This document shows positions 1-64,000 of a stretch of 64,000 bases of DNA, piece by piece. Origin of the DNA: a virus. Under the pieces are notes generated by a model. It had not been told where the DNA came from, searched no databases, and saw only the letters and a program-made list of their open reading frames with translations. The position numbers and the translations under genes were made by a program. Numbering within the stretch: position 1 is the first letter of the stretch; the number at the start of each line of letters is the position of its first letter. Location of the stretch: IMG/VR virus record IMGVR_UViG_3300025120_000019. The stretch is one strand, 5' to 3'.

Positions 1-2
1 TA

Positions 3-221
3 GTTGGTAATAGTGATGAACAATGGGAAGAAATGGAAAGTGTAATTGCACAAATGCGTAGTGCAGGTGTTAAATGGCCCGTATGGGTTATGCCAGTTGG
101 TGCAAGAAGTGAAGAACAAGAAGCAACGGCAGGTGATGTTGCGGCTAGAGCCTTTAAACGTGGTTATAATGTTGCGGCAAGAGTACACGTATACTTGTTT
201 GGTAATGCAATAGGAACTTAA
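3..221 (+). CDS. queE: QueE-like radical SAM 7-carboxy-7-deazaguanine synthase, C-terminal fragment (5' end outside window)
   Basis: Frame is open from the window edge. The end '...WPVWVMPVG...YNVAARVHVYLFGNAIGT' resembles the QueE C-terminal 'MP.G ... RLH...WG' signature. Confidence 0.7.
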   Translation, partial: VGNSDEQWEEMESVIAQMRSAGVKWPVWVMPVGARSEEQEATAGDVAARAFKRGYNVAARVHVYLFGNAIGT

Positions 222-222
222 T

Positions 223-402
223 ATGATAACATATATAAAAAATTTATTTAAAAGTAAGCCGGCGAAGAAGCCTTACCATCCTCCATATCCGTTCGACGAG
301 CTTTATAATACACGTGACTATAAGAACGAACAACATGAAAAAGCAATGAAGGCACCAATTAAAAAAGATCTTGATGATAAAATAAGAAAGGCAGGATGGT
401 AA
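223..402 (+). CDS. Small hypothetical protein, 59 aa (not in ORF track)
   Basis: ATG at 223 to TAA at 400-402 (MITYIKNLFKSKPAKKPYHPPYPFDE...KAGW). It fills the gap exactly and its stop overlaps the next ATG (TAATG). Confidence 0.6.
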   Translation: MITYIKNLFKSKPAKKPYHPPYPFDELYNTRDYKNEQHEKAMKAPIKKDLDDKIRKAGW

Positions 403-785
403 TGAAAAAATGGCTTAAAGACATATCTGGTATAACAGCAAAAGAAAAAGAACTTGACAAAAAAGAAGATAAGGTTCTAATAAAGACAGATCCAAAGGCT
501 TATGCAACTAAAAAGAAAGAACCTTGGGTAAATGTTTTAGATGTAAAAGTTAATAAAGATAATGTTAGAAACGGGTTTTTTGAATTAGATTGGAACAAAT
601 ATTTTATTATTCAACTTATACAATCCGGTTATGGTGAAGAAGCAGATCCTGAAGAAGAAATTGTAGATAGATGGTTTAAGGACATTGTTTATAATATGCT
701 TGAACAAGAAGGACAAAGTACTGATAGAGGTGCTGGATATATTAATGTTGTTCCAATAGATAAAGGCAAGAGTGAAATTTCTTGA
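402..785 (+). CDS. Hypothetical phage protein
   Basis: ORF 396..785; ATG 402 is coupled to the upstream stop. Contains 'FFELDWNKYFI...EEEIVDRWF'; no function recognised. Confidence 0.75.
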   Translation: MKKWLKDISGITAKEKELDKKEDKVLIKTDPKAYATKKKEPWVNVLDVKVNKDNVRNGFFELDWNKYFIIQLIQSGYGEEADPEEEIVDRWFKDIVYNMLEQEGQSTDRGAGYINVVPIDKGKSEIS

Positions 786-1141
786 CAAATCGTATATAGG
801 AGTATTCTAATGAACAAAGAAGAAATTGGCGGAAACATAATTGAAAATCTTAGAGATGTTTACGATCCTGAAATTAGTATAAATGTATACGATTTAGGAT
901 TAATATACGATATTGATTTAGAAAAGTTGCCTACAGTAACAGTTACACATACATTAACTAGTGCGTTTTGTCCGTTTGCAGATCAAATCATTGCTGATAT
1001 TGAAGGTGCTACAGTTAGTGTAGAAGGTGTTGACAAAGTAGAAATTATAACAACCTTTGATCCTGAGTTTGGTCCGGACATGATGAGCGAAGATGCAAAA
1101 ATGATATTAGGAATATATTAATACTTGACAAATCGTATATA
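781..1141 (+). repeat. 18-bp direct repeat CTTGACAAATCGTATATA flanking sufT (781-798 and 1124-1141)
   Basis: Exact copies read directly from the sequence. The second copy continues as three 10-bp-period (A/T)ATCGTATAT units (1131-1160). Confidence 0.9.
810..1121 (+). CDS. sufT: SufT/DUF59-family Fe-S cluster assembly protein
   Basis: 'LRDVYDPEISINVYDLGLIYDI...TLTSAFCP...TFDPEFGPDMMSEDAK' matches the DPE..., T..CP and C-terminal DUF59 motifs. GGAG RBS upstream. Confidence 0.9.
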   Translation: MNKEEIGGNIIENLRDVYDPEISINVYDLGLIYDIDLEKLPTVTVTHTLTSAFCPFADQIIADIEGATVSVEGVDKVEIITTFDPEFGPDMMSEDAKMILGIY

Positions 1142-1153
1142 ATCGTATATTAT
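1125..1153 (+). promoter_or_regulatory. Sigma70-type promoter for the RNase H operon
   Basis: TTGACA(1125)-17 bp-TATTAT(1148). Confidence 0.7.
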
Positions 1154-1182
1154 CGTATATATAACAACTTATAGGCTAGATT

Positions 1183-2166
1183 ATGACTTACATTCTAATT
1201 GACACTGCTAATACATTCTTTCGTGCTCGTCATGTTGTTCGTGGCGATATTGATACAAAAATAGGCATGGCAATGCATATAACACTTGCAGGTATAAAAA
1301 AAGCATGGCGTGATTTTGATGGTAGTCATGTTGTGTTTTGCTTGGAAGGACGTAGTTGGCGTAAGGACTTTTATGAACCTTACAAACGTAATAGGCAAGT
1401 AGCACGTGATAAAATGACTGTTACTGAGTCTGAAGAAGATAAAGTGTTTTGGGAAATCTTTGATGAGTTCAAAGACTTTGTTAATGATAAAACAAATTGT
1501 ACTGTATTACAACACAAGCAACTAGAAGCAGATGATCTTATTGCAGGTTGGATACAAGCACACCCTAATGATGATCATGTAATTGTTTCAACAGATGGTG
1601 ACTTTGCACAGTTAGTTGCTCCTAATGTAAGGCAATATAATGGCATACAAGACATGACAATTACACACAAAGGTTACTTTGATAAGAAAGGTAATCCTGT
1701 AATTGACAAGAAGACTAAACTAGAAAAGCCTGCACCTATTCCAGAGTATATGTTATTTGAAAAGTGTATGCGTGGTGATACTAGTGATAATGTGTTTAGT
1801 GCATATCCCGGTGTACGTAAAAAAGGTACTAAGAATAAAGTTGGACTTGTTGAAGCATTTGCGGATAAAGATACTAAAGGCTATAATTGGAATAATATGA
1901 TGCTACAACGTTGGGTAGATCATAATGGTGACGAGCATCGTGTGTTAGATGATTATACACGCAATGTAACTTTGTGCGATTTAACTGCACAGCCACCTGA
2001 GATTAGAAATATAATTAACAAAACTATTGCGGACAATAGTAACTCAAAAGAAGTACAACAAGTTGGTATGAGACTGTTAAAATTTTGTGCTAAATGGGAT
2101 TTGCAACGTATTGCAGATCAAGCGGCTTCTTTTGCAGAACCATTACAAGCGAGGTATAAAGCATGA
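1183..2166 (+). CDS. rnh: T4-type RNase H / 5'-3' exonuclease (FEN family)
   Basis: ILID, 'SWRKDFYEPYKRNR', 'LEADDLIA', 'STDGDFAQL' and 'GDTSDNV' motifs. Confidence 0.9.
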   Translation: MTYILIDTANTFFRARHVVRGDIDTKIGMAMHITLAGIKKAWRDFDGSHVVFCLEGRSWRKDFYEPYKRNRQVARDKMTVTESEEDKVFWEIFDEFKDFVNDKTNCTVLQHKQLEADDLIAGWIQAHPNDDHVIVSTDGDFAQLVAPNVRQYNGIQDMTITHKGYFDKKGNPVIDKKTKLEKPAPIPEYMLFEKCMRGDTSDNVFSAYPGVRKKGTKNKVGLVEAFADKDTKGYNWNNMMLQRWVDHNGDEHRVLDDYTRNVTLCDLTAQPPEIRNIINKTIADNSNSKEVQQVGMRLLKFCAKWDLQRIADQAASFAEPLQARYKA

Positions 2167-2633
2167 CTGTAAAAGCAAAACCAATACTGAAAAATAAATT
2201 TTGGATAGTCGAAGAAGAAGGAATTAGAATTGGTACACTATCTAAAGAGGATGAAGGATTTGTTGTTGCCGCCAAAGGAACCGTAAGCCGATATAGTAAT
2301 GAGAACGCATTAAAACGTAAGCTTGGTAAAAACTTATTTGTTGCTACGTTACCGCCTAGCACTTCTAACGAAAAAGAAGTTCATGGTTATCCTACTAGAT
2401 CAGAGCCTTTTAATAGTATGTACGATATTAAAGAGAAATTGCCATTATTTACAAAAAGTAAAAAATCTAAAAGTTTATATAGTGCTGGATATTACCTTGT
2501 AAAATTTAATGTTAACTGGCTTAAAAGTTTTTGTCCAAAGCTGATTACATTACAACGTAATGAATATTTAGGACCGTTTAAAACAGAAATAGAAATGAAA
2601 GCCGCATTATCAAATGCCAATAGAACCTCTTAA
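2163..2633 (+). CDS. Hypothetical phage protein
   Basis: 156-aa ORF overlapping the rnh stop (ATGA). Confidence 0.8.
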   Translation: MTVKAKPILKNKFWIVEEEGIRIGTLSKEDEGFVVAAKGTVSRYSNENALKRKLGKNLFVATLPPSTSNEKEVHGYPTRSEPFNSMYDIKEKLPLFTKSKKSKSLYSAGYYLVKFNVNWLKSFCPKLITLQRNEYLGPFKTEIEMKAALSNANRTS

Positions 2634-2856
2634 TACTGCTAGTATACAACAATTTATACAACAAGTTAAAGCCGCTGAAAGTAGTCGTGCTAGAGAAATA
2701 AGACTTGATATGGTAAATGCAAAAAATCTTGCATTTACATTAGGTATCGTTATGGCACGTATGAACGGGGACTTAGAAAAATTTGTAAAAGAAAATGCTA
2801 GTACTAATATGGAAGATATTGAAGTAGTATTTGGTTCAGATTCTGACTGGAAATAA
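2614..2856 (+). CDS. Hypothetical phage protein
   Basis: 80-aa ORF in operon. Confidence 0.75.
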   Translation: MPIEPLNTASIQQFIQQVKAAESSRAREIRLDMVNAKNLAFTLGIVMARMNGDLEKFVKENASTNMEDIEVVFGSDSDWK

Positions 2857-2878
2857 TACCATATAACTCTTTTTAAAA

Positions 2879-2886
2879 GATAAATA
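2879..2886 (+). promoter_or_regulatory. Putative late promoter GATAAATA
   Basis: One mismatch from the T4 late consensus TATAAATA; intergenic, upstream of the 2916 ORF. Confidence 0.5.
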
Positions 2887-2915
2887 TATGCGTATATTAT
2901 TAATAAGGATCGCGA

Positions 2916-3200
2916 ATGAGTAGACCAAAACCAAATATATTATTAGAGTTTACTAACAATGTAACTTATAAATGTGAACAAGTTTTAGAAGCCGATGCCA
3001 TATGGGCTGTATTTTTTAAAAATAAACCATTTAACTTAAAAAGTAGTAATTCATTAACAAATTATCCAGGACCTAAATATAAGAAAACAAGTTTTTCTAA
3101 TCCTGGACACGCACACAATTTAGCAAAGAAACTCAACGAAATGTTCAAAACAGACGAATTTACAGTTGTAAAACTTGTCGAAGGTGAACAAATTGATTGA
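2916..3200 (+). CDS. Hypothetical phage protein
   Basis: 94-aa ORF (MSRPKP...KYKKTSFSNPGHA) with AAGGA RBS. Confidence 0.8.
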   Translation: MSRPKPNILLEFTNNVTYKCEQVLEADAIWAVFFKNKPFNLKSSNSLTNYPGPKYKKTSFSNPGHAHNLAKKLNEMFKTDEFTVVKLVEGEQID

Positions 3201-3589
3201 TGGCTAATAAAAACACCTATACAAAAATATTCTTAAAAGAGCTTGGTAAAAGTATCAATGATTTATCTGTAAAAGAATACTTACCATTATGGTGGAAAAA
3301 TACCAGAGAAAAGGACATTGGTGGATTAAGACTGACCGATGCTGGATACGAAACTATTAGAGAAATTGGGTTGGCAACATACGATATTCCTTATCCAAAA
3401 GATATGCCTATAACTACAAGTGTAATAATATATCTTGACAAATTTATAGATTGTCCTTATTATTTGACTAATCGGAGCATTACGGTAACAAATGAAAAGA
3501 AAGCAGTCGAATTAACACTTTTTAGTGGAGATTTACGAAAATATGGATTAACAAAAGCAATGAATAGATCTAAGACTGATGAGAATTGA
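3200..3589 (+). CDS. Hypothetical phage protein
   Basis: ATG coupled to the upstream TGA; contains 'GLRLTDAG' and 'CPYYL'. Confidence 0.8.
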   Translation: MANKNTYTKIFLKELGKSINDLSVKEYLPLWWKNTREKDIGGLRLTDAGYETIREIGLATYDIPYPKDMPITTSVIIYLDKFIDCPYYLTNRSITVTNEKKAVELTLFSGDLRKYGLTKAMNRSKTDEN

Positions 3590-3809
3590 TTTACATGGAT
3601 GTCATATACATGAAGGTTGGCGTAAATTTAACCAAAAAGTTGAAAATGCCTATTTGGAAGGTGTAAAACGTTGTACAGTAATTACAGGACAAGGCCAAAT
3701 GATGAAAGAATTTCCTACATGGGTAAGCAATCATCCCCGTATTAAAGAATATAGACAAACACAATATAACCCAGGATCTTTTACTATATTTTTTGTAAAA
3801 AAAGGTTGA
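3579..3809 (+). CDS. Stand-alone Smr (small MutS-related) domain protein
   Basis: 'IDLHG', 'VITGQG' and C-terminal 'NPGSF' match the Smr DLHG / TGxG / NxG motifs. Confidence 0.8.
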   Translation: MRIDLHGCHIHEGWRKFNQKVENAYLEGVKRCTVITGQGQMMKEFPTWVSNHPRIKEYRQTQYNPGSFTIFFVKKG

Positions 3810-3834
3810 CATTATATTAAAAAGATGCTACTGT
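3806..3834 (+). promoter_or_regulatory. Early sigma70-type promoter with extended -10
   Basis: ggTTGACA-N14-TGc-TACTGT. Confidence 0.65.
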
Positions 3835-3866
3835 TAATTATAAGTTAAACACATGAGAGGGCAACC

Positions 3867-4013
3867 ATGTACGCTATAGTAGATTTCGATACAAACACCA
3901 CACAGTTCTTTTCCTCATTCGATGCCGCAAGTGCCGCTATCACAGCACACACCGGAATCAATGTTGTTATAATTGACAACTCCGGAAAGTATCCACAAGC
4001 AGAAAAACTTTAA
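3867..4013 (+). CDS. Small hypothetical protein, 48 aa (not in ORF track)
   Basis: GAGGG RBS, ATG 3867, MYAIVDFDTNTTQFFSSFDAA...EKL*. Lies between two promoters. Confidence 0.65.
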   Translation: MYAIVDFDTNTTQFFSSFDAASAAITAHTGINVVIIDNSGKYPQAEKL

Positions 4014-4031
4014 AAAAATACACATTAGGGG

Positions 4032-4060
4032 TTGACAACTGATTCTTAATGTGCTATAAC
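4032..4060 (+). promoter_or_regulatory. Early sigma70-type promoter with extended -10
   Basis: ggTTGACA-N14-TGc-TATAAC. Confidence 0.7.
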
Positions 4061-4091
4061 TATTATATAGAGTTTAAACATAGAGGGCAAT

Positions 4092-4475
4092 ATGAAAAAA
4101 CTAAACGATATGTATGTTGGAGAACAAAAGGAATTGTTCGATAACTCCTGGGCAATCAATGAAGGTTTTAAATCACTTCAAGAAAAACTAAACGCACTTA
4201 TACCTATGCAAGGTGCAGTTGAATTTTCTAGATCTAAGAATAAAAACTTAGAAAAGTTTAGAGTAGCACAAAATCTTATATACGACCTTTTTAATAATGG
4301 TCTAATGAATAGAGGAGCTCACTTTAGACAATTTTTTGGTTTTGCAGTATACACAAGAGGCGGCATTAGTCAACATTACTTTCGTAGACTCGAAGAAGAG
4401 TTAGAACCAATTTTTACAAATATTATGCAAGAAGCCGCTAAAGAACAGTCTTTTGAGGAAGAAGCTAATGTCTAA
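4092..4475 (+). CDS. Hypothetical early protein
   Basis: 127-aa ORF with GAGGG RBS; contains 'YDLFNNGLMNR'. Confidence 0.8.
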   Translation: MKKLNDMYVGEQKELFDNSWAINEGFKSLQEKLNALIPMQGAVEFSRSKNKNLEKFRVAQNLIYDLFNNGLMNRGAHFRQFFGFAVYTRGGISQHYFRRLEEELEPIFTNIMQEAAKEQSFEEEANV

Positions 4476-4677
4476 ATATGGACCTTCTGTATATGCTAGT
4501 GAACATATCAACACTAAAGATCATTGGGCAGTAGGCATTCAGTGGCCAGTAGTTGGTAGCAAAGGTGACATATACACCGTAGAAATGCAAAACAAAGGAT
4601 TTAGTTGTGACTGTCCTGCATATAAAAAATGCAAGCACATTAAATTAATTGAAAAAACTTGGTTAGAAAAAGGTTGA
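4468..4677 (+). CDS. SWIM zinc-finger protein
   Basis: 'GSKGDIYTV...FSCDCPAYKKCKHI' matches CxC...CxH. ATG 4468 follows GAGG. Confidence 0.75.
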   Translation: MSKYGPSVYASEHINTKDHWAVGIQWPVVGSKGDIYTVEMQNKGFSCDCPAYKKCKHIKLIEKTWLEKG

Positions 4678-4702
4678 CATAGCATTATAATTTTGCTATA
4701 GT
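4674..4702 (+). promoter_or_regulatory. Early sigma70-type promoter with extended -10
   Basis: ggTTGACA-N14-TGc-TATAGT. Confidence 0.75.
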
Positions 4703-4744
4703 TAAGTATAAGCACTGATACACACATAAAAGAGGAATACGAAG

Positions 4745-5833
4745 ATGGACACACAAGTTCGAACAGTAAGCCCGAATAAAGCAAAGAAAAGCATTCGTAG
4801 GGCATTTGGAAAGAAAAGACCAATCTTTATCTGGGGACCTCCAGGCATTGGTAAATCCGATATTGTTAGGCAGATTACAGACGAAATGCCTAATAGTCTT
4901 TTAATAGATATTAGACTATCACTTTGGGAACCTACAGATATTAAAGGTATTCCATACTTTGATGCTAATCAAGGCAAAATGGTTTGGGGTGCACCTAGTG
5001 AATTACCAGACGAAGAAATGGCATCGCAATACGACAATATTGTTGTATTTTTTGATGAAATGAATTCATCTGCTCCGGCTGTACAAGCGGCGGCTTATCA
5101 GTTAATTCTAAATAGGCGTGTTGGACAGTATAAATTACCTGATAATGTAATTATTGTTGCGGCAGGTAATAGAGAAGCTGATAAAGGTGTTACTTATAGA
5201 ATGCCATCACCATTAGCTAATCGGTTTGTACACCTTGAACTTGCAGTTGATTTTGATGATTGGTTTGCTTGGGCAGTAAATAATACAATACATCAAGATG
5301 TAGTTGGTTATTTGCAGTTTGCAAAACAGGACTTATACGATTTTGATCCTAAAAGTCCAAGTCGTTCATTTGCTACACCACGTTCGTGGAGTTTTGTTAG
5401 TGAACTAATAGAAGAAGACGATCCAGACGAAGCTACAACTACAGACCTAGTAGCAGGTTCAGTAGGTGAAGGTTTGGCTGTAAAGTTTATGGCTCATAGA
5501 AAAGTAGCGGGAAATATGCCAAATCCAAGTGATGTTTTGGCAGGCAAAGTAAAAGAGCTTAATACAGAAGAAATCAGTGCAAAGTATTCCTTAACTGTAT
5601 CTCTTTGCTACGAGCTTAAAGAAGCAAGCGATAAAAATGATAAAAAGTTTGACGATAAAGTTAGTAACTTTTTAAGGTTTGCTATGGATAATTTTGAGAC
5701 TGAATTAGTAGTAATGGGTATTAAATTAGCTCTTACACAATACAATCTTCCAATTGATCCGGACGCAGTTGCTTGTTTTGATGAGTTCCATGACCGTTAT
5801 GGGAAATATATCAAGGCGGCCCAGAACGTTTAA
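4745..5833 (+). CDS. MoxR/AAA_5-type AAA+ ATPase
   Basis: Walker A GPPGIGKS, Walker B VFFDE, sensor 'AAGN', Arg-finger 'LANRF', 'TPRSW'. Confidence 0.9.
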   Translation: MDTQVRTVSPNKAKKSIRRAFGKKRPIFIWGPPGIGKSDIVRQITDEMPNSLLIDIRLSLWEPTDIKGIPYFDANQGKMVWGAPSELPDEEMASQYDNIVVFFDEMNSSAPAVQAAAYQLILNRRVGQYKLPDNVIIVAAGNREADKGVTYRMPSPLANRFVHLELAVDFDDWFAWAVNNTIHQDVVGYLQFAKQDLYDFDPKSPSRSFATPRSWSFVSELIEEDDPDEATTTDLVAGSVGEGLAVKFMAHRKVAGNMPNPSDVLAGKVKELNTEEISAKYSLTVSLCYELKEASDKNDKKFDDKVSNFLRFAMDNFETELVVMGIKLALTQYNLPIDPDAVACFDEFHDRYGKYIKAAQNV

Positions 5834-5846
5834 TGAGTCATATACT

Positions 5847-5878
5847 TGGGCAGTAATTAATTTTACTGCCCATTTTTT
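5847..5878 (+). terminator. Rho-independent terminator
   Basis: 10-bp stem TGGGCAGTAA / TTACTGCCCA, 6-nt loop, then T6. Confidence 0.85.
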
Positions 5879-5888
5879 CTATTTAAGG

Positions 5889-5917
5889 TTGACAAGTAGA
5901 TTAAATAATGCTATATT
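5889..5917 (+). promoter_or_regulatory. Early sigma70-type promoter with extended -10
   Basis: ggTTGACA-N14-TGc-TATATT. Confidence 0.7.
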
Positions 5918-5946
5918 AACGTATAACAATGAGGGAAGAGACTACA

Positions 5947-7380
5947 ATGGCACTGACACAGAAACAGATACAAGATGAAGATGATATGGTTAACGAAATT
6001 ATTGGACATGGTTTGTCCGATGTAAATTCAATGCCAGTACCAGGCTCTGCTCCAAAAATTGGTAAGAAACTTAAATCCTTAGGCAAAACTGTCGATAAGG
6101 TAAAGAAGAAACTAAAGAAAAAGAACTGGGAACCAGATCCTAATATTTCAGAAGAAGATCTTGAAGTTATGCGGAAAGAAGTTCTTGATAGAATAATTAC
6201 TGCTCGTGTTGGACTTTTACTAAGACATCCGTTTTTTGGTAATATGGCTACAAGGCTTAGGATTAAAGAAGCTGATAAACATATACCAACTGCGGCTGTA
6301 GATGGTCGTTTTCTTTATTTTAACACACAATTTTTTAATGCATTAAGTAATAAAGAAATAGAGTTTGTTATTGCCCACGAAATACTACACATGGTTTTTG
6401 ATCATCTTACACGTAGAGAAGATAGGCATCCTAAACTGTATAATATTGCTTGTGACTATAAAGTTAACAATTTACTAGTGCGTGATAGAATTGGTGAAAA
6501 ACCAAAAATAATCGAATGTTACCAAGATTTTAAATATGAAACTTGGACTAGTGAAGAAATATATGATGAGTTATATGAAAACGCAGAAAAAATAGATATA
6601 GATCAACTAGGTGAACTATTGGATGAACATTTTCAATGGGGAGAAGGTCCTGGTAATAGCGACGATGACAATAAAGATGGCGGAACAAAAGGTGAAACAA
6701 AAACACTGTCTGAAGAAGCTAAACAAGCTATTAAAGATGAAATAAAAGAAGCAGTAATGGCGGCGGCTCAAAGTGCTGGAGCAGGCAATGTTCCAGGTGA
6801 GATTGCTAGAATGATAAAAGAACTTACTGAACCTAAAATGAATTGGAGACAAATACTACGTCAACAAATTCAAAGTATAATAAAAAGTGATTACACATTT
6901 ATGCGTCCTAATAGAAAAGGATGGCATACTGGTGCAATACTTCCAGGTATGCAAGTTGAGGAAACTATTGATGTTTGTATTAGTATAGACATGAGCGGAT
7001 CAATTGGTGATAGTCAAGCCAAAGACTTTTTAAGTGAAATTAAAGGTATTATGGAAGAATATAAAGATTTTAAAATTAGAGTATGGTGCTTTGATACGAA
7101 GGTATATAATGAAGCAGTATTTACATCTGATGATGCTGACGATTTAGCTAATTATAATGTTGTTGGTGGCGGAGGTACTGACTTTATGACTAATTGGAGA
7201 TATATGAGAGAACATAATATAGAGCCTAAAAAACTTATTATGTTTACAGACGGATATCCTTTTGATTCTTGGGGCGAGACTGAGTATTGTGATACACTAT
7301 TTGTTATTCATAGTCATTCTAACAAAGAATTACAAGCACCATTTGGTACAACTGTTCATTATGAGGAAGCCGTTGCTTAG
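5947..7380 (+). CDS. DUF2201-type metallopeptidase + vWA-like domain protein (AAA+ partner)
   Basis: 'PTAAVDG', HEILH zincin motif, 'NIACDYKVN', MIDAS 'DMSGS', 'GGGGTDF', 'FTDG'. Confidence 0.85.
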   Translation: MALTQKQIQDEDDMVNEIIGHGLSDVNSMPVPGSAPKIGKKLKSLGKTVDKVKKKLKKKNWEPDPNISEEDLEVMRKEVLDRIITARVGLLLRHPFFGNMATRLRIKEADKHIPTAAVDGRFLYFNTQFFNALSNKEIEFVIAHEILHMVFDHLTRREDRHPKLYNIACDYKVNNLLVRDRIGEKPKIIECYQDFKYETWTSEEIYDELYENAEKIDIDQLGELLDEHFQWGEGPGNSDDDNKDGGTKGETKTLSEEAKQAIKDEIKEAVMAAAQSAGAGNVPGEIARMIKELTEPKMNWRQILRQQIQSIIKSDYTFMRPNRKGWHTGAILPGMQVEETIDVCISIDMSGSIGDSQAKDFLSEIKGIMEEYKDFKIRVWCFDTKVYNEAVFTSDDADDLANYNVVGGGGTDFMTNWRYMREHNIEPKKLIMFTDGYPFDSWGETEYCDTLFVIHSHSNKELQAPFGTTVHYEEAVA

Positions 7381-7660
7381 AAAAATTAAAACTAATCCTT
7401 TTGATATTTTAGGCATAAGAAGGTTAAACTTCTGCCCTCCTGCGTTCGAAACTGTAAACTTACAAAGAACATACAATATCGAATCAGCAGTTTCTGAATG
7501 GATAACCGATAATCTATCAGGTAGATATTTTTTAGGAGAAAATGTTGCTTTATCTAAAGAAGACGAATCAATACAAACTGTCTATACAGTAGGCTTTGAA
7601 GAAACAAAAGAAATGAGTTTATTCATGTTAGCTTGTCCACATTTGAAATATACAAGCTAA
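7373..7660 (+). CDS. Hypothetical phage protein
   Basis: 3' part of ORF 7262..7660; probable start TTG 7373 (or ATG 7361). Confidence 0.7.
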   Translation: MLRKIKTNPFDILGIRRLNFCPPAFETVNLQRTYNIESAVSEWITDNLSGRYFLGENVALSKEDESIQTVYTVGFEETKEMSLFMLACPHLKYTS

Positions 7661-7694
7661 GATCAACATAATTATATATACAAGGAGTTAAAAT

Positions 7695-7964
7695 ATGAAT
7701 GATCAACCACAAGCACCGACGCCGGATCCAAATGAATTAAATATACAGGACTTAGCATTGGCCAGAGCTGTAATTGAATTATCCACAGAACGTGGAACAT
7801 TTAAGGCTAATGAACTAGCTAATGTTGGTGCTCTTTATAATAAATTAGATGCTTTCTTAAAAACTGTAGAAGAACAAGCTAAAGCGGCAAAAGAAGCACA
7901 AGAACAAGCGGCACAAGCCCCCGTAGCACAACCAGCAGAACAACCTGCTGAAACGAAGGAGTAA
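7695..7964 (+). CDS. Hypothetical phage protein
   Basis: AAGGAG RBS; 'LNIQDL...RGTFKANELANVGALYNKL'; Ala/Gln/Pro-rich tail. Confidence 0.85.
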   Translation: MNDQPQAPTPDPNELNIQDLALARAVIELSTERGTFKANELANVGALYNKLDAFLKTVEEQAKAAKEAQEQAAQAPVAQPAEQPAETKE

Positions 7965-7968
7965 TATA

Positions 7969-8601
7969 ATGGCTTTTAAGCACGTTGGGCGAATTATCGC
8001 AAATAAAAGAAAAGTAATTGTAGCTTATAGAGTAGTACCTGGTGATCCAGATAGTTGCTTGGTAGTACAAACTGAAAATTTATCAGCAGACGAGCATGAT
8101 TCTTTAATTAAGGCTGTAGAGTCTGCGTCAGGACAAGATGCAAATGAATTTGGCGAAGCAATGGCTAGAGTAACATTACCAGATGGTAGAAATATGCTTG
8201 CCGGCTTTCATACAACAGGTAAAATTAGAAAAGTACCTACAGAGTCAGTAGAAATGACTCCAACAAATAATGATACAGTACAATTAAGTGAATTAAATAA
8301 ACTTATTGCTGAACAACAAGGAGTTACTATAGCAGATTTAGCTATTAAAGGTCCAGACGGCAAAACTATTGAACCGTTAGTTGATAGTACTGAAACAGTT
8401 GATCCTGCTAAAGTTTATACAGAGTCGCCTGCTCCAGCAACTGCAAAAACTGATGGTGTGATGTCTGATGCAGATTTAGCGGCTCAATATAGGTCACAAG
8501 CAGATTCTCTGTTTAAAGAAGCAAAGGTACTTAGAGAACAAGCAGAAGATCTTGTTCCTACTAAGAGAAAATCTAGTAAGAAAACTGTGGACGTTGTCTG
8601 A
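7969..8601 (+). CDS. Hypothetical phage protein
   Basis: AAGGAG RBS; 210 aa. Confidence 0.85.
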   Translation: MAFKHVGRIIANKRKVIVAYRVVPGDPDSCLVVQTENLSADEHDSLIKAVESASGQDANEFGEAMARVTLPDGRNMLAGFHTTGKIRKVPTESVEMTPTNNDTVQLSELNKLIAEQQGVTIADLAIKGPDGKTIEPLVDSTETVDPAKVYTESPAPATAKTDGVMSDADLAAQYRSQADSLFKEAKVLREQAEDLVPTKRKSSKKTVDVV

Positions 8602-8890
8602 AGATACCGATAATAGTAAAGTATGGGATGAAATCTTAGACGAGGTAAATTACGATTTTTTACCAATAGAGTATGTAAGTACAATTATTGTTAGATTCGT
8701 AGACGGTAAAACTTGGGAAATAGCCGTTGATAATCGTAGAAGATTGACCGAAGATCCTGGTCATGTTATTGATGAATTTATGCAGGAGTATAAGGATTCT
8801 ATTGATACAGTTGATTTTAGGTTAGATATACCTCGCCTTAAAAAAGATATCACAAGACGTACAAAACGTTTCTTAAAGCTTAATAAGTAA
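8594..8890 (+). CDS. Hypothetical phage protein
   Basis: 3' part of ORF 8552..8890; probable TTG start at 8594. Confidence 0.7.
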   Translation: MSEDTDNSKVWDEILDEVNYDFLPIEYVSTIIVRFVDGKTWEIAVDNRRRLTEDPGHVIDEFMQEYKDSIDTVDFRLDIPRLKKDITRRTKRFLKLNK

Positions 8891-8900
8891 AAGTGCATTA

Positions 8901-8944
8901 TCTCTTTACAGTGATAAATACAAGTAAATAATTACTGTAGGAGA
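8901..8944 (+). promoter_or_regulatory. RBS-sequestering hairpin containing a putative late promoter (GATAAATA 8913-8920)
   Basis: TCTCTTTACAGTGAT pairs with ATTACTGTAGGAGA; the 3' arm contains the AGGAGA RBS of the 8953 gene. Confidence 0.65.
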
Positions 8945-8952
8945 AGTTTCAC

Positions 8953-11079
8953 ATGGCTTTGAGAATTAAAAGAGGGACGAACGCTGAAAGGCTCGCATAT
9001 ACCCCGGAATTAGGCGAACTTATATATGTCACTGATTATTCCAGTGCTAACGTTGCTTCGGTTTACGTAGGGGATGGAAGCACTGCTGGTGGTAATGCTG
9101 TTCAAGGCACAGGTGGCGGAAGCGGCGGATTGGCAGATATTGTCAACGATACTACTCCACAACTAGGCGGAAATTTAGATTTAAATAGTTACGATATTAC
9201 TGGTACCGGAGATATTAATATTACTGGTGGTATTAATGCAACACTTAGTTTAGATGTTAATCTAAATGGATCATTTGGTGGTAATGTGAGTGCTACCACA
9301 ATGACGGCAAATACATTTACTGGTAATGTTGACGGTGATATTGAAGGATCGGTATACGGGGATGATTCTACAATTATTGTTGATGGGCAAAATAACAGAG
9401 TAGTTGCTCCTACATGGTATGGCACAACTCATGCAATGGTTAACACTACAAATAATACTATGAAAGCAGGAAACGTAGCTTTTGGTAGTGTAGAGTTAAA
9501 AGATACTACTAGTGATCGCACTAGTTTAACTATGATTGACGACACATATCCAGACATTGCTTTAACAAGAACTGATGCTGGAGATATTTCTCCCGTAGAT
9601 CCGGTAAGTGCTTATGGTACAATTAGATTCAAAAGAGATGATCAAAATGGGCTAAAAACTGGTGTATATATGCAAGGAGGTAGTGCAGGGTTTGCAATTT
9701 ACAACCTAGCAGACGGTTCAACATTTGATAATAACAGAAGACTATCCTTTACAATGGATGGTAATTTGGGTATAGGAAAAATAGGTGCTACAAAGAAATT
9801 AGATGTAAACGGCTCTGGTATATTTAGTGGATCACTTACTGCCGCTTCAATGCAAGGAACTTTTGTAGCAGATGATTCTACAATACTTGTAGATGGTGTA
9901 GCTGGAAAAGTTAATATTGCTCCTAATAATATTGAGGAATTAGCTAATGTTGTTACCACAACTCCACAAGCAGGACAAGTTTTAAAATACAACGGAAGCG
10001 AATGGGTAAACGGAAGTGACAATGCAGGATCAGGTGGCGCCGGTGGCGGAGGATCAATTGGTGTTGGTGCTGACGATAGTTCTGTAAGACTTATTGAAGC
10101 TGGTGAAAGTTTTCTAATAAAAGGTGGCGCAAACGTAACAACTACAAGTGACGCTGAAGGAAATATTACTATTGTTTCGGCTACTGAATTATCAGGAGAT
10201 ACAACTCCACAACTAGGTGGAAATTTAGATACAAATACAAAAAATATTGCTTTTGGCAATGCAACAACTCCAGGTACAGATAATACACTTATTTTAGGTA
10301 CTGGTAACGATATGCAATTATACCATGATGGTGTAAACAGTTATATCAAAGACGCAGGCGATGGTGGTATAAGAATAGTAACTAATTTGTTTGAAGTAAG
10401 AAATGCGGCAAATAATGAAGTTCAAATAGATGCAACAGAAGATGGAGCAACACGACTTTACTATAACGGTAGTTCTAAAATGCAAACTACAACAAATGGT
10501 GTTACTGTCACAGGCACAATGTCTGGTATTTTTGATGGTGACTTAACTGGAAGTGTATTTGCAGACGATAGTACATTGGTTATTGATGGCACAAATGGTA
10601 CTATACAATGGGCAAGATTAGCAGGAACTCCTACTACACTAGCAGGATACGGAATTACAGATGCGGCGACATCAGCACAAGGTGCATTGGCGGCTAGTGC
10701 AGTACAACCAGCTACACTTGGTAACTTTACGTTTACATCAAGTGTATTAGACTCTTCAGATTCAAGCGGAATTACAGTTACTCCAGCAGTTACTATGAGT
10801 AGTGATTTAAATGTTGAAAACAATCTTAATGTTACTAATGTTATTACTGCAAATAGGTTTACAAGCACTAGTACAGATGATCCAGAAATCAAAGCGAATG
10901 CAAACTTAAAAGTAACAGCAGGAAATGCAGTGGTTATTACAAGTTCTCCAGTAAGATTTTGTAGCTTCACAACAACAGCACGTGATGCTCTTGCTTCAGC
11001 AAATGGTGATATGGTATATAACTCAACCACAAATAAATTCCAAGGATATGCAAACGGTGCTTGGGTAGACTTACACTAA
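8953..11079 (+). CDS. Tail-fibre-like virion structural protein
   Basis: N-terminal 'RIKRGT..R....P..GEL.Y.TD...VGDG.T.GG' phage tail domain; Gly/Thr/Ser/Asp-rich; two DTTPQLGGNLD repeats; four [AG]DDS[ST] repeats; C-terminal 'GDMVYNSTTNKFQGY...WVDLH'. Confidence 0.8.
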   Translation: MALRIKRGTNAERLAYTPELGELIYVTDYSSANVASVYVGDGSTAGGNAVQGTGGGSGGLADIVNDTTPQLGGNLDLNSYDITGTGDINITGGINATLSLDVNLNGSFGGNVSATTMTANTFTGNVDGDIEGSVYGDDSTIIVDGQNNRVVAPTWYGTTHAMVNTTNNTMKAGNVAFGSVELKDTTSDRTSLTMIDDTYPDIALTRTDAGDISPVDPVSAYGTIRFKRDDQNGLKTGVYMQGGSAGFAIYNLADGSTFDNNRRLSFTMDGNLGIGKIGATKKLDVNGSGIFSGSLTAASMQGTFVADDSTILVDGVAGKVNIAPNNIEELANVVTTTPQAGQVLKYNGSEWVNGSDNAGSGGAGGGGSIGVGADDSSVRLIEAGESFLIKGGANVTTTSDAEGNITIVSATELSGDTTPQLGGNLDTNTKNIAFGNATTPGTDNTLILGTGNDMQLYHDGVNSYIKDAGDGGIRIVTNLFEVRNAANNEVQIDATEDGATRLYYNGSSKMQTTTNGVTVTGTMSGIFDGDLTGSVFADDSTLVIDGTNGTIQWARLAGTPTTLAGYGITDAATSAQGALAASAVQPATLGNFTFTSSVLDSSDSSGITVTPAVTMSSDLNVENNLNVTNVITANRFTSTSTDDPEIKANANLKVTAGNAVVITSSPVRFCSFTTTARDALASANGDMVYNSTTNKFQGYANGAWVDLH
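9148..10230 (+). repeat. Internal 33-bp repeat (9148-9180 and 10198-10230) encoding DTTPQLGGNLD
   Basis: gatactactccacaactaggcggaaatttagat vs gatacaactccacaactaggtggaaatttagat (2 mismatches). Confidence 0.85.
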
Positions 11080-11088
11080 GGAGACTCC

Positions 11089-13035
11089 ATGAGCGAGAAA
11101 GAGTATATTGTTACACTTAAAAAAGGTGTAGATTACGATGCATTTAACGCAGAAATGACAGCATCAACTGGTGCTGGTGATATTCCAGACAGAACAGTTG
11201 ATGTAGAAAATGCTAGACCACTAAGTCAACGGAATACACATTATGCACTAACAGATGCAGAAGCTAGTACACTAAGGAGTGATAGTAGAGTTATTGACGT
11301 ACAGATACCTCCACAAGATAGAAGTGATATTGAAATTGGATTTAATGCAGTACAGACAGGTTCGTGGAAAAAAGATACTTCTTCGGGTGATAGCTCTGAT
11401 TTGAATTGGGGGCTAGTGAGAGGTGCATCAGCATCAGATCCTTGGGGATCCGGAACTTCTACAATAACATCAAACTTTAAACATACCCTTACTGGTAAAG
11501 ATGTTGATGTTGTAATACAAGACAGCGGAGTTCAAACAGATCATCCAGAATTTACCGATAGTGCAGGAATATCAAGAATTAGAAATATAGACTGGTATGC
11601 AGAATCAGGAGTGTCAGGTTCACAAAGTGCTAACCATAACAGAGATTATGACGGACACGGTAGTCATTGTGCAGGTACTGTAGCAGGCCGTACAATGGGC
11701 TGGGCAAGAGATGCTAATGTGTACTCAGTAAAAGTAAACGGATTAGAAGGTACAGGCGATAGTGGTACAGGAATAAGTATATCAGATTGTTTTGATGTTA
11801 TTAAAGGTTGGCATAATAACAAACCTATAAATCCAAAAACTGGTTTGATAAATCCTACTGTAGTAAATGCAAGTTGGGGATATAGTGGTCAGAGGAGTTC
11901 AGATCCATCAGCAGGAGTATTTAGAGGTAACGCATGGACATGGGCAGAATACGGTAGTAGTGATAACAACGCTTGGGCAAATGTTGGAGTTGTTCCTGTA
12001 GTATCTGGTTTAAACAGAAAAATAAATGTACGAGTAGCAAGTGTTGATGCAGACTTACAAGAATGTATAGATGCTGGTATTATATTTTGTATTGCGGCTG
12101 GTAACAGTTATTACTACATAGACATTGATAGTGGACCAAACTGGAATGACACAGCCGACTTTGGTAGTGGACAAGAGTATTTGTTTAGAGGAAGTTCTCC
12201 ATATGATACAGAAGCATTTATAGTTGGTAATATAGATTACACATACAAAAACGCAAAAGAACAAAAGGCAGAATCAAGCTGTGCTGGTCCAGGAGTTGGT
12301 ATTTACGCACCAGGTACAGAAATTATTAGTGTAGGAAGTACAGATAATGCTAGTAATTCAAGTACTTTACTTGCATCAGTTGGTGGTCCTAATTCTCCAC
12401 TTGATTCAAATTATAGATTAATGAAAATTTCTGGTACAAGTATGGCGTCTCCGCAAGTGGCAGGAATGGCGGCTTGTATATTAGAAGCTAATCCTATGTT
12501 AACTCCAGCACAGGTTAAAACATATATGGTTAATAATGCAAAAAGTGATTTGCTAAATGATGTTGGAAAATTTACACCAGTATCTTATACTATAGATGCA
12601 ACAAATAGTGGTTCAGGTGCTTATGTACTTAGTAATGGTACAGACCGTAATGGAGCTGTTGCAGGAAATAACGATTCAATAGCAATAAAAGTTGGTGATA
12701 CTGTAGCAATTACAAACAATTCAAGTGGATCACACCCAATGTATTTTAAGTCTGCTAATACAACAGGAACAGGAGACCAAGTTACATCACCGGCGGCTAC
12801 TGGACAAGGGTCTAGTGGTGGAGGAACTGTTTCATGGACACCAACAAAACCTGGCACATTTTATTATATTTGTGCTAATCATAGTGCAATGGTAGGAACT
12901 ATTACAGTAACAACAGATATTGTATGGGATGACCAAGATAGTATATGGGGTGGAAATAACAAATATTTCTTTAGTCCGCTTTGGGACGAAGAAGAAGCAT
13001 TCAGTTCAAATATTTCAGGTAACTTTTCTCTCTAA
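11089..13035 (+). CDS. Subtilisin-like S8 serine protease with prodomain and cupredoxin-like C-terminal insert
   Basis: Catalytic motifs VVIQDSG, DGHGSHCAG, AAGNS, GTSMASPQVAG; 'HPMYF...YYICANHSAMVGTITV' provides H/C/H/M type-1 copper ligands. Confidence 0.9.
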   Translation: MSEKEYIVTLKKGVDYDAFNAEMTASTGAGDIPDRTVDVENARPLSQRNTHYALTDAEASTLRSDSRVIDVQIPPQDRSDIEIGFNAVQTGSWKKDTSSGDSSDLNWGLVRGASASDPWGSGTSTITSNFKHTLTGKDVDVVIQDSGVQTDHPEFTDSAGISRIRNIDWYAESGVSGSQSANHNRDYDGHGSHCAGTVAGRTMGWARDANVYSVKVNGLEGTGDSGTGISISDCFDVIKGWHNNKPINPKTGLINPTVVNASWGYSGQRSSDPSAGVFRGNAWTWAEYGSSDNNAWANVGVVPVVSGLNRKINVRVASVDADLQECIDAGIIFCIAAGNSYYYIDIDSGPNWNDTADFGSGQEYLFRGSSPYDTEAFIVGNIDYTYKNAKEQKAESSCAGPGVGIYAPGTEIISVGSTDNASNSSTLLASVGGPNSPLDSNYRLMKISGTSMASPQVAGMAACILEANPMLTPAQVKTYMVNNAKSDLLNDVGKFTPVSYTIDATNSGSGAYVLSNGTDRNGAVAGNNDSIAIKVGDTVAITNNSSGSHPMYFKSANTTGTGDQVTSPAATGQGSSGGGTVSWTPTKPGTFYYICANHSAMVGTITVTTDIVWDDQDSIWGGNNKYFFSPLWDEEEAFSSNISGNFSL

Positions 13036-14040
13036 TTTGTAAAGTCTTCCAACATTATCATATTGTACTGCTCCAATATATAAATTATTTTTATCGATAT
13101 GCACACTATAACCAAACCAATGTTTTTTACTTGGTTCGGGATTAATATGTTCAATTAGTTCTTCACTAATAAAATTATATAAAAAGATACTTCCATTTTC
13201 ATTTTTATTTGCTCTATAACATCCTATGATAATATCGTTATTGTATCCAGCTATACTACCTCCAAAATAACCATTATGCGTAGTTCCTTTTAAGGTTTTT
13301 ATAAGCTTATAATTTTTATAAATGTAAACTGCACCAACATTATCAGTACTATATGCACCTATTACTACGTAATCTTGAAATGTATAAATGCTGTTGCCAA
13401 ATCCTTTTGCATCATCTGGTGCATAAATTCTATTGCTTAATTCATTATCAGCATATACATACACACGATTTGATTTATGGGCACTTATATAAAGTTTGTC
13501 ATTATCTAGGTGTACAAATCTTCCAAAATTTTCATTTTTTACAGGATTACTTCCGAAATACGAATCAATAAATTTCTTTTGTGTTAAATTATACAAATAA
13601 ACTTTACCATCTTCTCCACCTATAATATTTTTGGCATATGCACCTATAGCAAGCATATTGTTATGTAATGAAATATTATAGCCAAAATAATCTTTTTCTG
13701 ATTTGTCTTCTGCATATACAAGGTGATTAAAAACGTATTGGTTATCGTGCTTGGTGTAAATGTATACACTTCCACCGTTAAGGGCCCGTGTGCCCTGTCT
13801 ATAAGCGCCTATGCATAGGTATTGTTCGTTTATTTCTATAGCTACACCAAAACGTTCACCGTGTTGTGTGCCGTGTATAGTTTGTGTTAATACGCCATCT
13901 TGATATATTTCAACAAAGCCCGGGCCTACTGGCTCATAAGGACTTCCGCATCTGGCTCCTATAACTAAAATATTATCTAAAGTTCTAATACAGCATCCGT
14001 AAAAGGAACTAGGACTAGAGGAAGGATTTATATGATTCAT
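13015..14040 (-). CDS. FG-GAP repeat beta-propeller protein
   Basis: About seven repeats of 'FG..(I/V).....L.IGA......G.VY.Y'; probable ATG at 14040. Confidence 0.8.
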   Translation of the reverse strand: MNHINPSSSPSSFYGCCIRTLDNILVIGARCGSPYEPVGPGFVEIYQDGVLTQTIHGTQHGERFGVAIEINEQYLCIGAYRQGTRALNGGSVYIYTKHDNQYVFNHLVYAEDKSEKDYFGYNISLHNNMLAIGAYAKNIIGGEDGKVYLYNLTQKKFIDSYFGSNPVKNENFGRFVHLDNDKLYISAHKSNRVYVYADNELSNRIYAPDDAKGFGNSIYTFQDYVVIGAYSTDNVGAVYIYKNYKLIKTLKGTTHNGYFGGSIAGYNNDIIIGCYRANKNENGSIFLYNFISEELIEHINPEPSKKHWFGYSVHIDKNNLYIGAVQYDNVGRLYKLERKVT

Positions 14041-14497
14041 AATGTTCTTGTGTAAAATTAACAAAGAATGTTAAACGATAATCGTCATTGTTTTTAACGT
14101 TATGTGGTATTTGAACATTTGTAAATACTGGTTTTTTATAATCGTAACTATCAATTATGGTTTTGTGGTCATCATCATAAAATAATATTTCTGCTGATCC
14201 TTGTAGTTTACAACCTATCCTATATGTAAGATAACTTATATCTTTATGTATTACCATTTCATATTGCGGAGGCATATAAACATATTGATATCCTCTACAC
14301 TCATAAGGAAATTGTTCAAAGAAATGTTTTTTACCTCTTTTGAAACTAAAATACATTTCGTAGTAATCTCGTGTACCAAGTATTTCGCCTTGTGTATTTT
14401 TAATTTTGTACTGATGTAGGTCAGTTTCTTTGTGCCGATTAAAAACATCGAGTAGGTAATTATAGTCTACATCTATATCTAATTCTTTATAAATCAT
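14015..14497 (-). CDS. Fe(II)/2OG-type (DSBH) oxygenase-like protein
   Basis: HxD (IHKD), distal H (IPHNVKN) and R (YRLTF). Confidence 0.65.
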   Translation of the reverse strand: MIYKELDIDVDYNYLLDVFNRHKETDLHQYKIKNTQGEILGTRDYYEMYFSFKRGKKHFFEQFPYECRGYQYVYMPPQYEMVIHKDISYLTYRIGCKLQGSAEILFYDDDHKTIIDSYDYKKPVFTNVQIPHNVKNNDDYRLTFFVNFTQEHYESYKSFL

Positions 14498-15135
14498 TTT
14501 GCATCCAAGTTGTTTATTACCCAATCAATACTTTCTTTGCATAACAGGGCATTTACTATCAACCACATACTATCTCTTTTTGGGCTTGCATTAAATAGAC
14601 TGTGTTGCTTTGTAGTATTAATAAAATACATTTTAGTATGCTCAAAAAATAATGTGGTATCTTCTAGCATAAATCTACAAAAAGGTGCATTACAATTATA
14701 TATAGGCACAATTAATCTAAATGTATTTTGTATGCCTTTACTATGATCCCTATGAGGTGGAAAATAACCACCAGGACGTAATTTTATAAAATGTGTTCTA
14801 ACACACCAGTGTTTTATATCTTTTAGAAAATTATTTACAGCATTGCTTTCATAATAAATTTCTGTAGGTTTATTAAAGTCTGTTTCTCCCCATTCAGTAT
14901 TATTTTCAGCATTGTATTGTTTTAAGCTATCTAACGCTGGTCCTGGGCCAGTTTCTCCTCTTTCATTAATTATGCAAAGTCCGTCTCTCGGAATATTATC
15001 TCTAGGGTTATATTTTGTAAATTTATTATCGAATGTTTTTATATCTTGTTTTACACTACTGTCAATACTTGTAGTTAAAGGAATAAAATCTCCAAATTGT
15101 AAAATATCCCAAATACTATATTCCGAACTGTCCAT
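14494..15135 (-). CDS. Aspartyl/asparaginyl beta-hydroxylase-like Fe(II)/2OG oxygenase
   Basis: 'LRPGGYFPPHRD...FRLIVPI...FINTTKQHSLFN'. Confidence 0.75.
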   Translation of the reverse strand: MDSSEYSIWDILQFGDFIPLTTSIDSSVKQDIKTFDNKFTKYNPRDNIPRDGLCIINERGETGPGPALDSLKQYNAENNTEWGETDFNKPTEIYYESNAVNNFLKDIKHWCVRTHFIKLRPGGYFPPHRDHSKGIQNTFRLIVPIYNCNAPFCRFMLEDTTLFFEHTKMYFINTTKQHSLFNASPKRDSMWLIVNALLCKESIDWVINNLDAK

Positions 15136-15994
15136 CAATGTATCCTTTGAATTTTTTATTGATGTTTCTCCATAGATCTAACATATCAATTTGACACCAA
15201 TTATCAACAAGCCTTGGTTTTTCTATTCCTAACGGATCGTGTTTACAAGTCCAAAAATCCATAACAAAAGGCTGTACTTTACCACTCTTCTGCGGTTCAA
15301 ATCCAAAATATTCACCTTTGTGTGTTGCTGTCATACTATGGCACCCCATTAATGCCGCGTGGTTACCCTTATTGAAAATAACTTTGTTTATACCCTTACT
15401 TCCGTCTCTATCAGGAATAAACTTTAAGAATGGTTTTTGATGATATTCTTCAAACTCACCAAGTCCACGTAAATGACCAATAGCTTCAGGTCCTACCCAA
15501 CGCATATCTTTTACATCCCACCAATCTTTCATACCCATGCTACTTAAACTTTTTCCATCATATTGTCTAAGCCCTTTTATCATACCCCAAAGTGTATCCC
15601 AACAATCCTTGTCACTATATTCAACTGTTGGCATATGCACAGTTTTTTTCCTATGTGCATCTACACAACTAGGTGCTTGCCACCACGTAGTTGCTTGATA
15701 AGGAATATTAATCTTGTTTCTCCATAAAAAGTCTGTAATATCCATATTAATAAAATGTCCGTGACAATTATCGTGTTCTCCAATTTGAAAAACAAATTCT
15801 TCACCAGTTGGTTTGATATTACACCATTTTTTTGTAAATTTTCCTACTTTATAATATACTTTTGCTTTTGAAAATTTTCCATTAACAAGTGTATTGCTTT
15901 TTATATCCATAACTTCGATGGTTTCTAAATCACTAAATGATTTCCAAAATTTATTGTAATCTAAATTATTAAATGGATAACTGTAAAATGTCAT
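15116..15994 (-). CDS. Hypothetical protein (Trp/His/Cys-rich)
   Basis: 292-aa ORF coupled to neighbours; no family recognised. Confidence 0.75.
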   Translation of the reverse strand: MTFYSYPFNNLDYNKFWKSFSDLETIEVMDIKSNTLVNGKFSKAKVYYKVGKFTKKWCNIKPTGEEFVFQIGEHDNCHGHFINMDITDFLWRNKINIPYQATTWWQAPSCVDAHRKKTVHMPTVEYSDKDCWDTLWGMIKGLRQYDGKSLSSMGMKDWWDVKDMRWVGPEAIGHLRGLGEFEEYHQKPFLKFIPDRDGSKGINKVIFNKGNHAALMGCHSMTATHKGEYFGFEPQKSGKVQPFVMDFWTCKHDPLGIEKPRLVDNWCQIDMLDLWRNINKKFKGYIDGQFGI

Positions 15995-16956
15995 ATTTTA
16001 TTAACCTTAATTGTTTTATGATTTATTTTTGTTACTGTGCGTTTTAAGTCACTATACCCAAATTGTTGTGCTATTGTATATATACACTCAACTTGGCTTT
16101 TGAATGTAATCTGGTTAGGTGATATTTTTTTGTTAAAAAAATAATCTAAAACATTATGCCCGGCTATATCTCTATCGTAAGACCCTGCTTCAAAGCCCCC
16201 AGCAGGTCTGCAATTAAAATCCATATTGTACAAACAATTTTCTTCTTTTGGTTTTACAAATTGCCAAAATACAAATTTATTTGGTAGTTTTATTTTAGTT
16301 TTTAATATACGCATATAACTATCAATCTCTTGCGTATGCTCTAGATAAGGACTTACACTATCTACAGGACAGTTATCTTTATAATTTACTTTATGATAAC
16401 AGTAAGGATGCCAATAGTTATTATTGTCTACAAATGCGTGAACCGCAATAGTATAATCAATATCAATATATTTTTGTGTAAATGTATTTGGTTCCCTAAT
16501 GAATTTATTATCAGTAATATAAAAATCAGTTCCACCGCTATTGCCTGCATCTTTTTTTACAATTATTTTACTTCCGGTTGTTGGTAAAACTGGAATATTT
16601 AAATTAGAACAAATTTTATGCTGGATACTTTTATATATTATAAAATCTTTTGAAATATTATCTAAACTTTTGTTAAATATCCATCTATTCAAATTATTTT
16701 CAAGTTCAATCCAATTCTTTTGATCTCTAAAATTAATTAAATGAGTAGGCTTAATTTGATATTCTTCAAAGTATCTTAGATAAGGTCCTGCAGAAAAAAA
16801 GTCTTCTTTTTTAAAATAAATTACATTAGGAATTTGTTCACTTACAAGGCTCTTAGTTTCTTCCATATCAAAAATTAAATAGTCTTCATTATTTTTATTC
16901 AAATAACTAATTACCGATTCATATTTTTTTCTTCCACCTAAAACTATTTTTGTCAT
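15991..16956 (-). CDS. ATP-grasp fold protein
   Basis: 'IIVKKDAGNSGG', 'FTQKYID' and 'YNMDFNCRPAGG' correspond to ATP-grasp VK..G.GG, QEYI and E.N.R motifs. Confidence 0.6.
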   Translation of the reverse strand: MTKIVLGGRKKYESVISYLNKNNEDYLIFDMEETKSLVSEQIPNVIYFKKEDFFSAGPYLRYFEEYQIKPTHLINFRDQKNWIELENNLNRWIFNKSLDNISKDFIIYKSIQHKICSNLNIPVLPTTGSKIIVKKDAGNSGGTDFYITDNKFIREPNTFTQKYIDIDYTIAVHAFVDNNNYWHPYCYHKVNYKDNCPVDSVSPYLEHTQEIDSYMRILKTKIKLPNKFVFWQFVKPKEENCLYNMDFNCRPAGGFEAGSYDRDIAGHNVLDYFFNKKISPNQITFKSQVECIYTIAQQFGYSDLKRTVTKINHKTIKVNKI

Positions 16957-18029
16957 TTGAACTGCTCTGCAAAAGGATCAAACTCAACACCGCATTTCAT
17001 ACTGCATACTTTTAGTTTTCCATTATTACAGCCTTTTACATTCCAACTAGATTCTATTCTATCAAATATTCCAGTCTCAAATACTCGATCTAAACCTATC
17101 CGGGCATTCAAAGATTGTTTTCCCCCTACTGCATCAATATGATCCCATATTTGTTCTATTTTTGGATCTTTATTCCACCATTTGTACATACGCCCAGCTG
17201 TCCAACAACAAGGTAACGCTAATCCTTCAGCTGTAATGAACAAACTGTTATCGGTTTTAACTTTACAATGTATTGGAACAACATCATAATAAGCCTCCAT
17301 ACTTCCGTATTTTTCTAGCAAAACATCTTGCTTGCCAAGTGCCTTATTTAGATATTTTTCTTCTGGTTTTTTTAATTTAGTAGTTTCATTTCCTTTCCTA
17401 TCAACTGCTTGATGAGATTCTTTCTTCTTACTTGTGGCTGTAATAAATCTTCCACTTTTTTTCTTTATAAATTTTTCACACCCCCATTCGTTAGCAAGAC
17501 TTTCTGCTTCTTCAACCTGATGTTCATTGTGTTTAAATATTAAAAAGTCCCATCTAGCTCTACCACCTGCATCTATAAATGCCCGCATATTACGTTCTAC
17601 ATTATTCCATACAACACCCTGTCGATATAAATGATTAGTATCTTTTAAGCCATCAACACTAAAAATTACAGCCCCCATCCTACCGAATACAGTAGCTAAT
17701 TGTCGCCACCAATCTGCACTTTTAGCACCGGCATTTGTATTCATACTCAACCACATTTTTTTATTATGTTCTCTAAAATACTTGAATATTTCTAAAGTAT
17801 CTTTTGCAACAATAGGGTCACCAAGATTTCCGCACATATACATTGTATTAAGTTGAGCTATAAAATCAGGCTTAAAAATAAATTTACAATCTTCTAAACT
17901 TAATTCGTCTAAATTTATATGCGGATTCAATGCACCACCGTTTATATTCCGGTCGCACATAGGACATGATGCTTGACAGTTTTGTGTAACTTCCAAATGG
18001 ATAGTTTTTATGTCTTGATATCTATACAT
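16953..18029 (-). CDS. Radical SAM enzyme, sub-family A (C-terminal twitch-like Cys motif)
   Basis: CQASCPMC; CGNLGDP; FSVDG; C-terminal HC...PCC...CSMKC. Confidence 0.9.
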   Translation of the reverse strand: MYRYQDIKTIHLEVTQNCQASCPMCDRNINGGALNPHINLDELSLEDCKFIFKPDFIAQLNTMYMCGNLGDPIVAKDTLEIFKYFREHNKKMWLSMNTNAGAKSADWWRQLATVFGRMGAVIFSVDGLKDTNHLYRQGVVWNNVERNMRAFIDAGGRARWDFLIFKHNEHQVEEAESLANEWGCEKFIKKKSGRFITATSKKKESHQAVDRKGNETTKLKKPEEKYLNKALGKQDVLLEKYGSMEAYYDVVPIHCKVKTDNSLFITAEGLALPCCWTAGRMYKWWNKDPKIEQIWDHIDAVGGKQSLNARIGLDRVFETGIFDRIESSWNVKGCNNGKLKVCSMKCGVEFDPFAEQFK

Positions 18030-18056
18030 ATATACTTTTCATAGCTTTAGATTACT

Positions 18057-18085
18057 ATTATACTGTACTTATTGGTTTTTGTCAA
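18057..18085 (-). promoter_or_regulatory. Consensus sigma70 promoter with an embedded late-type AATAAGTA (18066-18073)
   Basis: Minus strand TTGACA-17-TATAAT upstream of the 18029 start. Confidence 0.8.
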
Positions 18086-18672
18086 TGCCTATCAAGCTCT
18101 TTCAACCATTGTAAAATTTCTTCTTTATTTGTAAAAAGATCTTGTATCTGCACATTGCTTAGACTATGAGTTTTTTGCGTTAATTTGTATCTTCCAATGT
18201 CTTTTATTTTATGTGCATTGTTTAATGGCCAAATTTTTTTTATTTTTAATCTATGATATGTATCGTAATATTTTAAATAACTTGTTTTGAAATTATCAAA
18301 CCAGTATCTTTCTACTGTATACTTTTGTAGTTCTTTATATATGCCAAAATTATGCCAGTAATTTGCCTTTACTGCTAATGCAAAACTAAAAAATTGCCTT
18401 TCAACATCATCAGTAGTTGTCAAATGTAGTTCATGCTCAAATAGCCAATCATAAAATTTATCACTGTAAATATCATTCCAAATATCAGGATGTACAATAA
18501 TAACACAATTATTATTCAAACTTTTAATTTTATTTTCAGGATTTGATTGTTTTTTTAAACTAGGCCTTGAAGAATTAAAATATTCTCCTAAATATGTATA
18601 GTCGTATTTGTTTGCTAAGTATCTTCCAACTAAATGCGAACCGGTACGGACTAAACCGTAAACAATTTGCAT
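18082..18672 (-). CDS. Sulfotransferase-like P-loop protein
   Basis: N-terminal 'IVYGLVRTGSHLV...YLGEYFN' resembles the 5'-PSB loop (RTGS/RSGS + GE.F). Confidence 0.55.
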   Translation of the reverse strand: MQIVYGLVRTGSHLVGRYLANKYDYTYLGEYFNSSRPSLKKQSNPENKIKSLNNNCVIIVHPDIWNDIYSDKFYDWLFEHELHLTTTDDVERQFFSFALAVKANYWHNFGIYKELQKYTVERYWFDNFKTSYLKYYDTYHRLKIKKIWPLNNAHKIKDIGRYKLTQKTHSLSNVQIQDLFTNKEEILQWLKELDRH

Positions 18673-19244
18673 TAAAGCTTTGCTTTCATTTCATGATAAT
18701 TAATTTTTGCTAAAATACAAAAAAAGCTATAAACATTATTATTAGTATTTTTTGTTATTGCATCATATTTTGAATTGGTAATAAATGTAGTTTTTGGAGA
18801 AAACTGTTTAATATTTTTTCCATCTTTATGCAATTCGATTATTTTATGATCAGATGAGTAGTCAAATAACGGAAGCCAAACACAAGTTGTTTCACCTAGC
18901 ACATTATTATTACGTTTTCTTAATCGTTCTGCTGTATTTCCATATATATTTCTTATAAAAACATATTCAATTGGTATATCGTTATTTTCAAAAAAATTAA
19001 ATACAGGTTGTAATAAATTTAGGTGAGGCATGAATTCTTTACCTGCTTGATATAGTGCTTTCCTTGGCGAAAATCTTATTAAAGTATCTGGTAAAGAAGC
19101 AGGTAAAAATTTAGATTCATTTACATCTACTTGAGTAATAGGCTTTGGTAAACTTTGAACATAATTCCTAAAAGGATTTAAATATGCAGTTGGTATTGTT
19201 TTATAATTTATTTTCCTTGTGTAAAAGTAAAATTCGTCTTCCAT
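18672..19244 (-). CDS. Hypothetical protein, possibly a degenerate DSBH oxygenase
   Basis: ATG 19244 coupled to the upstream stop, GGAGG upstream. 'CVWLPL...FITNSKYDAITKN' parallels neighbouring oxygenases but lacks HxD and the distal His. Confidence 0.65.
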   Translation of the reverse strand: MEDEFYFYTRKINYKTIPTAYLNPFRNYVQSLPKPITQVDVNESKFLPASLPDTLIRFSPRKALYQAGKEFMPHLNLLQPVFNFFENNDIPIEYVFIRNIYGNTAERLRKRNNNVLGETTCVWLPLFDYSSDHKIIELHKDGKNIKQFSPKTTFITNSKYDAITKNTNNNVYSFFCILAKINYHEMKAKL

Positions 19245-19819
19245 TATGATTCCTCCAAAACACAAGCCACTAAGTGTAATCTAGATTCCTTACTAGCATT
19301 CATTGCTGTATGCTGTACTGTAGTGTTTGTGTGATACCATGTATCTTTTTCTAAATGTTTTACTTGATCTTCAATAATCATAAAACATCCGTCTTGTGTT
19401 TTCATAGGATAATGTATTCTAGTGCTATCATCTTTATGCCAACTTAAACAAGTTTTAGGCAGACTATTCATAATACGTATACGCCCAACTTTGAATTTAG
19501 AATTAAGAATATCAAATACTTCTTCAAATTGTGTATCTTTAAATGCAGAGCAAAGATGGGTAAAATTTTTTTCTTTAATTGGTGGTGTTCTACGAGGAAC
19601 TGTTATTTTTCCTGTTTCTTCATTAGTGTATGACTTATCCCAATCATAAAATAAACTACAGCGTCCAAGTAAAAAATTATCAGGATCTCTTTTTGTACTA
19701 TTAATACATATTTGATCCTGTTTATCTTTGTGCCAATAAATTTTTCCATCAGACATTAAACTATTAAATTCTTCAAATAGTGTAAATTTAGGAAAGTCTA
19801 ATTCTTCAAAGTGTTGCAT
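19244..19819 (-). CDS. Aspartyl/asparaginyl beta-hydroxylase-like Fe(II)/2OG oxygenase
   Basis: 'GRIRIM...CLSWHKD...RIHYPM...NTTVQHTAMN...RLHLV'. Confidence 0.8.
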   Translation of the reverse strand: MQHFEELDFPKFTLFEEFNSLMSDGKIYWHKDKQDQICINSTKRDPDNFLLGRCSLFYDWDKSYTNEETGKITVPRRTPPIKEKNFTHLCSAFKDTQFEEVFDILNSKFKVGRIRIMNSLPKTCLSWHKDDSTRIHYPMKTQDGCFMIIEDQVKHLEKDTWYHTNTTVQHTAMNASKESRLHLVACVLEES

Positions 19820-19820
19820 T

Positions 19821-20351
19821 TTATCCCGGTGTTATAGTAATTTGTTTCACTTTGTATTTATCTGACCATTTAATTGCTTGTAAAATCATTTCAGCGGCAT
19901 GATTAACATCGATATATTTTTCAGGTTTTATATATTTTAATATTTTTTCACTACCAACATAACCAAATTTAATTAATATGCAGTTACATTTTCCCATATG
20001 ATCTAAATGTAAGCTTGCCATATCTAAAGAAGCTTTATGTGCTTGATATGTGTGAGGAAAATCTTTAAATGTTTCAGTTGTATAACTACTCATGTTAACT
20101 ATTGTTTTTGGCAAATGTTTCCATTTTCTATGTAGCTCGTACAACAAATCAGTTTGATGGTATAAATTGTATGAGTTGTTAATAAACACATCACAATCTG
20201 TAGCATCATTAATAATTTTTCTTCTATCTTCTTTTTCTTTTATATCATGTCCAGTAACCCTGCTGAATCCTATAAAATTATCTTTTACTTCGTCTAGTTG
20301 ACTAAAAGCTTTTCCTATACCTTTTGTATGACCAGTAATTGCATACTTCAT
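19821..20351 (-). CDS. Short-chain dehydrogenase/reductase (short form)
   Basis: ITGHTKGIG, FINN, NMSS, YQAHK (YxxxK). Confidence 0.85.
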   Translation of the reverse strand: MKYAITGHTKGIGKAFSQLDEVKDNFIGFSRVTGHDIKEKEDRRKIINDATDCDVFINNSYNLYHQTDLLYELHRKWKHLPKTIVNMSSYTTETFKDFPHTYQAHKASLDMASLHLDHMGKCNCILIKFGYVGSEKILKYIKPEKYIDVNHAAEMILQAIKWSDKYKVKQITITPG

Positions 20352-21007
20352 TGAAAATTACCTCTAAATCTTAAACTTAATCCCATTTTCCATTTACAAT
20401 CCATTTTACCTGTACAATGAATATGTTTACTATCAAATAATATAAGATTACCAGGAGTAAAATCAAGTGCAACACCACTGCATGATTTAAACATATTTCT
20501 ATCACGTCCTCTATGTTCAAGGTAATTCACATAAAAATCCTCATCAATATCTTTTTCTGTTTTGTTTTCTACAATACTATCTTTAAAAATAAATCTTCGT
20601 TTTTTGTTATGTTCAAACTCTTTCATTGCCATATACAATTTACCTACCCATGTTGCACCAGCACTATAATCATTTACATATTGATCAAACACACAAAACT
20701 TTTGTTCAATATCATTTTCAACTTTTATAGGTATTAATACATTGAAACACGGATATCCTGCTTTAGATATATCTACATGAGGAAAATAAGGAAAATCATG
20801 TTGGTATATATTATCTCCTATATTTTCTAAGCTTGTATCAAAATAATTAGATAGAGTTGATTCTAAATTGCGTACAACATCCAAAGTCCAAGGTTGTTCT
20901 ATTTTATGCATTCCGTTAGTAGTATAGGTTTCATTTTTATTGTAAAAAGTAAAAATATCATCAATTAATTTTTGATCTATTACATTTTCAAATATTTTAT
21001 AGTGCAT
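20348..21007 (-). CDS. Fe(II)/2OG-type oxygenase
   Basis: PHVD ... NVLIPI ... 'PGNLILFDSKHIHCT' ... 'KMGLSLRF'. Confidence 0.7.
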   Translation of the reverse strand: MHYKIFENVIDQKLIDDIFTFYNKNETYTTNGMHKIEQPWTLDVVRNLESTLSNYFDTSLENIGDNIYQHDFPYFPHVDISKAGYPCFNVLIPIKVENDIEQKFCVFDQYVNDYSAGATWVGKLYMAMKEFEHNKKRRFIFKDSIVENKTEKDIDEDFYVNYLEHRGRDRNMFKSCSGVALDFTPGNLILFDSKHIHCTGKMDCKWKMGLSLRFRGNFQ

Positions 21008-22127
21008 TAACTTTCCTTTTTGGTATTTTGCTATCAGCAGAACTAACGCAACTTTCAGTCATACACGGATAAGGCTTATCAAAAAGTTTAAATCCAGTTT
21101 CAATATTACCAAGTGGAGCATCATGACAACTGTAGCTACGTTTTATACTACCGTCTGGTTCCCGAATAATTATACCTTGATATCCTGCATTACAATTCCA
21201 ACCTTTAAATTTATTAAAGTTAAATGCATTAAATCTTTCTGCTTGGTCCATATACCATTTTTCTCCGTTCTTATCTTGCAATTCCACTTGCATATGCCAA
21301 GGAACAAATTTATCGTTTTTAGTTCCAATTCCAAAAGGATTAGGCGGTATAATAAAGCTAGGTTTTGGTCTGTCTGACCATTTACGTTTTGTCTCAGTAT
21401 ATCCTGCTTGTGGCATTCCATTCCATAAACGTTTTAAGTCTTCCGGTTTGTATCCCTCAACCACCTTGCTCGCAGTAGGATCGGATTGCGGTTTAAGGGT
21501 AACGTTGATTCCTTGCTCGTGAAAGAAGAGAGCATTTTCCCAATCCTGTTCAAACCAGTCTGGTACCATAACCATATTAATTGTAACTTGTACATCATAT
21601 TCTTGACACAGGATTAATTTGTCTGCAAACTCCTGCATCTTCTCCTTTGTATTTAAATGTTCTGTATGCAAACTAGCTGTTATACTTGCTCTATGAAATG
21701 GCTTTACTGCTTCTACATATTGTTCAAACCATTTCATAGGTCTTGAACAATTTGATGTCATGTGGCTACTAGTATAATTAGTATTGTCGACATCATTAGC
21801 CAAATGTTTAAGGATGTCAAGATATCCCGGGTGAAACGTAGGCTCACCACCAGAGAGACTAAAATGAAAAGAATTAAAACCGTTATCACGTGCTTGCCTC
21901 TTTATCTCATCGATCGTAGAAAGACATAGCTCTGTTGGCCGGTGATCTTTACGATCTGATCTGGCGTATGGCCAACAATAACTACAACGATAGTTGCAAA
22001 AGCGGCCAAGAAGCCAGCTAACAGTAAACAAATCTCTATATAAGAGTGTTCTTTGACCCACTTGGACGATATCGTCGAATGGTATTTTTGTAAAGTCATA
22101 GTTGCTCCATTTAAGATCTTCAGACAT
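20997..22127 (-). CDS. Radical SAM enzyme, sub-family C
   Basis: 'VSWLLGRFCNYRCSYC', SGGEPT, C-terminal 'FKGWNC...SC...PC...C'. Confidence 0.9.
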   Translation of the reverse strand: MSEDLKWSNYDFTKIPFDDIVQVGQRTLLYRDLFTVSWLLGRFCNYRCSYCWPYARSDRKDHRPTELCLSTIDEIKRQARDNGFNSFHFSLSGGEPTFHPGYLDILKHLANDVDNTNYTSSHMTSNCSRPMKWFEQYVEAVKPFHRASITASLHTEHLNTKEKMQEFADKLILCQEYDVQVTINMVMVPDWFEQDWENALFFHEQGINVTLKPQSDPTASKVVEGYKPEDLKRLWNGMPQAGYTETKRKWSDRPKPSFIIPPNPFGIGTKNDKFVPWHMQVELQDKNGEKWYMDQAERFNAFNFNKFKGWNCNAGYQGIIIREPDGSIKRSYSCHDAPLGNIETGFKLFDKPYPCMTESCVSSADSKIPKRKVNAL

Positions 22128-22133
22128 ATCCTT

Positions 22134-22162
22134 ATTATAACACCTTTCTATGTTTTAGTCAA
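22134..22162 (-). promoter_or_regulatory. Sigma70 promoter, extended -10, probably leaderless
   Basis: Minus strand TTGACT-17-TATAAT, then 6 nt to ATG 22127. Confidence 0.65.
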
Positions 22163-23493
22163 ACAAAAAGTTTACTGTATTGTGGTACTACGTCAATAAT
22201 ACTTTGGTTTCTTGTTTTATCTAAATAATTTGTCCAGTTTATAAACTCTTGTAAATAATTATCCGAATAATCTTCTGTATTTGCAAATTTCAGTATACTA
22301 TCTAATATTTGTTCTGCATTGTCTTTTACTTCTGGAGATAGTTTATTATCATATCTAAATTTTTCTTTCCAATTATCATAATGTAACGTAAGATCTTTTT
22401 TTAATTGGAATGGTAATAATTTTATATTTGTCCTTTTTGGACCATGTGCAACATGATGTGTAATAATAGGCCTTTTTCGTGATGAATTAATTTTTTTAAA
22501 ATTACTTTCTTTTAATTTCCACCACATAAATTCTGGTATATGAAATACATTATAAGCAGTAACAGTACAAGCAAGCCACCCATATATATTCCAATTTGTT
22601 TTACATATCTCATCTAGCTTTTGTAAATTTTTATATGCTTGATCCCATTTTAACGGCCATCTTTGATATTCAACCATAGGTCCAAATCCATCAATACTTG
22701 CACCAACTCTTACTTGCTTAAATTTTTTCCACATTTCTAAAACTCTATCAGGCAAATTAGTCATATTAGTATTATATTCAATTATTATTTTTTTGGAATA
22801 CCCACTATCTATACACTTTTGTAAAAATTCATAATGTCTTGCAATCATCATAGGTTCACCACCTGCCATATATACGTGTTGAATATTTGGGATATTACTT
22901 TCTATACTATCCCAAAAAACTTCTCCACCATGCCAGTCATAATCATTTGTAAAAAGTCTACCTTTTTGATTACGCTTTAGTGTAACCCTTCCGTGGGTAT
23001 CGTCATAACCATCTGTATTATGATAATCTATCCATTGCTCATACCATGTATGGCTGTCAGTAGGACCACACATCCTACAAGCTAAATTACACATATTTCC
23101 AAATCTTAAATCATAATAATTCACAGGAATATTATCTATACTGATATTACCATCTATATCGGTTTGTTCTCTTGCTTTGTCTAATGTAAATTTAGGCCAG
23201 TTTTGTTGTTCGTATTGTCTTCGACTATTTAATCCTGATTCTTCTTCTTGTTTACACCTTCCACACTCACTACTCCACTTATTTTCCAGCATATTTTGCC
23301 TTACAGATTTCATTAAATCTGCATTACGAGCATCTTCAAGACTATCTCTACTTGCATTATAAGGAGTACCGTCACTATGACGTATAACTCCTTGGTTTTT
23401 AGTAACATTGGCTTGACAACAAATTCTTATATCGCCATTGTTTCTAACAGCCTGAAATAGCCACGGAATTGGACAAAAAGTTGATTCATTCAT
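22159..23493 (-). CDS. Radical SAM enzyme, sub-family B (N-terminal twitch/SPASM-like Cys motif)
   Basis: FCPIPW...ICC...CGRC, then RFGNMCNLACRMC; AGGEP; YNTN; SIDG. Confidence 0.9.
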   Translation of the reverse strand: MNESTFCPIPWLFQAVRNNGDIRICCQANVTKNQGVIRHSDGTPYNASRDSLEDARNADLMKSVRQNMLENKWSSECGRCKQEEESGLNSRRQYEQQNWPKFTLDKAREQTDIDGNISIDNIPVNYYDLRFGNMCNLACRMCGPTDSHTWYEQWIDYHNTDGYDDTHGRVTLKRNQKGRLFTNDYDWHGGEVFWDSIESNIPNIQHVYMAGGEPMMIARHYEFLQKCIDSGYSKKIIIEYNTNMTNLPDRVLEMWKKFKQVRVGASIDGFGPMVEYQRWPLKWDQAYKNLQKLDEICKTNWNIYGWLACTVTAYNVFHIPEFMWWKLKESNFKKINSSRKRPIITHHVAHGPKRTNIKLLPFQLKKDLTLHYDNWKEKFRYDNKLSPEVKDNAEQILDSILKFANTEDYSDNYLQEFINWTNYLDKTRNQSIIDVVPQYSKLFV

Positions 23494-23513
23494 GTGTTGT
23501 ATTTAATTTATAA

Positions 23514-24167
23514 TTAAAAATATTTTTTAACTTTGATTTTTTGTTTTGCTTTTGTAGGAAACACAAATCCTGTTTCATGATGCTCTCTACGTTGGCGATT
23601 AGAATCTTTAAAACCAATACCCATCATTAATAATATTCCTTTTTTAGCATTAATTAATTTGCCTATTGCTTTATCATCAAAACAAGCACAACAGCCTGTT
23701 GAATAACCTAACATAGCACTAGTAACATTTGCATATCCTGCGGCAATACCTACAGCCATGTGTTGATCTCTACTAAATGTGCCATTTTCTTTTTCTGTCA
23801 AAGGTAAATTATTATCTAATTTTAAAATTTCATCATTTCTAAAAACTTTTGTATCTTTTATTAAATGACCACTGTGTGCTTCAAAAACAATTAGTAGATT
23901 AGCTAATGTTTGACTATTAGTTTCTGCATCAACTACACCTTTTTTAAAAGTTGTAAAGCCTTTTGTATGACTATGAATATTTTCAATAAGTTGTCTATCT
24001 GTAATCATGTGTACTTTATAATAGGCAACATTTTGTTTACTTGGACAATTTGTTACAGCGTGTTGGATAAGATCTAAATCTTCTTGTGGTATTTTTTTAG
24101 AAAGATCCCAATTACGTTGGCAATGCTGGCTTCGAATTACAGCTTTTTCAATTTGCTTATGATCCAT
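23514..24167 (-). CDS. Nitroreductase-fold flavoprotein
   Basis: 'RSQHCQRNWD...CPSKQN...AVGIAAG...LGYSTGCCAC...MMGIGF' matches the NTR R.S.R / PS..N / LG..T / GIG pattern. Confidence 0.8.
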   Translation of the reverse strand: MDHKQIEKAVIRSQHCQRNWDLSKKIPQEDLDLIQHAVTNCPSKQNVAYYKVHMITDRQLIENIHSHTKGFTTFKKGVVDAETNSQTLANLLIVFEAHSGHLIKDTKVFRNDEILKLDNNLPLTEKENGTFSRDQHMAVGIAAGYANVTSAMLGYSTGCCACFDDKAIGKLINAKKGILLMMGIGFKDSNRQRREHHETGFVFPTKAKQKIKVKKYF

Positions 24168-24185
24168 AGCGTTCTCCTCTATGTG

Positions 24186-24193
24186 TATTTATG
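24186..24193 (-). promoter_or_regulatory. Putative late promoter CATAAATA
   Basis: Minus strand, upstream of the GAGGAG RBS of the 24167 gene. Confidence 0.5.
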
Positions 24194-25430
24194 TAAGAGA
24201 TTTTAAATAATTAAGTTGCCCAGGTTCTAATTGAGTGCGATCAAAATATGGTTCAACTATTTTCCATAGCCACGGATTTAGGTCTTTCCAATGCTCATTC
24301 CTAATAATATTCATTCTTATATCATTGCGTAAAAACATTCCAAAATCACCGGGCTGTTCTAATTCGTCTATTAAATTATCAAAAAGCTCTGTACAATTAT
24401 TAAGACTTCTTACAGATGGCATATCCTGCTTTAAACTTTTTTGTTTTTCTCTGCACATAGTTTGTAAATTTTGTTTTACTTTCTTAGGAAGATTCCTTGG
24501 CATCATCCAATTAGGCCCATCAACAACTACATTTTTTTGATATACTTGTTTATCTATTGCGAATTTAATTAATTCGTCGCACTTGTTTACATTGTATATA
24601 GAAATAGCTGAATGTATTGTAACATACCCTTTGCCAAATGTATCAACTGCCCAATCTAATGTTTCATTAGCAATTTTCCAATCACTATTTTTTCTTAAAA
24701 AGTTATTAAGTTCTCCATACTGGTCTATACTTAATGATATAAAAACATCATTACATTCTAATAACAATTCTAGTAGTTCTTTATTTGGACGTTTACTTGA
24801 ATTAGTGGTTATATGAATAGTAAGATTAGGTCTATTACATCCTTTTAATAATTCTATAATCTTATCTTGCTCCATTAAAGGTTCGCCTCCTAGGATTTTA
24901 ATAAATGTTATATTACTAAAATCAGTTGACTTGAACCAGTTATTAGATATGATACCTTTGTGCTTAAAAGGGTAACCCATCTTCTTGGCATCGCTATACC
25001 ATTGTGTGCTTAATTCAGGTCCACACATCCTACATTTTTGATTACATACATTGCTAAATGTTATATCTATATTAGTAAGCAATTCCTTTTTACCTAAAAT
25101 AGTTTTATCTTTAGGCATTTTTAAAAAATGTTGTGCATTACTATATATTTCAGTACGCATACTTTTTCCTGTTACTAATTCATCATGATAACATTTAGCA
25201 CAGCCAGGTATAGGTTGATCAAGTTTTACATGGTTTCTATTTTGTAACATAAAAGGATGGTTAAATGGATCTTCTAATTCTACAGTTAGATCTTTAGGTA
25301 CCTCGTCATTTCTAAAAATACAGCAAGGAAATATTCTACCGTCAGGACGTACTGCCATATGGTGCATTGGCATAAGACACCCGTACTTAGGACGTTTTTG
25401 TAAAGGCCAGTCCTTAAGTACCTTAACCAT
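24189..25430 (-). CDS. Radical SAM enzyme, sub-family B
   Basis: GCLMP...PCC...CAKC; FSNVCNQKCRMC; LGGEP; TTN; SID. Confidence 0.9.
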   Translation of the reverse strand: MVKVLKDWPLQKRPKYGCLMPMHHMAVRPDGRIFPCCIFRNDEVPKDLTVELEDPFNHPFMLQNRNHVKLDQPIPGCAKCYHDELVTGKSMRTEIYSNAQHFLKMPKDKTILGKKELLTNIDITFSNVCNQKCRMCGPELSTQWYSDAKKMGYPFKHKGIISNNWFKSTDFSNITFIKILGGEPLMEQDKIIELLKGCNRPNLTIHITTNSSKRPNKELLELLLECNDVFISLSIDQYGELNNFLRKNSDWKIANETLDWAVDTFGKGYVTIHSAISIYNVNKCDELIKFAIDKQVYQKNVVVDGPNWMMPRNLPKKVKQNLQTMCREKQKSLKQDMPSVRSLNNCTELFDNLIDELEQPGDFGMFLRNDIRMNIIRNEHWKDLNPWLWKIVEPYFDRTQLEPGQLNYLKSLT

Positions 25431-25983
25431 ACCAATGCTCCGGTTGCATAGGATCTATGCTTAATTCGTTAATACAAAATTCCTTAGGCTGATCTACAAT
25501 CCATTTAATGTATTCAGCAGAAGTTTCAATATCCATTACTCTACGTTTTGGATGCTTTTCTTGATTATTACTTAGTGTCCCAAAACTTATATGACTTATT
25601 TTAGGTCCGCTATGCCATATACCATTTAGTCCAAGAGTATTTGAATAATCTCTTAATGCTTTTTTCTCAGCATTGTACAGCCAGCTACCACCCTTTTTTA
25701 CTCTATCAGTAGTACTGCCTATATTAATTATATGACACCAATGTTTTTCTAACATACATTTATGATAAACAATATTTAATAAAGTTGTTTGGTTAAATTT
25801 AAACAAAGCACTACAATTAATAAACACGTTGTGATTACCTTCGCAAACACGTTCTGCACAGCGTTCCATATCTAGTTTTCTAGCTAAATCATATCCTGTA
25901 CTTTGACTTATAAATTCTGCCTCAGGATATAATTTGTTTAATGCTTGTGCTATTCCTTTTGTTTTATTGCCTGTTATTATCAT
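25423..25983 (-). CDS. Short-chain dehydrogenase/reductase (short form)
   Basis: ITGNKTKGIA, FINCS, NIGS, YNAEK. Confidence 0.8.
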   Translation of the reverse strand: MIITGNKTKGIAQALNKLYPEAEFISQSTGYDLARKLDMERCAERVCEGNHNVFINCSALFKFNQTTLLNIVYHKCMLEKHWCHIINIGSTTDRVKKGGSWLYNAEKKALRDYSNTLGLNGIWHSGPKISHISFGTLSNNQEKHPKRRVMDIETSAEYIKWIVDQPKEFCINELSIDPMQPEHWYG

Positions 25984-27142
25984 GTAAAACTCCTGTATCT
26001 AAGTGATTTCCTAATACTTCTAAATATTTTTCCTTGTGCATACTCTTTGGAGCACATAATCCACAGCCGCAAGTCATTTTAGGACATATTACTGTAGGCA
26101 TAGTATTTGTATTCATCTTTTCTCTCAAGTCTTCAATTAATTTTTTACCCTCGCTTAGTTTACCAATACGTCCACGCTTGCCATCAAATCGAGCTTGGCA
26201 AGTTTGGTGATGAAATACACTGTCTGTTTGTTGTTCTAAATGTAAGAAGAACCAATTAACGCTACAATGCCACCCTTTGAACTGCCTAAAATCAACAAAA
26301 TTACTTTTACGTTTTTTTGTTCCTGTGTGTAACAACATATCTCTACTTCCGCAACACGGTCTTCCTATATTTTGTCCTAATTTTTTCTTTTGTGTTGTTT
26401 TTTCACCTACTGCACTTAAAACTTTAGTAACTTCTTGCTCGTCATTCTTTTTTTCGTTTTTCCTTTTCCAATAATCTTTCATCCATTGTAGTTGTTCATC
26501 ATTATATTTGTGAGCAAAAGTAGGTCTACTATCTGGTTCCTCGCCAATTACTCGCGGAACATAGTTTACTCCGTGTGAATCTAAAAATTCACACAATTCT
26601 CTACATTCATCAAAATAATCTGCATGGAACATAACATTACAACTAACAGTGAAATTATGATCACTACCTTGATAATGAAATTCAAGTATTCTGTCTTTAA
26701 CTTGCTGTTTTAGTTTTTGATTACTTTCACTATGATAGCTTACTGTGGCATGATCAAAATTTTGCATTACTGCTTGACCCATTTTTACACCCATAGCACC
26801 GTTAGTTGTTAAAGCAAAGCCGCAAGTCCATTTGTCTTTATACTTTTCATTATATTCAGTTCGTAAATACTTTGCAAACGGTATAAAATTTGGATTTACT
26901 GTTGGTTCTCCTCCAGTAAAACCAATATTTGCAATTTTACTTGTCCTATATCCTAGATGTAAGTCAATATATTCATATAAAAAATCAACATTTTCTTTTA
27001 AAGAGTCTAAAGTTGCATGAGCAGAGAAATTATCATGCCTATGCATAGGACAATAACTACAATCGTAATTACATCTTCTTCCTGTGTCCCATGTAACTTG
27101 AAAAACATGGCCGGTTAGTAAGTCTATTGTGTCAAAACTCAT
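25964..27142 (-). CDS. Radical SAM enzyme, sub-family C
   Basis: 'VTWDTGRRCNYDCSYC', TGGEPT, 'GRPCCG', 'FKGWHC', 'CPKMTCGCGLC'. Confidence 0.9.
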   Translation of the reverse strand: MSFDTIDLLTGHVFQVTWDTGRRCNYDCSYCPMHRHDNFSAHATLDSLKENVDFLYEYIDLHLGYRTSKIANIGFTGGEPTVNPNFIPFAKYLRTEYNEKYKDKWTCGFALTTNGAMGVKMGQAVMQNFDHATVSYHSESNQKLKQQVKDRILEFHYQGSDHNFTVSCNVMFHADYFDECRELCEFLDSHGVNYVPRVIGEEPDSRPTFAHKYNDEQLQWMKDYWKRKNEKKNDEQEVTKVLSAVGEKTTQKKKLGQNIGRPCCGSRDMLLHTGTKKRKSNFVDFRQFKGWHCSVNWFFLHLEQQTDSVFHHQTCQARFDGKRGRIGKLSEGKKLIEDLREKMNTNTMPTVICPKMTCGCGLCAPKSMHKEKYLEVLGNHLDTGVLHDNNRQ

Positions 27143-28020
27143 ATATTTTTTATCTCTTTTATTATAGACTCAACACGAGATTCAGCCCATTGCCGTTCAC
27201 CGCACCACCAGCAAGTATTGCAAGTCGGTACTGCCATTCCTTCAGTGTATTTAAACATTTCTATATCTTGAATACCGGGGATTGTATCTATATCGCCTTC
27301 ACAGCTACGTGTAGTATAATACAGATCGATAATATTGTAAAGATGATATTGAGCCACAATCCAATCTTTTTTTACAAATTTAAAAGGAAGCATAACCCAA
27401 GTTCCTGACCTTCTTCTATAATGCATAAGATCAAATAATTCTCCATCTAAAGCATTACCATCTCTATTTTTCATCCTATCTTGTCTTGAATCGTCAGGAT
27501 TTTTGCTGGTACCATTAAATAAAGCACAAAAATTTTGTTTATCTGAAATATACTTATTAAATTCACCTACAATTATCTGGTCTCCACTCCGGCCTTCGTA
27601 TTCCGGCTCTACCAACGGCCCAGTAACTCCATGTTCTAATATTGTTGGAATAAATGTTGTGTGCCTTTCTTTGATTATATTTGGAAATTTATCTTTTAGT
27701 TTATTTAAAACTTGTATACTCCACCAACCTTGCCAAGGCCTAGTTTCCCAACATCGTGTAAAAGTTACAATATCAACAGTACAATCTAAATTATTGTCTT
27801 GTATAATTTTACATATAAAATATGTAAGCAAGCTACTATCTGCTCCGCCACTTAGATTTACTCCAACCTTTTTCCATTTTCTATTGAAAAGAATATCTAA
27901 ATGACTAAAACGTGTTACAATCCAATTTTCAGGTATATCGTTATCATCACCGGTTGCAGTAGAATCACTTTCCTGTATTTCTGTACGTAATCTATATAAA
28001 GTATTATTTTCTTTAAACAT
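27139..28020 (-). CDS. QueC-like PP-loop ATP pyrophosphatase
   Basis: NLSGGADS PP-loop; 'LPF....KDWIV'; 'TRSC...CNTCWWCGER' Zn motif. Confidence 0.75.
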   Translation of the reverse strand: MFKENNTLYRLRTEIQESDSTATGDDNDIPENWIVTRFSHLDILFNRKWKKVGVNLSGGADSSLLTYFICKIIQDNNLDCTVDIVTFTRCWETRPWQGWWSIQVLNKLKDKFPNIIKERHTTFIPTILEHGVTGPLVEPEYEGRSGDQIIVGEFNKYISDKQNFCALFNGTSKNPDDSRQDRMKNRDGNALDGELFDLMHYRRRSGTWVMLPFKFVKKDWIVAQYHLYNIIDLYYTTRSCEGDIDTIPGIQDIEMFKYTEGMAVPTCNTCWWCGERQWAESRVESIIKEIKNI

Positions 28021-29275
28021 TTGAAATTATCCTATTATTGATTTTATCAAAATAGTAATTTGTAAAATAATTATTGAAGTCCTGCTTCCAAATTAAATCT
28101 GTTTTTTTAACATACTCTTTAAAAGAAAGCCATTCTTTTTCGTAAACCTTGTGTTTTGTAACATATTTTTTTATACTTTTTACACCTTGATATGCGACAT
28201 AGATATCACTGCGTTCACTAGAGTACTTGGTTAGCATACTAACTGCTGAATCTAGTTCTTCAAGTGTTTGTTCACCAAAATGTAGCATCATTAGAGCAGG
28301 ATTAAGATAATCCGGTGTGTATATAATACTATGCTCAATATAATCACATTCCAAATCTATTAGTCCTTTTAACACATCTTTAAATTGCATAATTTGATAT
28401 ACACCTGTTGTGCATATTAAAGAAATTTTTGTTTTTTTGCTTCTCACATCTTTAAACTTTTGAATATTTTCTTGCAAAATTTTCCAGCTTCCTCCTCTAA
28501 AATATTCATAAATTTGTGGACCGCTATCTATACTTATTTTTACTTCACTAGATCCAAACTTTTCTAAACATTCATTTAGAGCAACTGGATCAAATGGTGC
28601 ATTAAAATTTGTATGGAACATTACATATATATTTTTTGAATTTGGATGTTCTGCTAATTTTTGTAGTGTTGGAAAAAATTGTTTTTGATATAAAACTTCA
28701 CCTCCTGAGAAATCAACTCTTTCTAAATTTGGAAAATTTTTATTCAAATCTTCTGCAATTTCTATTGCTTGTGTAGTATTAAGATCAATGCGTAGATCCT
28801 CTTCTTTACTTTCTCTATGCATCTGCCCTGTGAGCTGTATCAGATTATGCTCTTTATCAATTTCGTCTGGTTGATATCTTTTTAATTTTGAAACCCACCC
28901 ACTACTAAATGCTTGACTACAATGTAAGCAAGCCATGTTACAACTATTACTAAACCGAATTTCAATTGTTTTAAGTCCATCAAACTTTGTAATGCCAGTT
29001 GTAAAATCAGTATAACTTGTATCAGGAGTAATCTCTTGTCTCATGCTGATACCAGAATTTTGTTCTTCTACATATTGACACATATCACAGCCTTTAGGCC
29101 AATTACCATTTAGCAGATCCAGTCTATGTTTTGTAAAATTTTTATTGTTAAAATATTCACTAGGCAAATAACCATCAGACATCCATTGCAATCTATCAGA
29201 TTGCTGTGGGCAACTTGTCGCATACTTTTGCTTTAAGTTTATGCCGCCGAGTGAATAGTAACATGGATAACTCAT
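28013..29275 (-). CDS. Radical SAM enzyme, sub-family B
   Basis: PCYY...SC...CDMC; FSNSCNMACLHC; SGGE; HTN; SID. Confidence 0.9.
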   Translation of the reverse strand: MSYPCYYSLGGINLKQKYATSCPQQSDRLQWMSDGYLPSEYFNNKNFTKHRLDLLNGNWPKGCDMCQYVEEQNSGISMRQEITPDTSYTDFTTGITKFDGLKTIEIRFSNSCNMACLHCSQAFSSGWVSKLKRYQPDEIDKEHNLIQLTGQMHRESKEEDLRIDLNTTQAIEIAEDLNKNFPNLERVDFSGGEVLYQKQFFPTLQKLAEHPNSKNIYVMFHTNFNAPFDPVALNECLEKFGSSEVKISIDSGPQIYEYFRGGSWKILQENIQKFKDVRSKKTKISLICTTGVYQIMQFKDVLKGLIDLECDYIEHSIIYTPDYLNPALMMLHFGEQTLEELDSAVSMLTKYSSERSDIYVAYQGVKSIKKYVTKHKVYEKEWLSFKEYVKKTDLIWKQDFNNYFTNYYFDKINNRIISNV

Positions 29276-30135
29276 TTTATTAAAAACTTTTCTTGATTAT
29301 CTGTACCCCATTGTCGTTCTTGACAAAAGAAACAAGTACCGCAAACAGGAGGATCAACATCACCATCAGTCCATTCCACTCCTATTTTTAATTCGTTTGC
29401 TTCACAGCTTCTGGTCAAACTTAGCAAGTCTTGTATTTTAAAATTTTCATACTGTGCCATTGTATAATCTTTTTGAATTAGTGCAAAAGGATTTATTACA
29501 GCATTACTAATAACTTCACTAATTTTATCAGCAATTATCGTATTATGAGATCTAAATTCAGGATTTCCTCCATATCCTGCGGCATCTAATGTATGAAATT
29601 CTTTAGGAGGATTCATTGTTGTACCAGAATATAAGTAATCTAATTTTCTATCTCTTATTAAAAATTCCTTATATGTTGTCATAAAAAGGACATCGCAAAA
29701 CATTAAATTAGTATCATACAATTTATCCAAATGTTTTAAACCTAATTTTTCTAGTTTTACAACTTCAAGTTCTGGCGGTATAAAATTCCAATCATGTTCC
29801 ATGACAATATTTGGAAAACGTTTTTTCATCCATGTATAAACTTTTTTAGCTGAGTTAGGTAGCCAAGGCTTTGTATCATAAAATCTAATTACTGTAGTTG
29901 GTAAAATTTTACAATTACTTTTGTTATCTTGTATAAGTTTGCATAAAATATAAAACAACAAAGAACTATCTGCTCCACCGCTTAGACTTATACCTATACG
30001 ATTAAAACTTTTATCAAAATGAATTGGTAATCCATTTACATTTTCTATACTAGGATATTTTTTTCTATGGAAGTGTTCATATTCTTCTATAAAGTGCTTA
30101 TCGTTGTACATTTTATTAATTTTATCAAATATCAT
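29272..30135 (-). CDS. QueC-like PP-loop ATP pyrophosphatase
   Basis: SLSGGADS; 'NPF....KD'; 'TRSC...CGTCFFCQER'. Confidence 0.75.
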   Translation of the reverse strand: MIFDKINKMYNDKHFIEEYEHFHRKKYPSIENVNGLPIHFDKSFNRIGISLSGGADSSLLFYILCKLIQDNKSNCKILPTTVIRFYDTKPWLPNSAKKVYTWMKKRFPNIVMEHDWNFIPPELEVVKLEKLGLKHLDKLYDTNLMFCDVLFMTTYKEFLIRDRKLDYLYSGTTMNPPKEFHTLDAAGYGGNPEFRSHNTIIADKISEVISNAVINPFALIQKDYTMAQYENFKIQDLLSLTRSCEANELKIGVEWTDGDVDPPVCGTCFFCQERQWGTDNQEKFLIK

Positions 30136-31537
30136 TAAAGATATCTTTCATTTCAGGAAAGACATTAGCAAAACTATTACCACGCTGAGTATCGCATCTA
30201 AGTAAAAATTCTTGCATCTCAGGTAAACGCCTACTCCAATCTTCACTTTCCATAAAACTTAGCATTCCTTGTAAACGCTTGATTCCATATCCGGCACTAC
30301 GCCACTGCTCGTATGTAACTTTTTTCTTTCCTGATTTGTACCATATAGGAACTCCTTTATGCCAGTTTTCCTCCCACCAAGGATAAAATTCTTCATACTT
30401 TTTTCTTACTTCTGCTTTAAACCATTTTGGTAGTACTTTAACATTTAGATGAGGTGGATGGTAAACAAAATGATAATTTACACCACCTGCACCAAATGGC
30501 CACATATTAACTTTTTTAAATCCTTGTTCTAATTTCCATTTAATTAAATCCGGCAAGTAATATATGTTAAGTGCTTGTACTGCACAAGCTACTGTAATTT
30601 CTACATTATATGTTGTTTCATTATCAAGGATATGGAAAACTTCTTCTTGTCTTTTCCAATTACTAGGATAACGAATATAGTCATTCATTTCTTTTATACT
30701 GTCTATACTATAATGGAAACGCACCAGTTTGAATTGTTTCCATAGATCAAATAAATCCTCTCGCCATTCAACTCCATTTGAGTTATAACGTAATTCCAAA
30801 TCTTTAGCAATACCTTGTCTGATAGCTTCTTCAAGTATTTCATAATGTTCCTCAATAATTAAACTTTCTCCGCCAGCAAAATAAATTTGTTTCATATATG
30901 GCATTTGTTCATAGAACTGCTTCCAAAATACAGGATTTTGTTTGTGCCAATTATAACTACTGCCGTTTGTACTTCCTTTGTCTTGCCATTGCATTGTTTC
31001 TTTTAATGATTCATTTTTTACATTTGGAAATATTTTTTTGTAATCTTTTATCCAACCTGAACTGTCATGCGGTGAACACATTACACAGGCCAACTGGCAT
31101 TTGGTTCCAAATCTTAAATCAATATATGCTAATTGAGGAGGGACTTCTCCTTCCGGGCTTGTATTTGCAAGTAAGCTTTCTAAGTCCACACGTTGCATCC
31201 AGTATTCAGTTTCCCACATACGCTTACTACTGTGTCCTGCCGCTTCTTCCCTAAAACATTTTAGACAACTAGGAGGCTTTTCTCCATTCATCATTTGGGT
31301 ACGTACATTTTTCATATACGTACTATTCCATGCTGTTTGAAAGTCTGTTACATTTAAGTTATTAGGCTTACCATCGTCTGTTTTTAAAATACCAACTTGT
31401 CCACCATGCTCTTTGTCATTAGTTGCACCGACACTGCTTGCGTTTGCTGTACAACAAACTCGCATACTGCCATCTGGTCTAGTGCTTAAATGCACCCAAG
31501 GCAAAATGCAAAAGGTGTCGCTTACTACTTTGTTCAT
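30125..31537 (-). CDS. Radical SAM enzyme, sub-family B
   Basis: FCILPW...VCC...CLKC; RFGTKCQLACVMC; AGGES; YNSNG; SID. Confidence 0.9.
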   Translation of the reverse strand: MNKVVSDTFCILPWVHLSTRPDGSMRVCCTANASSVGATNDKEHGGQVGILKTDDGKPNNLNVTDFQTAWNSTYMKNVRTQMMNGEKPPSCLKCFREEAAGHSSKRMWETEYWMQRVDLESLLANTSPEGEVPPQLAYIDLRFGTKCQLACVMCSPHDSSGWIKDYKKIFPNVKNESLKETMQWQDKGSTNGSSYNWHKQNPVFWKQFYEQMPYMKQIYFAGGESLIIEEHYEILEEAIRQGIAKDLELRYNSNGVEWREDLFDLWKQFKLVRFHYSIDSIKEMNDYIRYPSNWKRQEEVFHILDNETTYNVEITVACAVQALNIYYLPDLIKWKLEQGFKKVNMWPFGAGGVNYHFVYHPPHLNVKVLPKWFKAEVRKKYEEFYPWWEENWHKGVPIWYKSGKKKVTYEQWRSAGYGIKRLQGMLSFMESEDWSRRLPEMQEFLLRCDTQRGNSFANVFPEMKDIFNDI

Positions 31538-31541
31538 ATTG

Positions 31542-31577
31542 TACTTATCTACGCATAAAATAGTGTACCGATAAATA
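31542..31577. promoter_or_regulatory. Divergent late-type promoters: GATAAGTA (-, 31542-31549) and GATAAATA (+, 31570-31577)
   Basis: Each lies 4 nt upstream of an ATG (31537 and 31582); no SD present. Confidence 0.6.
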
Positions 31578-31581
31578 CGAT

Positions 31582-32259
31582 ATGAGCAGTATTATAGATT
31601 ATGTTAAAATTGCGGAACATTGTCAAAGGAATTGGCAAGATAAACCTGTTGATCAAAATATTATTGATTCTGTACTAAAAGTATGTACAACAATGCCTAC
31701 TAAACAAAACAACGAATATTATAGCGTGTTAGTAGTAACAGACCCTAAACATAGACATGAAATAAATATGCTTTGTGTAAACGACGGTGATGATACTACA
31801 ATATATGCCAATACGCAAATGTCAGCACCTGTATTGATTTTGTTTTTTGAAACAAAAGGTAAGCTCCGACCAGGAAGCCATGATAGATTAGAACGTACCG
31901 AACATAATAATTATTCCTTTAACGCAGGATTGGCAATAAGTATGTCGGCAGGTGCCGCGGCTATTGAAGCGGCCGCAAATGGCTTGAATACTGGATTTTG
32001 TAAATGTTTTTTAACTAATGAACTAAAAAATTATTTACATGAAAATGTTGCTATGAAATCAGACAATCCAAAACTACATATTGCAAATAAAGGTAACGGA
32101 ACTGTAGAATTACTAATAGGTTTAGGATACGGACTTGAAAATACTCCACATAATAAAGTGTTTTATAACGGAAATCATGATCCTATATGGAACCACCAAT
32201 CAAGAAAGTGGGGTTTAAGGCAAACTTATAGAAAGAAAATTATTACACAGCAAGTTTAA
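31582..32259 (+). CDS. Nitroreductase-fold flavoprotein (paralog of 23514..24167)
   Basis: 'HCQRNW...MPTKQN...AISMSAG...GLNTGFCKC...LIGLGY'. Confidence 0.8.
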   Translation: MSSIIDYVKIAEHCQRNWQDKPVDQNIIDSVLKVCTTMPTKQNNEYYSVLVVTDPKHRHEINMLCVNDGDDTTIYANTQMSAPVLILFFETKGKLRPGSHDRLERTEHNNYSFNAGLAISMSAGAAAIEAAANGLNTGFCKCFLTNELKNYLHENVAMKSDNPKLHIANKGNGTVELLIGLGYGLENTPHNKVFYNGNHDPIWNHQSRKWGLRQTYRKKIITQQV

Positions 32260-33460
32260 AACTTCTTGCAATTATATAATCAGAAATAGGGGTTGGCAAA
32301 AAATCTTGGACTTTTTTATTATTTAATTTGTCCAATGCTTTAGTACTTTCAGATAATTTTTTCCAGTCTGACTTTTTTACTTTATGATCTTTAAAATTTT
32401 CTGTATATTTTATAACATTTTTAAATTTTAAGAGTGACCAATGATAATTATAATGTCTTAAAACTTGTTCACAATCAGCTATTAATTTTTCTTTAAATTC
32501 AATAGGGGCAAATTTAATATCAAACTCGTGATCCGGAGGTTTTAAGTTTACATCAATATTTATAGAAGCACCCATATCTATTGCTAATTTTCCTAAGGCG
32601 GGCATTTCAAACATATTATAAAATTGTAGTACAGTAGCCATTGTAAAACCTCTTGCATCACTTTCATTTACAAAATCTTTGATTAAATATAAATTTTCTT
32701 TAACTTTATCAAAGTTACCATGATGTCTAATGTAGTTGTAAACATTACCGGTACCGTCTATACTTACATTAACTATAACTGACTTAAATTTTTTCATTTT
32801 TTCTATAAGTCTTTTGTTAAATTTTGTTGCATTAGTTGTAAATCTTAAGCTTAAATTTTTAGCATAATTATTTTCAATTGACCAATCTATTACTTCTAAA
32901 AAATATTTACAAGCTGTAGGTTCTCCTCCTGTAACTTTAAGTAATTGTAATCCTTCTTCAATTAACTGTTTTGTATAAGCAACTTTCTCTTGAGATCTAG
33001 CCAGATCGCTCCACTTGCGAATATGGAGTGCTTGTAAGGTATGTAAATAATGCGGAACATCCTTACCACGTTTGTCTCTAAATGCTTCTTCAACAAGACT
33101 ACTATCACTAGGTTTACACATAACACAAGCTAAATTACAAGTGTTTGAATATGCAATATCTAAAAATGTAATTTTACTTTTATTCAAATCAATAGGCAAA
33201 CCAAATTGTTCAATAGCTCTTTCTCTAGCACTTTGTACACCTTTATTTTCATCAATCTGACATACACTGCATACCTTAGGAAATTTTCCTTTAATCATTT
33301 GTTTTCTGCTTTTATTATGCTCAAATGTATCTATTTTATCATTAAAATTTAACATAGCCCATTCATGATTATAATATGAATTACAGCAAGGAGCAACTTT
33401 TCCTTGAGTATCTATGTTTTGATGCATCCATAGATAAGGACATATTACTTCACTATGCAT
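32243..33460 (-). CDS. Radical SAM enzyme, sub-family B
   Basis: ICPYLW...PCC...CSVC; YSNTCNLACVMC; TGGEP; TTN; SIDG. Confidence 0.9.
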   Translation of the reverse strand: MHSEVICPYLWMHQNIDTQGKVAPCCNSYYNHEWAMLNFNDKIDTFEHNKSRKQMIKGKFPKVCSVCQIDENKGVQSARERAIEQFGLPIDLNKSKITFLDIAYSNTCNLACVMCKPSDSSLVEEAFRDKRGKDVPHYLHTLQALHIRKWSDLARSQEKVAYTKQLIEEGLQLLKVTGGEPTACKYFLEVIDWSIENNYAKNLSLRFTTNATKFNKRLIEKMKKFKSVIVNVSIDGTGNVYNYIRHHGNFDKVKENLYLIKDFVNESDARGFTMATVLQFYNMFEMPALGKLAIDMGASINIDVNLKPPDHEFDIKFAPIEFKEKLIADCEQVLRHYNYHWSLLKFKNVIKYTENFKDHKVKKSDWKKLSESTKALDKLNNKKVQDFLPTPISDYIIARSFKLAV

Positions 33461-34544
33461 CTAATTTAATCTCATTGTGATATGCTTTGTTTTTTGCACA
33501 GGTCCTAATACAACGTGCAAAATGTAATTCATGATCAGGATCCCAACTTGCTCCTAATAATTTTGTGTACCAAGGATGTTGTAAAATTTCATCTACAGTA
33601 TGATAATTTAAACTATTCCAGTTTGGTTCAAATTGATTTAATCTATCAATTATACCTTCTTGATTTTTAAAAGCACTATCATATAAAAAACAACAAGGCC
33701 ATAAAGTAGCATTTGCTCCGATAAATATTTCACCTTCGTGTATATATTTACAAACTACTGTTTTTAATATTTCTTTCTTTTTATCATCAAAGTTTTTATT
33801 TTTATTTTTGTGCAATTTATATTGCATAATAAATTTATCTAGTTCAGCTACCTGTGTTTTTTTACTATGCTCTTTTTTACCTGTTGTTGTGATTACTTTC
33901 TTTTCAACAACAACTTTCCTTTTCTCTTTATCTTTTTTTGCAATAGTAGCCACCCAATTTTGTAAACTATTCCTCATTCCTGTTCTGGTAGCAAAATTAA
34001 ATCCTAATGTATTTGCGTGTATCCTAGCCTTTTCTAACTCATGCTCATTGTGATCAAATACTATATAAATCCATGTAGCAGAACCTTCGTTTGCGTAATT
34101 TGCATAGGCTTGCATATTCCTTGCAACGATACTAAATTTTGTTTTGACCCTGTAAATATGATTTGTTTCTTCATGTCCATCAACACAGAAATGTATAAAA
34201 ACAAGTCCAGGACGTTGTTTTGAAATTTTTCCCATACGTTCCCACCAAGCCACTGGCTGAACACCTCCATTGGTACTAAGCTCGCAATAACCTCCATAGC
34301 TTGTTAGATAGTCAACCATATCTACACATTCTACGTGCATTGCAGGATCGCCAAGAACACCACAAAATTTAAATGATTTTCCGTCTATACTTTCTTTATT
34401 TGGAAAAATTTGTTTTATCTTTTCAAAATTTAAATTTTGGATATTTAATTTGTCCATGTTCTGTGTCCTTGCACAACCAGGACACGCGGCATTGCAATCA
34501 CTTGTTATTTCAAGTTCAATTTTTTTGAGATTTGCTAAATTCAT
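33453..34544 (-). CDS. Radical SAM enzyme, sub-family A
   Basis: LEITSDCNAACPGC; CGVLGDP; CVDG; C-terminal C...PCC...CIRTC. Confidence 0.9.
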   Translation of the reverse strand: MNLANLKKIELEITSDCNAACPGCARTQNMDKLNIQNLNFEKIKQIFPNKESIDGKSFKFCGVLGDPAMHVECVDMVDYLTSYGGYCELSTNGGVQPVAWWERMGKISKQRPGLVFIHFCVDGHEETNHIYRVKTKFSIVARNMQAYANYANEGSATWIYIVFDHNEHELEKARIHANTLGFNFATRTGMRNSLQNWVATIAKKDKEKRKVVVEKKVITTTGKKEHSKKTQVAELDKFIMQYKLHKNKNKNFDDKKKEILKTVVCKYIHEGEIFIGANATLWPCCFLYDSAFKNQEGIIDRLNQFEPNWNSLNYHTVDEILQHPWYTKLLGASWDPDHELHFARCIRTCAKNKAYHNEIKLDA

Positions 34545-34564
34545 TAAATACGTATATAATCCTT

Positions 34565-34580
34565 CATAAATATATTTATC
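34565..34580. promoter_or_regulatory. Adjacent late-type promoters on opposite strands: CATAAATA (+) and GATAAATA (-)
   Basis: cataaata-tatttatc in the gap between two divergent radical SAM genes. Confidence 0.55.
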
Positions 34581-34603
34581 ACTTGTACTTTTTGGAAAAA
34601 AAT

Positions 34604-35905
34604 ATGAAAAAAACAGAATATTGGAATAGTATGCTGGCAGAAAATAAACAAAATAATAGTGAAATTCTACAGGTCAAAGATAATAACAAAATGTGTACTG
34701 CTCCATTTAATAGTTTGTATGTAGGACAACATAATTTAGTATCACATTGTTGTGGATCTAAATATCCGATAGGATACACAAATGAACAAACATTAAGTGA
34801 AATTATGGATGGAGAAAAATCAATAGATACTAGGCGGCAGTTGTTAAAAGGAGAATATCCTAACCATTGTGAAAGTTGTGATCATTTTGAACAAAGGTCA
34901 GGTAAAATACATCCTGTAAGAGATTTTTTCAAAAAATATAAATATCACCGATATAATGTAAAAACAAACGGTGAGGTTAAAAAGCACGATATTAAATTTC
35001 TTGACTTGCTGTTTAGTAATAAATGCAATTTTGCTTGCATGGGATGTAATGCAGAACTTAGTTCAACTATTGCAGATAATTATACAGATGCTTATGAAAT
35101 TTTTACTAAAGGACCATTTGGTAATGGAGAAATAAGACAGACAAATTGGGAATCATCACCTGACCATATAATTGATTTTGTAATAAAGCACAAAGACACA
35201 ATTAAAAAAATACATCTTAATGGAGGTGAACCATGGATGCAAGTAGGAGTGCATAAATTATTAGATAAGATGTTAGAACATGGGTTGCATAAAAAAATAG
35301 AACTCTGGACTCATACAAACGGAAGTATTCGTAATTACAAAGGTGTAAATATATTAGAGGATTATTTAAAACACTGGGGGGAAAAGGTTAGTGTATCTCT
35401 TAGCCATGATATGTATTATGAAAAAGGAGAATATGTAAGATATGGGTTAAAAACTAAAAAATGGGAAAATACACTACAACGACTACTAGAGATAAATGCA
35501 ACCGTATCTATAAGCTGTGCTTACAATATTTTTAATGCAACAAATTTACAAAATTTATACAATTACTACAGAAAAACACTTGGGTTCAAAGGCTATCTAT
35601 CTATGGGTATGTGGATAGATCCAAAACCATTTTCTGCACCAATGTTACAATTGGATCCTATACTAATGACAAAAGCACAAAACGAATTAAAAGCGATACG
35701 TACTATAAAAAGTCAAAATGATGATACTTACTGTGTTTGGGACACAAAACGTTTACTTGCCTTTCTTAACACCAAATGGTCAAATGATGAAATACAAGCT
35801 CATAAAAAAACTTTTCCTATAGCAATTGATAAGTTTGATAAACTTAGAAACACAGATTTTTTACAAACTTTTCCTGAATTAAAAAACTTATATTACTTAA
35901 ATTGA
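34604..35905 (+). CDS. Radical SAM enzyme, sub-family B
   Basis: MCTAPF...HCC...CESC; FSNKCNFACMGC; NGGEP; HTNG. Likely start is ATG 34604. Confidence 0.9.
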   Translation: MKKTEYWNSMLAENKQNNSEILQVKDNNKMCTAPFNSLYVGQHNLVSHCCGSKYPIGYTNEQTLSEIMDGEKSIDTRRQLLKGEYPNHCESCDHFEQRSGKIHPVRDFFKKYKYHRYNVKTNGEVKKHDIKFLDLLFSNKCNFACMGCNAELSSTIADNYTDAYEIFTKGPFGNGEIRQTNWESSPDHIIDFVIKHKDTIKKIHLNGGEPWMQVGVHKLLDKMLEHGLHKKIELWTHTNGSIRNYKGVNILEDYLKHWGEKVSVSLSHDMYYEKGEYVRYGLKTKKWENTLQRLLEINATVSISCAYNIFNATNLQNLYNYYRKTLGFKGYLSMGMWIDPKPFSAPMLQLDPILMTKAQNELKAIRTIKSQNDDTYCVWDTKRLLAFLNTKWSNDEIQAHKKTFPIAIDKFDKLRNTDFLQTFPELKNLYYLN

Positions 35906-36978
35906 GCCGCAAAAGGATCAAAATTGGCTCCGCATTTTTGTGAACATACACCTAATTTTCCTCCTTTAACATTATCTTTGTTCCAGCTTTGCTCAATACT
36001 AGAAAGCAATGGTCCTTCCATAACCCTTTTTAAATCATTCATAATAACATTTATACCGCCTTTTCCGCCGGCTCCGTTAATATAGTCCCAAATTTGTTCA
36101 ACTTTAGGATCTATATGCCACCACTTGTACATACGTCCAGCTGTCCAACAACACGGCATTAAAAGTCCTTCTGCTGTGATAAAAATATTGCCAGCATCCT
36201 TAACTTTACATTTAATTTTTGCTTTATCATAATAATCTAGCATACTGCCGAATTGTTTTACAATAGTTTTTTCTTTTTGTAATTCTTTATTTTCAAATTT
36301 AGTTTCTGTAGGTTTAGCAAGATTAGTTGTTTTTTGTCCTTTGCGGTTTATGGCTTGATGTGTATCTTTACCTGTCATTTTTTTAGTGCTAAAAAATCTT
36401 CCTGTTTTTTTTGGAATAAACTTTTCACATCCCCATTCTTCTGCTAATTTTCTTGCTTCTTCAACTTGATGTTGATTATGCTCAAATATTATGTAATCCC
36501 ATCTAGCTCTGCCACCGGCGGCAATGAAGGCCCGCATATTGGTTTCTACCTTTTCCCAAACAACATTTTGTCTATATAGATGATTAGTATCTTCTAAACC
36601 GTCAACACTAAAAATTACAGCGCCTGCTCTTCCAAGTACTTGTGCAAGTTCTGTCCACCAAGGCATATCCCTAGCACCTGCATTGGTATTCATGCTTAGC
36701 CACATACTATCGTTGTGTTCTCTAAAATATTTAAAAATTTCTAAAGTATCTCTTGCAACAATAGGATCACCTAGATTACCACACATATACATTATTTTTA
36801 ATTGTTTTATAAAATCGGGCTTGAAAATTTTTTTAGCTTTTTGTAATGTTATTTCTGCATTAGTCATATGTGGATTGTCTGCTCCGCCATTCATATTCCT
36901 ATCACACATAGGACAGGCCGCTTGACACTTCTGCGTTACTTCTAAATGAACTTCACGTATATCTTCGTATCTATACAT
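35893..36978 (-). CDS. Radical SAM enzyme, sub-family A (close paralog of 16953..18029)
   Basis: CQAACPMC; MCGNLGDP; PCCWTAGRMYKWW; CSQKC. Confidence 0.9.
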   Translation of the reverse strand: MYRYEDIREVHLEVTQKCQAACPMCDRNMNGGADNPHMTNAEITLQKAKKIFKPDFIKQLKIMYMCGNLGDPIVARDTLEIFKYFREHNDSMWLSMNTNAGARDMPWWTELAQVLGRAGAVIFSVDGLEDTNHLYRQNVVWEKVETNMRAFIAAGGRARWDYIIFEHNQHQVEEARKLAEEWGCEKFIPKKTGRFFSTKKMTGKDTHQAINRKGQKTTNLAKPTETKFENKELQKEKTIVKQFGSMLDYYDKAKIKCKVKDAGNIFITAEGLLMPCCWTAGRMYKWWHIDPKVEQIWDYINGAGGKGGINVIMNDLKRVMEGPLLSSIEQSWNKDNVKGGKLGVCSQKCGANFDPFAAQFK

Positions 36979-37192
36979 CGCTAACTAACTTTACATCCTT
37001 ACCAGGTCCAACTTTGCTTGGAAGATCACCATATTGTTCAATGTACCATTCTATTACTGCTTTGTACCACAACTGACTATTATGATGTGCTTTTTTATTA
37101 AACATATGTATGTTATTATTTGTTGCTTGCATAGTGCTTAATGCCCTTGCACTTTCTTTCTGCAAATCTCTAAGATTTAAATCATCAAGCAT
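36971..37192 (-). CDS. Small hypothetical protein
   Basis: 73-aa ORF tightly packed between neighbours. Confidence 0.7.
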   Translation of the reverse strand: MLDDLNLRDLQKESARALSTMQATNNNIHMFNKKAHHNSQLWYKAVIEWYIEQYGDLPSKVGPGKDVKLVSDV

Positions 37193-37193
37193 T

Positions 37194-38252
37194 TTACTTT
37201 ATACCAATTTTCATAAATCTTTTGTACTTTGGTAATTGCAATTCTCCTTCATATAACACAGTTGTCATTGGTGACTTATTGCTAAACTCTTTTAAATCCT
37301 TAGAACAATTTACGTGTTCTTCAATCTCAAAATAATCATTTCCTTGTATTACAACAATTTTACCGTCGGGTATATTGTTATACCATTGTAAAAAATTATT
37401 TATATGTTCACTACTTGTGTTTATTATTGTATCTGGCGAGTCATATAATAATTCGCTGTCACCATTTCCTTTGAATACTTTATAACAATGTTCATCATTG
37501 AAATTTATTTCGTGAATATCTTGGCAACAAGATTTAAATCTCCAATCTTCTGTTACCCATTTTTTGTTAAAAATTTCCGCTATATGACTAGTTGTTGGAT
37601 CGGAATCAAAGTTTCTAATTTTTAATAAATCTATATCAGCATCAAATAGCATAGTAGCAAGTGTAGCATACCAGCCTGCACAAAGAAATATAGTTCCAAG
37701 AGGTCCAGTAGCTATACTACATTTTTCAAGTTCATTTACTAACCAAAGCTTACTTTCAAGCTGGCCTCTACTAAAACAATCTTCGTCAAATGCAATTTCT
37801 TTTTTATGCAAAGTTTTAAAAGCATAAACAAATTGATTAGGTACTTTCCATTGTTCTAACAATCTCCATAAATCAAAATAATTATCATTAAGGACTACAC
37901 CTTTTAGATCCTTATTATCTATTAATCTAAATATACTATGTATATTTTTATCAAGAACAGCTTTTCTCACGTCATCTGTACCAGGTAACAATCTAAATAG
38001 ACTATGTATATTTCCCTCTAAGGCCGCTTTACGTAAATCTTCTAATTCACCAATTATCCGTTTATTATCGATAATTCTAAATATACTATGCCAGTTTTCT
38101 TCCATAATTGCTTTACGAAGATCTTCTGAACAATCTGATAATTTGAATATACTTGCTAAATCTCTATCTATATATGCTCTTCTTAAATCTGCAATACGTT
38201 CATCATGCTTATATAGTAACTCAAACCTATCTAGTAATTTATAAATCTCCAT
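37194..38252 (-). CDS. Class I SAM-dependent methyltransferase-like protein with N-terminal helical repeats
   Basis: 'FSRGQLESKLWL', 'IFLCAGWYA', 'RNFDSD', 'QDI', 'IINTSSEH', 'RFMKIG'; five DLRKA...HSIFRL repeats. Confidence 0.55.
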   Translation of the reverse strand: MEIYKLLDRFELLYKHDERIADLRRAYIDRDLASIFKLSDCSEDLRKAIMEENWHSIFRIIDNKRIIGELEDLRKAALEGNIHSLFRLLPGTDDVRKAVLDKNIHSIFRLIDNKDLKGVVLNDNYFDLWRLLEQWKVPNQFVYAFKTLHKKEIAFDEDCFSRGQLESKLWLVNELEKCSIATGPLGTIFLCAGWYATLATMLFDADIDLLKIRNFDSDPTTSHIAEIFNKKWVTEDWRFKSCCQDIHEINFNDEHCYKVFKGNGDSELLYDSPDTIINTSSEHINNFLQWYNNIPDGKIVVIQGNDYFEIEEHVNCSKDLKEFSNKSPMTTVLYEGELQLPKYKRFMKIGIK

Positions 38253-39882
38253 TAAATTGTTCCCTTAGCCAGTCAAAGTCGTTTATTTTTTTCAACGCAT
38301 CTACATTACCTCTGTTTGCACTACCATACATCATACCTTCTTTTGCACCTTTAATTGCATATTCACCAAAGGGCTTATCCTTTCCAACGGTAGACCAAGT
38401 TGTTAACCTTTCGTCAGTTTCATCTGTCTTTTGTCTATCTATAATTTTACTACTTAATTTTGCACATTCCCTAAATGCACTTTTCCATGTATTAAAAGGA
38501 TCAGTATTAAATCCAGTGATATTAGATACAAGTTGAATAGGTTTAAATTTTGCACTAATACTTGTTGTCATATCTGGCTTGTTAACGTCCATGTTTAATG
38601 TAAGTTCTCTTGGAAATAGTTTTACACCTCCGTATCCATATATTAAATTATTAACTGGATTTTTACTTCTCCAAACATGAACATGATCATACTGCCAAGC
38701 AGGTGCCTGATAATCAAAATCAAAGTCGTCTAGTATTACTGCATCTCCATCTATAATCCAAAGCATTTCTGTTGAACATAGTTTCGCCGCTTCAATATGG
38801 GCTTGATGTATTCCTTTAACTCCGTGTACTCTTTTACACTGTGGAAACCTTTTACATATTTTTTTATAATTTTCCTCAGCGTTTGGTTCTTGGTAACTTA
38901 TAAACACCATATCATAAGGCTTAGGACTACTTGCTAATTCATCATGATCTTTTTTATGTGCAAGAAACTTAAATTCCCATTCACGTGGATGTATTTTTGC
39001 ATACTTACTGCATAGTATTATACCATCGTTGTATTTGCCGTTTAAAAAAGTATGGTTAATTTGTCTATCATACTCGTTGTTGTATTCAAAATAATGATTA
39101 AAAGTAAAACTATCATCTACTTCTACGTTATCAGGTATAACATAAAACATTTCTGTTGGACTTTCAACTACAGCATTTTGATAATCAATGTAATTACTTA
39201 CATTATAAACTTGATATTTTACTGGACCACTACCAACTATATCCCATTCTTTACAATTTACAATGAATCTATAATCAATTTCCTTTTTAGTTATAGGCCT
39301 GTGTTTTGACAATAAAAACAGTCCGTTTCTATATTCTTTGCCATATACATTATGAATGAAATTATGATTTTGATATCTATCTATTTTTTCATGATGATTA
39401 ATATAAAAATTTCTTATAAATTTATTATCAACAAAAATATTTGCACTACTCATCCAAAATAAATCTGTTGTTGAATTTTGCATTGCATATTCATAATCTG
39501 CAAAAGATTCAATTTCAAAAATATCAAATGGCTTTGGGTTACTAGCTAAAATATCAACTTCTTTTTTATTGGTGTAAAATCTGTATTCTATTTCTTTGGT
39601 ACTAATGGGAGCATCTTTTGGCACCAAAGAAATACCATCATAACTGTCGCCATTTTTAAATACATGAATATACTTCTGACTCCATTCGTCTGGTGTATAA
39701 CTAAAATCAAAGTTATTATCTATCTCAATATCAGGATACACTACCCAGAAAAATTTTGTTAAAGACGTCCGTTGTGCCGTAAACAAACTATCTGCAAACT
39801 TGGCAATAGGAATTTTTTTCTTAATTGTATTATATTGTTCTTTATAAATACCTTTGTCAGCAATAAAATATACATCATACAT
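38239..39882 (-). CDS. Glycosyltransferase-like protein (GT-A, DxD) with three degenerate N-terminal repeats
   Basis: C-terminal domain 'FISYQEPNA...GVKGIHQAH..AA...WIIDGD...GYGGVKLFP...WKSAFREC'; start ATG 39882. Confidence 0.65.
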   Translation of the reverse strand: MYDVYFIADKGIYKEQYNTIKKKIPIAKFADSLFTAQRTSLTKFFWVVYPDIEIDNNFDFSYTPDEWSQKYIHVFKNGDSYDGISLVPKDAPISTKEIEYRFYTNKKEVDILASNPKPFDIFEIESFADYEYAMQNSTTDLFWMSSANIFVDNKFIRNFYINHHEKIDRYQNHNFIHNVYGKEYRNGLFLLSKHRPITKKEIDYRFIVNCKEWDIVGSGPVKYQVYNVSNYIDYQNAVVESPTEMFYVIPDNVEVDDSFTFNHYFEYNNEYDRQINHTFLNGKYNDGIILCSKYAKIHPREWEFKFLAHKKDHDELASSPKPYDMVFISYQEPNAEENYKKICKRFPQCKRVHGVKGIHQAHIEAAKLCSTEMLWIIDGDAVILDDFDFDYQAPAWQYDHVHVWRSKNPVNNLIYGYGGVKLFPRELTLNMDVNKPDMTTSISAKFKPIQLVSNITGFNTDPFNTWKSAFRECAKLSSKIIDRQKTDETDERLTTWSTVGKDKPFGEYAIKGAKEGMMYGSANRGNVDALKKINDFDWLREQFNGDL

Positions 39883-39888
39883 ATAGTA

Positions 39889-39917
39889 ATTATACAAAAG
39901 AATTTCGTATTTGTCAA
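39889..39917 (-). promoter_or_regulatory. Consensus sigma70 promoter, probably leaderless
   Basis: Minus strand TTGACA-17-TATAAT, then 6 nt to ATG 39882. Confidence 0.8.
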
Positions 39918-39923
39918 TATTAG

Positions 39924-39931
39924 AATAAATA
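39924..39931 (+). promoter_or_regulatory. Putative late promoter AATAAATA
   Basis: Directly upstream of the AGGAGA RBS of the 39949 gene. Confidence 0.5.
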
Positions 39932-39948
39932 TAATATAGGAGAAAAAA

Positions 39949-41391
39949 ATGACAGATTTTATTCCAGGCGATTCGTACCGCTTAGACATTGTAGGAGCAG
40001 ATAGCTCAATCATAATTGATAGCTGGCTTAGTCAAGTAAAAGCAAGTGTTGTAAACAAAGATGGACAACTACAAGTAGATACCACATTTGGTAAGTTGTA
40101 CGGACCAATGGTAGGAGATGTTGAACACGAAAGTGGAGATATATTACTCAATTCAGATTCAAGAACAGCATATTTTGATGTTGTAGGTAGTATTAAAAAT
40201 CAAAGCGGTGATAAAGTTTTGGATATGAATACTGGGCTACTTACTGGTAATTTAAAAGGTAGTATTGTAGATAGTAATACAAATGAATTAGTTTGGGATT
40301 CATCTACAAGCACATTTAAAGCTGATAGAATTGTTGGTGATTTTTATGGAACCTTACATGGCGAACTTGACCTAATTGGGGAAGTTGCTGGTACATTTAG
40401 AGGTAACCTGAATGGAAATACAACCGGTCATCATTATGGACACGTTACAGGAACTACAGAAGGCACACATATTGGTGAAGTTAAAAATGAAGATGGTGTA
40501 GTCACATTACACGCAAATGGCGATTTAAACGGAAATTTAAAAGGTAAAATTATTACTCCAGATGGTGATGATGTCTTAGCATATCATGATATCCTTAAAC
40601 ATTATAATTTAAAAGCAGGTATAGAACATCATAAAGATAGTAAAACAATTTTAGAATTAAATGATGATCATACTCATGCTACAATTAGGGCACACATTGG
40701 TTGGTATGATGGTACAAATGTTTTAGCATTAAAACGCTGGGATGAATCAGAAAAACCTGCTACGTTAGCTGAATATTATGGAGATGTGGTAGGTGGAGAT
40801 TATTATAGTCCTACAAAAGAACAAATGTTGAGATACAGAGATGCTACACAACTGTTAGGAACAAATAACGGACTTATTGAGATTGGCAATAATGCAACAG
40901 AAACAGTTAAAATATTTGGTGATAGTATAAACTATCATGTACAATCAAACCCAGTAAATACAACCAATCTTGCACATATAAATTATATGGCAGTAAATGG
41001 CGATGTATCTAATAAATTACCAATTAATCCTGGAGATAGTATGATGATATCTGCTGTTCATGCATGGGATGGTACAGGCTATAAAATAGGTGGTGGATTT
41101 GGATTTTTTGCTAACACCGAGGTTGTACCAGATCCAGATTTAGAAATTTATCCTACAGATTTTGGTATTACTTTAAGTGACGGAAGAACTCTACCGAGTG
41201 CTTTTTGGGATAATCCCACAGGATTAAATTTTAACGGTAAAGGTGTTTTGTCTGTTCCGATATTTCAAGCTAAAGGACACACAGAAGCAAGTAAAACAGA
41301 AGTTACTCCAACAGCTGGTATGATAATTTTTAACACAACAACTAAAAAGTTTCAAGGACATGACGGAGATAGATGGGTTAACCTTCACTAA
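39949..41391 (+). CDS. Tail-fibre-like structural protein (partial paralog of 8953..11079)
   Basis: GNLxG / GDVxG repeats; C-terminal 'GMIIFNTTTKKFQGHDGDRWVNLH' matches the 8953 protein's C-terminus. Confidence 0.7.
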   Translation: MTDFIPGDSYRLDIVGADSSIIIDSWLSQVKASVVNKDGQLQVDTTFGKLYGPMVGDVEHESGDILLNSDSRTAYFDVVGSIKNQSGDKVLDMNTGLLTGNLKGSIVDSNTNELVWDSSTSTFKADRIVGDFYGTLHGELDLIGEVAGTFRGNLNGNTTGHHYGHVTGTTEGTHIGEVKNEDGVVTLHANGDLNGNLKGKIITPDGDDVLAYHDILKHYNLKAGIEHHKDSKTILELNDDHTHATIRAHIGWYDGTNVLALKRWDESEKPATLAEYYGDVVGGDYYSPTKEQMLRYRDATQLLGTNNGLIEIGNNATETVKIFGDSINYHVQSNPVNTTNLAHINYMAVNGDVSNKLPINPGDSMMISAVHAWDGTGYKIGGGFGFFANTEVVPDPDLEIYPTDFGITLSDGRTLPSAFWDNPTGLNFNGKGVLSVPIFQAKGHTEASKTEVTPTAGMIIFNTTTKKFQGHDGDRWVNLH

Positions 41392-41977
41392 ACAAAGGTA
41401 AAACTTTTTCAGCTTCAGGCCATCTATTAGGTTTAAGTGTTTCATAAAACTTTTCTACATTAATTTTCCAAAAAGTTTGGAATGTTCCTTTATATTCTAA
41501 CTCTATAGGATCTTCTAGTACTTTTGCTTTATGAAAATATTTTGCCCAAAATAGATGAACTTTATTTTGACTACCTACGTTTCCTGTATGTGTACTAAGA
41601 TACAATGGTTTATCTCTGCCAACACCTTCGATACAAGCCGGTAACAAAAATTGTGAAGCGTGAGAATAATGTATATCAGTTTTTCCTTTAAGACTTTTTA
41701 CACGTTGTTTACCAATTAAGTGTGTAAGGACACAAGTTCTTGCCCCTATTCGATATGCGTCTTTTCCTAAAATACCAAGCTCTTGTAACTTGTGGGCAAC
41801 TACTGTGCCAACAGGATTATTATTATATAACAATATCCACATATTAGCATCTTCATATTTTTTAATATAATCAATTAATATTTCTCTACTACAGTTATTA
41901 TAAAACTTTTTTTTAAAAGCTTCTGCATAAAAATTATTTAGATCTATATCATTATTATATAATTTTATATCAAACAT
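41378..41977 (-). CDS. Putative GNAT-fold acyltransferase-like protein
   Basis: 'WILLYNNNPVGTVVAH...YRIGARTCVL...LLPACIE...LYLST' suggests GNAT topology; start ATG 41977. Confidence 0.45.
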   Translation of the reverse strand: MFDIKLYNNDIDLNNFYAEAFKKKFYNNCSREILIDYIKKYEDANMWILLYNNNPVGTVVAHKLQELGILGKDAYRIGARTCVLTHLIGKQRVKSLKGKTDIHYSHASQFLLPACIEGVGRDKPLYLSTHTGNVGSQNKVHLFWAKYFHKAKVLEDPIELEYKGTFQTFWKINVEKFYETLKPNRWPEAEKVLPLFSEG

Positions 41978-43346
41978 ATTCTTTACATAAATTAAAAAAA
42001 TCTTCCATCTCAGGAAAAACTTGTACGTGATCAACATTTCGTCTACGTCCTTGCTCTTCAAAGAAGTTATGAAAATCTTTTCTACCTTGTATAATACGTT
42101 CTAGTGGATATTCAGTACTTGCCATATAATCAACTACACGTCTAAACTTTTCATATTCAATTGTAGTAAATGCATCTTTACGATTATCATCTACGTTTTC
42201 TTTTATAAATTGTAAATGATCATACATATATGGCATATATTCTTTTGGTAAAATATTAATATCGTATTGTAATGGTTCTTTTAGATACGGAGTATCAAAC
42301 CCTAATCTGTTCCATCTATACGTTTCAACATCATTATATTTGGCACGCCATTCTAATATCTTTTCTAATAATGTCCTAAATGTTGTTACACAAAAAATAT
42401 TAAATGTTATCATTAATGTCATTGGTGCTGTAGTATTCATCATCCAGTAATCTAAATTACGCTCAAATGTTTCTATATCTAAACCATCACGTATATATTC
42501 AGCACGTTTTCCCCAAGTGTCAATGCTTGTAAACAATTTAAATCTTCTTATTTTTTTATTTACAAGTAAATCATTTACACGATTTGTAAATTTTTCTAAC
42601 TGTCTAGGTTTGCCGCCTAAGTTACTATTACAATTTAATTCTAAATCTGGTTTAGGATCAGCATCTAACATATCAAATAGTCTATACGTGCTTTGTTGAA
42701 TAGTAGGCTCACCTCCAGTGATTCTTAAAATATGCAATTCTTTACTTAGCTCTGGCCACCACTTCCAAAAAGCATCAAGATATGGATTATTTTCTTCGTT
42801 ATAAAGTTGAAACCAATCTATATCGCATCTATGGTTAGTAACCATATCATAAGGTCCATGTTGTTTGATTTCATTGTAAAATCTACTACTTGCTTTAGGA
42901 TGACAATAGCCGCAACGGAAATTGCATTCGTTACCAAAACTTACTTCCAAGTATTCCGGATTTACATCAAACGTTGCTCCTCCTTCTTTGACTGCTTTTA
43001 ACCTATGTTTGAAGAATATAGTTTGATTACGTTGTTTTCTATCACTTATATAATCTGCACCCATTGCTTCAATCTTCCAACAATAGTTACAACCACTAGG
43101 TTGTTGCCCTTTCATCATTGCTGACCGTTCGGCTTTTTTTACTTTTGTATTATGTATAGCACTTGGGTTAGTTTTAATTTCTTCAATATCTATTTTGTGA
43201 GGAGCAGGATGATAACAACTGTGTGTTTCGCCTGTTTGAAAATAGATATTAGCATGATACCATTTAGCAAAGCAAAATGTTGGTGAAATTTCTTTTGTAA
43301 TTTCATCAATGCGTTTAATTTCTTCGGATTCGGAGCGTTCTGCCAT
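41970..43346 (-). CDS. Radical SAM enzyme, sub-family B
   Basis: FCFAKW...SCYH...CNYC; SFGNECNFRCGYC; TGGEP; NSN; SID. Confidence 0.9.
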   Translation of the reverse strand: MAERSESEEIKRIDEITKEISPTFCFAKWYHANIYFQTGETHSCYHPAPHKIDIEEIKTNPSAIHNTKVKKAERSAMMKGQQPSGCNYCWKIEAMGADYISDRKQRNQTIFFKHRLKAVKEGGATFDVNPEYLEVSFGNECNFRCGYCHPKASSRFYNEIKQHGPYDMVTNHRCDIDWFQLYNEENNPYLDAFWKWWPELSKELHILRITGGEPTIQQSTYRLFDMLDADPKPDLELNCNSNLGGKPRQLEKFTNRVNDLLVNKKIRRFKLFTSIDTWGKRAEYIRDGLDIETFERNLDYWMMNTTAPMTLMITFNIFCVTTFRTLLEKILEWRAKYNDVETYRWNRLGFDTPYLKEPLQYDINILPKEYMPYMYDHLQFIKENVDDNRKDAFTTIEYEKFRRVVDYMASTEYPLERIIQGRKDFHNFFEEQGRRRNVDHVQVFPEMEDFFNLCKEYV

Positions 43347-43349
43347 CCA

Positions 43350-44273
43350 TTACTCTCTATCTAAAAATTGCTTGCTGTTGTCACGAGCGGGATTTTGATA
43401 GACTGTTTTAAAAAATTTACTTTGGTTAGCATCTAGCGGGTTTACTGCGATAGGTAGTTCTAGTTCTTCTGTTAATAGATCGCCCAAGTCTTGTGAATAA
43501 CATTCCATATCTTCTTCTACTAACTCACCCTTTTCATTCCAATATTGATTTAAGTATTTAAAGTCACGTACATTAACAAAGTCCCAATCGGTACACATTG
43601 TCTTATATAAGCCTTCTCTTGCGCCATAAATTGCCCAACGGCCGTATTCCACATCTGCACCTACCATAAGCCAAATATACAAGCGATGTAGATTTTTCCA
43701 ATGATTTTTATTAAATTCGTCAACTGATACTCGTACACCTCTATCTAATGCCATTTTTACACCTTCGCGAAATCCTGCTCTCCATGCTTGATGCGGAGTG
43801 GCATTATTATATATATCACTATAGACTCCGTTCATTTGTATATACTGTGTATTCCAACAGAAGTCTACTTGTGCATGAGGATTATCTTCAGGTGCATTTT
43901 CGTGTGTACGCATATCTAAAACATACTGTTTAGGCCAACACTTAATTCCTCCGTTACCATAGCACAATCCATTTATATTATTTTTTGCTGTCCAACTTAT
44001 AACTTTATCAGTAAGATCAGTATTCTCACCAAAATCAATAGACTGAGAAAGAAAGTCTTGTCTAATCCTGTTATCACCATCAACTGTTATAAAGCGATCA
44101 GATTCACTTTCGTTAGCCGCGGCTTTGTGTGCGGCGTCAGATCCTTCTATACCATGTACACGTTTTGCCCATGGAACTTTTTTGCATAAGTCTGCATAAT
44201 TTTGTTCTGCATTAGGCTCATCGTAGCTTAGGTATATTATGTCATAATCAATAACACGAAACTGTTTAGGCAT
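43350..44273 (-). CDS. Glycosyltransferase-like protein (GT-A, DxD)
   Basis: 'YLSYDEPNA...RVHGIEGSDAAH.AAA...ITVDGD...YGNGGIKCWP...AWRAGFREG'; homologous to the 38239 C-terminal domain. ATG 44273 follows GAGGA. Confidence 0.65.
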   Translation of the reverse strand: MPKQFRVIDYDIIYLSYDEPNAEQNYADLCKKVPWAKRVHGIEGSDAAHKAAANESESDRFITVDGDNRIRQDFLSQSIDFGENTDLTDKVISWTAKNNINGLCYGNGGIKCWPKQYVLDMRTHENAPEDNPHAQVDFCWNTQYIQMNGVYSDIYNNATPHQAWRAGFREGVKMALDRGVRVSVDEFNKNHWKNLHRLYIWLMVGADVEYGRWAIYGAREGLYKTMCTDWDFVNVRDFKYLNQYWNEKGELVEEDMECYSQDLGDLLTEELELPIAVNPLDANQSKFFKTVYQNPARDNSKQFLDRE

Positions 44274-44826
44274 ATATTTCCTCATGATAATAACTAGAAA
44301 ACTTTCTTACAGTATATAAGCTAACACTTGTTTTGTCAAATTCAAACTTGCTATCAAACGGTATTTTTAAATCTTTTTGAAATGTTAAAGTTTTATGTAA
44401 AACATTTGGATCGTATAACTTCGTTACACTATAAACTTGTCTAGTTGGATCTATTGAAATATTTTGTGATTCGATGTACAATTTAAATTTTGTATCTAGA
44501 ATTAATTCCCAACATTTTTCTACTTGGTTTTGTCTTATTATTATTTCATTATTATCTTGTTTAATTTTAGGAATTTCATATACAAAATTATATGTATCAT
44601 GACTCTCTGCATATTGCTGGATATTTTTTAAAATATATTTTTTTTCTAAAAAATCATATTCAACTTTGTAATCTCGCAAAGATTCTGATCCTTCAGCAAA
44701 TTTTCTGACTTGCTCAAAATCAACTAATAAGTTTTCTAAATTATCATCAGGATTTCTTGCAATTCTATTAATATTGCCATTATCATCAAAACATACATAT
44801 CTATCATTATTGATTGTTACTGCCAT
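44266..44826 (-). CDS. Hypothetical protein
   Basis: 186-aa ORF in the glycosyltransferase operon. Confidence 0.75.
   Translation of the reverse strand: MAVTINNDRYVCFDDNGNINRIARNPDDNLENLLVDFEQVRKFAEGSESLRDYKVEYDFLEKKYILKNIQQYAESHDTYNFVYEIPKIKQDNNEIIIRQNQVEKCWELILDTKFKLYIESQNISIDPTRQVYSVTKLYDPNVLHKTLTFQKDLKIPFDSKFEFDKTSVSLYTVRKFSSYYHEEIYA
44311..44339 (-). promoter_or_regulatory. Sigma70 promoter internal to the 44266..44826 gene
   Basis: Minus strand TTGACA-17-TATACT. Confidence 0.6.
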
Positions 44827-45668
44827 TATATTCCCAAGTACTTCTCGTATATTGTAGTTATTCTTTCTGTGACAAAATCATTTTCAGTATAGTGAAATAT
44901 TCCACTTTGTTTATGATTTCCAATTTTTAATTGTAAATCTTCACCTAAATATGTTCCTACTCTATTTTGCCATTTATCAACTACAGATTGATCCCAATTT
45001 TGTACACGTGGTTTCATATGTATAAAACTAGGATATTTTACTCTATTATTTGTAACTTGATTTTCAACATTCATAATTTTAATAGCAATAGATCCTGATA
45101 AATCAATACTGCATTTTCTTTGATATAATCTTCCGCCAGCGTGTTGTCTATAAAATTTTTGCCAGTTATTTGTAATCATTTCTAACCACGTATAATACTC
45201 ATGAGCAAGATCACTTTTTTTAAAATAATGCAATCCAGTATAAATGTTTGGCAAATAATTTGTTGAAAATGTGTTACGATAATAATTATTAGTTACTAGT
45301 TCATTTCTATATGTATAGACTTTGTTTGTAAAAAATAATTCGTAGTTTTTTAAAAAACTAAACCAAGTTGAAATATTCTGCAACACTAGCATATCAGTAT
45401 CCATGACAATAGTTTCATCATATGGTGTAGCATGATAAATTTTCCATCTGTTTTCAATTTTCCAATCCGAGTCTTGTGCATGATCACCCCATGGAATATC
45501 TACAATATCATCAAAAATTTGTTTGTATTTTCCATTAACATTTTCATTTGTAATTAAACAGATTTTTGCATTTTCATTTGTGGTACGAATACTCATAGCA
45601 TTCAAATATGCTTGCTTTACATAATCAGCATTTGAATTTTGTGCTAACATAGTAAAATTATTGCTCAT
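44826..45668 (-). CDS. Glycosyltransferase-like protein (GT8-like, DxD)
   Basis: 'YVKQAYLNAMSI...ICLIT...FDDIV...TPYDETIVMDTD...YTGLHYFKK...FIHMK...FHY'. Confidence 0.7.
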   Translation of the reverse strand: MSNNFTMLAQNSNADYVKQAYLNAMSIRTTNENAKICLITNENVNGKYKQIFDDIVDIPWGDHAQDSDWKIENRWKIYHATPYDETIVMDTDMLVLQNISTWFSFLKNYELFFTNKVYTYRNELVTNNYYRNTFSTNYLPNIYTGLHYFKKSDLAHEYYTWLEMITNNWQKFYRQHAGGRLYQRKCSIDLSGSIAIKIMNVENQVTNNRVKYPSFIHMKPRVQNWDQSVVDKWQNRVGTYLGEDLQLKIGNHKQSGIFHYTENDFVTERITTIYEKYLGI

Positions 45669-46485
45669 TAATTACTCTCTCAAGGCTAAATTTATTCATT
45701 ACGTGTAAATTACTTCCTTTAAACTTAGTCAAAGTATATTCGCCTAATCTATCAGCTTTTTCTAGAAGTACTGTAAATTCATCATCTATAATATTTAAAA
45801 GTATATCTTTATCTATACTATAAAACTTTTTTCCAGGCATAGTGCCAACAAAGCCGCCTTCGATATATCCAGATAATATATGTACTGCTATACTAAAAGA
45901 AAAATCATTTCTATATACAGTATTTTTAAACTGATACACTCCTCTGTAATGCATATAATTATCTTTTATATGTTTTATTAAATTAAAAAATATTTCGTTA
46001 ATTTTATTTTTCTTAAAATAAATTACTGTTGCCCAGTAAAAAGGTATACTAGTGTCACTAATCCTTTTAAATTCTGATGTATTATCATGTATACCCAAAT
46101 GTGTAGCGTCATTATATAATAACAAATCTTTTTGATGATCAAAACAATTTAGCAACTTATCATTTGCAATAATATAATCTGTATCCATAACAATAGTTTG
46201 CTCATAAGGCGTTAAGTCATAACTTAATTCTCTACCAGAATTTTTAAAAGACAATACTCTCTTACCTAAACTTCCATCTCTATATGTTTTTGTATTTTTA
46301 AAAGTTTTTTGATCTAAGTTTATTACAGTATCAAAGTGCTCTTTAAGTTCAGACGTATTAACATCTGTAACTAAACTTACTGGTAAATCTAAATATTTTT
46401 TTATTCTGTTTGCACAAAAAATTGCTTGCTTAATATAGTTTATGCTTTCATTATTAAATGCAAAAAGTAATACACCTTTGCTCAT
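45658..46485 (-). CDS. Glycosyltransferase-like protein (GT8-like, DxD)
   Basis: 'YIKQAIFCANRI...VSLVTD...FDTVI...TPYEQTIVMDTD...WATVIYFKK...RNDFSFS...HVMNK'; paralog of the adjacent gene. Confidence 0.7.
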   Translation of the reverse strand: MSKGVLLFAFNNESINYIKQAIFCANRIKKYLDLPVSLVTDVNTSELKEHFDTVINLDQKTFKNTKTYRDGSLGKRVLSFKNSGRELSYDLTPYEQTIVMDTDYIIANDKLLNCFDHQKDLLLYNDATHLGIHDNTSEFKRISDTSIPFYWATVIYFKKNKINEIFFNLIKHIKDNYMHYRGVYQFKNTVYRNDFSFSIAVHILSGYIEGGFVGTMPGKKFYSIDKDILLNIIDDEFTVLLEKADRLGEYTLTKFKGSNLHVMNKFSLERVINEQ

Positions 46486-46829
46486 AAATCCATTATACCT
46501 TGCACTGATCTATTTTGCTTTAACTTATTGTACTCCATTAAATACTTATTAGAAGCTACAAAATATGTAGAATGAACATTTTTAGTAAATTCTTCTAGAC
46601 TGTCTATTGCAATAGGAATACTATTATCATCAATTAAAACAGATTCTTCTTGCTCCATAGAAAGTAAGCACTGACAAAAACTAATAAGATCTTGTGTTAC
46701 AGTAAATTGTCCACCATTAAAATAATAAATTAAGTTTTCTTTATATTGTTCATTTAATAATCTTTTTTGATTATTTAGAGTAACCATATAATTACTCATA
46801 TCTAATGCTTTTTCAAGACGTTCATCCAT
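46482..46829 (-). CDS. Hypothetical phage protein
   Basis: AGGAGA RBS; 115 aa; first gene of the glycosyltransferase operon. Confidence 0.8.
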   Translation of the reverse strand: MDERLEKALDMSNYMVTLNNQKRLLNEQYKENLIYYFNGGQFTVTQDLISFCQCLLSMEQEESVLIDDNSIPIAIDSLEEFTKNVHSTYFVASNKYLMEYNKLKQNRSVQGIMDL

Positions 46830-46852
46830 AGATTTCTCCTACTTAGAGTTAT

Positions 46853-46881
46853 AGTATATAACAAAAATTTGCAAATGTCAA
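46853..46881 (-). promoter_or_regulatory. Sigma70 promoter heading the glycosyltransferase operon
   Basis: Minus strand TTGACA-17-TATACT. Confidence 0.75.
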
Positions 46882-46895
46882 ATACAAAGTGGATA

Positions 46896-47975
46896 TTATA
46901 ACGAACTATCTACAGTTCCAGTTGGTGCTAATTGCACAATAGCATCAAACGAAGATGCACCTATTACAAAACTACTATTCGGTGTAAAGGTTAATAAATT
47001 ACTAGATACTGTTCCTCCTACCTGTTCATCAACTGGAGCATTTACACCTTCCAACTGACCTCCTGTGCCTGAATCGGCATCATCAAAAACTATTTCAAAA
47101 GTCATTTGACTTGTGCTAGGCAAAACAAGATTTATTTGATATTCGTTGTCATCATATATTTGAGTAACTGGTACAGTTCCTGGAGTACCTCCTGAAACGC
47201 CGCCTCCTTGTTTTGTATAAAGCCTTGTTGGACTATTAAAAAACCCACTACTAGTGGCTGTATTTGTACTAATGCTTCCAATAGTATATGTAGATCCTGT
47301 GCCACCAGATCCTAGTGATTCAGTTTTATAATCCGAACCCATTTTCCAAAAACGAATTTTACCCATTTCTGCTAAAATTCTGTTCCAGTCCCAATCTTTA
47401 CTGTTAGAAGTTCCGGTACTACCCCCGGTTAGACTTGCGTCAAAACGTATTTGTCCACCAGCATTAAAAAATTCATTTCTTTTCGCGGCACTTGCCCAAG
47501 ATACTGTTACTCTGTGTCCAATCCTAGAATTGGCTCCTGTACCCCATGCGGCAGTCCTAGAGCTTGCTACAGATACGCTTCCAGACGTTAACAAGTTTGA
47601 TTCATCAAAGTTAGCAGTTGGAAATTCTGTTGTTGACTCGTTAAAATTAACCACTGAATTTAATAAGTTTGTAAATTTAGTAATATTTGCATATACTATA
47701 ATATCACCAACATCAAAATCAGTTGTTAGAATAGCATTACTTGCAGATGCATTTTGATGTACATATCCTGCTTGTAAGTCTTTAAATAAATTAAATTGCT
47801 GTAGTTGTGTTACTGTATCACTTACTCCAGGTGTTGATCCACCTACTACAGTACTAGCATTCATATTTCTACCATAGCCCAAATCAGCATTGCTTGTACT
47901 AGGGCCTACTATTGTGTTTGTACTATTGAATATATTGTTATAATCACTAGCTGTAATTGGATCGCCGACTGCCAT
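46896..47975 (-). CDS. Virion structural protein (tail-associated)
   Basis: Ser/Thr/Gly-rich; 'FFNAGGQIRF' motif shared with the neighbouring gene. Confidence 0.7.
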   Translation of the reverse strand: MAVGDPITASDYNNIFNSTNTIVGPSTSNADLGYGRNMNASTVVGGSTPGVSDTVTQLQQFNLFKDLQAGYVHQNASASNAILTTDFDVGDIIVYANITKFTNLLNSVVNFNESTTEFPTANFDESNLLTSGSVSVASSRTAAWGTGANSRIGHRVTVSWASAAKRNEFFNAGGQIRFDASLTGGSTGTSNSKDWDWNRILAEMGKIRFWKMGSDYKTESLGSGGTGSTYTIGSISTNTATSSGFFNSPTRLYTKQGGGVSGGTPGTVPVTQIYDDNEYQINLVLPSTSQMTFEIVFDDADSGTGGQLEGVNAPVDEQVGGTVSSNLLTFTPNSSFVIGASSFDAIVQLAPTGTVDSSL

Positions 47976-47983
47976 TTCTACTC

Positions 47984-49168
47984 CTACAATTCAGTCACAC
48001 TAGTAATCGTTGGTGACTCGTTTTGTACATAAGGGCCAGTAGCTCTGTATTCAGTTAAAGTACTATCCAATGTTCCTTCCACTCTTTCGTCTGCTCCTCC
48101 ACTACCAACATCCGAATCGTTAAATTCTAATCTAACTTGTAGTTGTGTAGCATTATTTGATTTTATTTTTATTACATAGTCGTTTTCTGTATACACCGAA
48201 CTTCCAGCTTTAGTATATACGGTTTGGTATGCACTTGTCAAGTCATAATTTCCAATAGCCGATCCAGTTCCGCTTGATAATGTGCTAAAAGTTTCTGTAT
48301 GATTAAATTTTATTGTTCCCATATTAGATAACATAGATTGCCAATTTACAGATTTTTGATAATTTTCAGATGAACCACTAGGTAGGTTTATTAGTGATGC
48401 ACTAAAACGTAATTCTCCGCCAGCATTAAAGAAACCTCTTCGGGCATTTGCTGTTGAAAATGTAACTGTAAATTCGTGGTAAACTGATTGAGGAGTAGCT
48501 GTGCCTCCCCATAATGCTGTGCGTTGACTTGTTGCTTTGACTGCTGGATCTGCTTGTGTAAAATCAACATTAAATTTAGCATTTTCACAAGTTGTAGTTA
48601 ATGACTCATAAGAGTAATAAGATTCTTCACTTATTGTATGTGTAAATTGTCCGCCTGATATATATGATCCAAAAGAAGTACTGCCAATAGGATTTGTAAA
48701 TGGTGTACCTGACGTCCTATCATAATTTTGATATAGCTCAAATGTTGTTGTAGATAATACTTTTGCAAAACCAAATAGTCCATTTAATTGAGTCATTCCA
48801 ACTACACCTGAAATTGTATCTACATAAATTCCATCAATTAATTTATGATCAGTAGCTGTAACTATAGTGACAACATTATTATTACTTGTGTTAATAAAAG
48901 TTCCAGTAGTTAATAATGTAGGTGTAGCGTTATTGTTTACTTGCTTTATAATACCAGTTGGTTCTGATCCATTCTGATGTGTTCTAACTTTAACTAAATC
49001 AGCATATATTTGATTCATTTCAGTTGCAGTAACAATACTTTCGATTGGTACTTGTGAAGATGATACACCTTGATTATAACCTATATTACCTGTACCAACA
49101 CCTAATAAATTACCTACTCTTGCTTGTAGATTATTATAACGTGCGGCTGATATAATCTGATTGGTCAT
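47984..49168 (-). CDS. Virion structural protein (paralog of 46896) with an inserted beta-domain
   Basis: 'FFNAGGELRF'; insert 'TATDHKLIDG...ISGVVGMTQLNG...TFELY...FGSYISGG'. Confidence 0.7.
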   Translation of the reverse strand: MTNQIISAARYNNLQARVGNLLGVGTGNIGYNQGVSSSQVPIESIVTATEMNQIYADLVKVRTHQNGSEPTGIIKQVNNNATPTLLTTGTFINTSNNNVVTIVTATDHKLIDGIYVDTISGVVGMTQLNGLFGFAKVLSTTTFELYQNYDRTSGTPFTNPIGSTSFGSYISGGQFTHTISEESYYSYESLTTTCENAKFNVDFTQADPAVKATSQRTALWGGTATPQSVYHEFTVTFSTANARRGFFNAGGELRFSASLINLPSGSSENYQKSVNWQSMLSNMGTIKFNHTETFSTLSSGTGSAIGNYDLTSAYQTVYTKAGSSVYTENDYVIKIKSNNATQLQVRLEFNDSDVGSGGADERVEGTLDSTLTEYRATGPYVQNESPTITSVTEL

Positions 49169-49184
49169 TCACTTTACCTTTACG

Positions 49185-49192
49185 TACTTATG
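49185..49192 (-). promoter_or_regulatory. Putative late promoter CATAAGTA
   Basis: Minus strand, upstream of the 49168 start. Confidence 0.45.
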
Positions 49193-50699
49193 TTTTTAAT
49201 ACACATTCGATTAATTTTTCTTCTACAGAATCATTAGTTTCTAATGCTACTCCTACTAATGCTGTTGATGCTGTAGTTGTACATACACCATCTTCCCAAG
49301 CATAAACAGGTTGACCTTTTTTGACTGCACCTTTTACTCTGACTGGTAATCTTCCTGCTAAACCTATATACTGTCCTTCTGCTTCGCTATTCATCATAAT
49401 AGCTGGATCTGTTGAGACAACGCCAATACAAATATCGCTTGCTTTTGCAGGACAAACTTCACAATCATCGTCTGGGCATACTGCTATTGCTGTTCCTGGT
49501 TCTAATTCAGATGGTGTTATATATTTTTCTGCTAAGTCAGCATATCTTGCTCTTGATGCAGTTCCAGTAAATACATTTGCTTTTAAATTTCCTGAGCTAT
49601 CTCTTGCGGCAATAGTGTCTGCAGTTGCTTCAACATCACCACTATATGCAGTGGCACTTACCATTAATGCGTTTGCTTGTGTTGCTGTTCCTGTAAATGT
49701 TGTTGCATGAACATTATTCCATTTTTTAGCTGTACTTCCTAATGCATATGTGTTATCAATAAATGGAAAAAATCCTGTTTGTCCACTTGGATTATTTTCT
49801 ATCCTTGCAATTTCAACTAATCCAGTAGCCCCACTATAGGCTTGAAATTTTACTTCGTTACCAATTAAATTTGAAACAGTAGCTTCATTTCCGTTAGTAA
49901 CGTGTAATTGTAAATCTAAACTATCTCCAATTTTGATACCAGCATCGTCGGTTATATCTACTGCTTGTCCTGCGCCTGACGCAGTTATAAAGTTACTAGA
50001 CTCTAGTCCGTTTAATTTTAATGAATTAGATGCAGTTCCCCAAATTACTGGTACTACTGTATCATCATCTGCTGTTGTAACTCCTGTTGAGGGAGTACGT
50101 ATAAGTGTAATACCTTTTTTGACTACTGGAAAATGGCCTGGAATATCAAAAGTTGTAAGTGTTGCAGGTTGTGTATTACTAGGTGTGAAAGATGTATCAC
50201 TTATAACATAAATTGGATTATTATCAACTAATGCAAGTATACATGGCACGCCAACATCAGATGGTGTAGAATTAATATTAGTACTTAGTAGCTGTGTCGT
50301 TCCACTACCAGCACTCTGTGGTCCAACTAGTACAAATTCATTTGCACTTGTCCTTGCAAATAACTGATTAGTGTTACTACTATACCATAAATCGCCCTCA
50401 ACAAGTCCTGATGGTGCTACGGCACTTACTTCTGCGCCGCCTGCTGTTTTCCAAGCACTGCCTGTATAATATTTTAATTTATTAACTGAACTATCAAACC
50501 AAACTTGCCCACTTAATGCTTTGGAAGGACTAGTGGATCCTGCAAAAGATTCAAGTAAGAATAAAAAGTTTTCATTTTGTGCTTCTCCGTATCCACTATA
50601 ATTTTTGCCGATTAATTTCAAATCAGTTGTATTGTCTACAGTACCATCTTCTAATGATAGTAATTGGGTTCCACTAAACCTATTAATTATGTATGCCAT
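49188..50699 (-). CDS. Tail fibre/spike protein with C-terminal intramolecular-chaperone-like domain
   Basis: Shared N-terminal 'LIGKNY.GYGE..NENFL.LLESFA...GQVWFD'; C-terminal 'YADLAEKY...GVVST.PA..MN...LAGRLPVRV.G'. Confidence 0.75.
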   Translation of the reverse strand: MAYIINRFSGTQLLSLEDGTVDNTTDLKLIGKNYSGYGEAQNENFLFLLESFAGSTSPSKALSGQVWFDSSVNKLKYYTGSAWKTAGGAEVSAVAPSGLVEGDLWYSSNTNQLFARTSANEFVLVGPQSAGSGTTQLLSTNINSTPSDVGVPCILALVDNNPIYVISDTSFTPSNTQPATLTTFDIPGHFPVVKKGITLIRTPSTGVTTADDDTVVPVIWGTASNSLKLNGLESSNFITASGAGQAVDITDDAGIKIGDSLDLQLHVTNGNEATVSNLIGNEVKFQAYSGATGLVEIARIENNPSGQTGFFPFIDNTYALGSTAKKWNNVHATTFTGTATQANALMVSATAYSGDVEATADTIAARDSSGNLKANVFTGTASRARYADLAEKYITPSELEPGTAIAVCPDDDCEVCPAKASDICIGVVSTDPAIMMNSEAEGQYIGLAGRLPVRVKGAVKKGQPVYAWEDGVCTTTASTALVGVALETNDSVEEKLIECVLKT

Positions 50700-50724
50700 C
50701 GATGTTCCTCAAGTTTTACTATTG

Positions 50725-50732
50725 TATTTATT
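50725..50732 (-). promoter_or_regulatory. Putative late promoter AATAAATA
   Basis: Minus strand, intergenic, upstream of the GAGG RBS. Confidence 0.5.
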
Positions 50733-50735
50733 TGT

Positions 50736-52631
50736 TTACGGAGTATATACAGTTGTGACTTCATGTGACCAAACCCCCGCTATAACTTTAAACTTCATTG
50801 TATATCTAGTGATATTAAATGTTGTTGATATTGGAACAGCCCCAACACTAACATCTTGTAAGACACTAACGTTTTGTGTACCACCGCTATCTACTGCAAG
50901 AAAGCTTTTGTTTAATTGACTATTAACATCAGCAGTATCTGTTCCTGTAACTGCTGTTGAACTTGCATGAATATTTGCAAGTGTTCCGTTTGGAATAGTT
51001 GATGGATTTGCTAAAGATGTAAGAATGGCTTTTACTTCATTGTTATCTGATGCACTAGTGCTTATAGTAATTGTTAATCCTGTAACGTCTAAACCAAAAA
51101 CTAATGTTTTTGAACCTAGTTCAGTATCAACATATCCTTTTGTTGCAACTGTACTATCTGCATCTTCTGTTAATAATGCATTTTCTGATACTGCTCTTGC
51201 ACTTACTGCCGTTGTAACATTTGTTATTTTTTGCTGTGTAATAAAATTTACCGCTCCTGCGGCATTTATTTCAATACCATTTGTAGCATTTGAAATTCTG
51301 TCACCGTCTATTGTAATATTATCAACAGTAATAGATGATAAACTACCTATGTTTATTAGCCCTGGTGCAGAAGTAACAGTTGAACTAAGTGCAGTTTTAG
51401 TTAATACTGTATCTCCACCTATCATTAATACACCATTGTCATCGTCAATATTGATATTATCTTCTGTGGTCCATGCTTGCTTTGCTACTCTATACGTCCA
51501 TTTGATGCTTCCGCCTTGTGTTTCTATTAAAAGACCTGCATCGTCTACAAAAGCACTTGTGCTATCTAACAACGAACTGTCATCTGGTATTGCAAGCTGA
51601 ATATTTTTATCTGCAACCCTTAATGAAGTTACTGATTCATTAACTACTGTTCCTACCGTTAGGTTGCCTTCAATTCTTAAATCACCTGAGAATCTTCCGT
51701 CTCCGTTAACATCAAGTGTTTTTGATGGTGTAACATTTAATATTCCTAAACGCTTGTTATCTGTGTCCCAATATTGTGCGGCATATGATCCTACACTATC
51801 TTTTAAACTTAATTTATAATTTGAACTTGTAAGGTTGTTTATTTGCTCAACAGTATCTCCGGTTACTTTTATTGTATGATCAGAATCACTACCAAGTATT
51901 AAGCCCAAATCATTGTTAACGTGTAGCTTACCAGCCATTGTATCACCAGCTGAATCTGTAGCACTTACAAAATCATTAATAGTAAATGCTGTTCCAAACT
52001 CATCTGTAATCGCTAATGCTTTATCGGCTATTCCTTCTACAACAAAAGTGCTATATGCACTATTAATATTAATGCCCATGCGTAAGTTTGTAAACCCTGT
52101 TATTTCAACAGCAGGTGTAAAAGTTTCTTTTGCAATAATTAATATTGGTACTCCTGCAACAAATAATTTTAAAATTGTTTTATCTAATGCAAAACTATCT
52201 TTTACTGTTGTAACCTTAAATCCGCTTAATCCTTGTGACTTTGTATATACAGGCCCTACAAGTATCCACTCAGTTCCTGTCCAATAATATAGTTGATCCT
52301 TTGAACTATCTATCCAAATATCACCTTCGATTTTTTCTAAAGGTGCTGTTGTTGATACTACACTATTATCTGTACTTCTAAAAGTTGTTCCGTCATAAAC
52401 TTTCAACCTATTATTTGTGGTATCAAACCACACTTGTCCTTTAATCGGTTTACTTGGGGGAGATACATTTGCAAAGCTTTCTAAAAGCTTGATAAAATTT
52501 TCATTTATAAATTCACCAAATCCTTGATAATTTTTTCCAATAAAAGTTAATTCTGTTGTAGTACTATCAATTTTTCCGTCAATTAATTCTGTAAGTAAAG
52601 TACCATCAGTTTTGTTTAATCTATAACTCAT
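50736..52631 (-). CDS. Tail fibre/baseplate-associated structural protein
   Basis: Same N-terminal domain as its neighbours; 'RLGILNVTPSKTLDVNG' and 'ATKGYVD' fibre motifs. Confidence 0.75.
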   Translation of the reverse strand: MSYRLNKTDGTLLTELIDGKIDSTTTELTFIGKNYQGFGEFINENFIKLLESFANVSPPSKPIKGQVWFDTTNNRLKVYDGTTFRSTDNSVVSTTAPLEKIEGDIWIDSSKDQLYYWTGTEWILVGPVYTKSQGLSGFKVTTVKDSFALDKTILKLFVAGVPILIIAKETFTPAVEITGFTNLRMGININSAYSTFVVEGIADKALAITDEFGTAFTINDFVSATDSAGDTMAGKLHVNNDLGLILGSDSDHTIKVTGDTVEQINNLTSSNYKLSLKDSVGSYAAQYWDTDNKRLGILNVTPSKTLDVNGDGRFSGDLRIEGNLTVGTVVNESVTSLRVADKNIQLAIPDDSSLLDSTSAFVDDAGLLIETQGGSIKWTYRVAKQAWTTEDNINIDDDNGVLMIGGDTVLTKTALSSTVTSAPGLINIGSLSSITVDNITIDGDRISNATNGIEINAAGAVNFITQQKITNVTTAVSARAVSENALLTEDADSTVATKGYVDTELGSKTLVFGLDVTGLTITISTSASDNNEVKAILTSLANPSTIPNGTLANIHASSTAVTGTDTADVNSQLNKSFLAVDSGGTQNVSVLQDVSVGAVPISTTFNITRYTMKFKVIAGVWSHEVTTVYTP

Positions 52632-54655
52632 ACTATAACTCCAGTGTAAATAATGTAATTAAGTGTTACAAATGGATCAGTAGTATCCATAGCAGAATTT
52701 GTTGCTGTAACTAATCCACCAGATGTAGACATTTTAGAACCGCTTGCACCATCAGATGCCGCACCGCCAGCACTTGCTCCAGTACCCGATAACCCACCCA
52801 CTGTACTTGTTACATAGAATTGATCATTTGTACTACTCTTTAAATCATGTTCATGATCAGGCAAATTAGCTGTTGTAATTGTATTAGATGCGTTACCACT
52901 TACTCCACCCAAAGCACCTGTTCCTGCTGTAATTCTATTATTATTTGAAGACGGAGAACCTAATGTACCAACTACACCTCTACCCCGTAAATCAGGTAAA
53001 CTAAATACCTGGCTAGTATCTGCACCATAGGTTGTGCCTATAGCTGTAAATAAAGTTGCATATGTTGTTCTTAGTTGTGAACTTCCATCACATAATAACC
53101 AACCACTTGGAGCACTTGTTCCTGCAAAAGGAACCACTGTTCCTACTGGAATTGTTTGTATACTTCCAACTATATCGCTTTGAGTTGCTTTATATAAATT
53201 AGATCCTCTTGCTACAAGTAATTCATCTGTGCCAACTATTGGTGCTGGAATTGCTGTCTTATTTGTAACAAAAGCTGGTGCTATAGTACTATTAGATAAT
53301 ACTTTAGTTGAACCACCTGTTTGTCCATCAAATTGAAAACTATCTGCTGTTACATCTCCGTTTATACTAAACGTTGTTGCACTATTTAATTTTCCTGCAC
53401 TTGTTGCTGTTCCGGTAAGTGTTGCAGTTATTGCTAAACTTGCTCCTGCTTTTGGTTGAATAGATGTTGTTGTAATTCTGTTTGCATATAAGTTATCATA
53501 GAATAAAGTAGATGTTCCTATGTTATGTGTGCCATTATTTTCTGGAATAATATTTTCAGCAGTTATTTGACTATTAACCGTTAGTGTTCCTCCAACGTGT
53601 AAGTCTTGTGCAATTCCGATTCCACCAGGTGTAGTTATGGAACCTGTAGTGGCACTAGTTGCGTTTGTTGTTAGCGTTGTTTTAATTGTTCCACTTGATA
53701 AAATATTTCCAGTAACGTCTAAAGATTCTGCTGGTGTAGCATTGTTTATACCAACACTATTTGTTGTAGATGCAGTTTTAACTCTAATAGCCGGAGTCTG
53801 CGTTGCTGTAGTTCTTATATCAAGAGTACCTGTACCCGAGTGTTCTATAATACTGTCTGCATCTTCAACCAGTACTGCTATATTTTTTGTTTGCCCAAAT
53901 TCTATGCCCCGATTATCGCTTATTTTCAAAGGTACATTTACTGTTTGCACTCCTGCTTCTGCATCGTTTCTAACAAATTTTGTACCATCAACAGGTAGAT
54001 TATTAATTACTAAATTATTTGCTTGTTCTGCTGTTCCGTTTAGCTGAGAAGCTAAAGACTTATTTAAATTTATTCCTATTTTTATAGGAATTGCTGAAGT
54101 ATAACCTGCAATATTACTTTTTGGTGCAAAAGTAACATTACTTATAATTGCTATTGGTATGTCTTGTGCATAAATTATCGTAACTTTTTCAGCAAGTGCA
54201 TCGTCTGCTCTAGCAATATCTACAGAGATAGCTCCTGTTATTGATGCTGAACTATATTGTGGGCCTACAAGTACATATCCGCTCCCTGTATAAATGTATA
54301 ACTGACTGTTTGTAGTATCAACCCATATATCTCCAGCAACACTATTATCAGTTGCTGGTTGCGAGGCTGACTTTTTTAGTCCACCTGCCGCTACCCATTG
54401 TGTTCCGTCATATATTTTTAATTGATCAATCCCGGCTGTTGTATCGTACCAAAGTTGGCCTTCAACTGGATTACTAGGAGGATTAGCATTGGAAAAATTT
54501 TCTAATAAATGCAAAAAATTTGTGTTTAAACTACTACCATATCCTTCTTGATTATTTCCAATCAATCCAAGACTAGTATCTGTATTGATTGCATTATCTT
54601 CAATTGTAATAAAACCTTTGTTTGCATTATCTGTAAAAGGAATATCATAAGACAT
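52628..54655 (-). CDS. Tail fibre protein with phage tail-collar domain
   Basis: 'IPVGTVVPFAGTSAPSGWLLCDG...Y..LF.AIG..YG....F.LPDLRGR...LP.H.H...P...LNYII'. Confidence 0.9.
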   Translation of the reverse strand: MSYDIPFTDNANKGFITIEDNAINTDTSLGLIGNNQEGYGSSLNTNFLHLLENFSNANPPSNPVEGQLWYDTTAGIDQLKIYDGTQWVAAGGLKKSASQPATDNSVAGDIWVDTTNSQLYIYTGSGYVLVGPQYSSASITGAISVDIARADDALAEKVTIIYAQDIPIAIISNVTFAPKSNIAGYTSAIPIKIGINLNKSLASQLNGTAEQANNLVINNLPVDGTKFVRNDAEAGVQTVNVPLKISDNRGIEFGQTKNIAVLVEDADSIIEHSGTGTLDIRTTATQTPAIRVKTASTTNSVGINNATPAESLDVTGNILSSGTIKTTLTTNATSATTGSITTPGGIGIAQDLHVGGTLTVNSQITAENIIPENNGTHNIGTSTLFYDNLYANRITTTSIQPKAGASLAITATLTGTATSAGKLNSATTFSINGDVTADSFQFDGQTGGSTKVLSNSTIAPAFVTNKTAIPAPIVGTDELLVARGSNLYKATQSDIVGSIQTIPVGTVVPFAGTSAPSGWLLCDGSSQLRTTYATLFTAIGTTYGADTSQVFSLPDLRGRGVVGTLGSPSSNNNRITAGTGALGGVSGNASNTITTANLPDHEHDLKSSTNDQFYVTSTVGGLSGTGASAGGAASDGASGSKMSTSGGLVTATNSAMDTTDPFVTLNYIIYTGVIV

Positions 54656-55260
54656 TAGCTGTTACCTCCGCTAAGGCTTTGTACTCTCACAGTGTAGTCA
54701 ATTTGTATTAATCTGTTCAATGATTTTTGTACTGGATGGAAAATTACATGAGTAATTAATCTTCCTGTTCCACTTGCACTATAACCTCTCAAACCTAGCT
54801 CATCAAATACAAATTGTTGTTCAGTATCAGATGCAGTATCAAATGCATCTTGCCCACTTGGTTCACCATAATCTAATAAACAACAAACAACAACATCAGT
54901 GTAATTTGTTCCGCTTACATGGCGAGTTTCAATCTTATTACGTGTAGGATCTAAATTATTTACATTTCTATCATCAACTACTTTTGTATAAGTTTGATTA
55001 TATAAACTTGCATTAGTTCCTGTACTATTTGGTGTCAAATATGTTATTATTCCTGTTGGGTCTACAATAGTTCCGCCATTGCCAAAACTCATTTCGCTTA
55101 TAAATCCTTGTCCAATATTACCAAGGCTTTCAGCAAGGCTTATACTCATATTTTCATAATGTATTGCATTACGTTTGTCCACAAACACATGACCCGACTC
55201 TGGGTTATATATCTTTATATGACCTTCTATGTGTACACCGTTTTGTTCTGTTTGTATCAT
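54655..55260 (-). CDS. Virion structural protein (baseplate/tail-associated)
   Basis: 'IEGHIKI...NAIH...FGNGG...FDELGL...LITHVIFHPVQKS..R.IQI.Y'; located in the tail module. Confidence 0.7.
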   Translation of the reverse strand: MIQTEQNGVHIEGHIKIYNPESGHVFVDKRNAIHYENMSISLAESLGNIGQGFISEMSFGNGGTIVDPTGIITYLTPNSTGTNASLYNQTYTKVVDDRNVNNLDPTRNKIETRHVSGTNYTDVVVCCLLDYGEPSGQDAFDTASDTEQQFVFDELGLRGYSASGTGRLITHVIFHPVQKSLNRLIQIDYTVRVQSLSGGNS

Positions 55261-55276
55261 ATTATCATCCTTATTG

Positions 55277-55284
55277 TATTTATC
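55277..55284 (-). promoter_or_regulatory. Putative late promoter GATAAATA
   Basis: Minus strand, overlaps the stop of the giant gene, upstream of an AAGGA RBS. Confidence 0.55.
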
Positions 55285-58200
55285 GGGTTAGCTTTATTGA
55301 GCCGTCTGTTAGGAATTTGCTAATAGTATTTTTACTATCTGAAATACTTTTGCCTTTATCATTCCAAACTTTTCCTTCTTTCCTTATTACTTTTATTTCT
55401 ACACCTTCACCTGGCGTTGTTTTTAGAGTTAAAATATTATTTTGAACTGAAAAATCAGCTGAAATAGTTTCGTCTCCACCCGGACTATCTTGATCTAATG
55501 TGCTATTGTACAATGAATAGCTTGATTTGATTAATCTACTTCCTGCTACAAATACATCAAATTGATTAATATTTGCAGGTGTCCAGTTTAAAACAAATGT
55601 ACTTGAAGAATTATCACCTGTAAAAGTTTGAGTATATGTAGTATCTTGGTAAGGAATAGTTTCGCTTCCTCCTTGATTATATACTCTAGCAGTTGTAAGA
55701 TGGACTTCTGGTACACCAGTACCAAGTGTGCCACGTTGTAATTGACTTAAAACATTGTTGTTCTTAGCAAAATACTCAATTCGTTCACCGTTTATAAAAA
55801 TAATTCCAGGTAATGATGATTCTCTATTTGGTTCATCTAGGCCTGTAGCATCTTTTAAAACAATATTTAGATCATACCAATTAATATTAGATTGTAGCTC
55901 ATACTCTTTTGCACTGGTTATCCTCTTATAATGATATCTATTTAATATATCTTTGAAAATCCTATAAGCAAACTTTTTCTTACTTACTGTTGCACAAGAA
56001 TAAAGTATTTCAATTTGATCATTTTTTAAAGGTGCTTCACTTAATAATACAGTTTTTCCATCTTCTGATAATGTGTAATCAACTTGCGAAGTTAAAAATT
56101 TTCCGTTTAAAAATACCCATGCATAATTTGCCCCAGGAATTTCTTTGTTAAGAGGAATATGTCCTTGGGAAACTAAATTTTTTGTCAAATAGTCTGCTGA
56201 ACCTTCGGGTGCATTTGTACCATCGTATGAAACTCTGTAACTTAGCCTTTCAAACTCATTTATATCATGATTAGAAAATACATAAATTGTTACATCTTCG
56301 TTTGGTATTTCTTTTAAAGATAATCTATTACTTTCTACTACAGTAACACTATCAATTTTAAAAGCTGTACTATCATCAAAATATAAAGTTGGTGTATCAT
56401 CTTTTTCTGCTAATAATACCAAGTCACGCTCATAACCTTGTAATAGAATTGTTACATCGCTTCCTACTTTTGTAAATTCTTGTATTGTACAAACTACATT
56501 TGTGCTATCATTAAGAGTAAAATTAATGCTATCTAGTGGTTCATAATCTACTAGTGTTGCCGCATTGCTTAATGTAACCTTTGTATCAACAAAGAAATAA
56601 TCAGCTTTATCAATAAGTATCACACGCATTTTATCGCCTGCAACACCAACAGATCTTGATGTTAAACTTAATCTGCCATTAATTGTATCGTACACATAAT
56701 TCTTAGGATTTACATACTGGTCATTTATGTAAACTAAAACATCAGATTGCATGATTAATGTTTGATCTACAAATTGCCAGTTATCTAATTCATAAACTCT
56801 TTCTTGTGTAATTGTATGTAATATCGAGTAACCTGCATCTAAGAATGTATTTCCTTTTTTAACTAGCACATTATGACTATATGGTTTTTTGTTAAAAGGT
56901 AGCGGCACTGCACCATTAGCACCAAATGTGTGTGATTTATTAGTAGAAACAAATCTGCTAAATGTAGTATCTATAGCTAGTTGACTATATTGCTGTCCTG
57001 TTCCTGTATAAAGAGTATAGGTGATAATACTATTTGCTTTGGGTGTATCACCCAATGTAATCATTACTTTATCTGCGTCCTCTCCATACTCTGATCCTGA
57101 TACTGATATAATAAAGTTTGTAGTTACAACACCGTTGACTGCAACAACCGCTGTCAATCCTGAAACGTATTGATAATATGTTATAAAGTTTTTACTAACT
57201 CCGTCTGCTGTAAACGTATCGCTATCTAAAATATTTGTGCCATTAGTACCTATAGTCATTACAGATAAATGTATTCCTACTGGTAACAAAGAACTATCAG
57301 AAATTCTTAATATTTTTTCTATATAATCTATTTCATATTGCGAAGGACTCAGTACAATATTATCTAACTTTACAATTACGCTATCTTGATTTGCTGGTAG
57401 TTCTTCTAAAGGATATTCAGCACCCGTACCATCAGTAGTAAAGTTTTGTACTGTAATCATTCCTTGTCCGTCATTTACTCTTTCATAAACTTGTATATCA
57501 AGTGTATCTAAAATTTGTCCAGGAACGTTTTCTTCTGGTCCTTTTGATGTAGTTGGTGTAACAAATCCATCTCCATCTACAACAATATTACCAGAGGCTA
57601 TACCAGTTGCAGTCGAAAATTTTCCTGCTATATTTGTTAAATCTCCTCCAGTAAGTTGTGTATCAAATGTTACACCTGTTGGCGTAACTGCACCATCACT
57701 AGTTGATTTTCTAACTATAATAGTATCACCGTCTGTAGTGTTTATTCCTGTAACATCTAAAGCAAAACTATCTGTGATTCCATCTCCAACTATACTACGC
57801 ATAATTGCATCTGGATTACTAAATGTTGACGAATCGCCTACCCAATCAGGATCATCTAAACGTGTTGGATTTTCATTTACCCCTGCTGTAATAGATTTGT
57901 AGTATATATTATATGTTATACCTGGTTCAAAAGGTTTACTTACAGTTATATTAGCTGTGCTACCATCTAAAATAAATACTTCATCTTCAAAATTTGCATC
58001 AAAGTCATCAAATGCATCTGTTCCAAATTTGCCTCTATTGAAACCTATATTTGCTCCAAACGAAACTGTATCAATTTGTACTCCTCCGTAATCAACACCA
58101 TCCATTAATTGGGCTAGGTCTTTTCCGTATTGTCCAGTAGTTGGACTGTAAAAGAAGTTTATCCTGTCTTCAGCATTTAAATATTCTATATCTTTCTTAT

Positions 58201-61200
58201 ATTTTACAGAAATTACAGCATTTTTTGAAGGTGCTGTTGTAAAAGTTATTTGTCCATAATATTTTTCATAAGTTGCTGTGGTATCTAAAATATTTGATAC
58301 AACATAATCACTGCTTAGTTGTTCTACACTATTAACAGTTATTTCTATATCTGCAGGCTTGACACTCATAGGCCATTTTACATTAAATAAAATTTGTGAA
58401 CCTGTTCCAGTAAACGATGTAGTAACATTCAAGTCAGTAACTTGGTATGTTCCTGATACACGGTCAAACCGTATTATCATATGCGTTGACCGTACTGGAG
58501 AATTTCCTAATATTGCAACTGCTTTTGAATCTGTACTAGCAACACCGTAAGCATCCTGATCTTTCTTTGTTCCTGAAAAAGTAATTGTTGGAGAAGTGAT
58601 ATATTTTTTTCCTGCTCCATTAAAAATTATACCAGTAACTTTGTCTCCTGAAATAGTTGCTGTGCCAGTAGCAGTTGGTCCACCACCGCCACTTACTGTT
58701 ACAGTCGGTGATGATTCCCATCCGGACCCTCCTTGTGTTATTTTGATATCAGTAACTTCAAAACCAACATTATCAAACCAATTACGTTGTGGATACGTAG
58801 TTACAAATGATGAATAATTTTTTATTTCACTATTAATAACTTGTGCGTTTTCAGGTATAATTTTTCCTTGTACTTCATCATACCTAGGAGGTAAATCAAA
58901 ATCACTAATAACTGTTTGAGTGGGTTCAATTTTTTCGTAAGAACTTAAATATTCTCTAATTTTTGTACTGTAAGGTTTGACTTCGTTTACATACTCAGTA
59001 TAACTTTCTAAATTGTCATTTTTAAATGTAACTTTTTGTTGTAGTTCTCCTACATTATGTTTTGCTTTAATGAAAGCCGTTTTGAAAATCCAATCTACAT
59101 TTAATTGCTCAGATAATATGTAACGAACACTACTAAAAAATAATTTATTCCATTCTACTAATAGAGTATCAACAAAAATATTATCTTTAATTGTATTAAG
59201 TAATATTCTTATTTCCTGTCCGGCATCTCTATCATACAAAGCACTATCGTAAACAGCTTTATCAAAACCAAACTTTGAATTGTTATATAATAAAGAACTT
59301 AATTCTAATGTCCCGTTTTGTCTTCCAATAGTTTGATAGTTTACTGTGTAATCAACTTCAGGTTGATTATCTATTTTATACAATAATAACCAGCCGCCTG
59401 AACCTATTGATTCAACTTTTACAATATCGCCTAATTGGTCTTTGAGTCCTCCTAAAGCATAACTACCTGGTACCAAATAATCAATAGCAGTATTTTCACT
59501 ATATCCTGATTTATACCAATCTTTATAATTCCAATATAATCCAGCATCATATCCTTGATTGTTTACCCTAACCCATGCTTTATCTGTAGTATTCCAAATG
59601 TAGGTTGCCCAAAATCCTAATAAAGTAGAATCAGCTTTTACTAATGCTGTAAAAGGCCTCACTGTTACAACTGTTGATTGCGAATAGTTTTTTCCTTGGT
59701 TAACTACTACAGCTTCAATAACTTGACCTAAATTATTTACATATGTTTCAATTTCGGCACCAGTTCCTGTTCCTTGTATTGTAACTTTAGGTCCTCTACG
59801 CTTTGTATCATTTGCACTATTAAATGCTGGATCAATATATCCTCTTCCTGCACTGGTTATATTAACGTCAGTAACTCTGCCATCTGTGATAGTTATTCCT
59901 AGTGTTGCTTGACTAATCTTAGATGTACCAATAAATCTTAACAAAGATTCGGTATCAATACTAGTATCATAATCTCTAGATACTGCTGACGGTACTGGGT
60001 CTTTTTTAGATAATCCTGATATATTATATTCGTCTACAATTAAATTACCAGCTAATACAAGATTTATTCTTTCAATAATCTGTTTTAAAGCTTCTGCTCT
60101 ATTGACAAACATAGTTTGTAACGGTTCATCTAAAATACCATATCTTCTAGCACTACTTACACCTGGATCTGGTACAGGAGTTTTATTTTCGTCATATCCT
60201 ACTAAGCTATCGATCCATTTTTTAATTAATGTATTGCTAGGTTGACTTGTTTCAAGCCCTTCGGTTAATAAATCATATTCTCTATGTAAATTATTTTCTT
60301 TAACTTCTACTGTGTTATAATATTCAAAATGTAGAATTGTATCTTTGTCTCTAATTAAACTTCTACAATTATAAATTCCAAAATTATCAGTACCAAACAT
60401 TGCTAAAAACTTATAACCATTGCTTGCTGGATCTTCAATTAAAGATGCAACCGAAGAAGCAGTTATATTTCTATTTGCAAGAGGTGGTAATACTTTTGTA
60501 TTTTTTACCCAATAATAATATTTGGCTGAAAATTGTCCTGTTATTGCATCATATATATTTTGCCTAGTATAACGTAAATTACCGTAACGTGATTTTCCAC
60601 TTATTCCTTGAGATAGTCCTTCAGTAGTATCTGCGATATCATCCCATTGCTCAGGAAGGAGTTTACTTTCAACCCACTCATAAATGTCAACACTATATCC
60701 AGGAATAACTTTATTCCACACATTGGCACTGTATTCAGAATTTTTTTGATAAGGATTATACCATTTTACTGCACTTAGGTCCCATAAAAGTTTTCCAACC
60801 TTTTCGTCACCCCAAGGATTTACAGTACCAGTATTTGTACTTCCTATATTATATACTGCTGGATCATAATATAGTTTAAAGTCTAATTCTCTTTCTGCGG
60901 CATTAGCTATTTTACCTTGAATAGGATCAATAAAATCTAAATATGTGATTAAATCACTTGTAACTTTATCATATATAAAGGATCCACGCATTTTATCATA
61001 ATTTGTAAAGTCTGTAGCAGATGCTAAAGTTGTCCAATTTACTGTATCTCTATCTGCTCTCAAATCAAATAGTAATCCATTTCTAGTATTACTTGTTTGT
61101 AATCCTATAAATCCAAGATACAAATGATTATTAGTGTAAACTAATTCTACATCAACGGCAGTTGATAGATCTCTTGTAATTGTATTACCAAAGTCATCTG

Positions 61201-64000
61201 TGGCGTAACTTTCGTAGTTAACAACCTCGCTAACTGTATATCTATCATTGAGTAACTCAAAAGTATATGCTTGTGGCCTTCTGTTAGATATATTTGTTAA
61301 GGTAGTGGTTTTATTATCAAATACTGTTGCACTATTATCAAATGTTGTTGCATCAATATTTTTTCCGTTTATTCCAATGACACATAGTTTATTTCCTGCA
61401 AAATCAACTTTATATCCAAATCTTTCATTTACTGAACTATTTGGTGCTACTAATAATTGTGTATTTTCAAATGCAAGTGTAGTAGTATTATATTTGTAAA
61501 TAAAAACAACACCTTGATCAATTCCTGTTTCGCTACTATCTGCAACATCTGCAAGATTAGCTCCAACTGCAATATAATTTCCATCATCACTTAATGCTAA
61601 ACTGTCACCCCACAACATATCTACTTGAGGTGTAGTTAAAATTTCGTAAAATGCGTATCTGCCTTCTTGCTTGCGGTAGACATATACTTGGAATTCTTGA
61701 CTTGTATTATTATATGCTGTAAATGCTAACACTTCTCCATTAGAACTGACATCTATATTTTTTCCAGCATCTATTGTATTATTAAATGCTGTGCTATCAG
61801 TATCTCCGTCAAGAATACCTGCTGAATATGGTAGATAGCCAAATCTGTCAATTCCTATATCTGTTGTTTTCCAAGCATTTCCATCTGTAGGATCAGCACC
61901 ACCTGGTACTATATTAACTTTAGCTTTATACAATACCCCGTCATAGAAAACAATTTCATTTATCCTATAAGAATAAATTGTATTATACTCACCTCTGTAT
62001 TCAGAGTCTTGTGTGCCTTTAAATTCTTTGTTCAAATAGATTGTATCATATATGTATATACGACCATTGTTTCCTTCGCTACGGACAAATACCTGATACT
62101 TTTCATCAGTACTAAACGCAGTTTCTAATCCTATACCAAATTTTTCGTCAGCTGTAGGATTAGATGAAATAAACTGTTCTAACAGTACAAAAGTTGCATC
62201 TAATTGTTTTTGATAAACATATACTATACCTTGATTGCTAAGAGATGATGCTGATCCATCAGCATCTGCTGGAATTTTATAAATTTGTTCCCAGTCTTGA
62301 CTATCTGTATGTATTGTGCTACTATCATCATCAGTTTCTCTTAATGATTTCCATAAATTACCTCTGTCACTAACAATATCATCTTTAAAAATTTGACCAG
62401 TTACACTTCCGATTTCTCCTCTATATCTTGTTTTAACAAGACTTGCCAAAGGCGCAGATATAAACAAAAATTGTCCATCGTGTGCAAACTTAATTTTTTG
62501 TCCAAATCCACTAGACGAACCATGAAATCCTGCTGGTAATTCTATAGTTTGTACAGCACTTAATTGAGAACTTTCACTTGCTCTATTAAATATAAAAACT
62601 TTTTCATCCTCTGGACGACCTACTGCAACAATAGAATTTGCATCGTTACTATCAAAGCTTGATGCAAATTTACCATCGCCTTCTAGTTGATTTGTAATTT
62701 CTTGTTTTCCTGTTACAATTTTTTTATTGCGAAACACGCCAAATTTATTGTTTGCTACATTATCAATCCATATTGTATCATTTTCTCGTAATCCATATTC
62801 GTTAATATCTGCATTTACAAGCTCAGGAGTATTGTATCGTTTTGATAATAATTTTGTTATTATACCTGTAGTGCTATCGCCTAAATCTAAACTTTGATCT
62901 GCTGTAGTAATATCTGCTATAACATTGACAACATTTTCTGTAATTGTATTGACTGTGTAAAATCCATCTAATGACGGTTCAACAAATTGCACTCCAAAAG
63001 TTTCTCCTACTGCGATTTCTGGCGTGCTATCAAAAGTTAAATCAAATCCAGTATCTGTCTTTGTGTAAAGTAAGACTCTGTTTGATGTTTTTACGTGCTG
63101 ATATATATTCCATGAATTCTTTTCAGATGTTACCCATAAAAAATTATCAATTGGAACATTTGTAATATCAAGAGAAAGAATATCAGCTGGTGTTTTAACA
63201 AGAAAATTTACCTGATCTAAACTAACATAACCCGCAGTCTTAGAATATTCTTTTGTACTCCATGTGCTAGGAAACGGTTTTGTAGTGTAATTATTTGGTT
63301 TTATATAAACATTAGGTGTAGTATATTGATAAACTAAATCAGTCCTTGATTCATTTTTGGTATTGACTAATTCAATAATCTGTGGCTCTATTCTAAATTC
63401 TTTCTCATCTAATTGATATTCTAATTCATCAAATACATTAGTAGCACCGTATTGTGCTTTTCTAATTGCCCATTCTTCATAAAATTCTATGCTATCTTTA
63501 TTTGCACTACCTAATTTGTCAAATAATTTTGTTAAACTATTTAGAGTACCTTTATCTTTAATAAATCCTTGGTAAAACTTATATTGACTTATTTCATCTG
63601 GAATTATATTATTAAGATATTCTCTTTTTTGATAACCAATTAAATGCTGTGCTAACCTTTGTTGTTCTGTGTCAAAGTTATCAGTATCTAAATCATAAAA
63701 GTCTGCAAATTGATTAGCTTTGTAATCAAAGTTTGTTTTTAATCCGCTTTCTGGTTTAGAATCTAATCTATTCCAATTTGTAGCATTAAATGTATTTGTT
63801 CCAATTAAAAACCCATTTGCTGAATAGTAATATTCTTTATATTTTACTATATCTCCCAATCCATAATCTTGCCATTGTTGCCATTCATTAATTATAGCCT
63901 CATCATATATAAATCCAGGAATATCTAAATTACCATTCCAATTATTTGTTCTATAACCAACAACATTAATACGTTCTTGCCTATATCCACTTGCTGGATT
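55280..64000 (-). CDS. Giant (>2,900 aa) baseplate wedge/tail structural protein, 5'-truncated by the window
   Basis: The frame stays open from 63859 to 64000 (NPASGYRQERINVVGY...). Contains FG-GAP-like repeats, 'VTDVNIT..GRGY' / 'GSGW...PTVTVSGGG' baseplate-type repeats, 'EVKPY..KIRE' and 'QLQRGTLGT'. Confidence 0.8.
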   Translation of the reverse strand, partial: NPASGYRQERINVVGYRTNNWNGNLDIPGFIYDEAIINEWQQWQDYGLGDIVKYKEYYYSANGFLIGTNTFNATNWNRLDSKPESGLKTNFDYKANQFADFYDLDTDNFDTEQQRLAQHLIGYQKREYLNNIIPDEISQYKFYQGFIKDKGTLNSLTKLFDKLGSANKDSIEFYEEWAIRKAQYGATNVFDELEYQLDEKEFRIEPQIIELVNTKNESRTDLVYQYTTPNVYIKPNNYTTKPFPSTWSTKEYSKTAGYVSLDQVNFLVKTPADILSLDITNVPIDNFLWVTSEKNSWNIYQHVKTSNRVLLYTKTDTGFDLTFDSTPEIAVGETFGVQFVEPSLDGFYTVNTITENVVNVIADITTADQSLDLGDSTTGIITKLLSKRYNTPELVNADINEYGLRENDTIWIDNVANNKFGVFRNKKIVTGKQEITNQLEGDGKFASSFDSNDANSIVAVGRPEDEKVFIFNRASESSQLSAVQTIELPAGFHGSSSGFGQKIKFAHDGQFLFISAPLASLVKTRYRGEIGSVTGQIFKDDIVSDRGNLWKSLRETDDDSSTIHTDSQDWEQIYKIPADADGSASSLSNQGIVYVYQKQLDATFVLLEQFISSNPTADEKFGIGLETAFSTDEKYQVFVRSEGNNGRIYIYDTIYLNKEFKGTQDSEYRGEYNTIYSYRINEIVFYDGVLYKAKVNIVPGGADPTDGNAWKTTDIGIDRFGYLPYSAGILDGDTDSTAFNNTIDAGKNIDVSSNGEVLAFTAYNNTSQEFQVYVYRKQEGRYAFYEILTTPQVDMLWGDSLALSDDGNYIAVGANLADVADSSETGIDQGVVFIYKYNTTTLAFENTQLLVAPNSSVNERFGYKVDFAGNKLCVIGINGKNIDATTFDNSATVFDNKTTTLTNISNRRPQAYTFELLNDRYTVSEVVNYESYATDDFGNTITRDLSTAVDVELVYTNNHLYLGFIGLQTSNTRNGLLFDLRADRDTVNWTTLASATDFTNYDKMRGSFIYDKVTSDLITYLDFIDPIQGKIANAAERELDFKLYYDPAVYNIGSTNTGTVNPWGDEKVGKLLWDLSAVKWYNPYQKNSEYSANVWNKVIPGYSVDIYEWVESKLLPEQWDDIADTTEGLSQGISGKSRYGNLRYTRQNIYDAITGQFSAKYYYWVKNTKVLPPLANRNITASSVASLIEDPASNGYKFLAMFGTDNFGIYNCRSLIRDKDTILHFEYYNTVEVKENNLHREYDLLTEGLETSQPSNTLIKKWIDSLVGYDENKTPVPDPGVSSARRYGILDEPLQTMFVNRAEALKQIIERINLVLAGNLIVDEYNISGLSKKDPVPSAVSRDYDTSIDTESLLRFIGTSKISQATLGITITDGRVTDVNITSAGRGYIDPAFNSANDTKRRGPKVTIQGTGTGAEIETYVNNLGQVIEAVVVNQGKNYSQSTVVTVRPFTALVKADSTLLGFWATYIWNTTDKAWVRVNNQGYDAGLYWNYKDWYKSGYSENTAIDYLVPGSYALGGLKDQLGDIVKVESIGSGGWLLLYKIDNQPEVDYTVNYQTIGRQNGTLELSSLLYNNSKFGFDKAVYDSALYDRDAGQEIRILLNTIKDNIFVDTLLVEWNKLFFSSVRYILSEQLNVDWIFKTAFIKAKHNVGELQQKVTFKNDNLESYTEYVNEVKPYSTKIREYLSSYEKIEPTQTVISDFDLPPRYDEVQGKIIPENAQVINSEIKNYSSFVTTYPQRNWFDNVGFEVTDIKITQGGSGWESSPTVTVSGGGGPTATGTATISGDKVTGIIFNGAGKKYITSPTITFSGTKKDQDAYGVASTDSKAVAILGNSPVRSTHMIIRFDRVSGTYQVTDLNVTTSFTGTGSQILFNVKWPMSVKPADIEITVNSVEQLSSDYVVSNILDTTATYEKYYGQITFTTAPSKNAVISVKYKKDIEYLNAEDRINFFYSPTTGQYGKDLAQLMDGVDYGGVQIDTVSFGANIGFNRGKFGTDAFDDFDANFEDEVFILDGSTANITVSKPFEPGITYNIYYKSITAGVNENPTRLDDPDWVGDSSTFSNPDAIMRSIVGDGITDSFALDVTGINTTDGDTIIVRKSTSDGAVTPTGVTFDTQLTGGDLTNIAGKFSTATGIASGNIVVDGDGFVTPTTSKGPEENVPGQILDTLDIQVYERVNDGQGMITVQNFTTDGTGAEYPLEELPANQDSVIVKLDNIVLSPSQYEIDYIEKILRISDSSLLPVGIHLSVMTIGTNGTNILDSDTFTADGVSKNFITYYQYVSGLTAVVAVNGVVTTNFIISVSGSEYGEDADKVMITLGDTPKANSIITYTLYTGTGQQYSQLAIDTTFSRFVSTNKSHTFGANGAVPLPFNKKPYSHNVLVKKGNTFLDAGYSILHTITQERVYELDNWQFVDQTLIMQSDVLVYINDQYVNPKNYVYDTINGRLSLTSRSVGVAGDKMRVILIDKADYFFVDTKVTLSNAATLVDYEPLDSINFTLNDSTNVVCTIQEFTKVGSDVTILLQGYERDLVLLAEKDDTPTLYFDDSTAFKIDSVTVVESNRLSLKEIPNEDVTIYVFSNHDINEFERLSYRVSYDGTNAPEGSADYLTKNLVSQGHIPLNKEIPGANYAWVFLNGKFLTSQVDYTLSEDGKTVLLSEAPLKNDQIEILYSCATVSKKKFAYRIFKDILNRYHYKRITSAKEYELQSNINWYDLNIVLKDATGLDEPNRESSLPGIIFINGERIEYFAKNNNVLSQLQRGTLGTGVPEVHLTTARVYNQGGSETIPYQDTTYTQTFTGDNSSSTFVLNWTPANINQFDVFVAGSRLIKSSYSLYNSTLDQDSPGGDETISADFSVQNNILTLKTTPGEGVEIKVIRKEGKVWNDKGKSISDSKNTISKFLTDGSIKLTR

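Follow-up and report, generated by a model that had tools for sequence, protein, structure and literature searches.

A conserved 34-kb island of radical SAM and glycosyltransferase-like enzymes between tail genes of an uncultured marine phage: a candidate sugar-tailoring pathway

Phages rich in radical SAM enzymes were mentioned in papers of 2017 and 2020, with no function given. What such an enzyme set does is the question raised by an uncultured marine large phage, in which a 37-gene block without gaps fills about 34 kb (positions 13015 to 46829) of the window analyzed here (64,000 nucleotides of IMG/VR record IMGVR_UViG_3300025120_000019). The island is a single conserved modular enzyme system consisting exclusively of soluble proteins. 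Our best reading, at about even confidence, is that its proteins form a cytoplasmic pathway in which an unusual sugar or short glycan is built, chemically edited, and transferred. Genes are named by their lower coordinate and lie on the minus strand unless marked (+).

The island contains 36 open reading frames of at least 80 amino acids (aa), most overlapping or spaced by 1 to 52 nt, and its sole 215-nt gap is occupied by a conserved 73-codon gene from the open reading frame listing, in keeping with the nearly gapless packing noted in the preliminary description. Membrane segments were predicted in 0 of these 36 proteins, which places the island chemistry in the cytoplasm, and no membrane protein, NRPS, or PKS was found in the island, as had been claimed for transporters, NRPSs, and PKSs. 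Annotation with Pfam, PDB profiles, and structure models upheld the radical SAM, PP-loop, nitroreductase, glycosyltransferase-like, and methyltransferase-fold labels; the ATP-grasp, sulfotransferase, and GNAT labels gained no support from Pfam and PDB profile comparisons. The 227-aa protein formerly labeled GNAT-like (41378-42061) had no Pfam match, and its best PDB profile match, a protein acetyltransferase, was not significant (E, 0.93).

Exactly 12 proteins carried the CxxxCxxC motif, the number originally proposed, and 12/12 matched Pfam Radical_SAM. Seven are NF033640 paralogs with a twitch iron-sulfur domain at the N terminus, three form family A, and two form family B; all three groups carry auxiliary Fe-S domains. 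NF033640 (profile cutoff, 170 bits) is an uncharacterized family, and a literature search for the N-terminal form found no paper. The most conserved gene and anchor of the core, 30125-31537 (416 bits), had 357 relatives in IMG/VR, with 81 to 89% identity across the 80 loci kept, and its Bdellovibrionia orthologues (58 to 61%) formed the sister clade. The other paralogs were 22159-23493 (core; 363 bits; Bdellovibrionia orthologues at 49 to 50%; clade support, 99%), 41970-43346 (300 bits; orthologues at 35 to 40% in Bdellovibrionia and 33% in Ralstonia phage RsoM2USA ORF349; clade support, 100%), 34532-35905 (+; variable; 238 bits), 24189-25430 (222 bits), 28013-29275 (between two PP-loop genes; 201 bits), and 32243-33460 (Pfam Radical_SAM, 4.7e-12, plus an N-terminal SPASM match), which clustered with the NF033640 paralogs.

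The core orthologue of family A, 35893-36978, has its CxxxCxxC motif at residue 18 and a C-terminal Cys-rich auxiliary domain (invariant C257, C276, C277, C345, and C349); its Bdellovibrionia orthologues were 46 to 50% identical, and its top PDB profile matches were GDGT-MAS and the cytosylglucuronate decarboxylase BlsE (E, ~1.5e-7). A second copy (16953-18029) and a paralog with weak Pfam and NCBIfam matches (33453-34544) shared 65% and 30% identity with it, respectively. In family B, the core orthologue 20997-22127 (Pfam, 3.8e-15; 82 to 87% identity in phage relatives and 56 to 66% in Bdellovibrionia) matched SuiB, MoaA, and viperins best among PDB profiles (2e-7 to 1e-5), and the B2 protein 25964-27142 (Bdellovibrionia orthologues at 41 to 47%) combines a MoaA/viperin-like N-terminal part with a Cys-rich C terminus. 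Weak as these similarities are, BlsE, MoaA, and viperin all act on nucleoside-linked substrates.

All four proposed glycosyltransferase-like proteins were retained, two by GT-A fold or homology and two by GT8 profile match. The structure model of core gene 43350-44285 (pLDDT, 84.5) showed a GT-A-fold transferase whose C-terminal domain is helical, Foldseek matches to ThuS, SunS, TarP, and WrtF (E, ~2e-4), and an invariant DxD (D69 and D71); homologues occurred in RsoM2USA (ORF350, 44%) and Bdellovibrionia (36 to 43%). This label calls for caution, because residues 7 to 161 lie equally near GT2-type enzymes (Z, ~10) and nucleotidyltransferases (Z, ~9) (VIA), and a Pfam GT2 match was not attained. 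Core gene 38239-39897 encodes three degenerate GT-A-like repeats, visible in the sequence, followed by an intact GT-A-like domain (residues 328 to 522; 35% identity to 43350); its C-terminal type is retained in Bdellovibrionia (47 to 48%) and RsoM2USA (ORF348, 45%), and its counterpart in close relatives is a 443-aa form. Two paralogous genes, 45658-46485 and 44826-45668, share a profile (A5) that matched glycogenin (GT8; E, 8.5e-6), with D90 and D92 invariant and homologues in RsoM2USA (ORF353 and ORF352, 33 to 34%). The cassette opens with a 115-aa protein (46482-46829; homologues at 10 related loci and in RsoM2USA ORF354, 36%); neither this nor a 186-aa protein (44266-44826; homologues in 20 related loci) had a Pfam match. 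The methyltransferase-like claim held for 37194-38252, a core gene in phages (64/86 loci; Bdellovibrionia homologues at 25 to 38%), whose model (pLDDT, 92) joins helical-repeat and class I SAM-methyltransferase-fold domains. Foldseek matched it to NodS, Coq5, TehB, and SgvM (E, 4e-7 to 1e-6); NodS, the best match by TM-score (0.70 by target) and second best by Foldseek, is an oligosaccharide N-methyltransferase, and the fold of 37194 is that of a small-molecule methyltransferase.

Among the remaining enzymes, two nitroreductase-fold proteins were confirmed (23514-24167, Pfam 8.2e-9; 31582-32259 [+], Pfam 1.3e-3), being paralogs of each other (2.4e-11). The two claimed SDRs stood as related short SDR-like proteins with a weak adh_short match: 25423-25983 (partial, 3.1e-4), core in many relatives (74 to 84% identity; 41% in Bdellovibrionia cluster L099), and 19821-20351, tied to it by an iterated hidden Markov model (HMM). 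Of four claimed HxD..H oxygenases, two survived as cupin Asp/Arg-hydroxylase-like proteins, 19244-19819 (Asp_Arg_Hydrox, 6.4e-9) and 14494-15138 (7.5e-4; tied to 19244 by iterated HMM), and the other two found no support. Genes 19821 and 19244 belong to a five-gene variable block (18082-21007) with 20348-21007, 18672-19265, and 18082-18672, in which all genes but 19244 lack Pfam matches; counterparts of this block were few among the ±10-kb loci from relatives, since these seldom extend so far into the island. The distal variable end (13015-16956; five genes) comprises 14494, a 321-aa protein with no Pfam or PDB match (15991-16956), a 292-aa protein (15116-15994), a 169-aa protein (14015-14524), and an FG-GAP repeat protein (13015-14064; FG-GAP_2, 4.3e-33); the 80 IMG/VR loci, which rarely reach this end, yielded four homologues of 14494 and none of the others.

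The conserved core was found again in more than 350 IMG/VR contigs, where 37194, the GT-A genes, and radical SAM families A and B are retained alongside 30125. A GT and radical SAM core beside tail genes, expected for related phages, was seen in at least seven uncultured relatives and in cultured phage RsoM2USA, whose syntenic mini-island (115-aa protein, two GT8-like genes, GT-A, N-terminal-twitch radical SAM, GT-A, and a methyltransferase-like gene) is located behind virion (tail-fibre) genes. Bdellovibrio-type bacteria are predatory, and Bdellovibrionia metagenome-assembled genomes carry orthologous clusters without phage genes (core enzymes 41 to 66% identical). At five sites in Bdellovibrionia genomes G016, G031, and G048, NF033640 arrays lie 0.3 to 4 kb from GT2 genes; other neighbors encode a UDP-sugar pyrophosphorylase-like protein, methyltransferases, a carbamoyltransferase, 2OG oxygenases, and B12-radical SAM enzymes. 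When 143 clusters of accessory genes from related phage islands were surveyed with Pfam, the families included sugar-handling ones (UDP-glucose/GDP-mannose dehydrogenase and CMP-sugar-type cytidylyltransferase), decorating ones (FkbM methyltransferase, carbamoyltransferase, AsnB-type amidotransferase, GDSL esterases, and TauD and Asp/Arg hydroxylases), and also tryptophan halogenase, an AMP-binding enzyme, and a thioesterase. One relative (G007) has a kdsA-like gene.

In a sugar or glycan pathway, the radical SAM set would edit nucleotide-activated or acceptor-bound sugars at unactivated C-H positions; the methyltransferase-fold protein, cupin hydroxylases, nitroreductase-fold flavoenzymes, and short SDR-like proteins may add further decoration; the PP-loop ATPases could activate a carboxylate or amidate the product; the two GT-A-fold and two GT8-like transferases would attach or extend it; and variable cassettes would diversify it among phage lineages. 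The general idea of transferases and tailoring enzymes acting on a glycan, put forward in the preliminary description, fits because the GT-A and GT8-like assignments hold, bacterial radical SAM arrays lie beside GT2 genes, and accessory genes belong to sugar-handling and decorating types; virion proteins are one candidate acceptor. The NodS-like fold of 37194, the wide recurrence of the core, the RsoM2USA synteny, the nucleoside-linked substrates of the weak family A and B relatives, the kdsA-like gene, and the lack of predicted membrane segments likewise favor this reading. Against it, the window itself revealed no gene for sugar-nucleotide synthesis and neither a substrate nor an acceptor; NF033640 has no characterized member; the nearest solved radical SAM relatives are weak and generic (E, ~1e-7) and include the peptide-modifying SuiB; and the halogenase, AMP-binding, and thioesterase families also suit small-molecule natural-product pathways.

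For the acceptor, structural (fibre) proteins of the phage and a glycoconjugate of the host envelope are about equally likely. Tail genes flank the island on both sides, as first described. The left flank (8953-13035; PHROG protease and tail-fibre matches) encodes a fibre-like protein (8953-11079 [+]; Mtd_N, 3.3e-4) and an S8 subtilase that includes a plastocyanin-like domain (11089-13035 [+]; Peptidase_S8, 4.7e-31; Copper-bind, 1.9e-7). The right flank (46896-64000; PHROG tail-fibre, tail-collar, and virion-structural matches) encodes tail-fibre/collar-like proteins and a giant structural protein of at least 2,859 aa similar to virion structural proteins from PA5oct. Genes 46896, 47984, and 49188 have homologues that adjoin the island in at least seven relatives and RsoM2USA. 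A tail-fibre-like protein inside the island (39949-41391 [+]; no Cys; glycine-rich repeats) lies outside the conserved core, with homologues at 29 to 40 related loci and none in L066-type islands or the bacterial versions. A virion-only role is weakened by the Bdellovibrionia orthologues in clusters without phage genes and by the conservation of the enzymes (30125, 81 to 89%), which fibre proteins usually fall far below. It is weakened too by promoters: island operon heads bear near-consensus sigma-70-type promoter-like sites, as at DNA metabolism genes (early type), whereas tail genes bear a different motif, ATAAATAC. These sites were TTGACA-17-TATACT at 46881-46853 (24 nt upstream of 46482), 12/12 TTGACA-17-TATAAT at 39917-39889 (for 38239) and 18085-18057 (for 16953), and further sites at 44339-44311 (for 43350), 31626-31598 (for 30125), and 22162-22134 (for 20997). 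A copy of ATAAATAC also occurs at 31571-31578, immediately upstream of nitroreductase-fold gene 31582.

DNA or tRNA base hypermodification, an alternative named in the preliminary description, gained no support, and deazaguanine chemistry on DNA is poorly supported. The two proteins labeled QueC-like there (29272-30135 and 27139-28020) are PP-loop ATPases, with SGGADS and an invariant C240...C267xxC270xxC273, but they fell below the QueC family threshold, and no TGT/DpdA was found in five partial relatives; PDB matches were weak (TtuA, NcsA, and AsnB; E, 0.09 to 0.35), and cluster L099 contains three PP-loop homologues. A RiPP pathway is likewise poorly supported. The earlier statement that no precursor was evident had missed the 73-aa gene (36971-37192), which independent gene callers also called. 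This ultraconserved protein has no role in a simple glycan model; it is phage-only and missing from the Bdellovibrionia clusters, and it falls into 1,858 clusters in the global protein set, 0 of which have a Pfam domain. The gene was found at 75 loci (67 to 88% identity), and at every locus in which the two positions were compared it comes directly after the homologue of 37194.

The stretch is AT-rich (~32% G+C) and phage-like, with genes for an exonuclease, an ATPase, and a PHROG-1314 nuclease-like protein in its left part. The island of enzyme genes at 13015-46829 comprises 36 open reading frames of at least 80 amino acids (aa), mostly overlapping or a few bases apart; its sole 215-nt gap is filled by a 73-codon open reading frame (36971-37192). 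None of the island proteins has a predicted membrane segment. The left flank consists of a fibre-like protein (8953; genes and proteins are named by start coordinate) followed by an S8 subtilase, and tail-fibre/collar-like genes and an open reading frame of at least 2859 aa occupy the other side from 46896 onward. The subtilase (11089-13035, plus strand) carries, fused at its C terminus, a plastocyanin/azurin-like copper-binding domain (residues 524-607; Pfam Copper-bind, 1.9e-7), an unusual partner for a phage protease encoded beside a fibre gene. In the tail region, the protein encoded at 47984-49168 (minus strand) matches the ubiquitin-E1 FCCH domain (PF16190, 8.3e-9, residues 96-177), and its homologues adjoin the island in relatives and in the cultured Ralstonia phage RsoM2USA. 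The giant structural open reading frame (55280-64000, minus strand) matches PA5oct-group virion proteins in two separated pieces, and one of these PA5oct-group matches is annotated with a chitin-binding type-3 domain. By similarity of the ATPase (51% identity) and of the giant protein, the nearest isolates were PA5oct-type and other jumbo phages; a megablast search of the left flank against isolated phages returned no match. Proteins of the window were found on contigs of up to 178 kb.

The CxxxCxxC motif occurs in 12 island proteins, all of which matched Pfam Radical_SAM (PF04055; E values, 3.8e-15 to 8e-5), so the 12 radical SAM enzymes of the preliminary description were confirmed. All-against-all BLAST and NCBIfam sorted them into three families. 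In seven paralogs, a cysteine-rich twitch/SPASM-like domain precedes the barrel. Six of these (22159, 24189, 28013, 30125, 34532, and 41970) were scanned against NF033640 (N_Twi_rSAM; curated cut-off, 170 bits) and scored 201 to 416 bits over the full model length; 32243 was placed with them by clustering, not by NCBIfam score. The Pfam SPASM match is N-terminal in 24189, 30125, 32243, and 34532. Family A (35893, 33453, and 16953) carries a C-terminal cysteine cluster, and family B (20997 and 25964) gave weak MoaA/viperin-like matches, with 25964 also weakly matching the YhhB and XyeB maturase models. No relevant paper on a radical SAM enzyme with an N-terminal twitch/SPASM domain turned up in a literature search.

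Among the remaining enzymes, two nitroreductases, two related short SDR-like proteins, and two related cupin Asp/Arg-hydroxylase-like proteins were supported; the latter are two of four oxygenases previously proposed, and the other two found no support. The PP-loop pair, described earlier as QueC-like, does contain the cysteine motif, with SGGADS (PP-loop SGGxDS) and a zinc-type set of four invariant cysteines (C240, C267, C270, and C273; 26 sequences), but the assignment to QueC did not hold. Both proteins fell below family level against Pfam QueC, with hmmscan at E values of up to 5 returning only ATP_bind_3 and Asn_synthase (0.13 to 0.19). Their profile (A2) retrieved no QueC structure from solved structures, and TtuA, NcsA, and AsnB only faintly; homologues in relatives matched positions 1 to 79 of the 210 of the QueC model, the P-loop part only. 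Labels of ATP-grasp, sulfotransferase, and GNAT were likewise left without support by Pfam (E values of up to 5) and PDB searches. Pfam at E values of up to 5 yielded nothing usable for 20 unannotated proteins, and PDB profile and sequence searches gave no real match for 37194, 43350, 15991, or 41378.

The model of 43350 (pLDDT, 84.5) has a GT-A domain and a helical C-terminal domain; residues 7 to 161 align at Z ~10 with GT2-type enzymes, with nucleotidyltransferases nearly equal. Foldseek matched it to ThuS, SunS, TarP, WrtF, and A64R (probability, 0.98 to 0.99), and the aspartates of its DxD motif (D69 and D71) are invariant. Pfam Glycos_transf_2 gave no match at E values of up to 5, a language-model search offered GT2 as a lead only (0.87), and a language-model atlas placed 43350 and the methyltransferase-like 37194 in virus-only unnamed clusters. 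The C terminus of 38239, the second GT-A-type gene, is a homologue of 43350 and follows three degenerate repeats of a GT-A-like unit. In the close TARA relatives L091 to L094, with gene order otherwise identical, this multi-repeat glycosyltransferase is 443 aa long (7635-8966 in L091) versus 552 aa in the window; the difference of ~109 residues is roughly one ~100-aa repeat, and repeat number may therefore vary. The profile (A5) of the pair 44826/45658 matched glycogenin-1 (GT8; E value, 8.5e-6; positions 4 to 108), with D90 and D92 invariant, and the single sequences were below Pfam thresholds. In the model of 37194 (pLDDT, 92), helical repeats are joined to a class I methyltransferase fold. 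Foldseek returned NodS, Coq5, and TehB (E values, 4e-7 to 1e-6; probability, 1.00; TM-score by target, 0.70), the closest solved match by TM-score being NodS, an oligosaccharide N-methyltransferase. Its motif I (LCAGWYA) is conserved and non-canonical compared with GxGxG, and the fold is also found in aminopropyl and nicotianamine synthases.

We confirmed 357 relatives of 30125 in IMG/VR and kept 80 loci (81 to 89% identity). Mapping window proteins onto these 80 loci and six loci from metagenome-assembled genomes (MAGs) defined a core of 30125, 35893/16953, 33453, 37194, the two GT-A types, 20997, 25964, 22159, 25423, and the PP-loop family, surrounded by variable cassettes. Each locus (±10 kb) held on average 3.7 N-twitch and 2.1 family-A radical SAM genes. 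In a Pfam census of 143 accessory clusters, 17 were further radical SAM proteins. The census also returned hydroxylases of the Asp/Arg and TauD types, GDSL esterases, nitroreductases, FkbM methyltransferase, AsnB-type amidotransferase, carbamoyltransferase, two families of nucleotidyltransferases, UDP-glucose/GDP-mannose dehydrogenase, a tryptophan halogenase, a thioesterase, and an AMP-binding enzyme. In at least seven of the loci that extend far enough, the GT8 end borders homologues of tail-fibre-like genes from the window. Relatives of 182 to 236 kb are estimated to be 51 to 66% complete (CheckV estimates, IMG/VR).

The cultured relative, RsoM2USA (MG752970.1; 344 kb), carries a syntenic cassette (ORF347-354), which lies behind tail-fibre-like genes as in the window. 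From tail-fibre-like ORF355, the order is a 115-aa protein, two GT8-like genes, a small open reading frame, a GT-A gene (44% identity), an N-twitch radical SAM gene of the 41970 type (33%), a second GT-A gene (45%), and a methyltransferase-like gene (27%), all annotated as hypothetical. The Ralstonia phage cassette has only one radical SAM gene compared with 12 in the window, and homologues of family A, family B, the PP-loop proteins, and the 73-aa gene were not found in the 15-kb stretch examined. Neighbours of the cassette (ORF356, ORF359, and ORF361) are virion proteins identified by mass spectrometry, and ORF347-354 were not among the ten abundant virion bands analysed (Ahmad et al. 2021, PMC8504454).

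A genome scan also recovered 30125 orthologues in MAGs. For MAGs bearing the labels Crocinitomicaceae, Arcticimaribacter, and Neisseriaceae, the contigs concerned resemble phage sequence. On a 494-kb contig of a Bdellovibrionia MAG, two GT-A genes and rSAM-C are followed by an IS element, rSAM-A, and rSAM-B, among MoxR, DUF58, and SppA genes; the element is an IS-type transposase-like open reading frame (L084, 11638-12522, minus strand) with a zinc-finger and HTH-like N terminus, and interrupts the five-gene bacterial core after rSAM-C and before rSAM-A. Two further MAG contigs, free of phage structural genes, carry orthologues of nearly all of the phage core: 30125 (58 to 59% identity), 20997 (56 to 66%), 35893/16953 (46 to 50%), 22159 (49 to 50%), 25964 (41 to 47%), 25423 (41%), a 37194-like gene (37 to 38%), and three copies of the PP-loop family. 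NF033640 scored above cut-off in 13 of 41 sampled Bdellovibrionia genomes and in none of 14 control genomes; its arrays reach 19 copies and are found, among other places, on a 2.66-Mb contig. GT2 genes lie 0.3 to 4 kb from arrays at five sites in three genomes; other neighbours include a UDP-sugar pyrophosphorylase-like gene, methyltransferases, a carbamoyltransferase, a 2OG oxygenase, B12-radical SAM genes, and multi-pass membrane proteins. In a quick maximum-likelihood tree of the N-twitch proteins, three orthogroups (30125, 22159, and 41970) each held phage and bacterial members (99 to 100% support), so the paralogs diverged before the system was shared. In the largest array found (L087-L088, G001:C1:745000-775000), a 30-kb stretch of a 917-kb Bdellovibrionia MAG contig holds ~15 N-terminal-twitch radical SAM genes, interspersed with methyltransferase genes (TPMT-like and 37194-like) and one UDPGP-like gene.

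Promoter-like signals in the window are of two kinds. Thirteen sites differ from TTGACA-N16-18-TATAAT at no more than one of 12 positions, and eight of these lie 7 to 61 nt upstream of gene starts (1183, 4745, 5929, 46482, 43350, 30125, 20997, and 16953); a ninth (39917-39889), identical at all 12 positions, overlaps the TTG annotated as the start codon of 38239. Heads of core units thus share a promoter type with DNA-metabolism genes. A second motif, ATAAATAC, looks like a T4-late-like promoter, distinct from TTGACA-17-TATAAT, and is located 17 to 40 nt upstream of tail genes 8953, 49188, and 54655 and of 23514, 31582, and 19244. Six of its eight copies (8914, 19854, 24185, 31571, 50724, and 55276) precede start codons, three of them before tail/fibre genes; with eight copies found versus 9.7 expected, the motif is not enriched in the window, and its upstream placement is therefore a positional hint only. 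If the first class were early and the second late, the island would not simply be part of a late tail operon.

The gene families, the accessory repertoire, and the repeated pairing of radical SAM with glycosyltransferase genes in two quite dissimilar genomic contexts are best fitted by a cytoplasmic pathway that builds and tailors a sugar or glycan, a reading to which we give about an even chance. The glycan of such a pathway may be attached to virion proteins such as fibres, giving a variable coat for host range, stability, or defence evasion; we hold this version tentatively, as possible but doubtful. It is consistent with the tail-fibre-like genes that adjoin the island here, in at least seven uncultured relatives, and in RsoM2USA, where the neighbours are virion proteins confirmed by mass spectrometry (PMC8504454). 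A fibre paralog (39949) lies inside the island, although outside the core, and all the enzymes are soluble. Two peptide glycosyltransferases (ThuS and SunS) and A64R, which glycosylates the chlorovirus capsid, are among the top Foldseek matches of 43350. Against a virion acceptor, orthologous cores are carried by Bdellovibrionia clusters without phage genes, and the core genes have sigma-70-type promoters like those of DNA-metabolism genes, not the ATAAATAC motif of the tail genes.

Virus-encoded glycosylation of virions has precedents. Mycobacteriophage glycosyltransferase genes adjoin structural genes. Chlorovirus PBCV-1 A64R (PDB 2p6w) is a soluble, virus-encoded GT-A enzyme. Neither chlorovirus nor mycobacteriophage virion glycosylation is known to involve radical SAM enzymes. 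In the window, the enzyme genes are adjacent to structural genes. In mycobacteriophages, virion glycosylation is virus-encoded, as cited in PMC12619734.

Alternatively, the glycan could be destined for host lipopolysaccharide (LPS), capsule, or other envelope glycoconjugates, reached at the cytoplasmic face during infection and serving, for example, to block superinfection or alter adsorption. We consider such remodelling of the host surface unlikely. Genes for a flippase, a polymerase, a ligase, or a membrane acyltransferase are missing from the phage island; searches near the bacterial arrays found no Wzx (Polysacc_synt), Wzy_C, or PMT_2 genes; and five partial relatives yielded no Capsule_synth genes. 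Host-surface remodelling would agree with the early-type promoters, with a kdsA-like gene in one relative (G007), and with the multi-pass membrane proteins adjoining the Bdellovibrionia arrays, as expected for an envelope product. Glycosyltransferases of the pelagimyophage host-recognition cluster have been read in this way in print, and GT8 is largely an LPS-core family (PMC7029224).

Outside the glycan pathway, the product might be a free nucleoside-like or other small-molecule metabolite (antibiotic-like or signalling), rather than a glycoconjugate. Family B resembles MoaA and viperin, and family A resembles BlsE of a peptidyl-nucleoside pathway; the accessory tryptophan halogenase, AMP-binding enzyme, thioesterase, carbamoyltransferase, and TauD would suit such a product, as would the B12-radical SAM, aconitase/HMGL-like, and aminotransferase genes of the Bdellovibrionia clusters, which are typical of secondary metabolism. 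Very high enzyme conservation also suits a fixed small substrate. Four transferase-like genes in the core, the conserved position beside fibre genes, and an island with no exporter or self-resistance gene argue the other way, and we regard a free metabolite as distinctly unlikely.

The preliminary description saw no precursor gene and so overlooked the conserved 73-aa open reading frame at 36971-37192; the RRE domain, which it also did not see, was likewise not detected in Pfam scans. The gene starts 1 base after the stop codon of 37194, overlaps the start of a family-A radical SAM gene by 8 nt, and is also predicted by independent gene callers. It was present in 75 of 85 loci searched (67 to 88% identity), directly after the methyltransferase-like gene wherever both positions were compared. 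The protein forms 1858 clusters in a global protein collection, on contigs of up to 383 kb, with no Pfam domain and no cysteine; searched against the PDB, it gave only repeat artefacts against designed armadillo proteins, and a complex prediction with 37194 scored 0.00, uninformative either way. Its conserved place, wedged between the methyltransferase-like gene and rSAM-A, could suit a ribosomal substrate or scaffold modified by the radical SAM enzymes, methyltransferase, and glycosyltransferases, as in RiPP tailoring. Its invariant FNK, WY, WY, and Y, which we take to resemble cyclophane-forming radical SAM motifs, and the maturase matches of 25964 point the same way. Such a pathway centred on the 73-aa protein is poorly supported and very improbable: the gene is absent from Bdellovibrionia clusters that keep core enzymes at 41 to 66% identity, conservation runs through the entire protein, as in a folded one, and the Pfam scans detected no RRE domain.

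Hypermodification of DNA or tRNA bases (for example, a 7-deazaguanine-type or glycosylated base) is also poorly supported and highly unlikely: the QueC-style CxxCxxC of the PP-loop proteins, the early-type promoters, a 30125 orthologue (L086) among exonuclease and ATPase genes, and the ability of GT-A enzymes to glycosylate DNA bases speak for it, but the window's PP-loop proteins are below Pfam QueC and only the P-loop part scores in relatives, no TGT/DpdA (PF01702) was found in five related records (30 to 66% complete), thymidylate-synthase-like genes occur in only one of five partial relatives, and the orthologous clusters of bacteria resemble loci for glycans or metabolites.

Among the closest described counterparts is the host-recognition cluster of T4-like marine myophages, which the island matches by position and content (a variable island, the structural region, and a giant protein). 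In pelagimyophages and cyanomyophages, this cluster is large and hypervariable and holds tail fibres, glycosyltransferases (GT8 the commonest), and "radical SAM cassettes" by a giant baseplate-type protein; modification of the host O-chain was suggested, and the radical SAM genes were described, not dissected (Zaragoza-Solas et al. 2020, PMC7029224). By ATPase and giant protein, the nearest isolates of the window phage are of the PA5oct type, not HTVC008M. The 183-kb T4-like marine genome TARA_ERS488813_N000010 is reported to have 12 radical SAM genes, counted only as Fe-S-related, with no island structure or function proposed (Nishimura et al. 2017, PMC5332604). Several radical SAM genes of unknown role are also present in the large lytic Campylobacter myophages CP220 and CPt10 (Timms et al. 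2010, PMC2853527). Their relation to the island is distant: CP220 gave a weak family-A match (24% over half the protein) and was not matched in tblastn searches with 30125 (NF033640) or 43350 (GT-A).

Among characterised enzymes, BtrN and BlsE (PDB 7vob) are twitch/SPASM radical SAM enzymes acting on sugars or nucleoside sugars and, like the island enzymes, have a radical SAM core and a cysteine-rich auxiliary cluster domain. BlsE was among the best solved matches of family A (E value, 1.5e-7). In NF033640 proteins the auxiliary domain precedes the barrel, unlike in BtrN/BlsE-type enzymes, and the similarity is at superfamily level only. NF033640 is a catalogue entry without a known reaction for any member; the island presents it as a seven-copy array, with at least three orthogroups common to phages and Bdellovibrionia. 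One elaboration of the glycan pathway, which we consider speculative and unlikely as a whole, is that the island and its Bdellovibrionia counterparts represent undescribed glycan chemistry, in which each enzyme of the permuted N-terminal-twitch arrays would perform a distinct sugar C-H editing step. The attacking particle or cell would carry the product on its surface, a surface-interaction device would then be common to phages and predatory bacteria, and the 73-aa protein would serve as a dedicated phage scaffold or acceptor.

Radical SAM arrays this large are unusual in any genome, and the island type is abundant in aquatic phages, with the anchor gene 30125 on >350 IMG/VR contigs and the 73-aa gene widespread among protein clusters. 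If the enzymes edit sugars, they would constitute new radical carbohydrate chemistry and would account for a sizeable, conserved portion of the "host-recognition" region in large marine phages. The cultured RsoM2USA cassette and the orthologous Bdellovibrionia clusters make the question experimentally approachable for the first time.

Hints to the host of the window phage conflict. The near-consensus TTGACA/TATAAT promoters and the Ralstonia phage relative point to a proteobacterial-type host, whereas near-identical contigs (L081 and L082) were binned, probably wrongly, into Flavobacteriales MAGs (Crocinitomicaceae and Arcticimaribacter).
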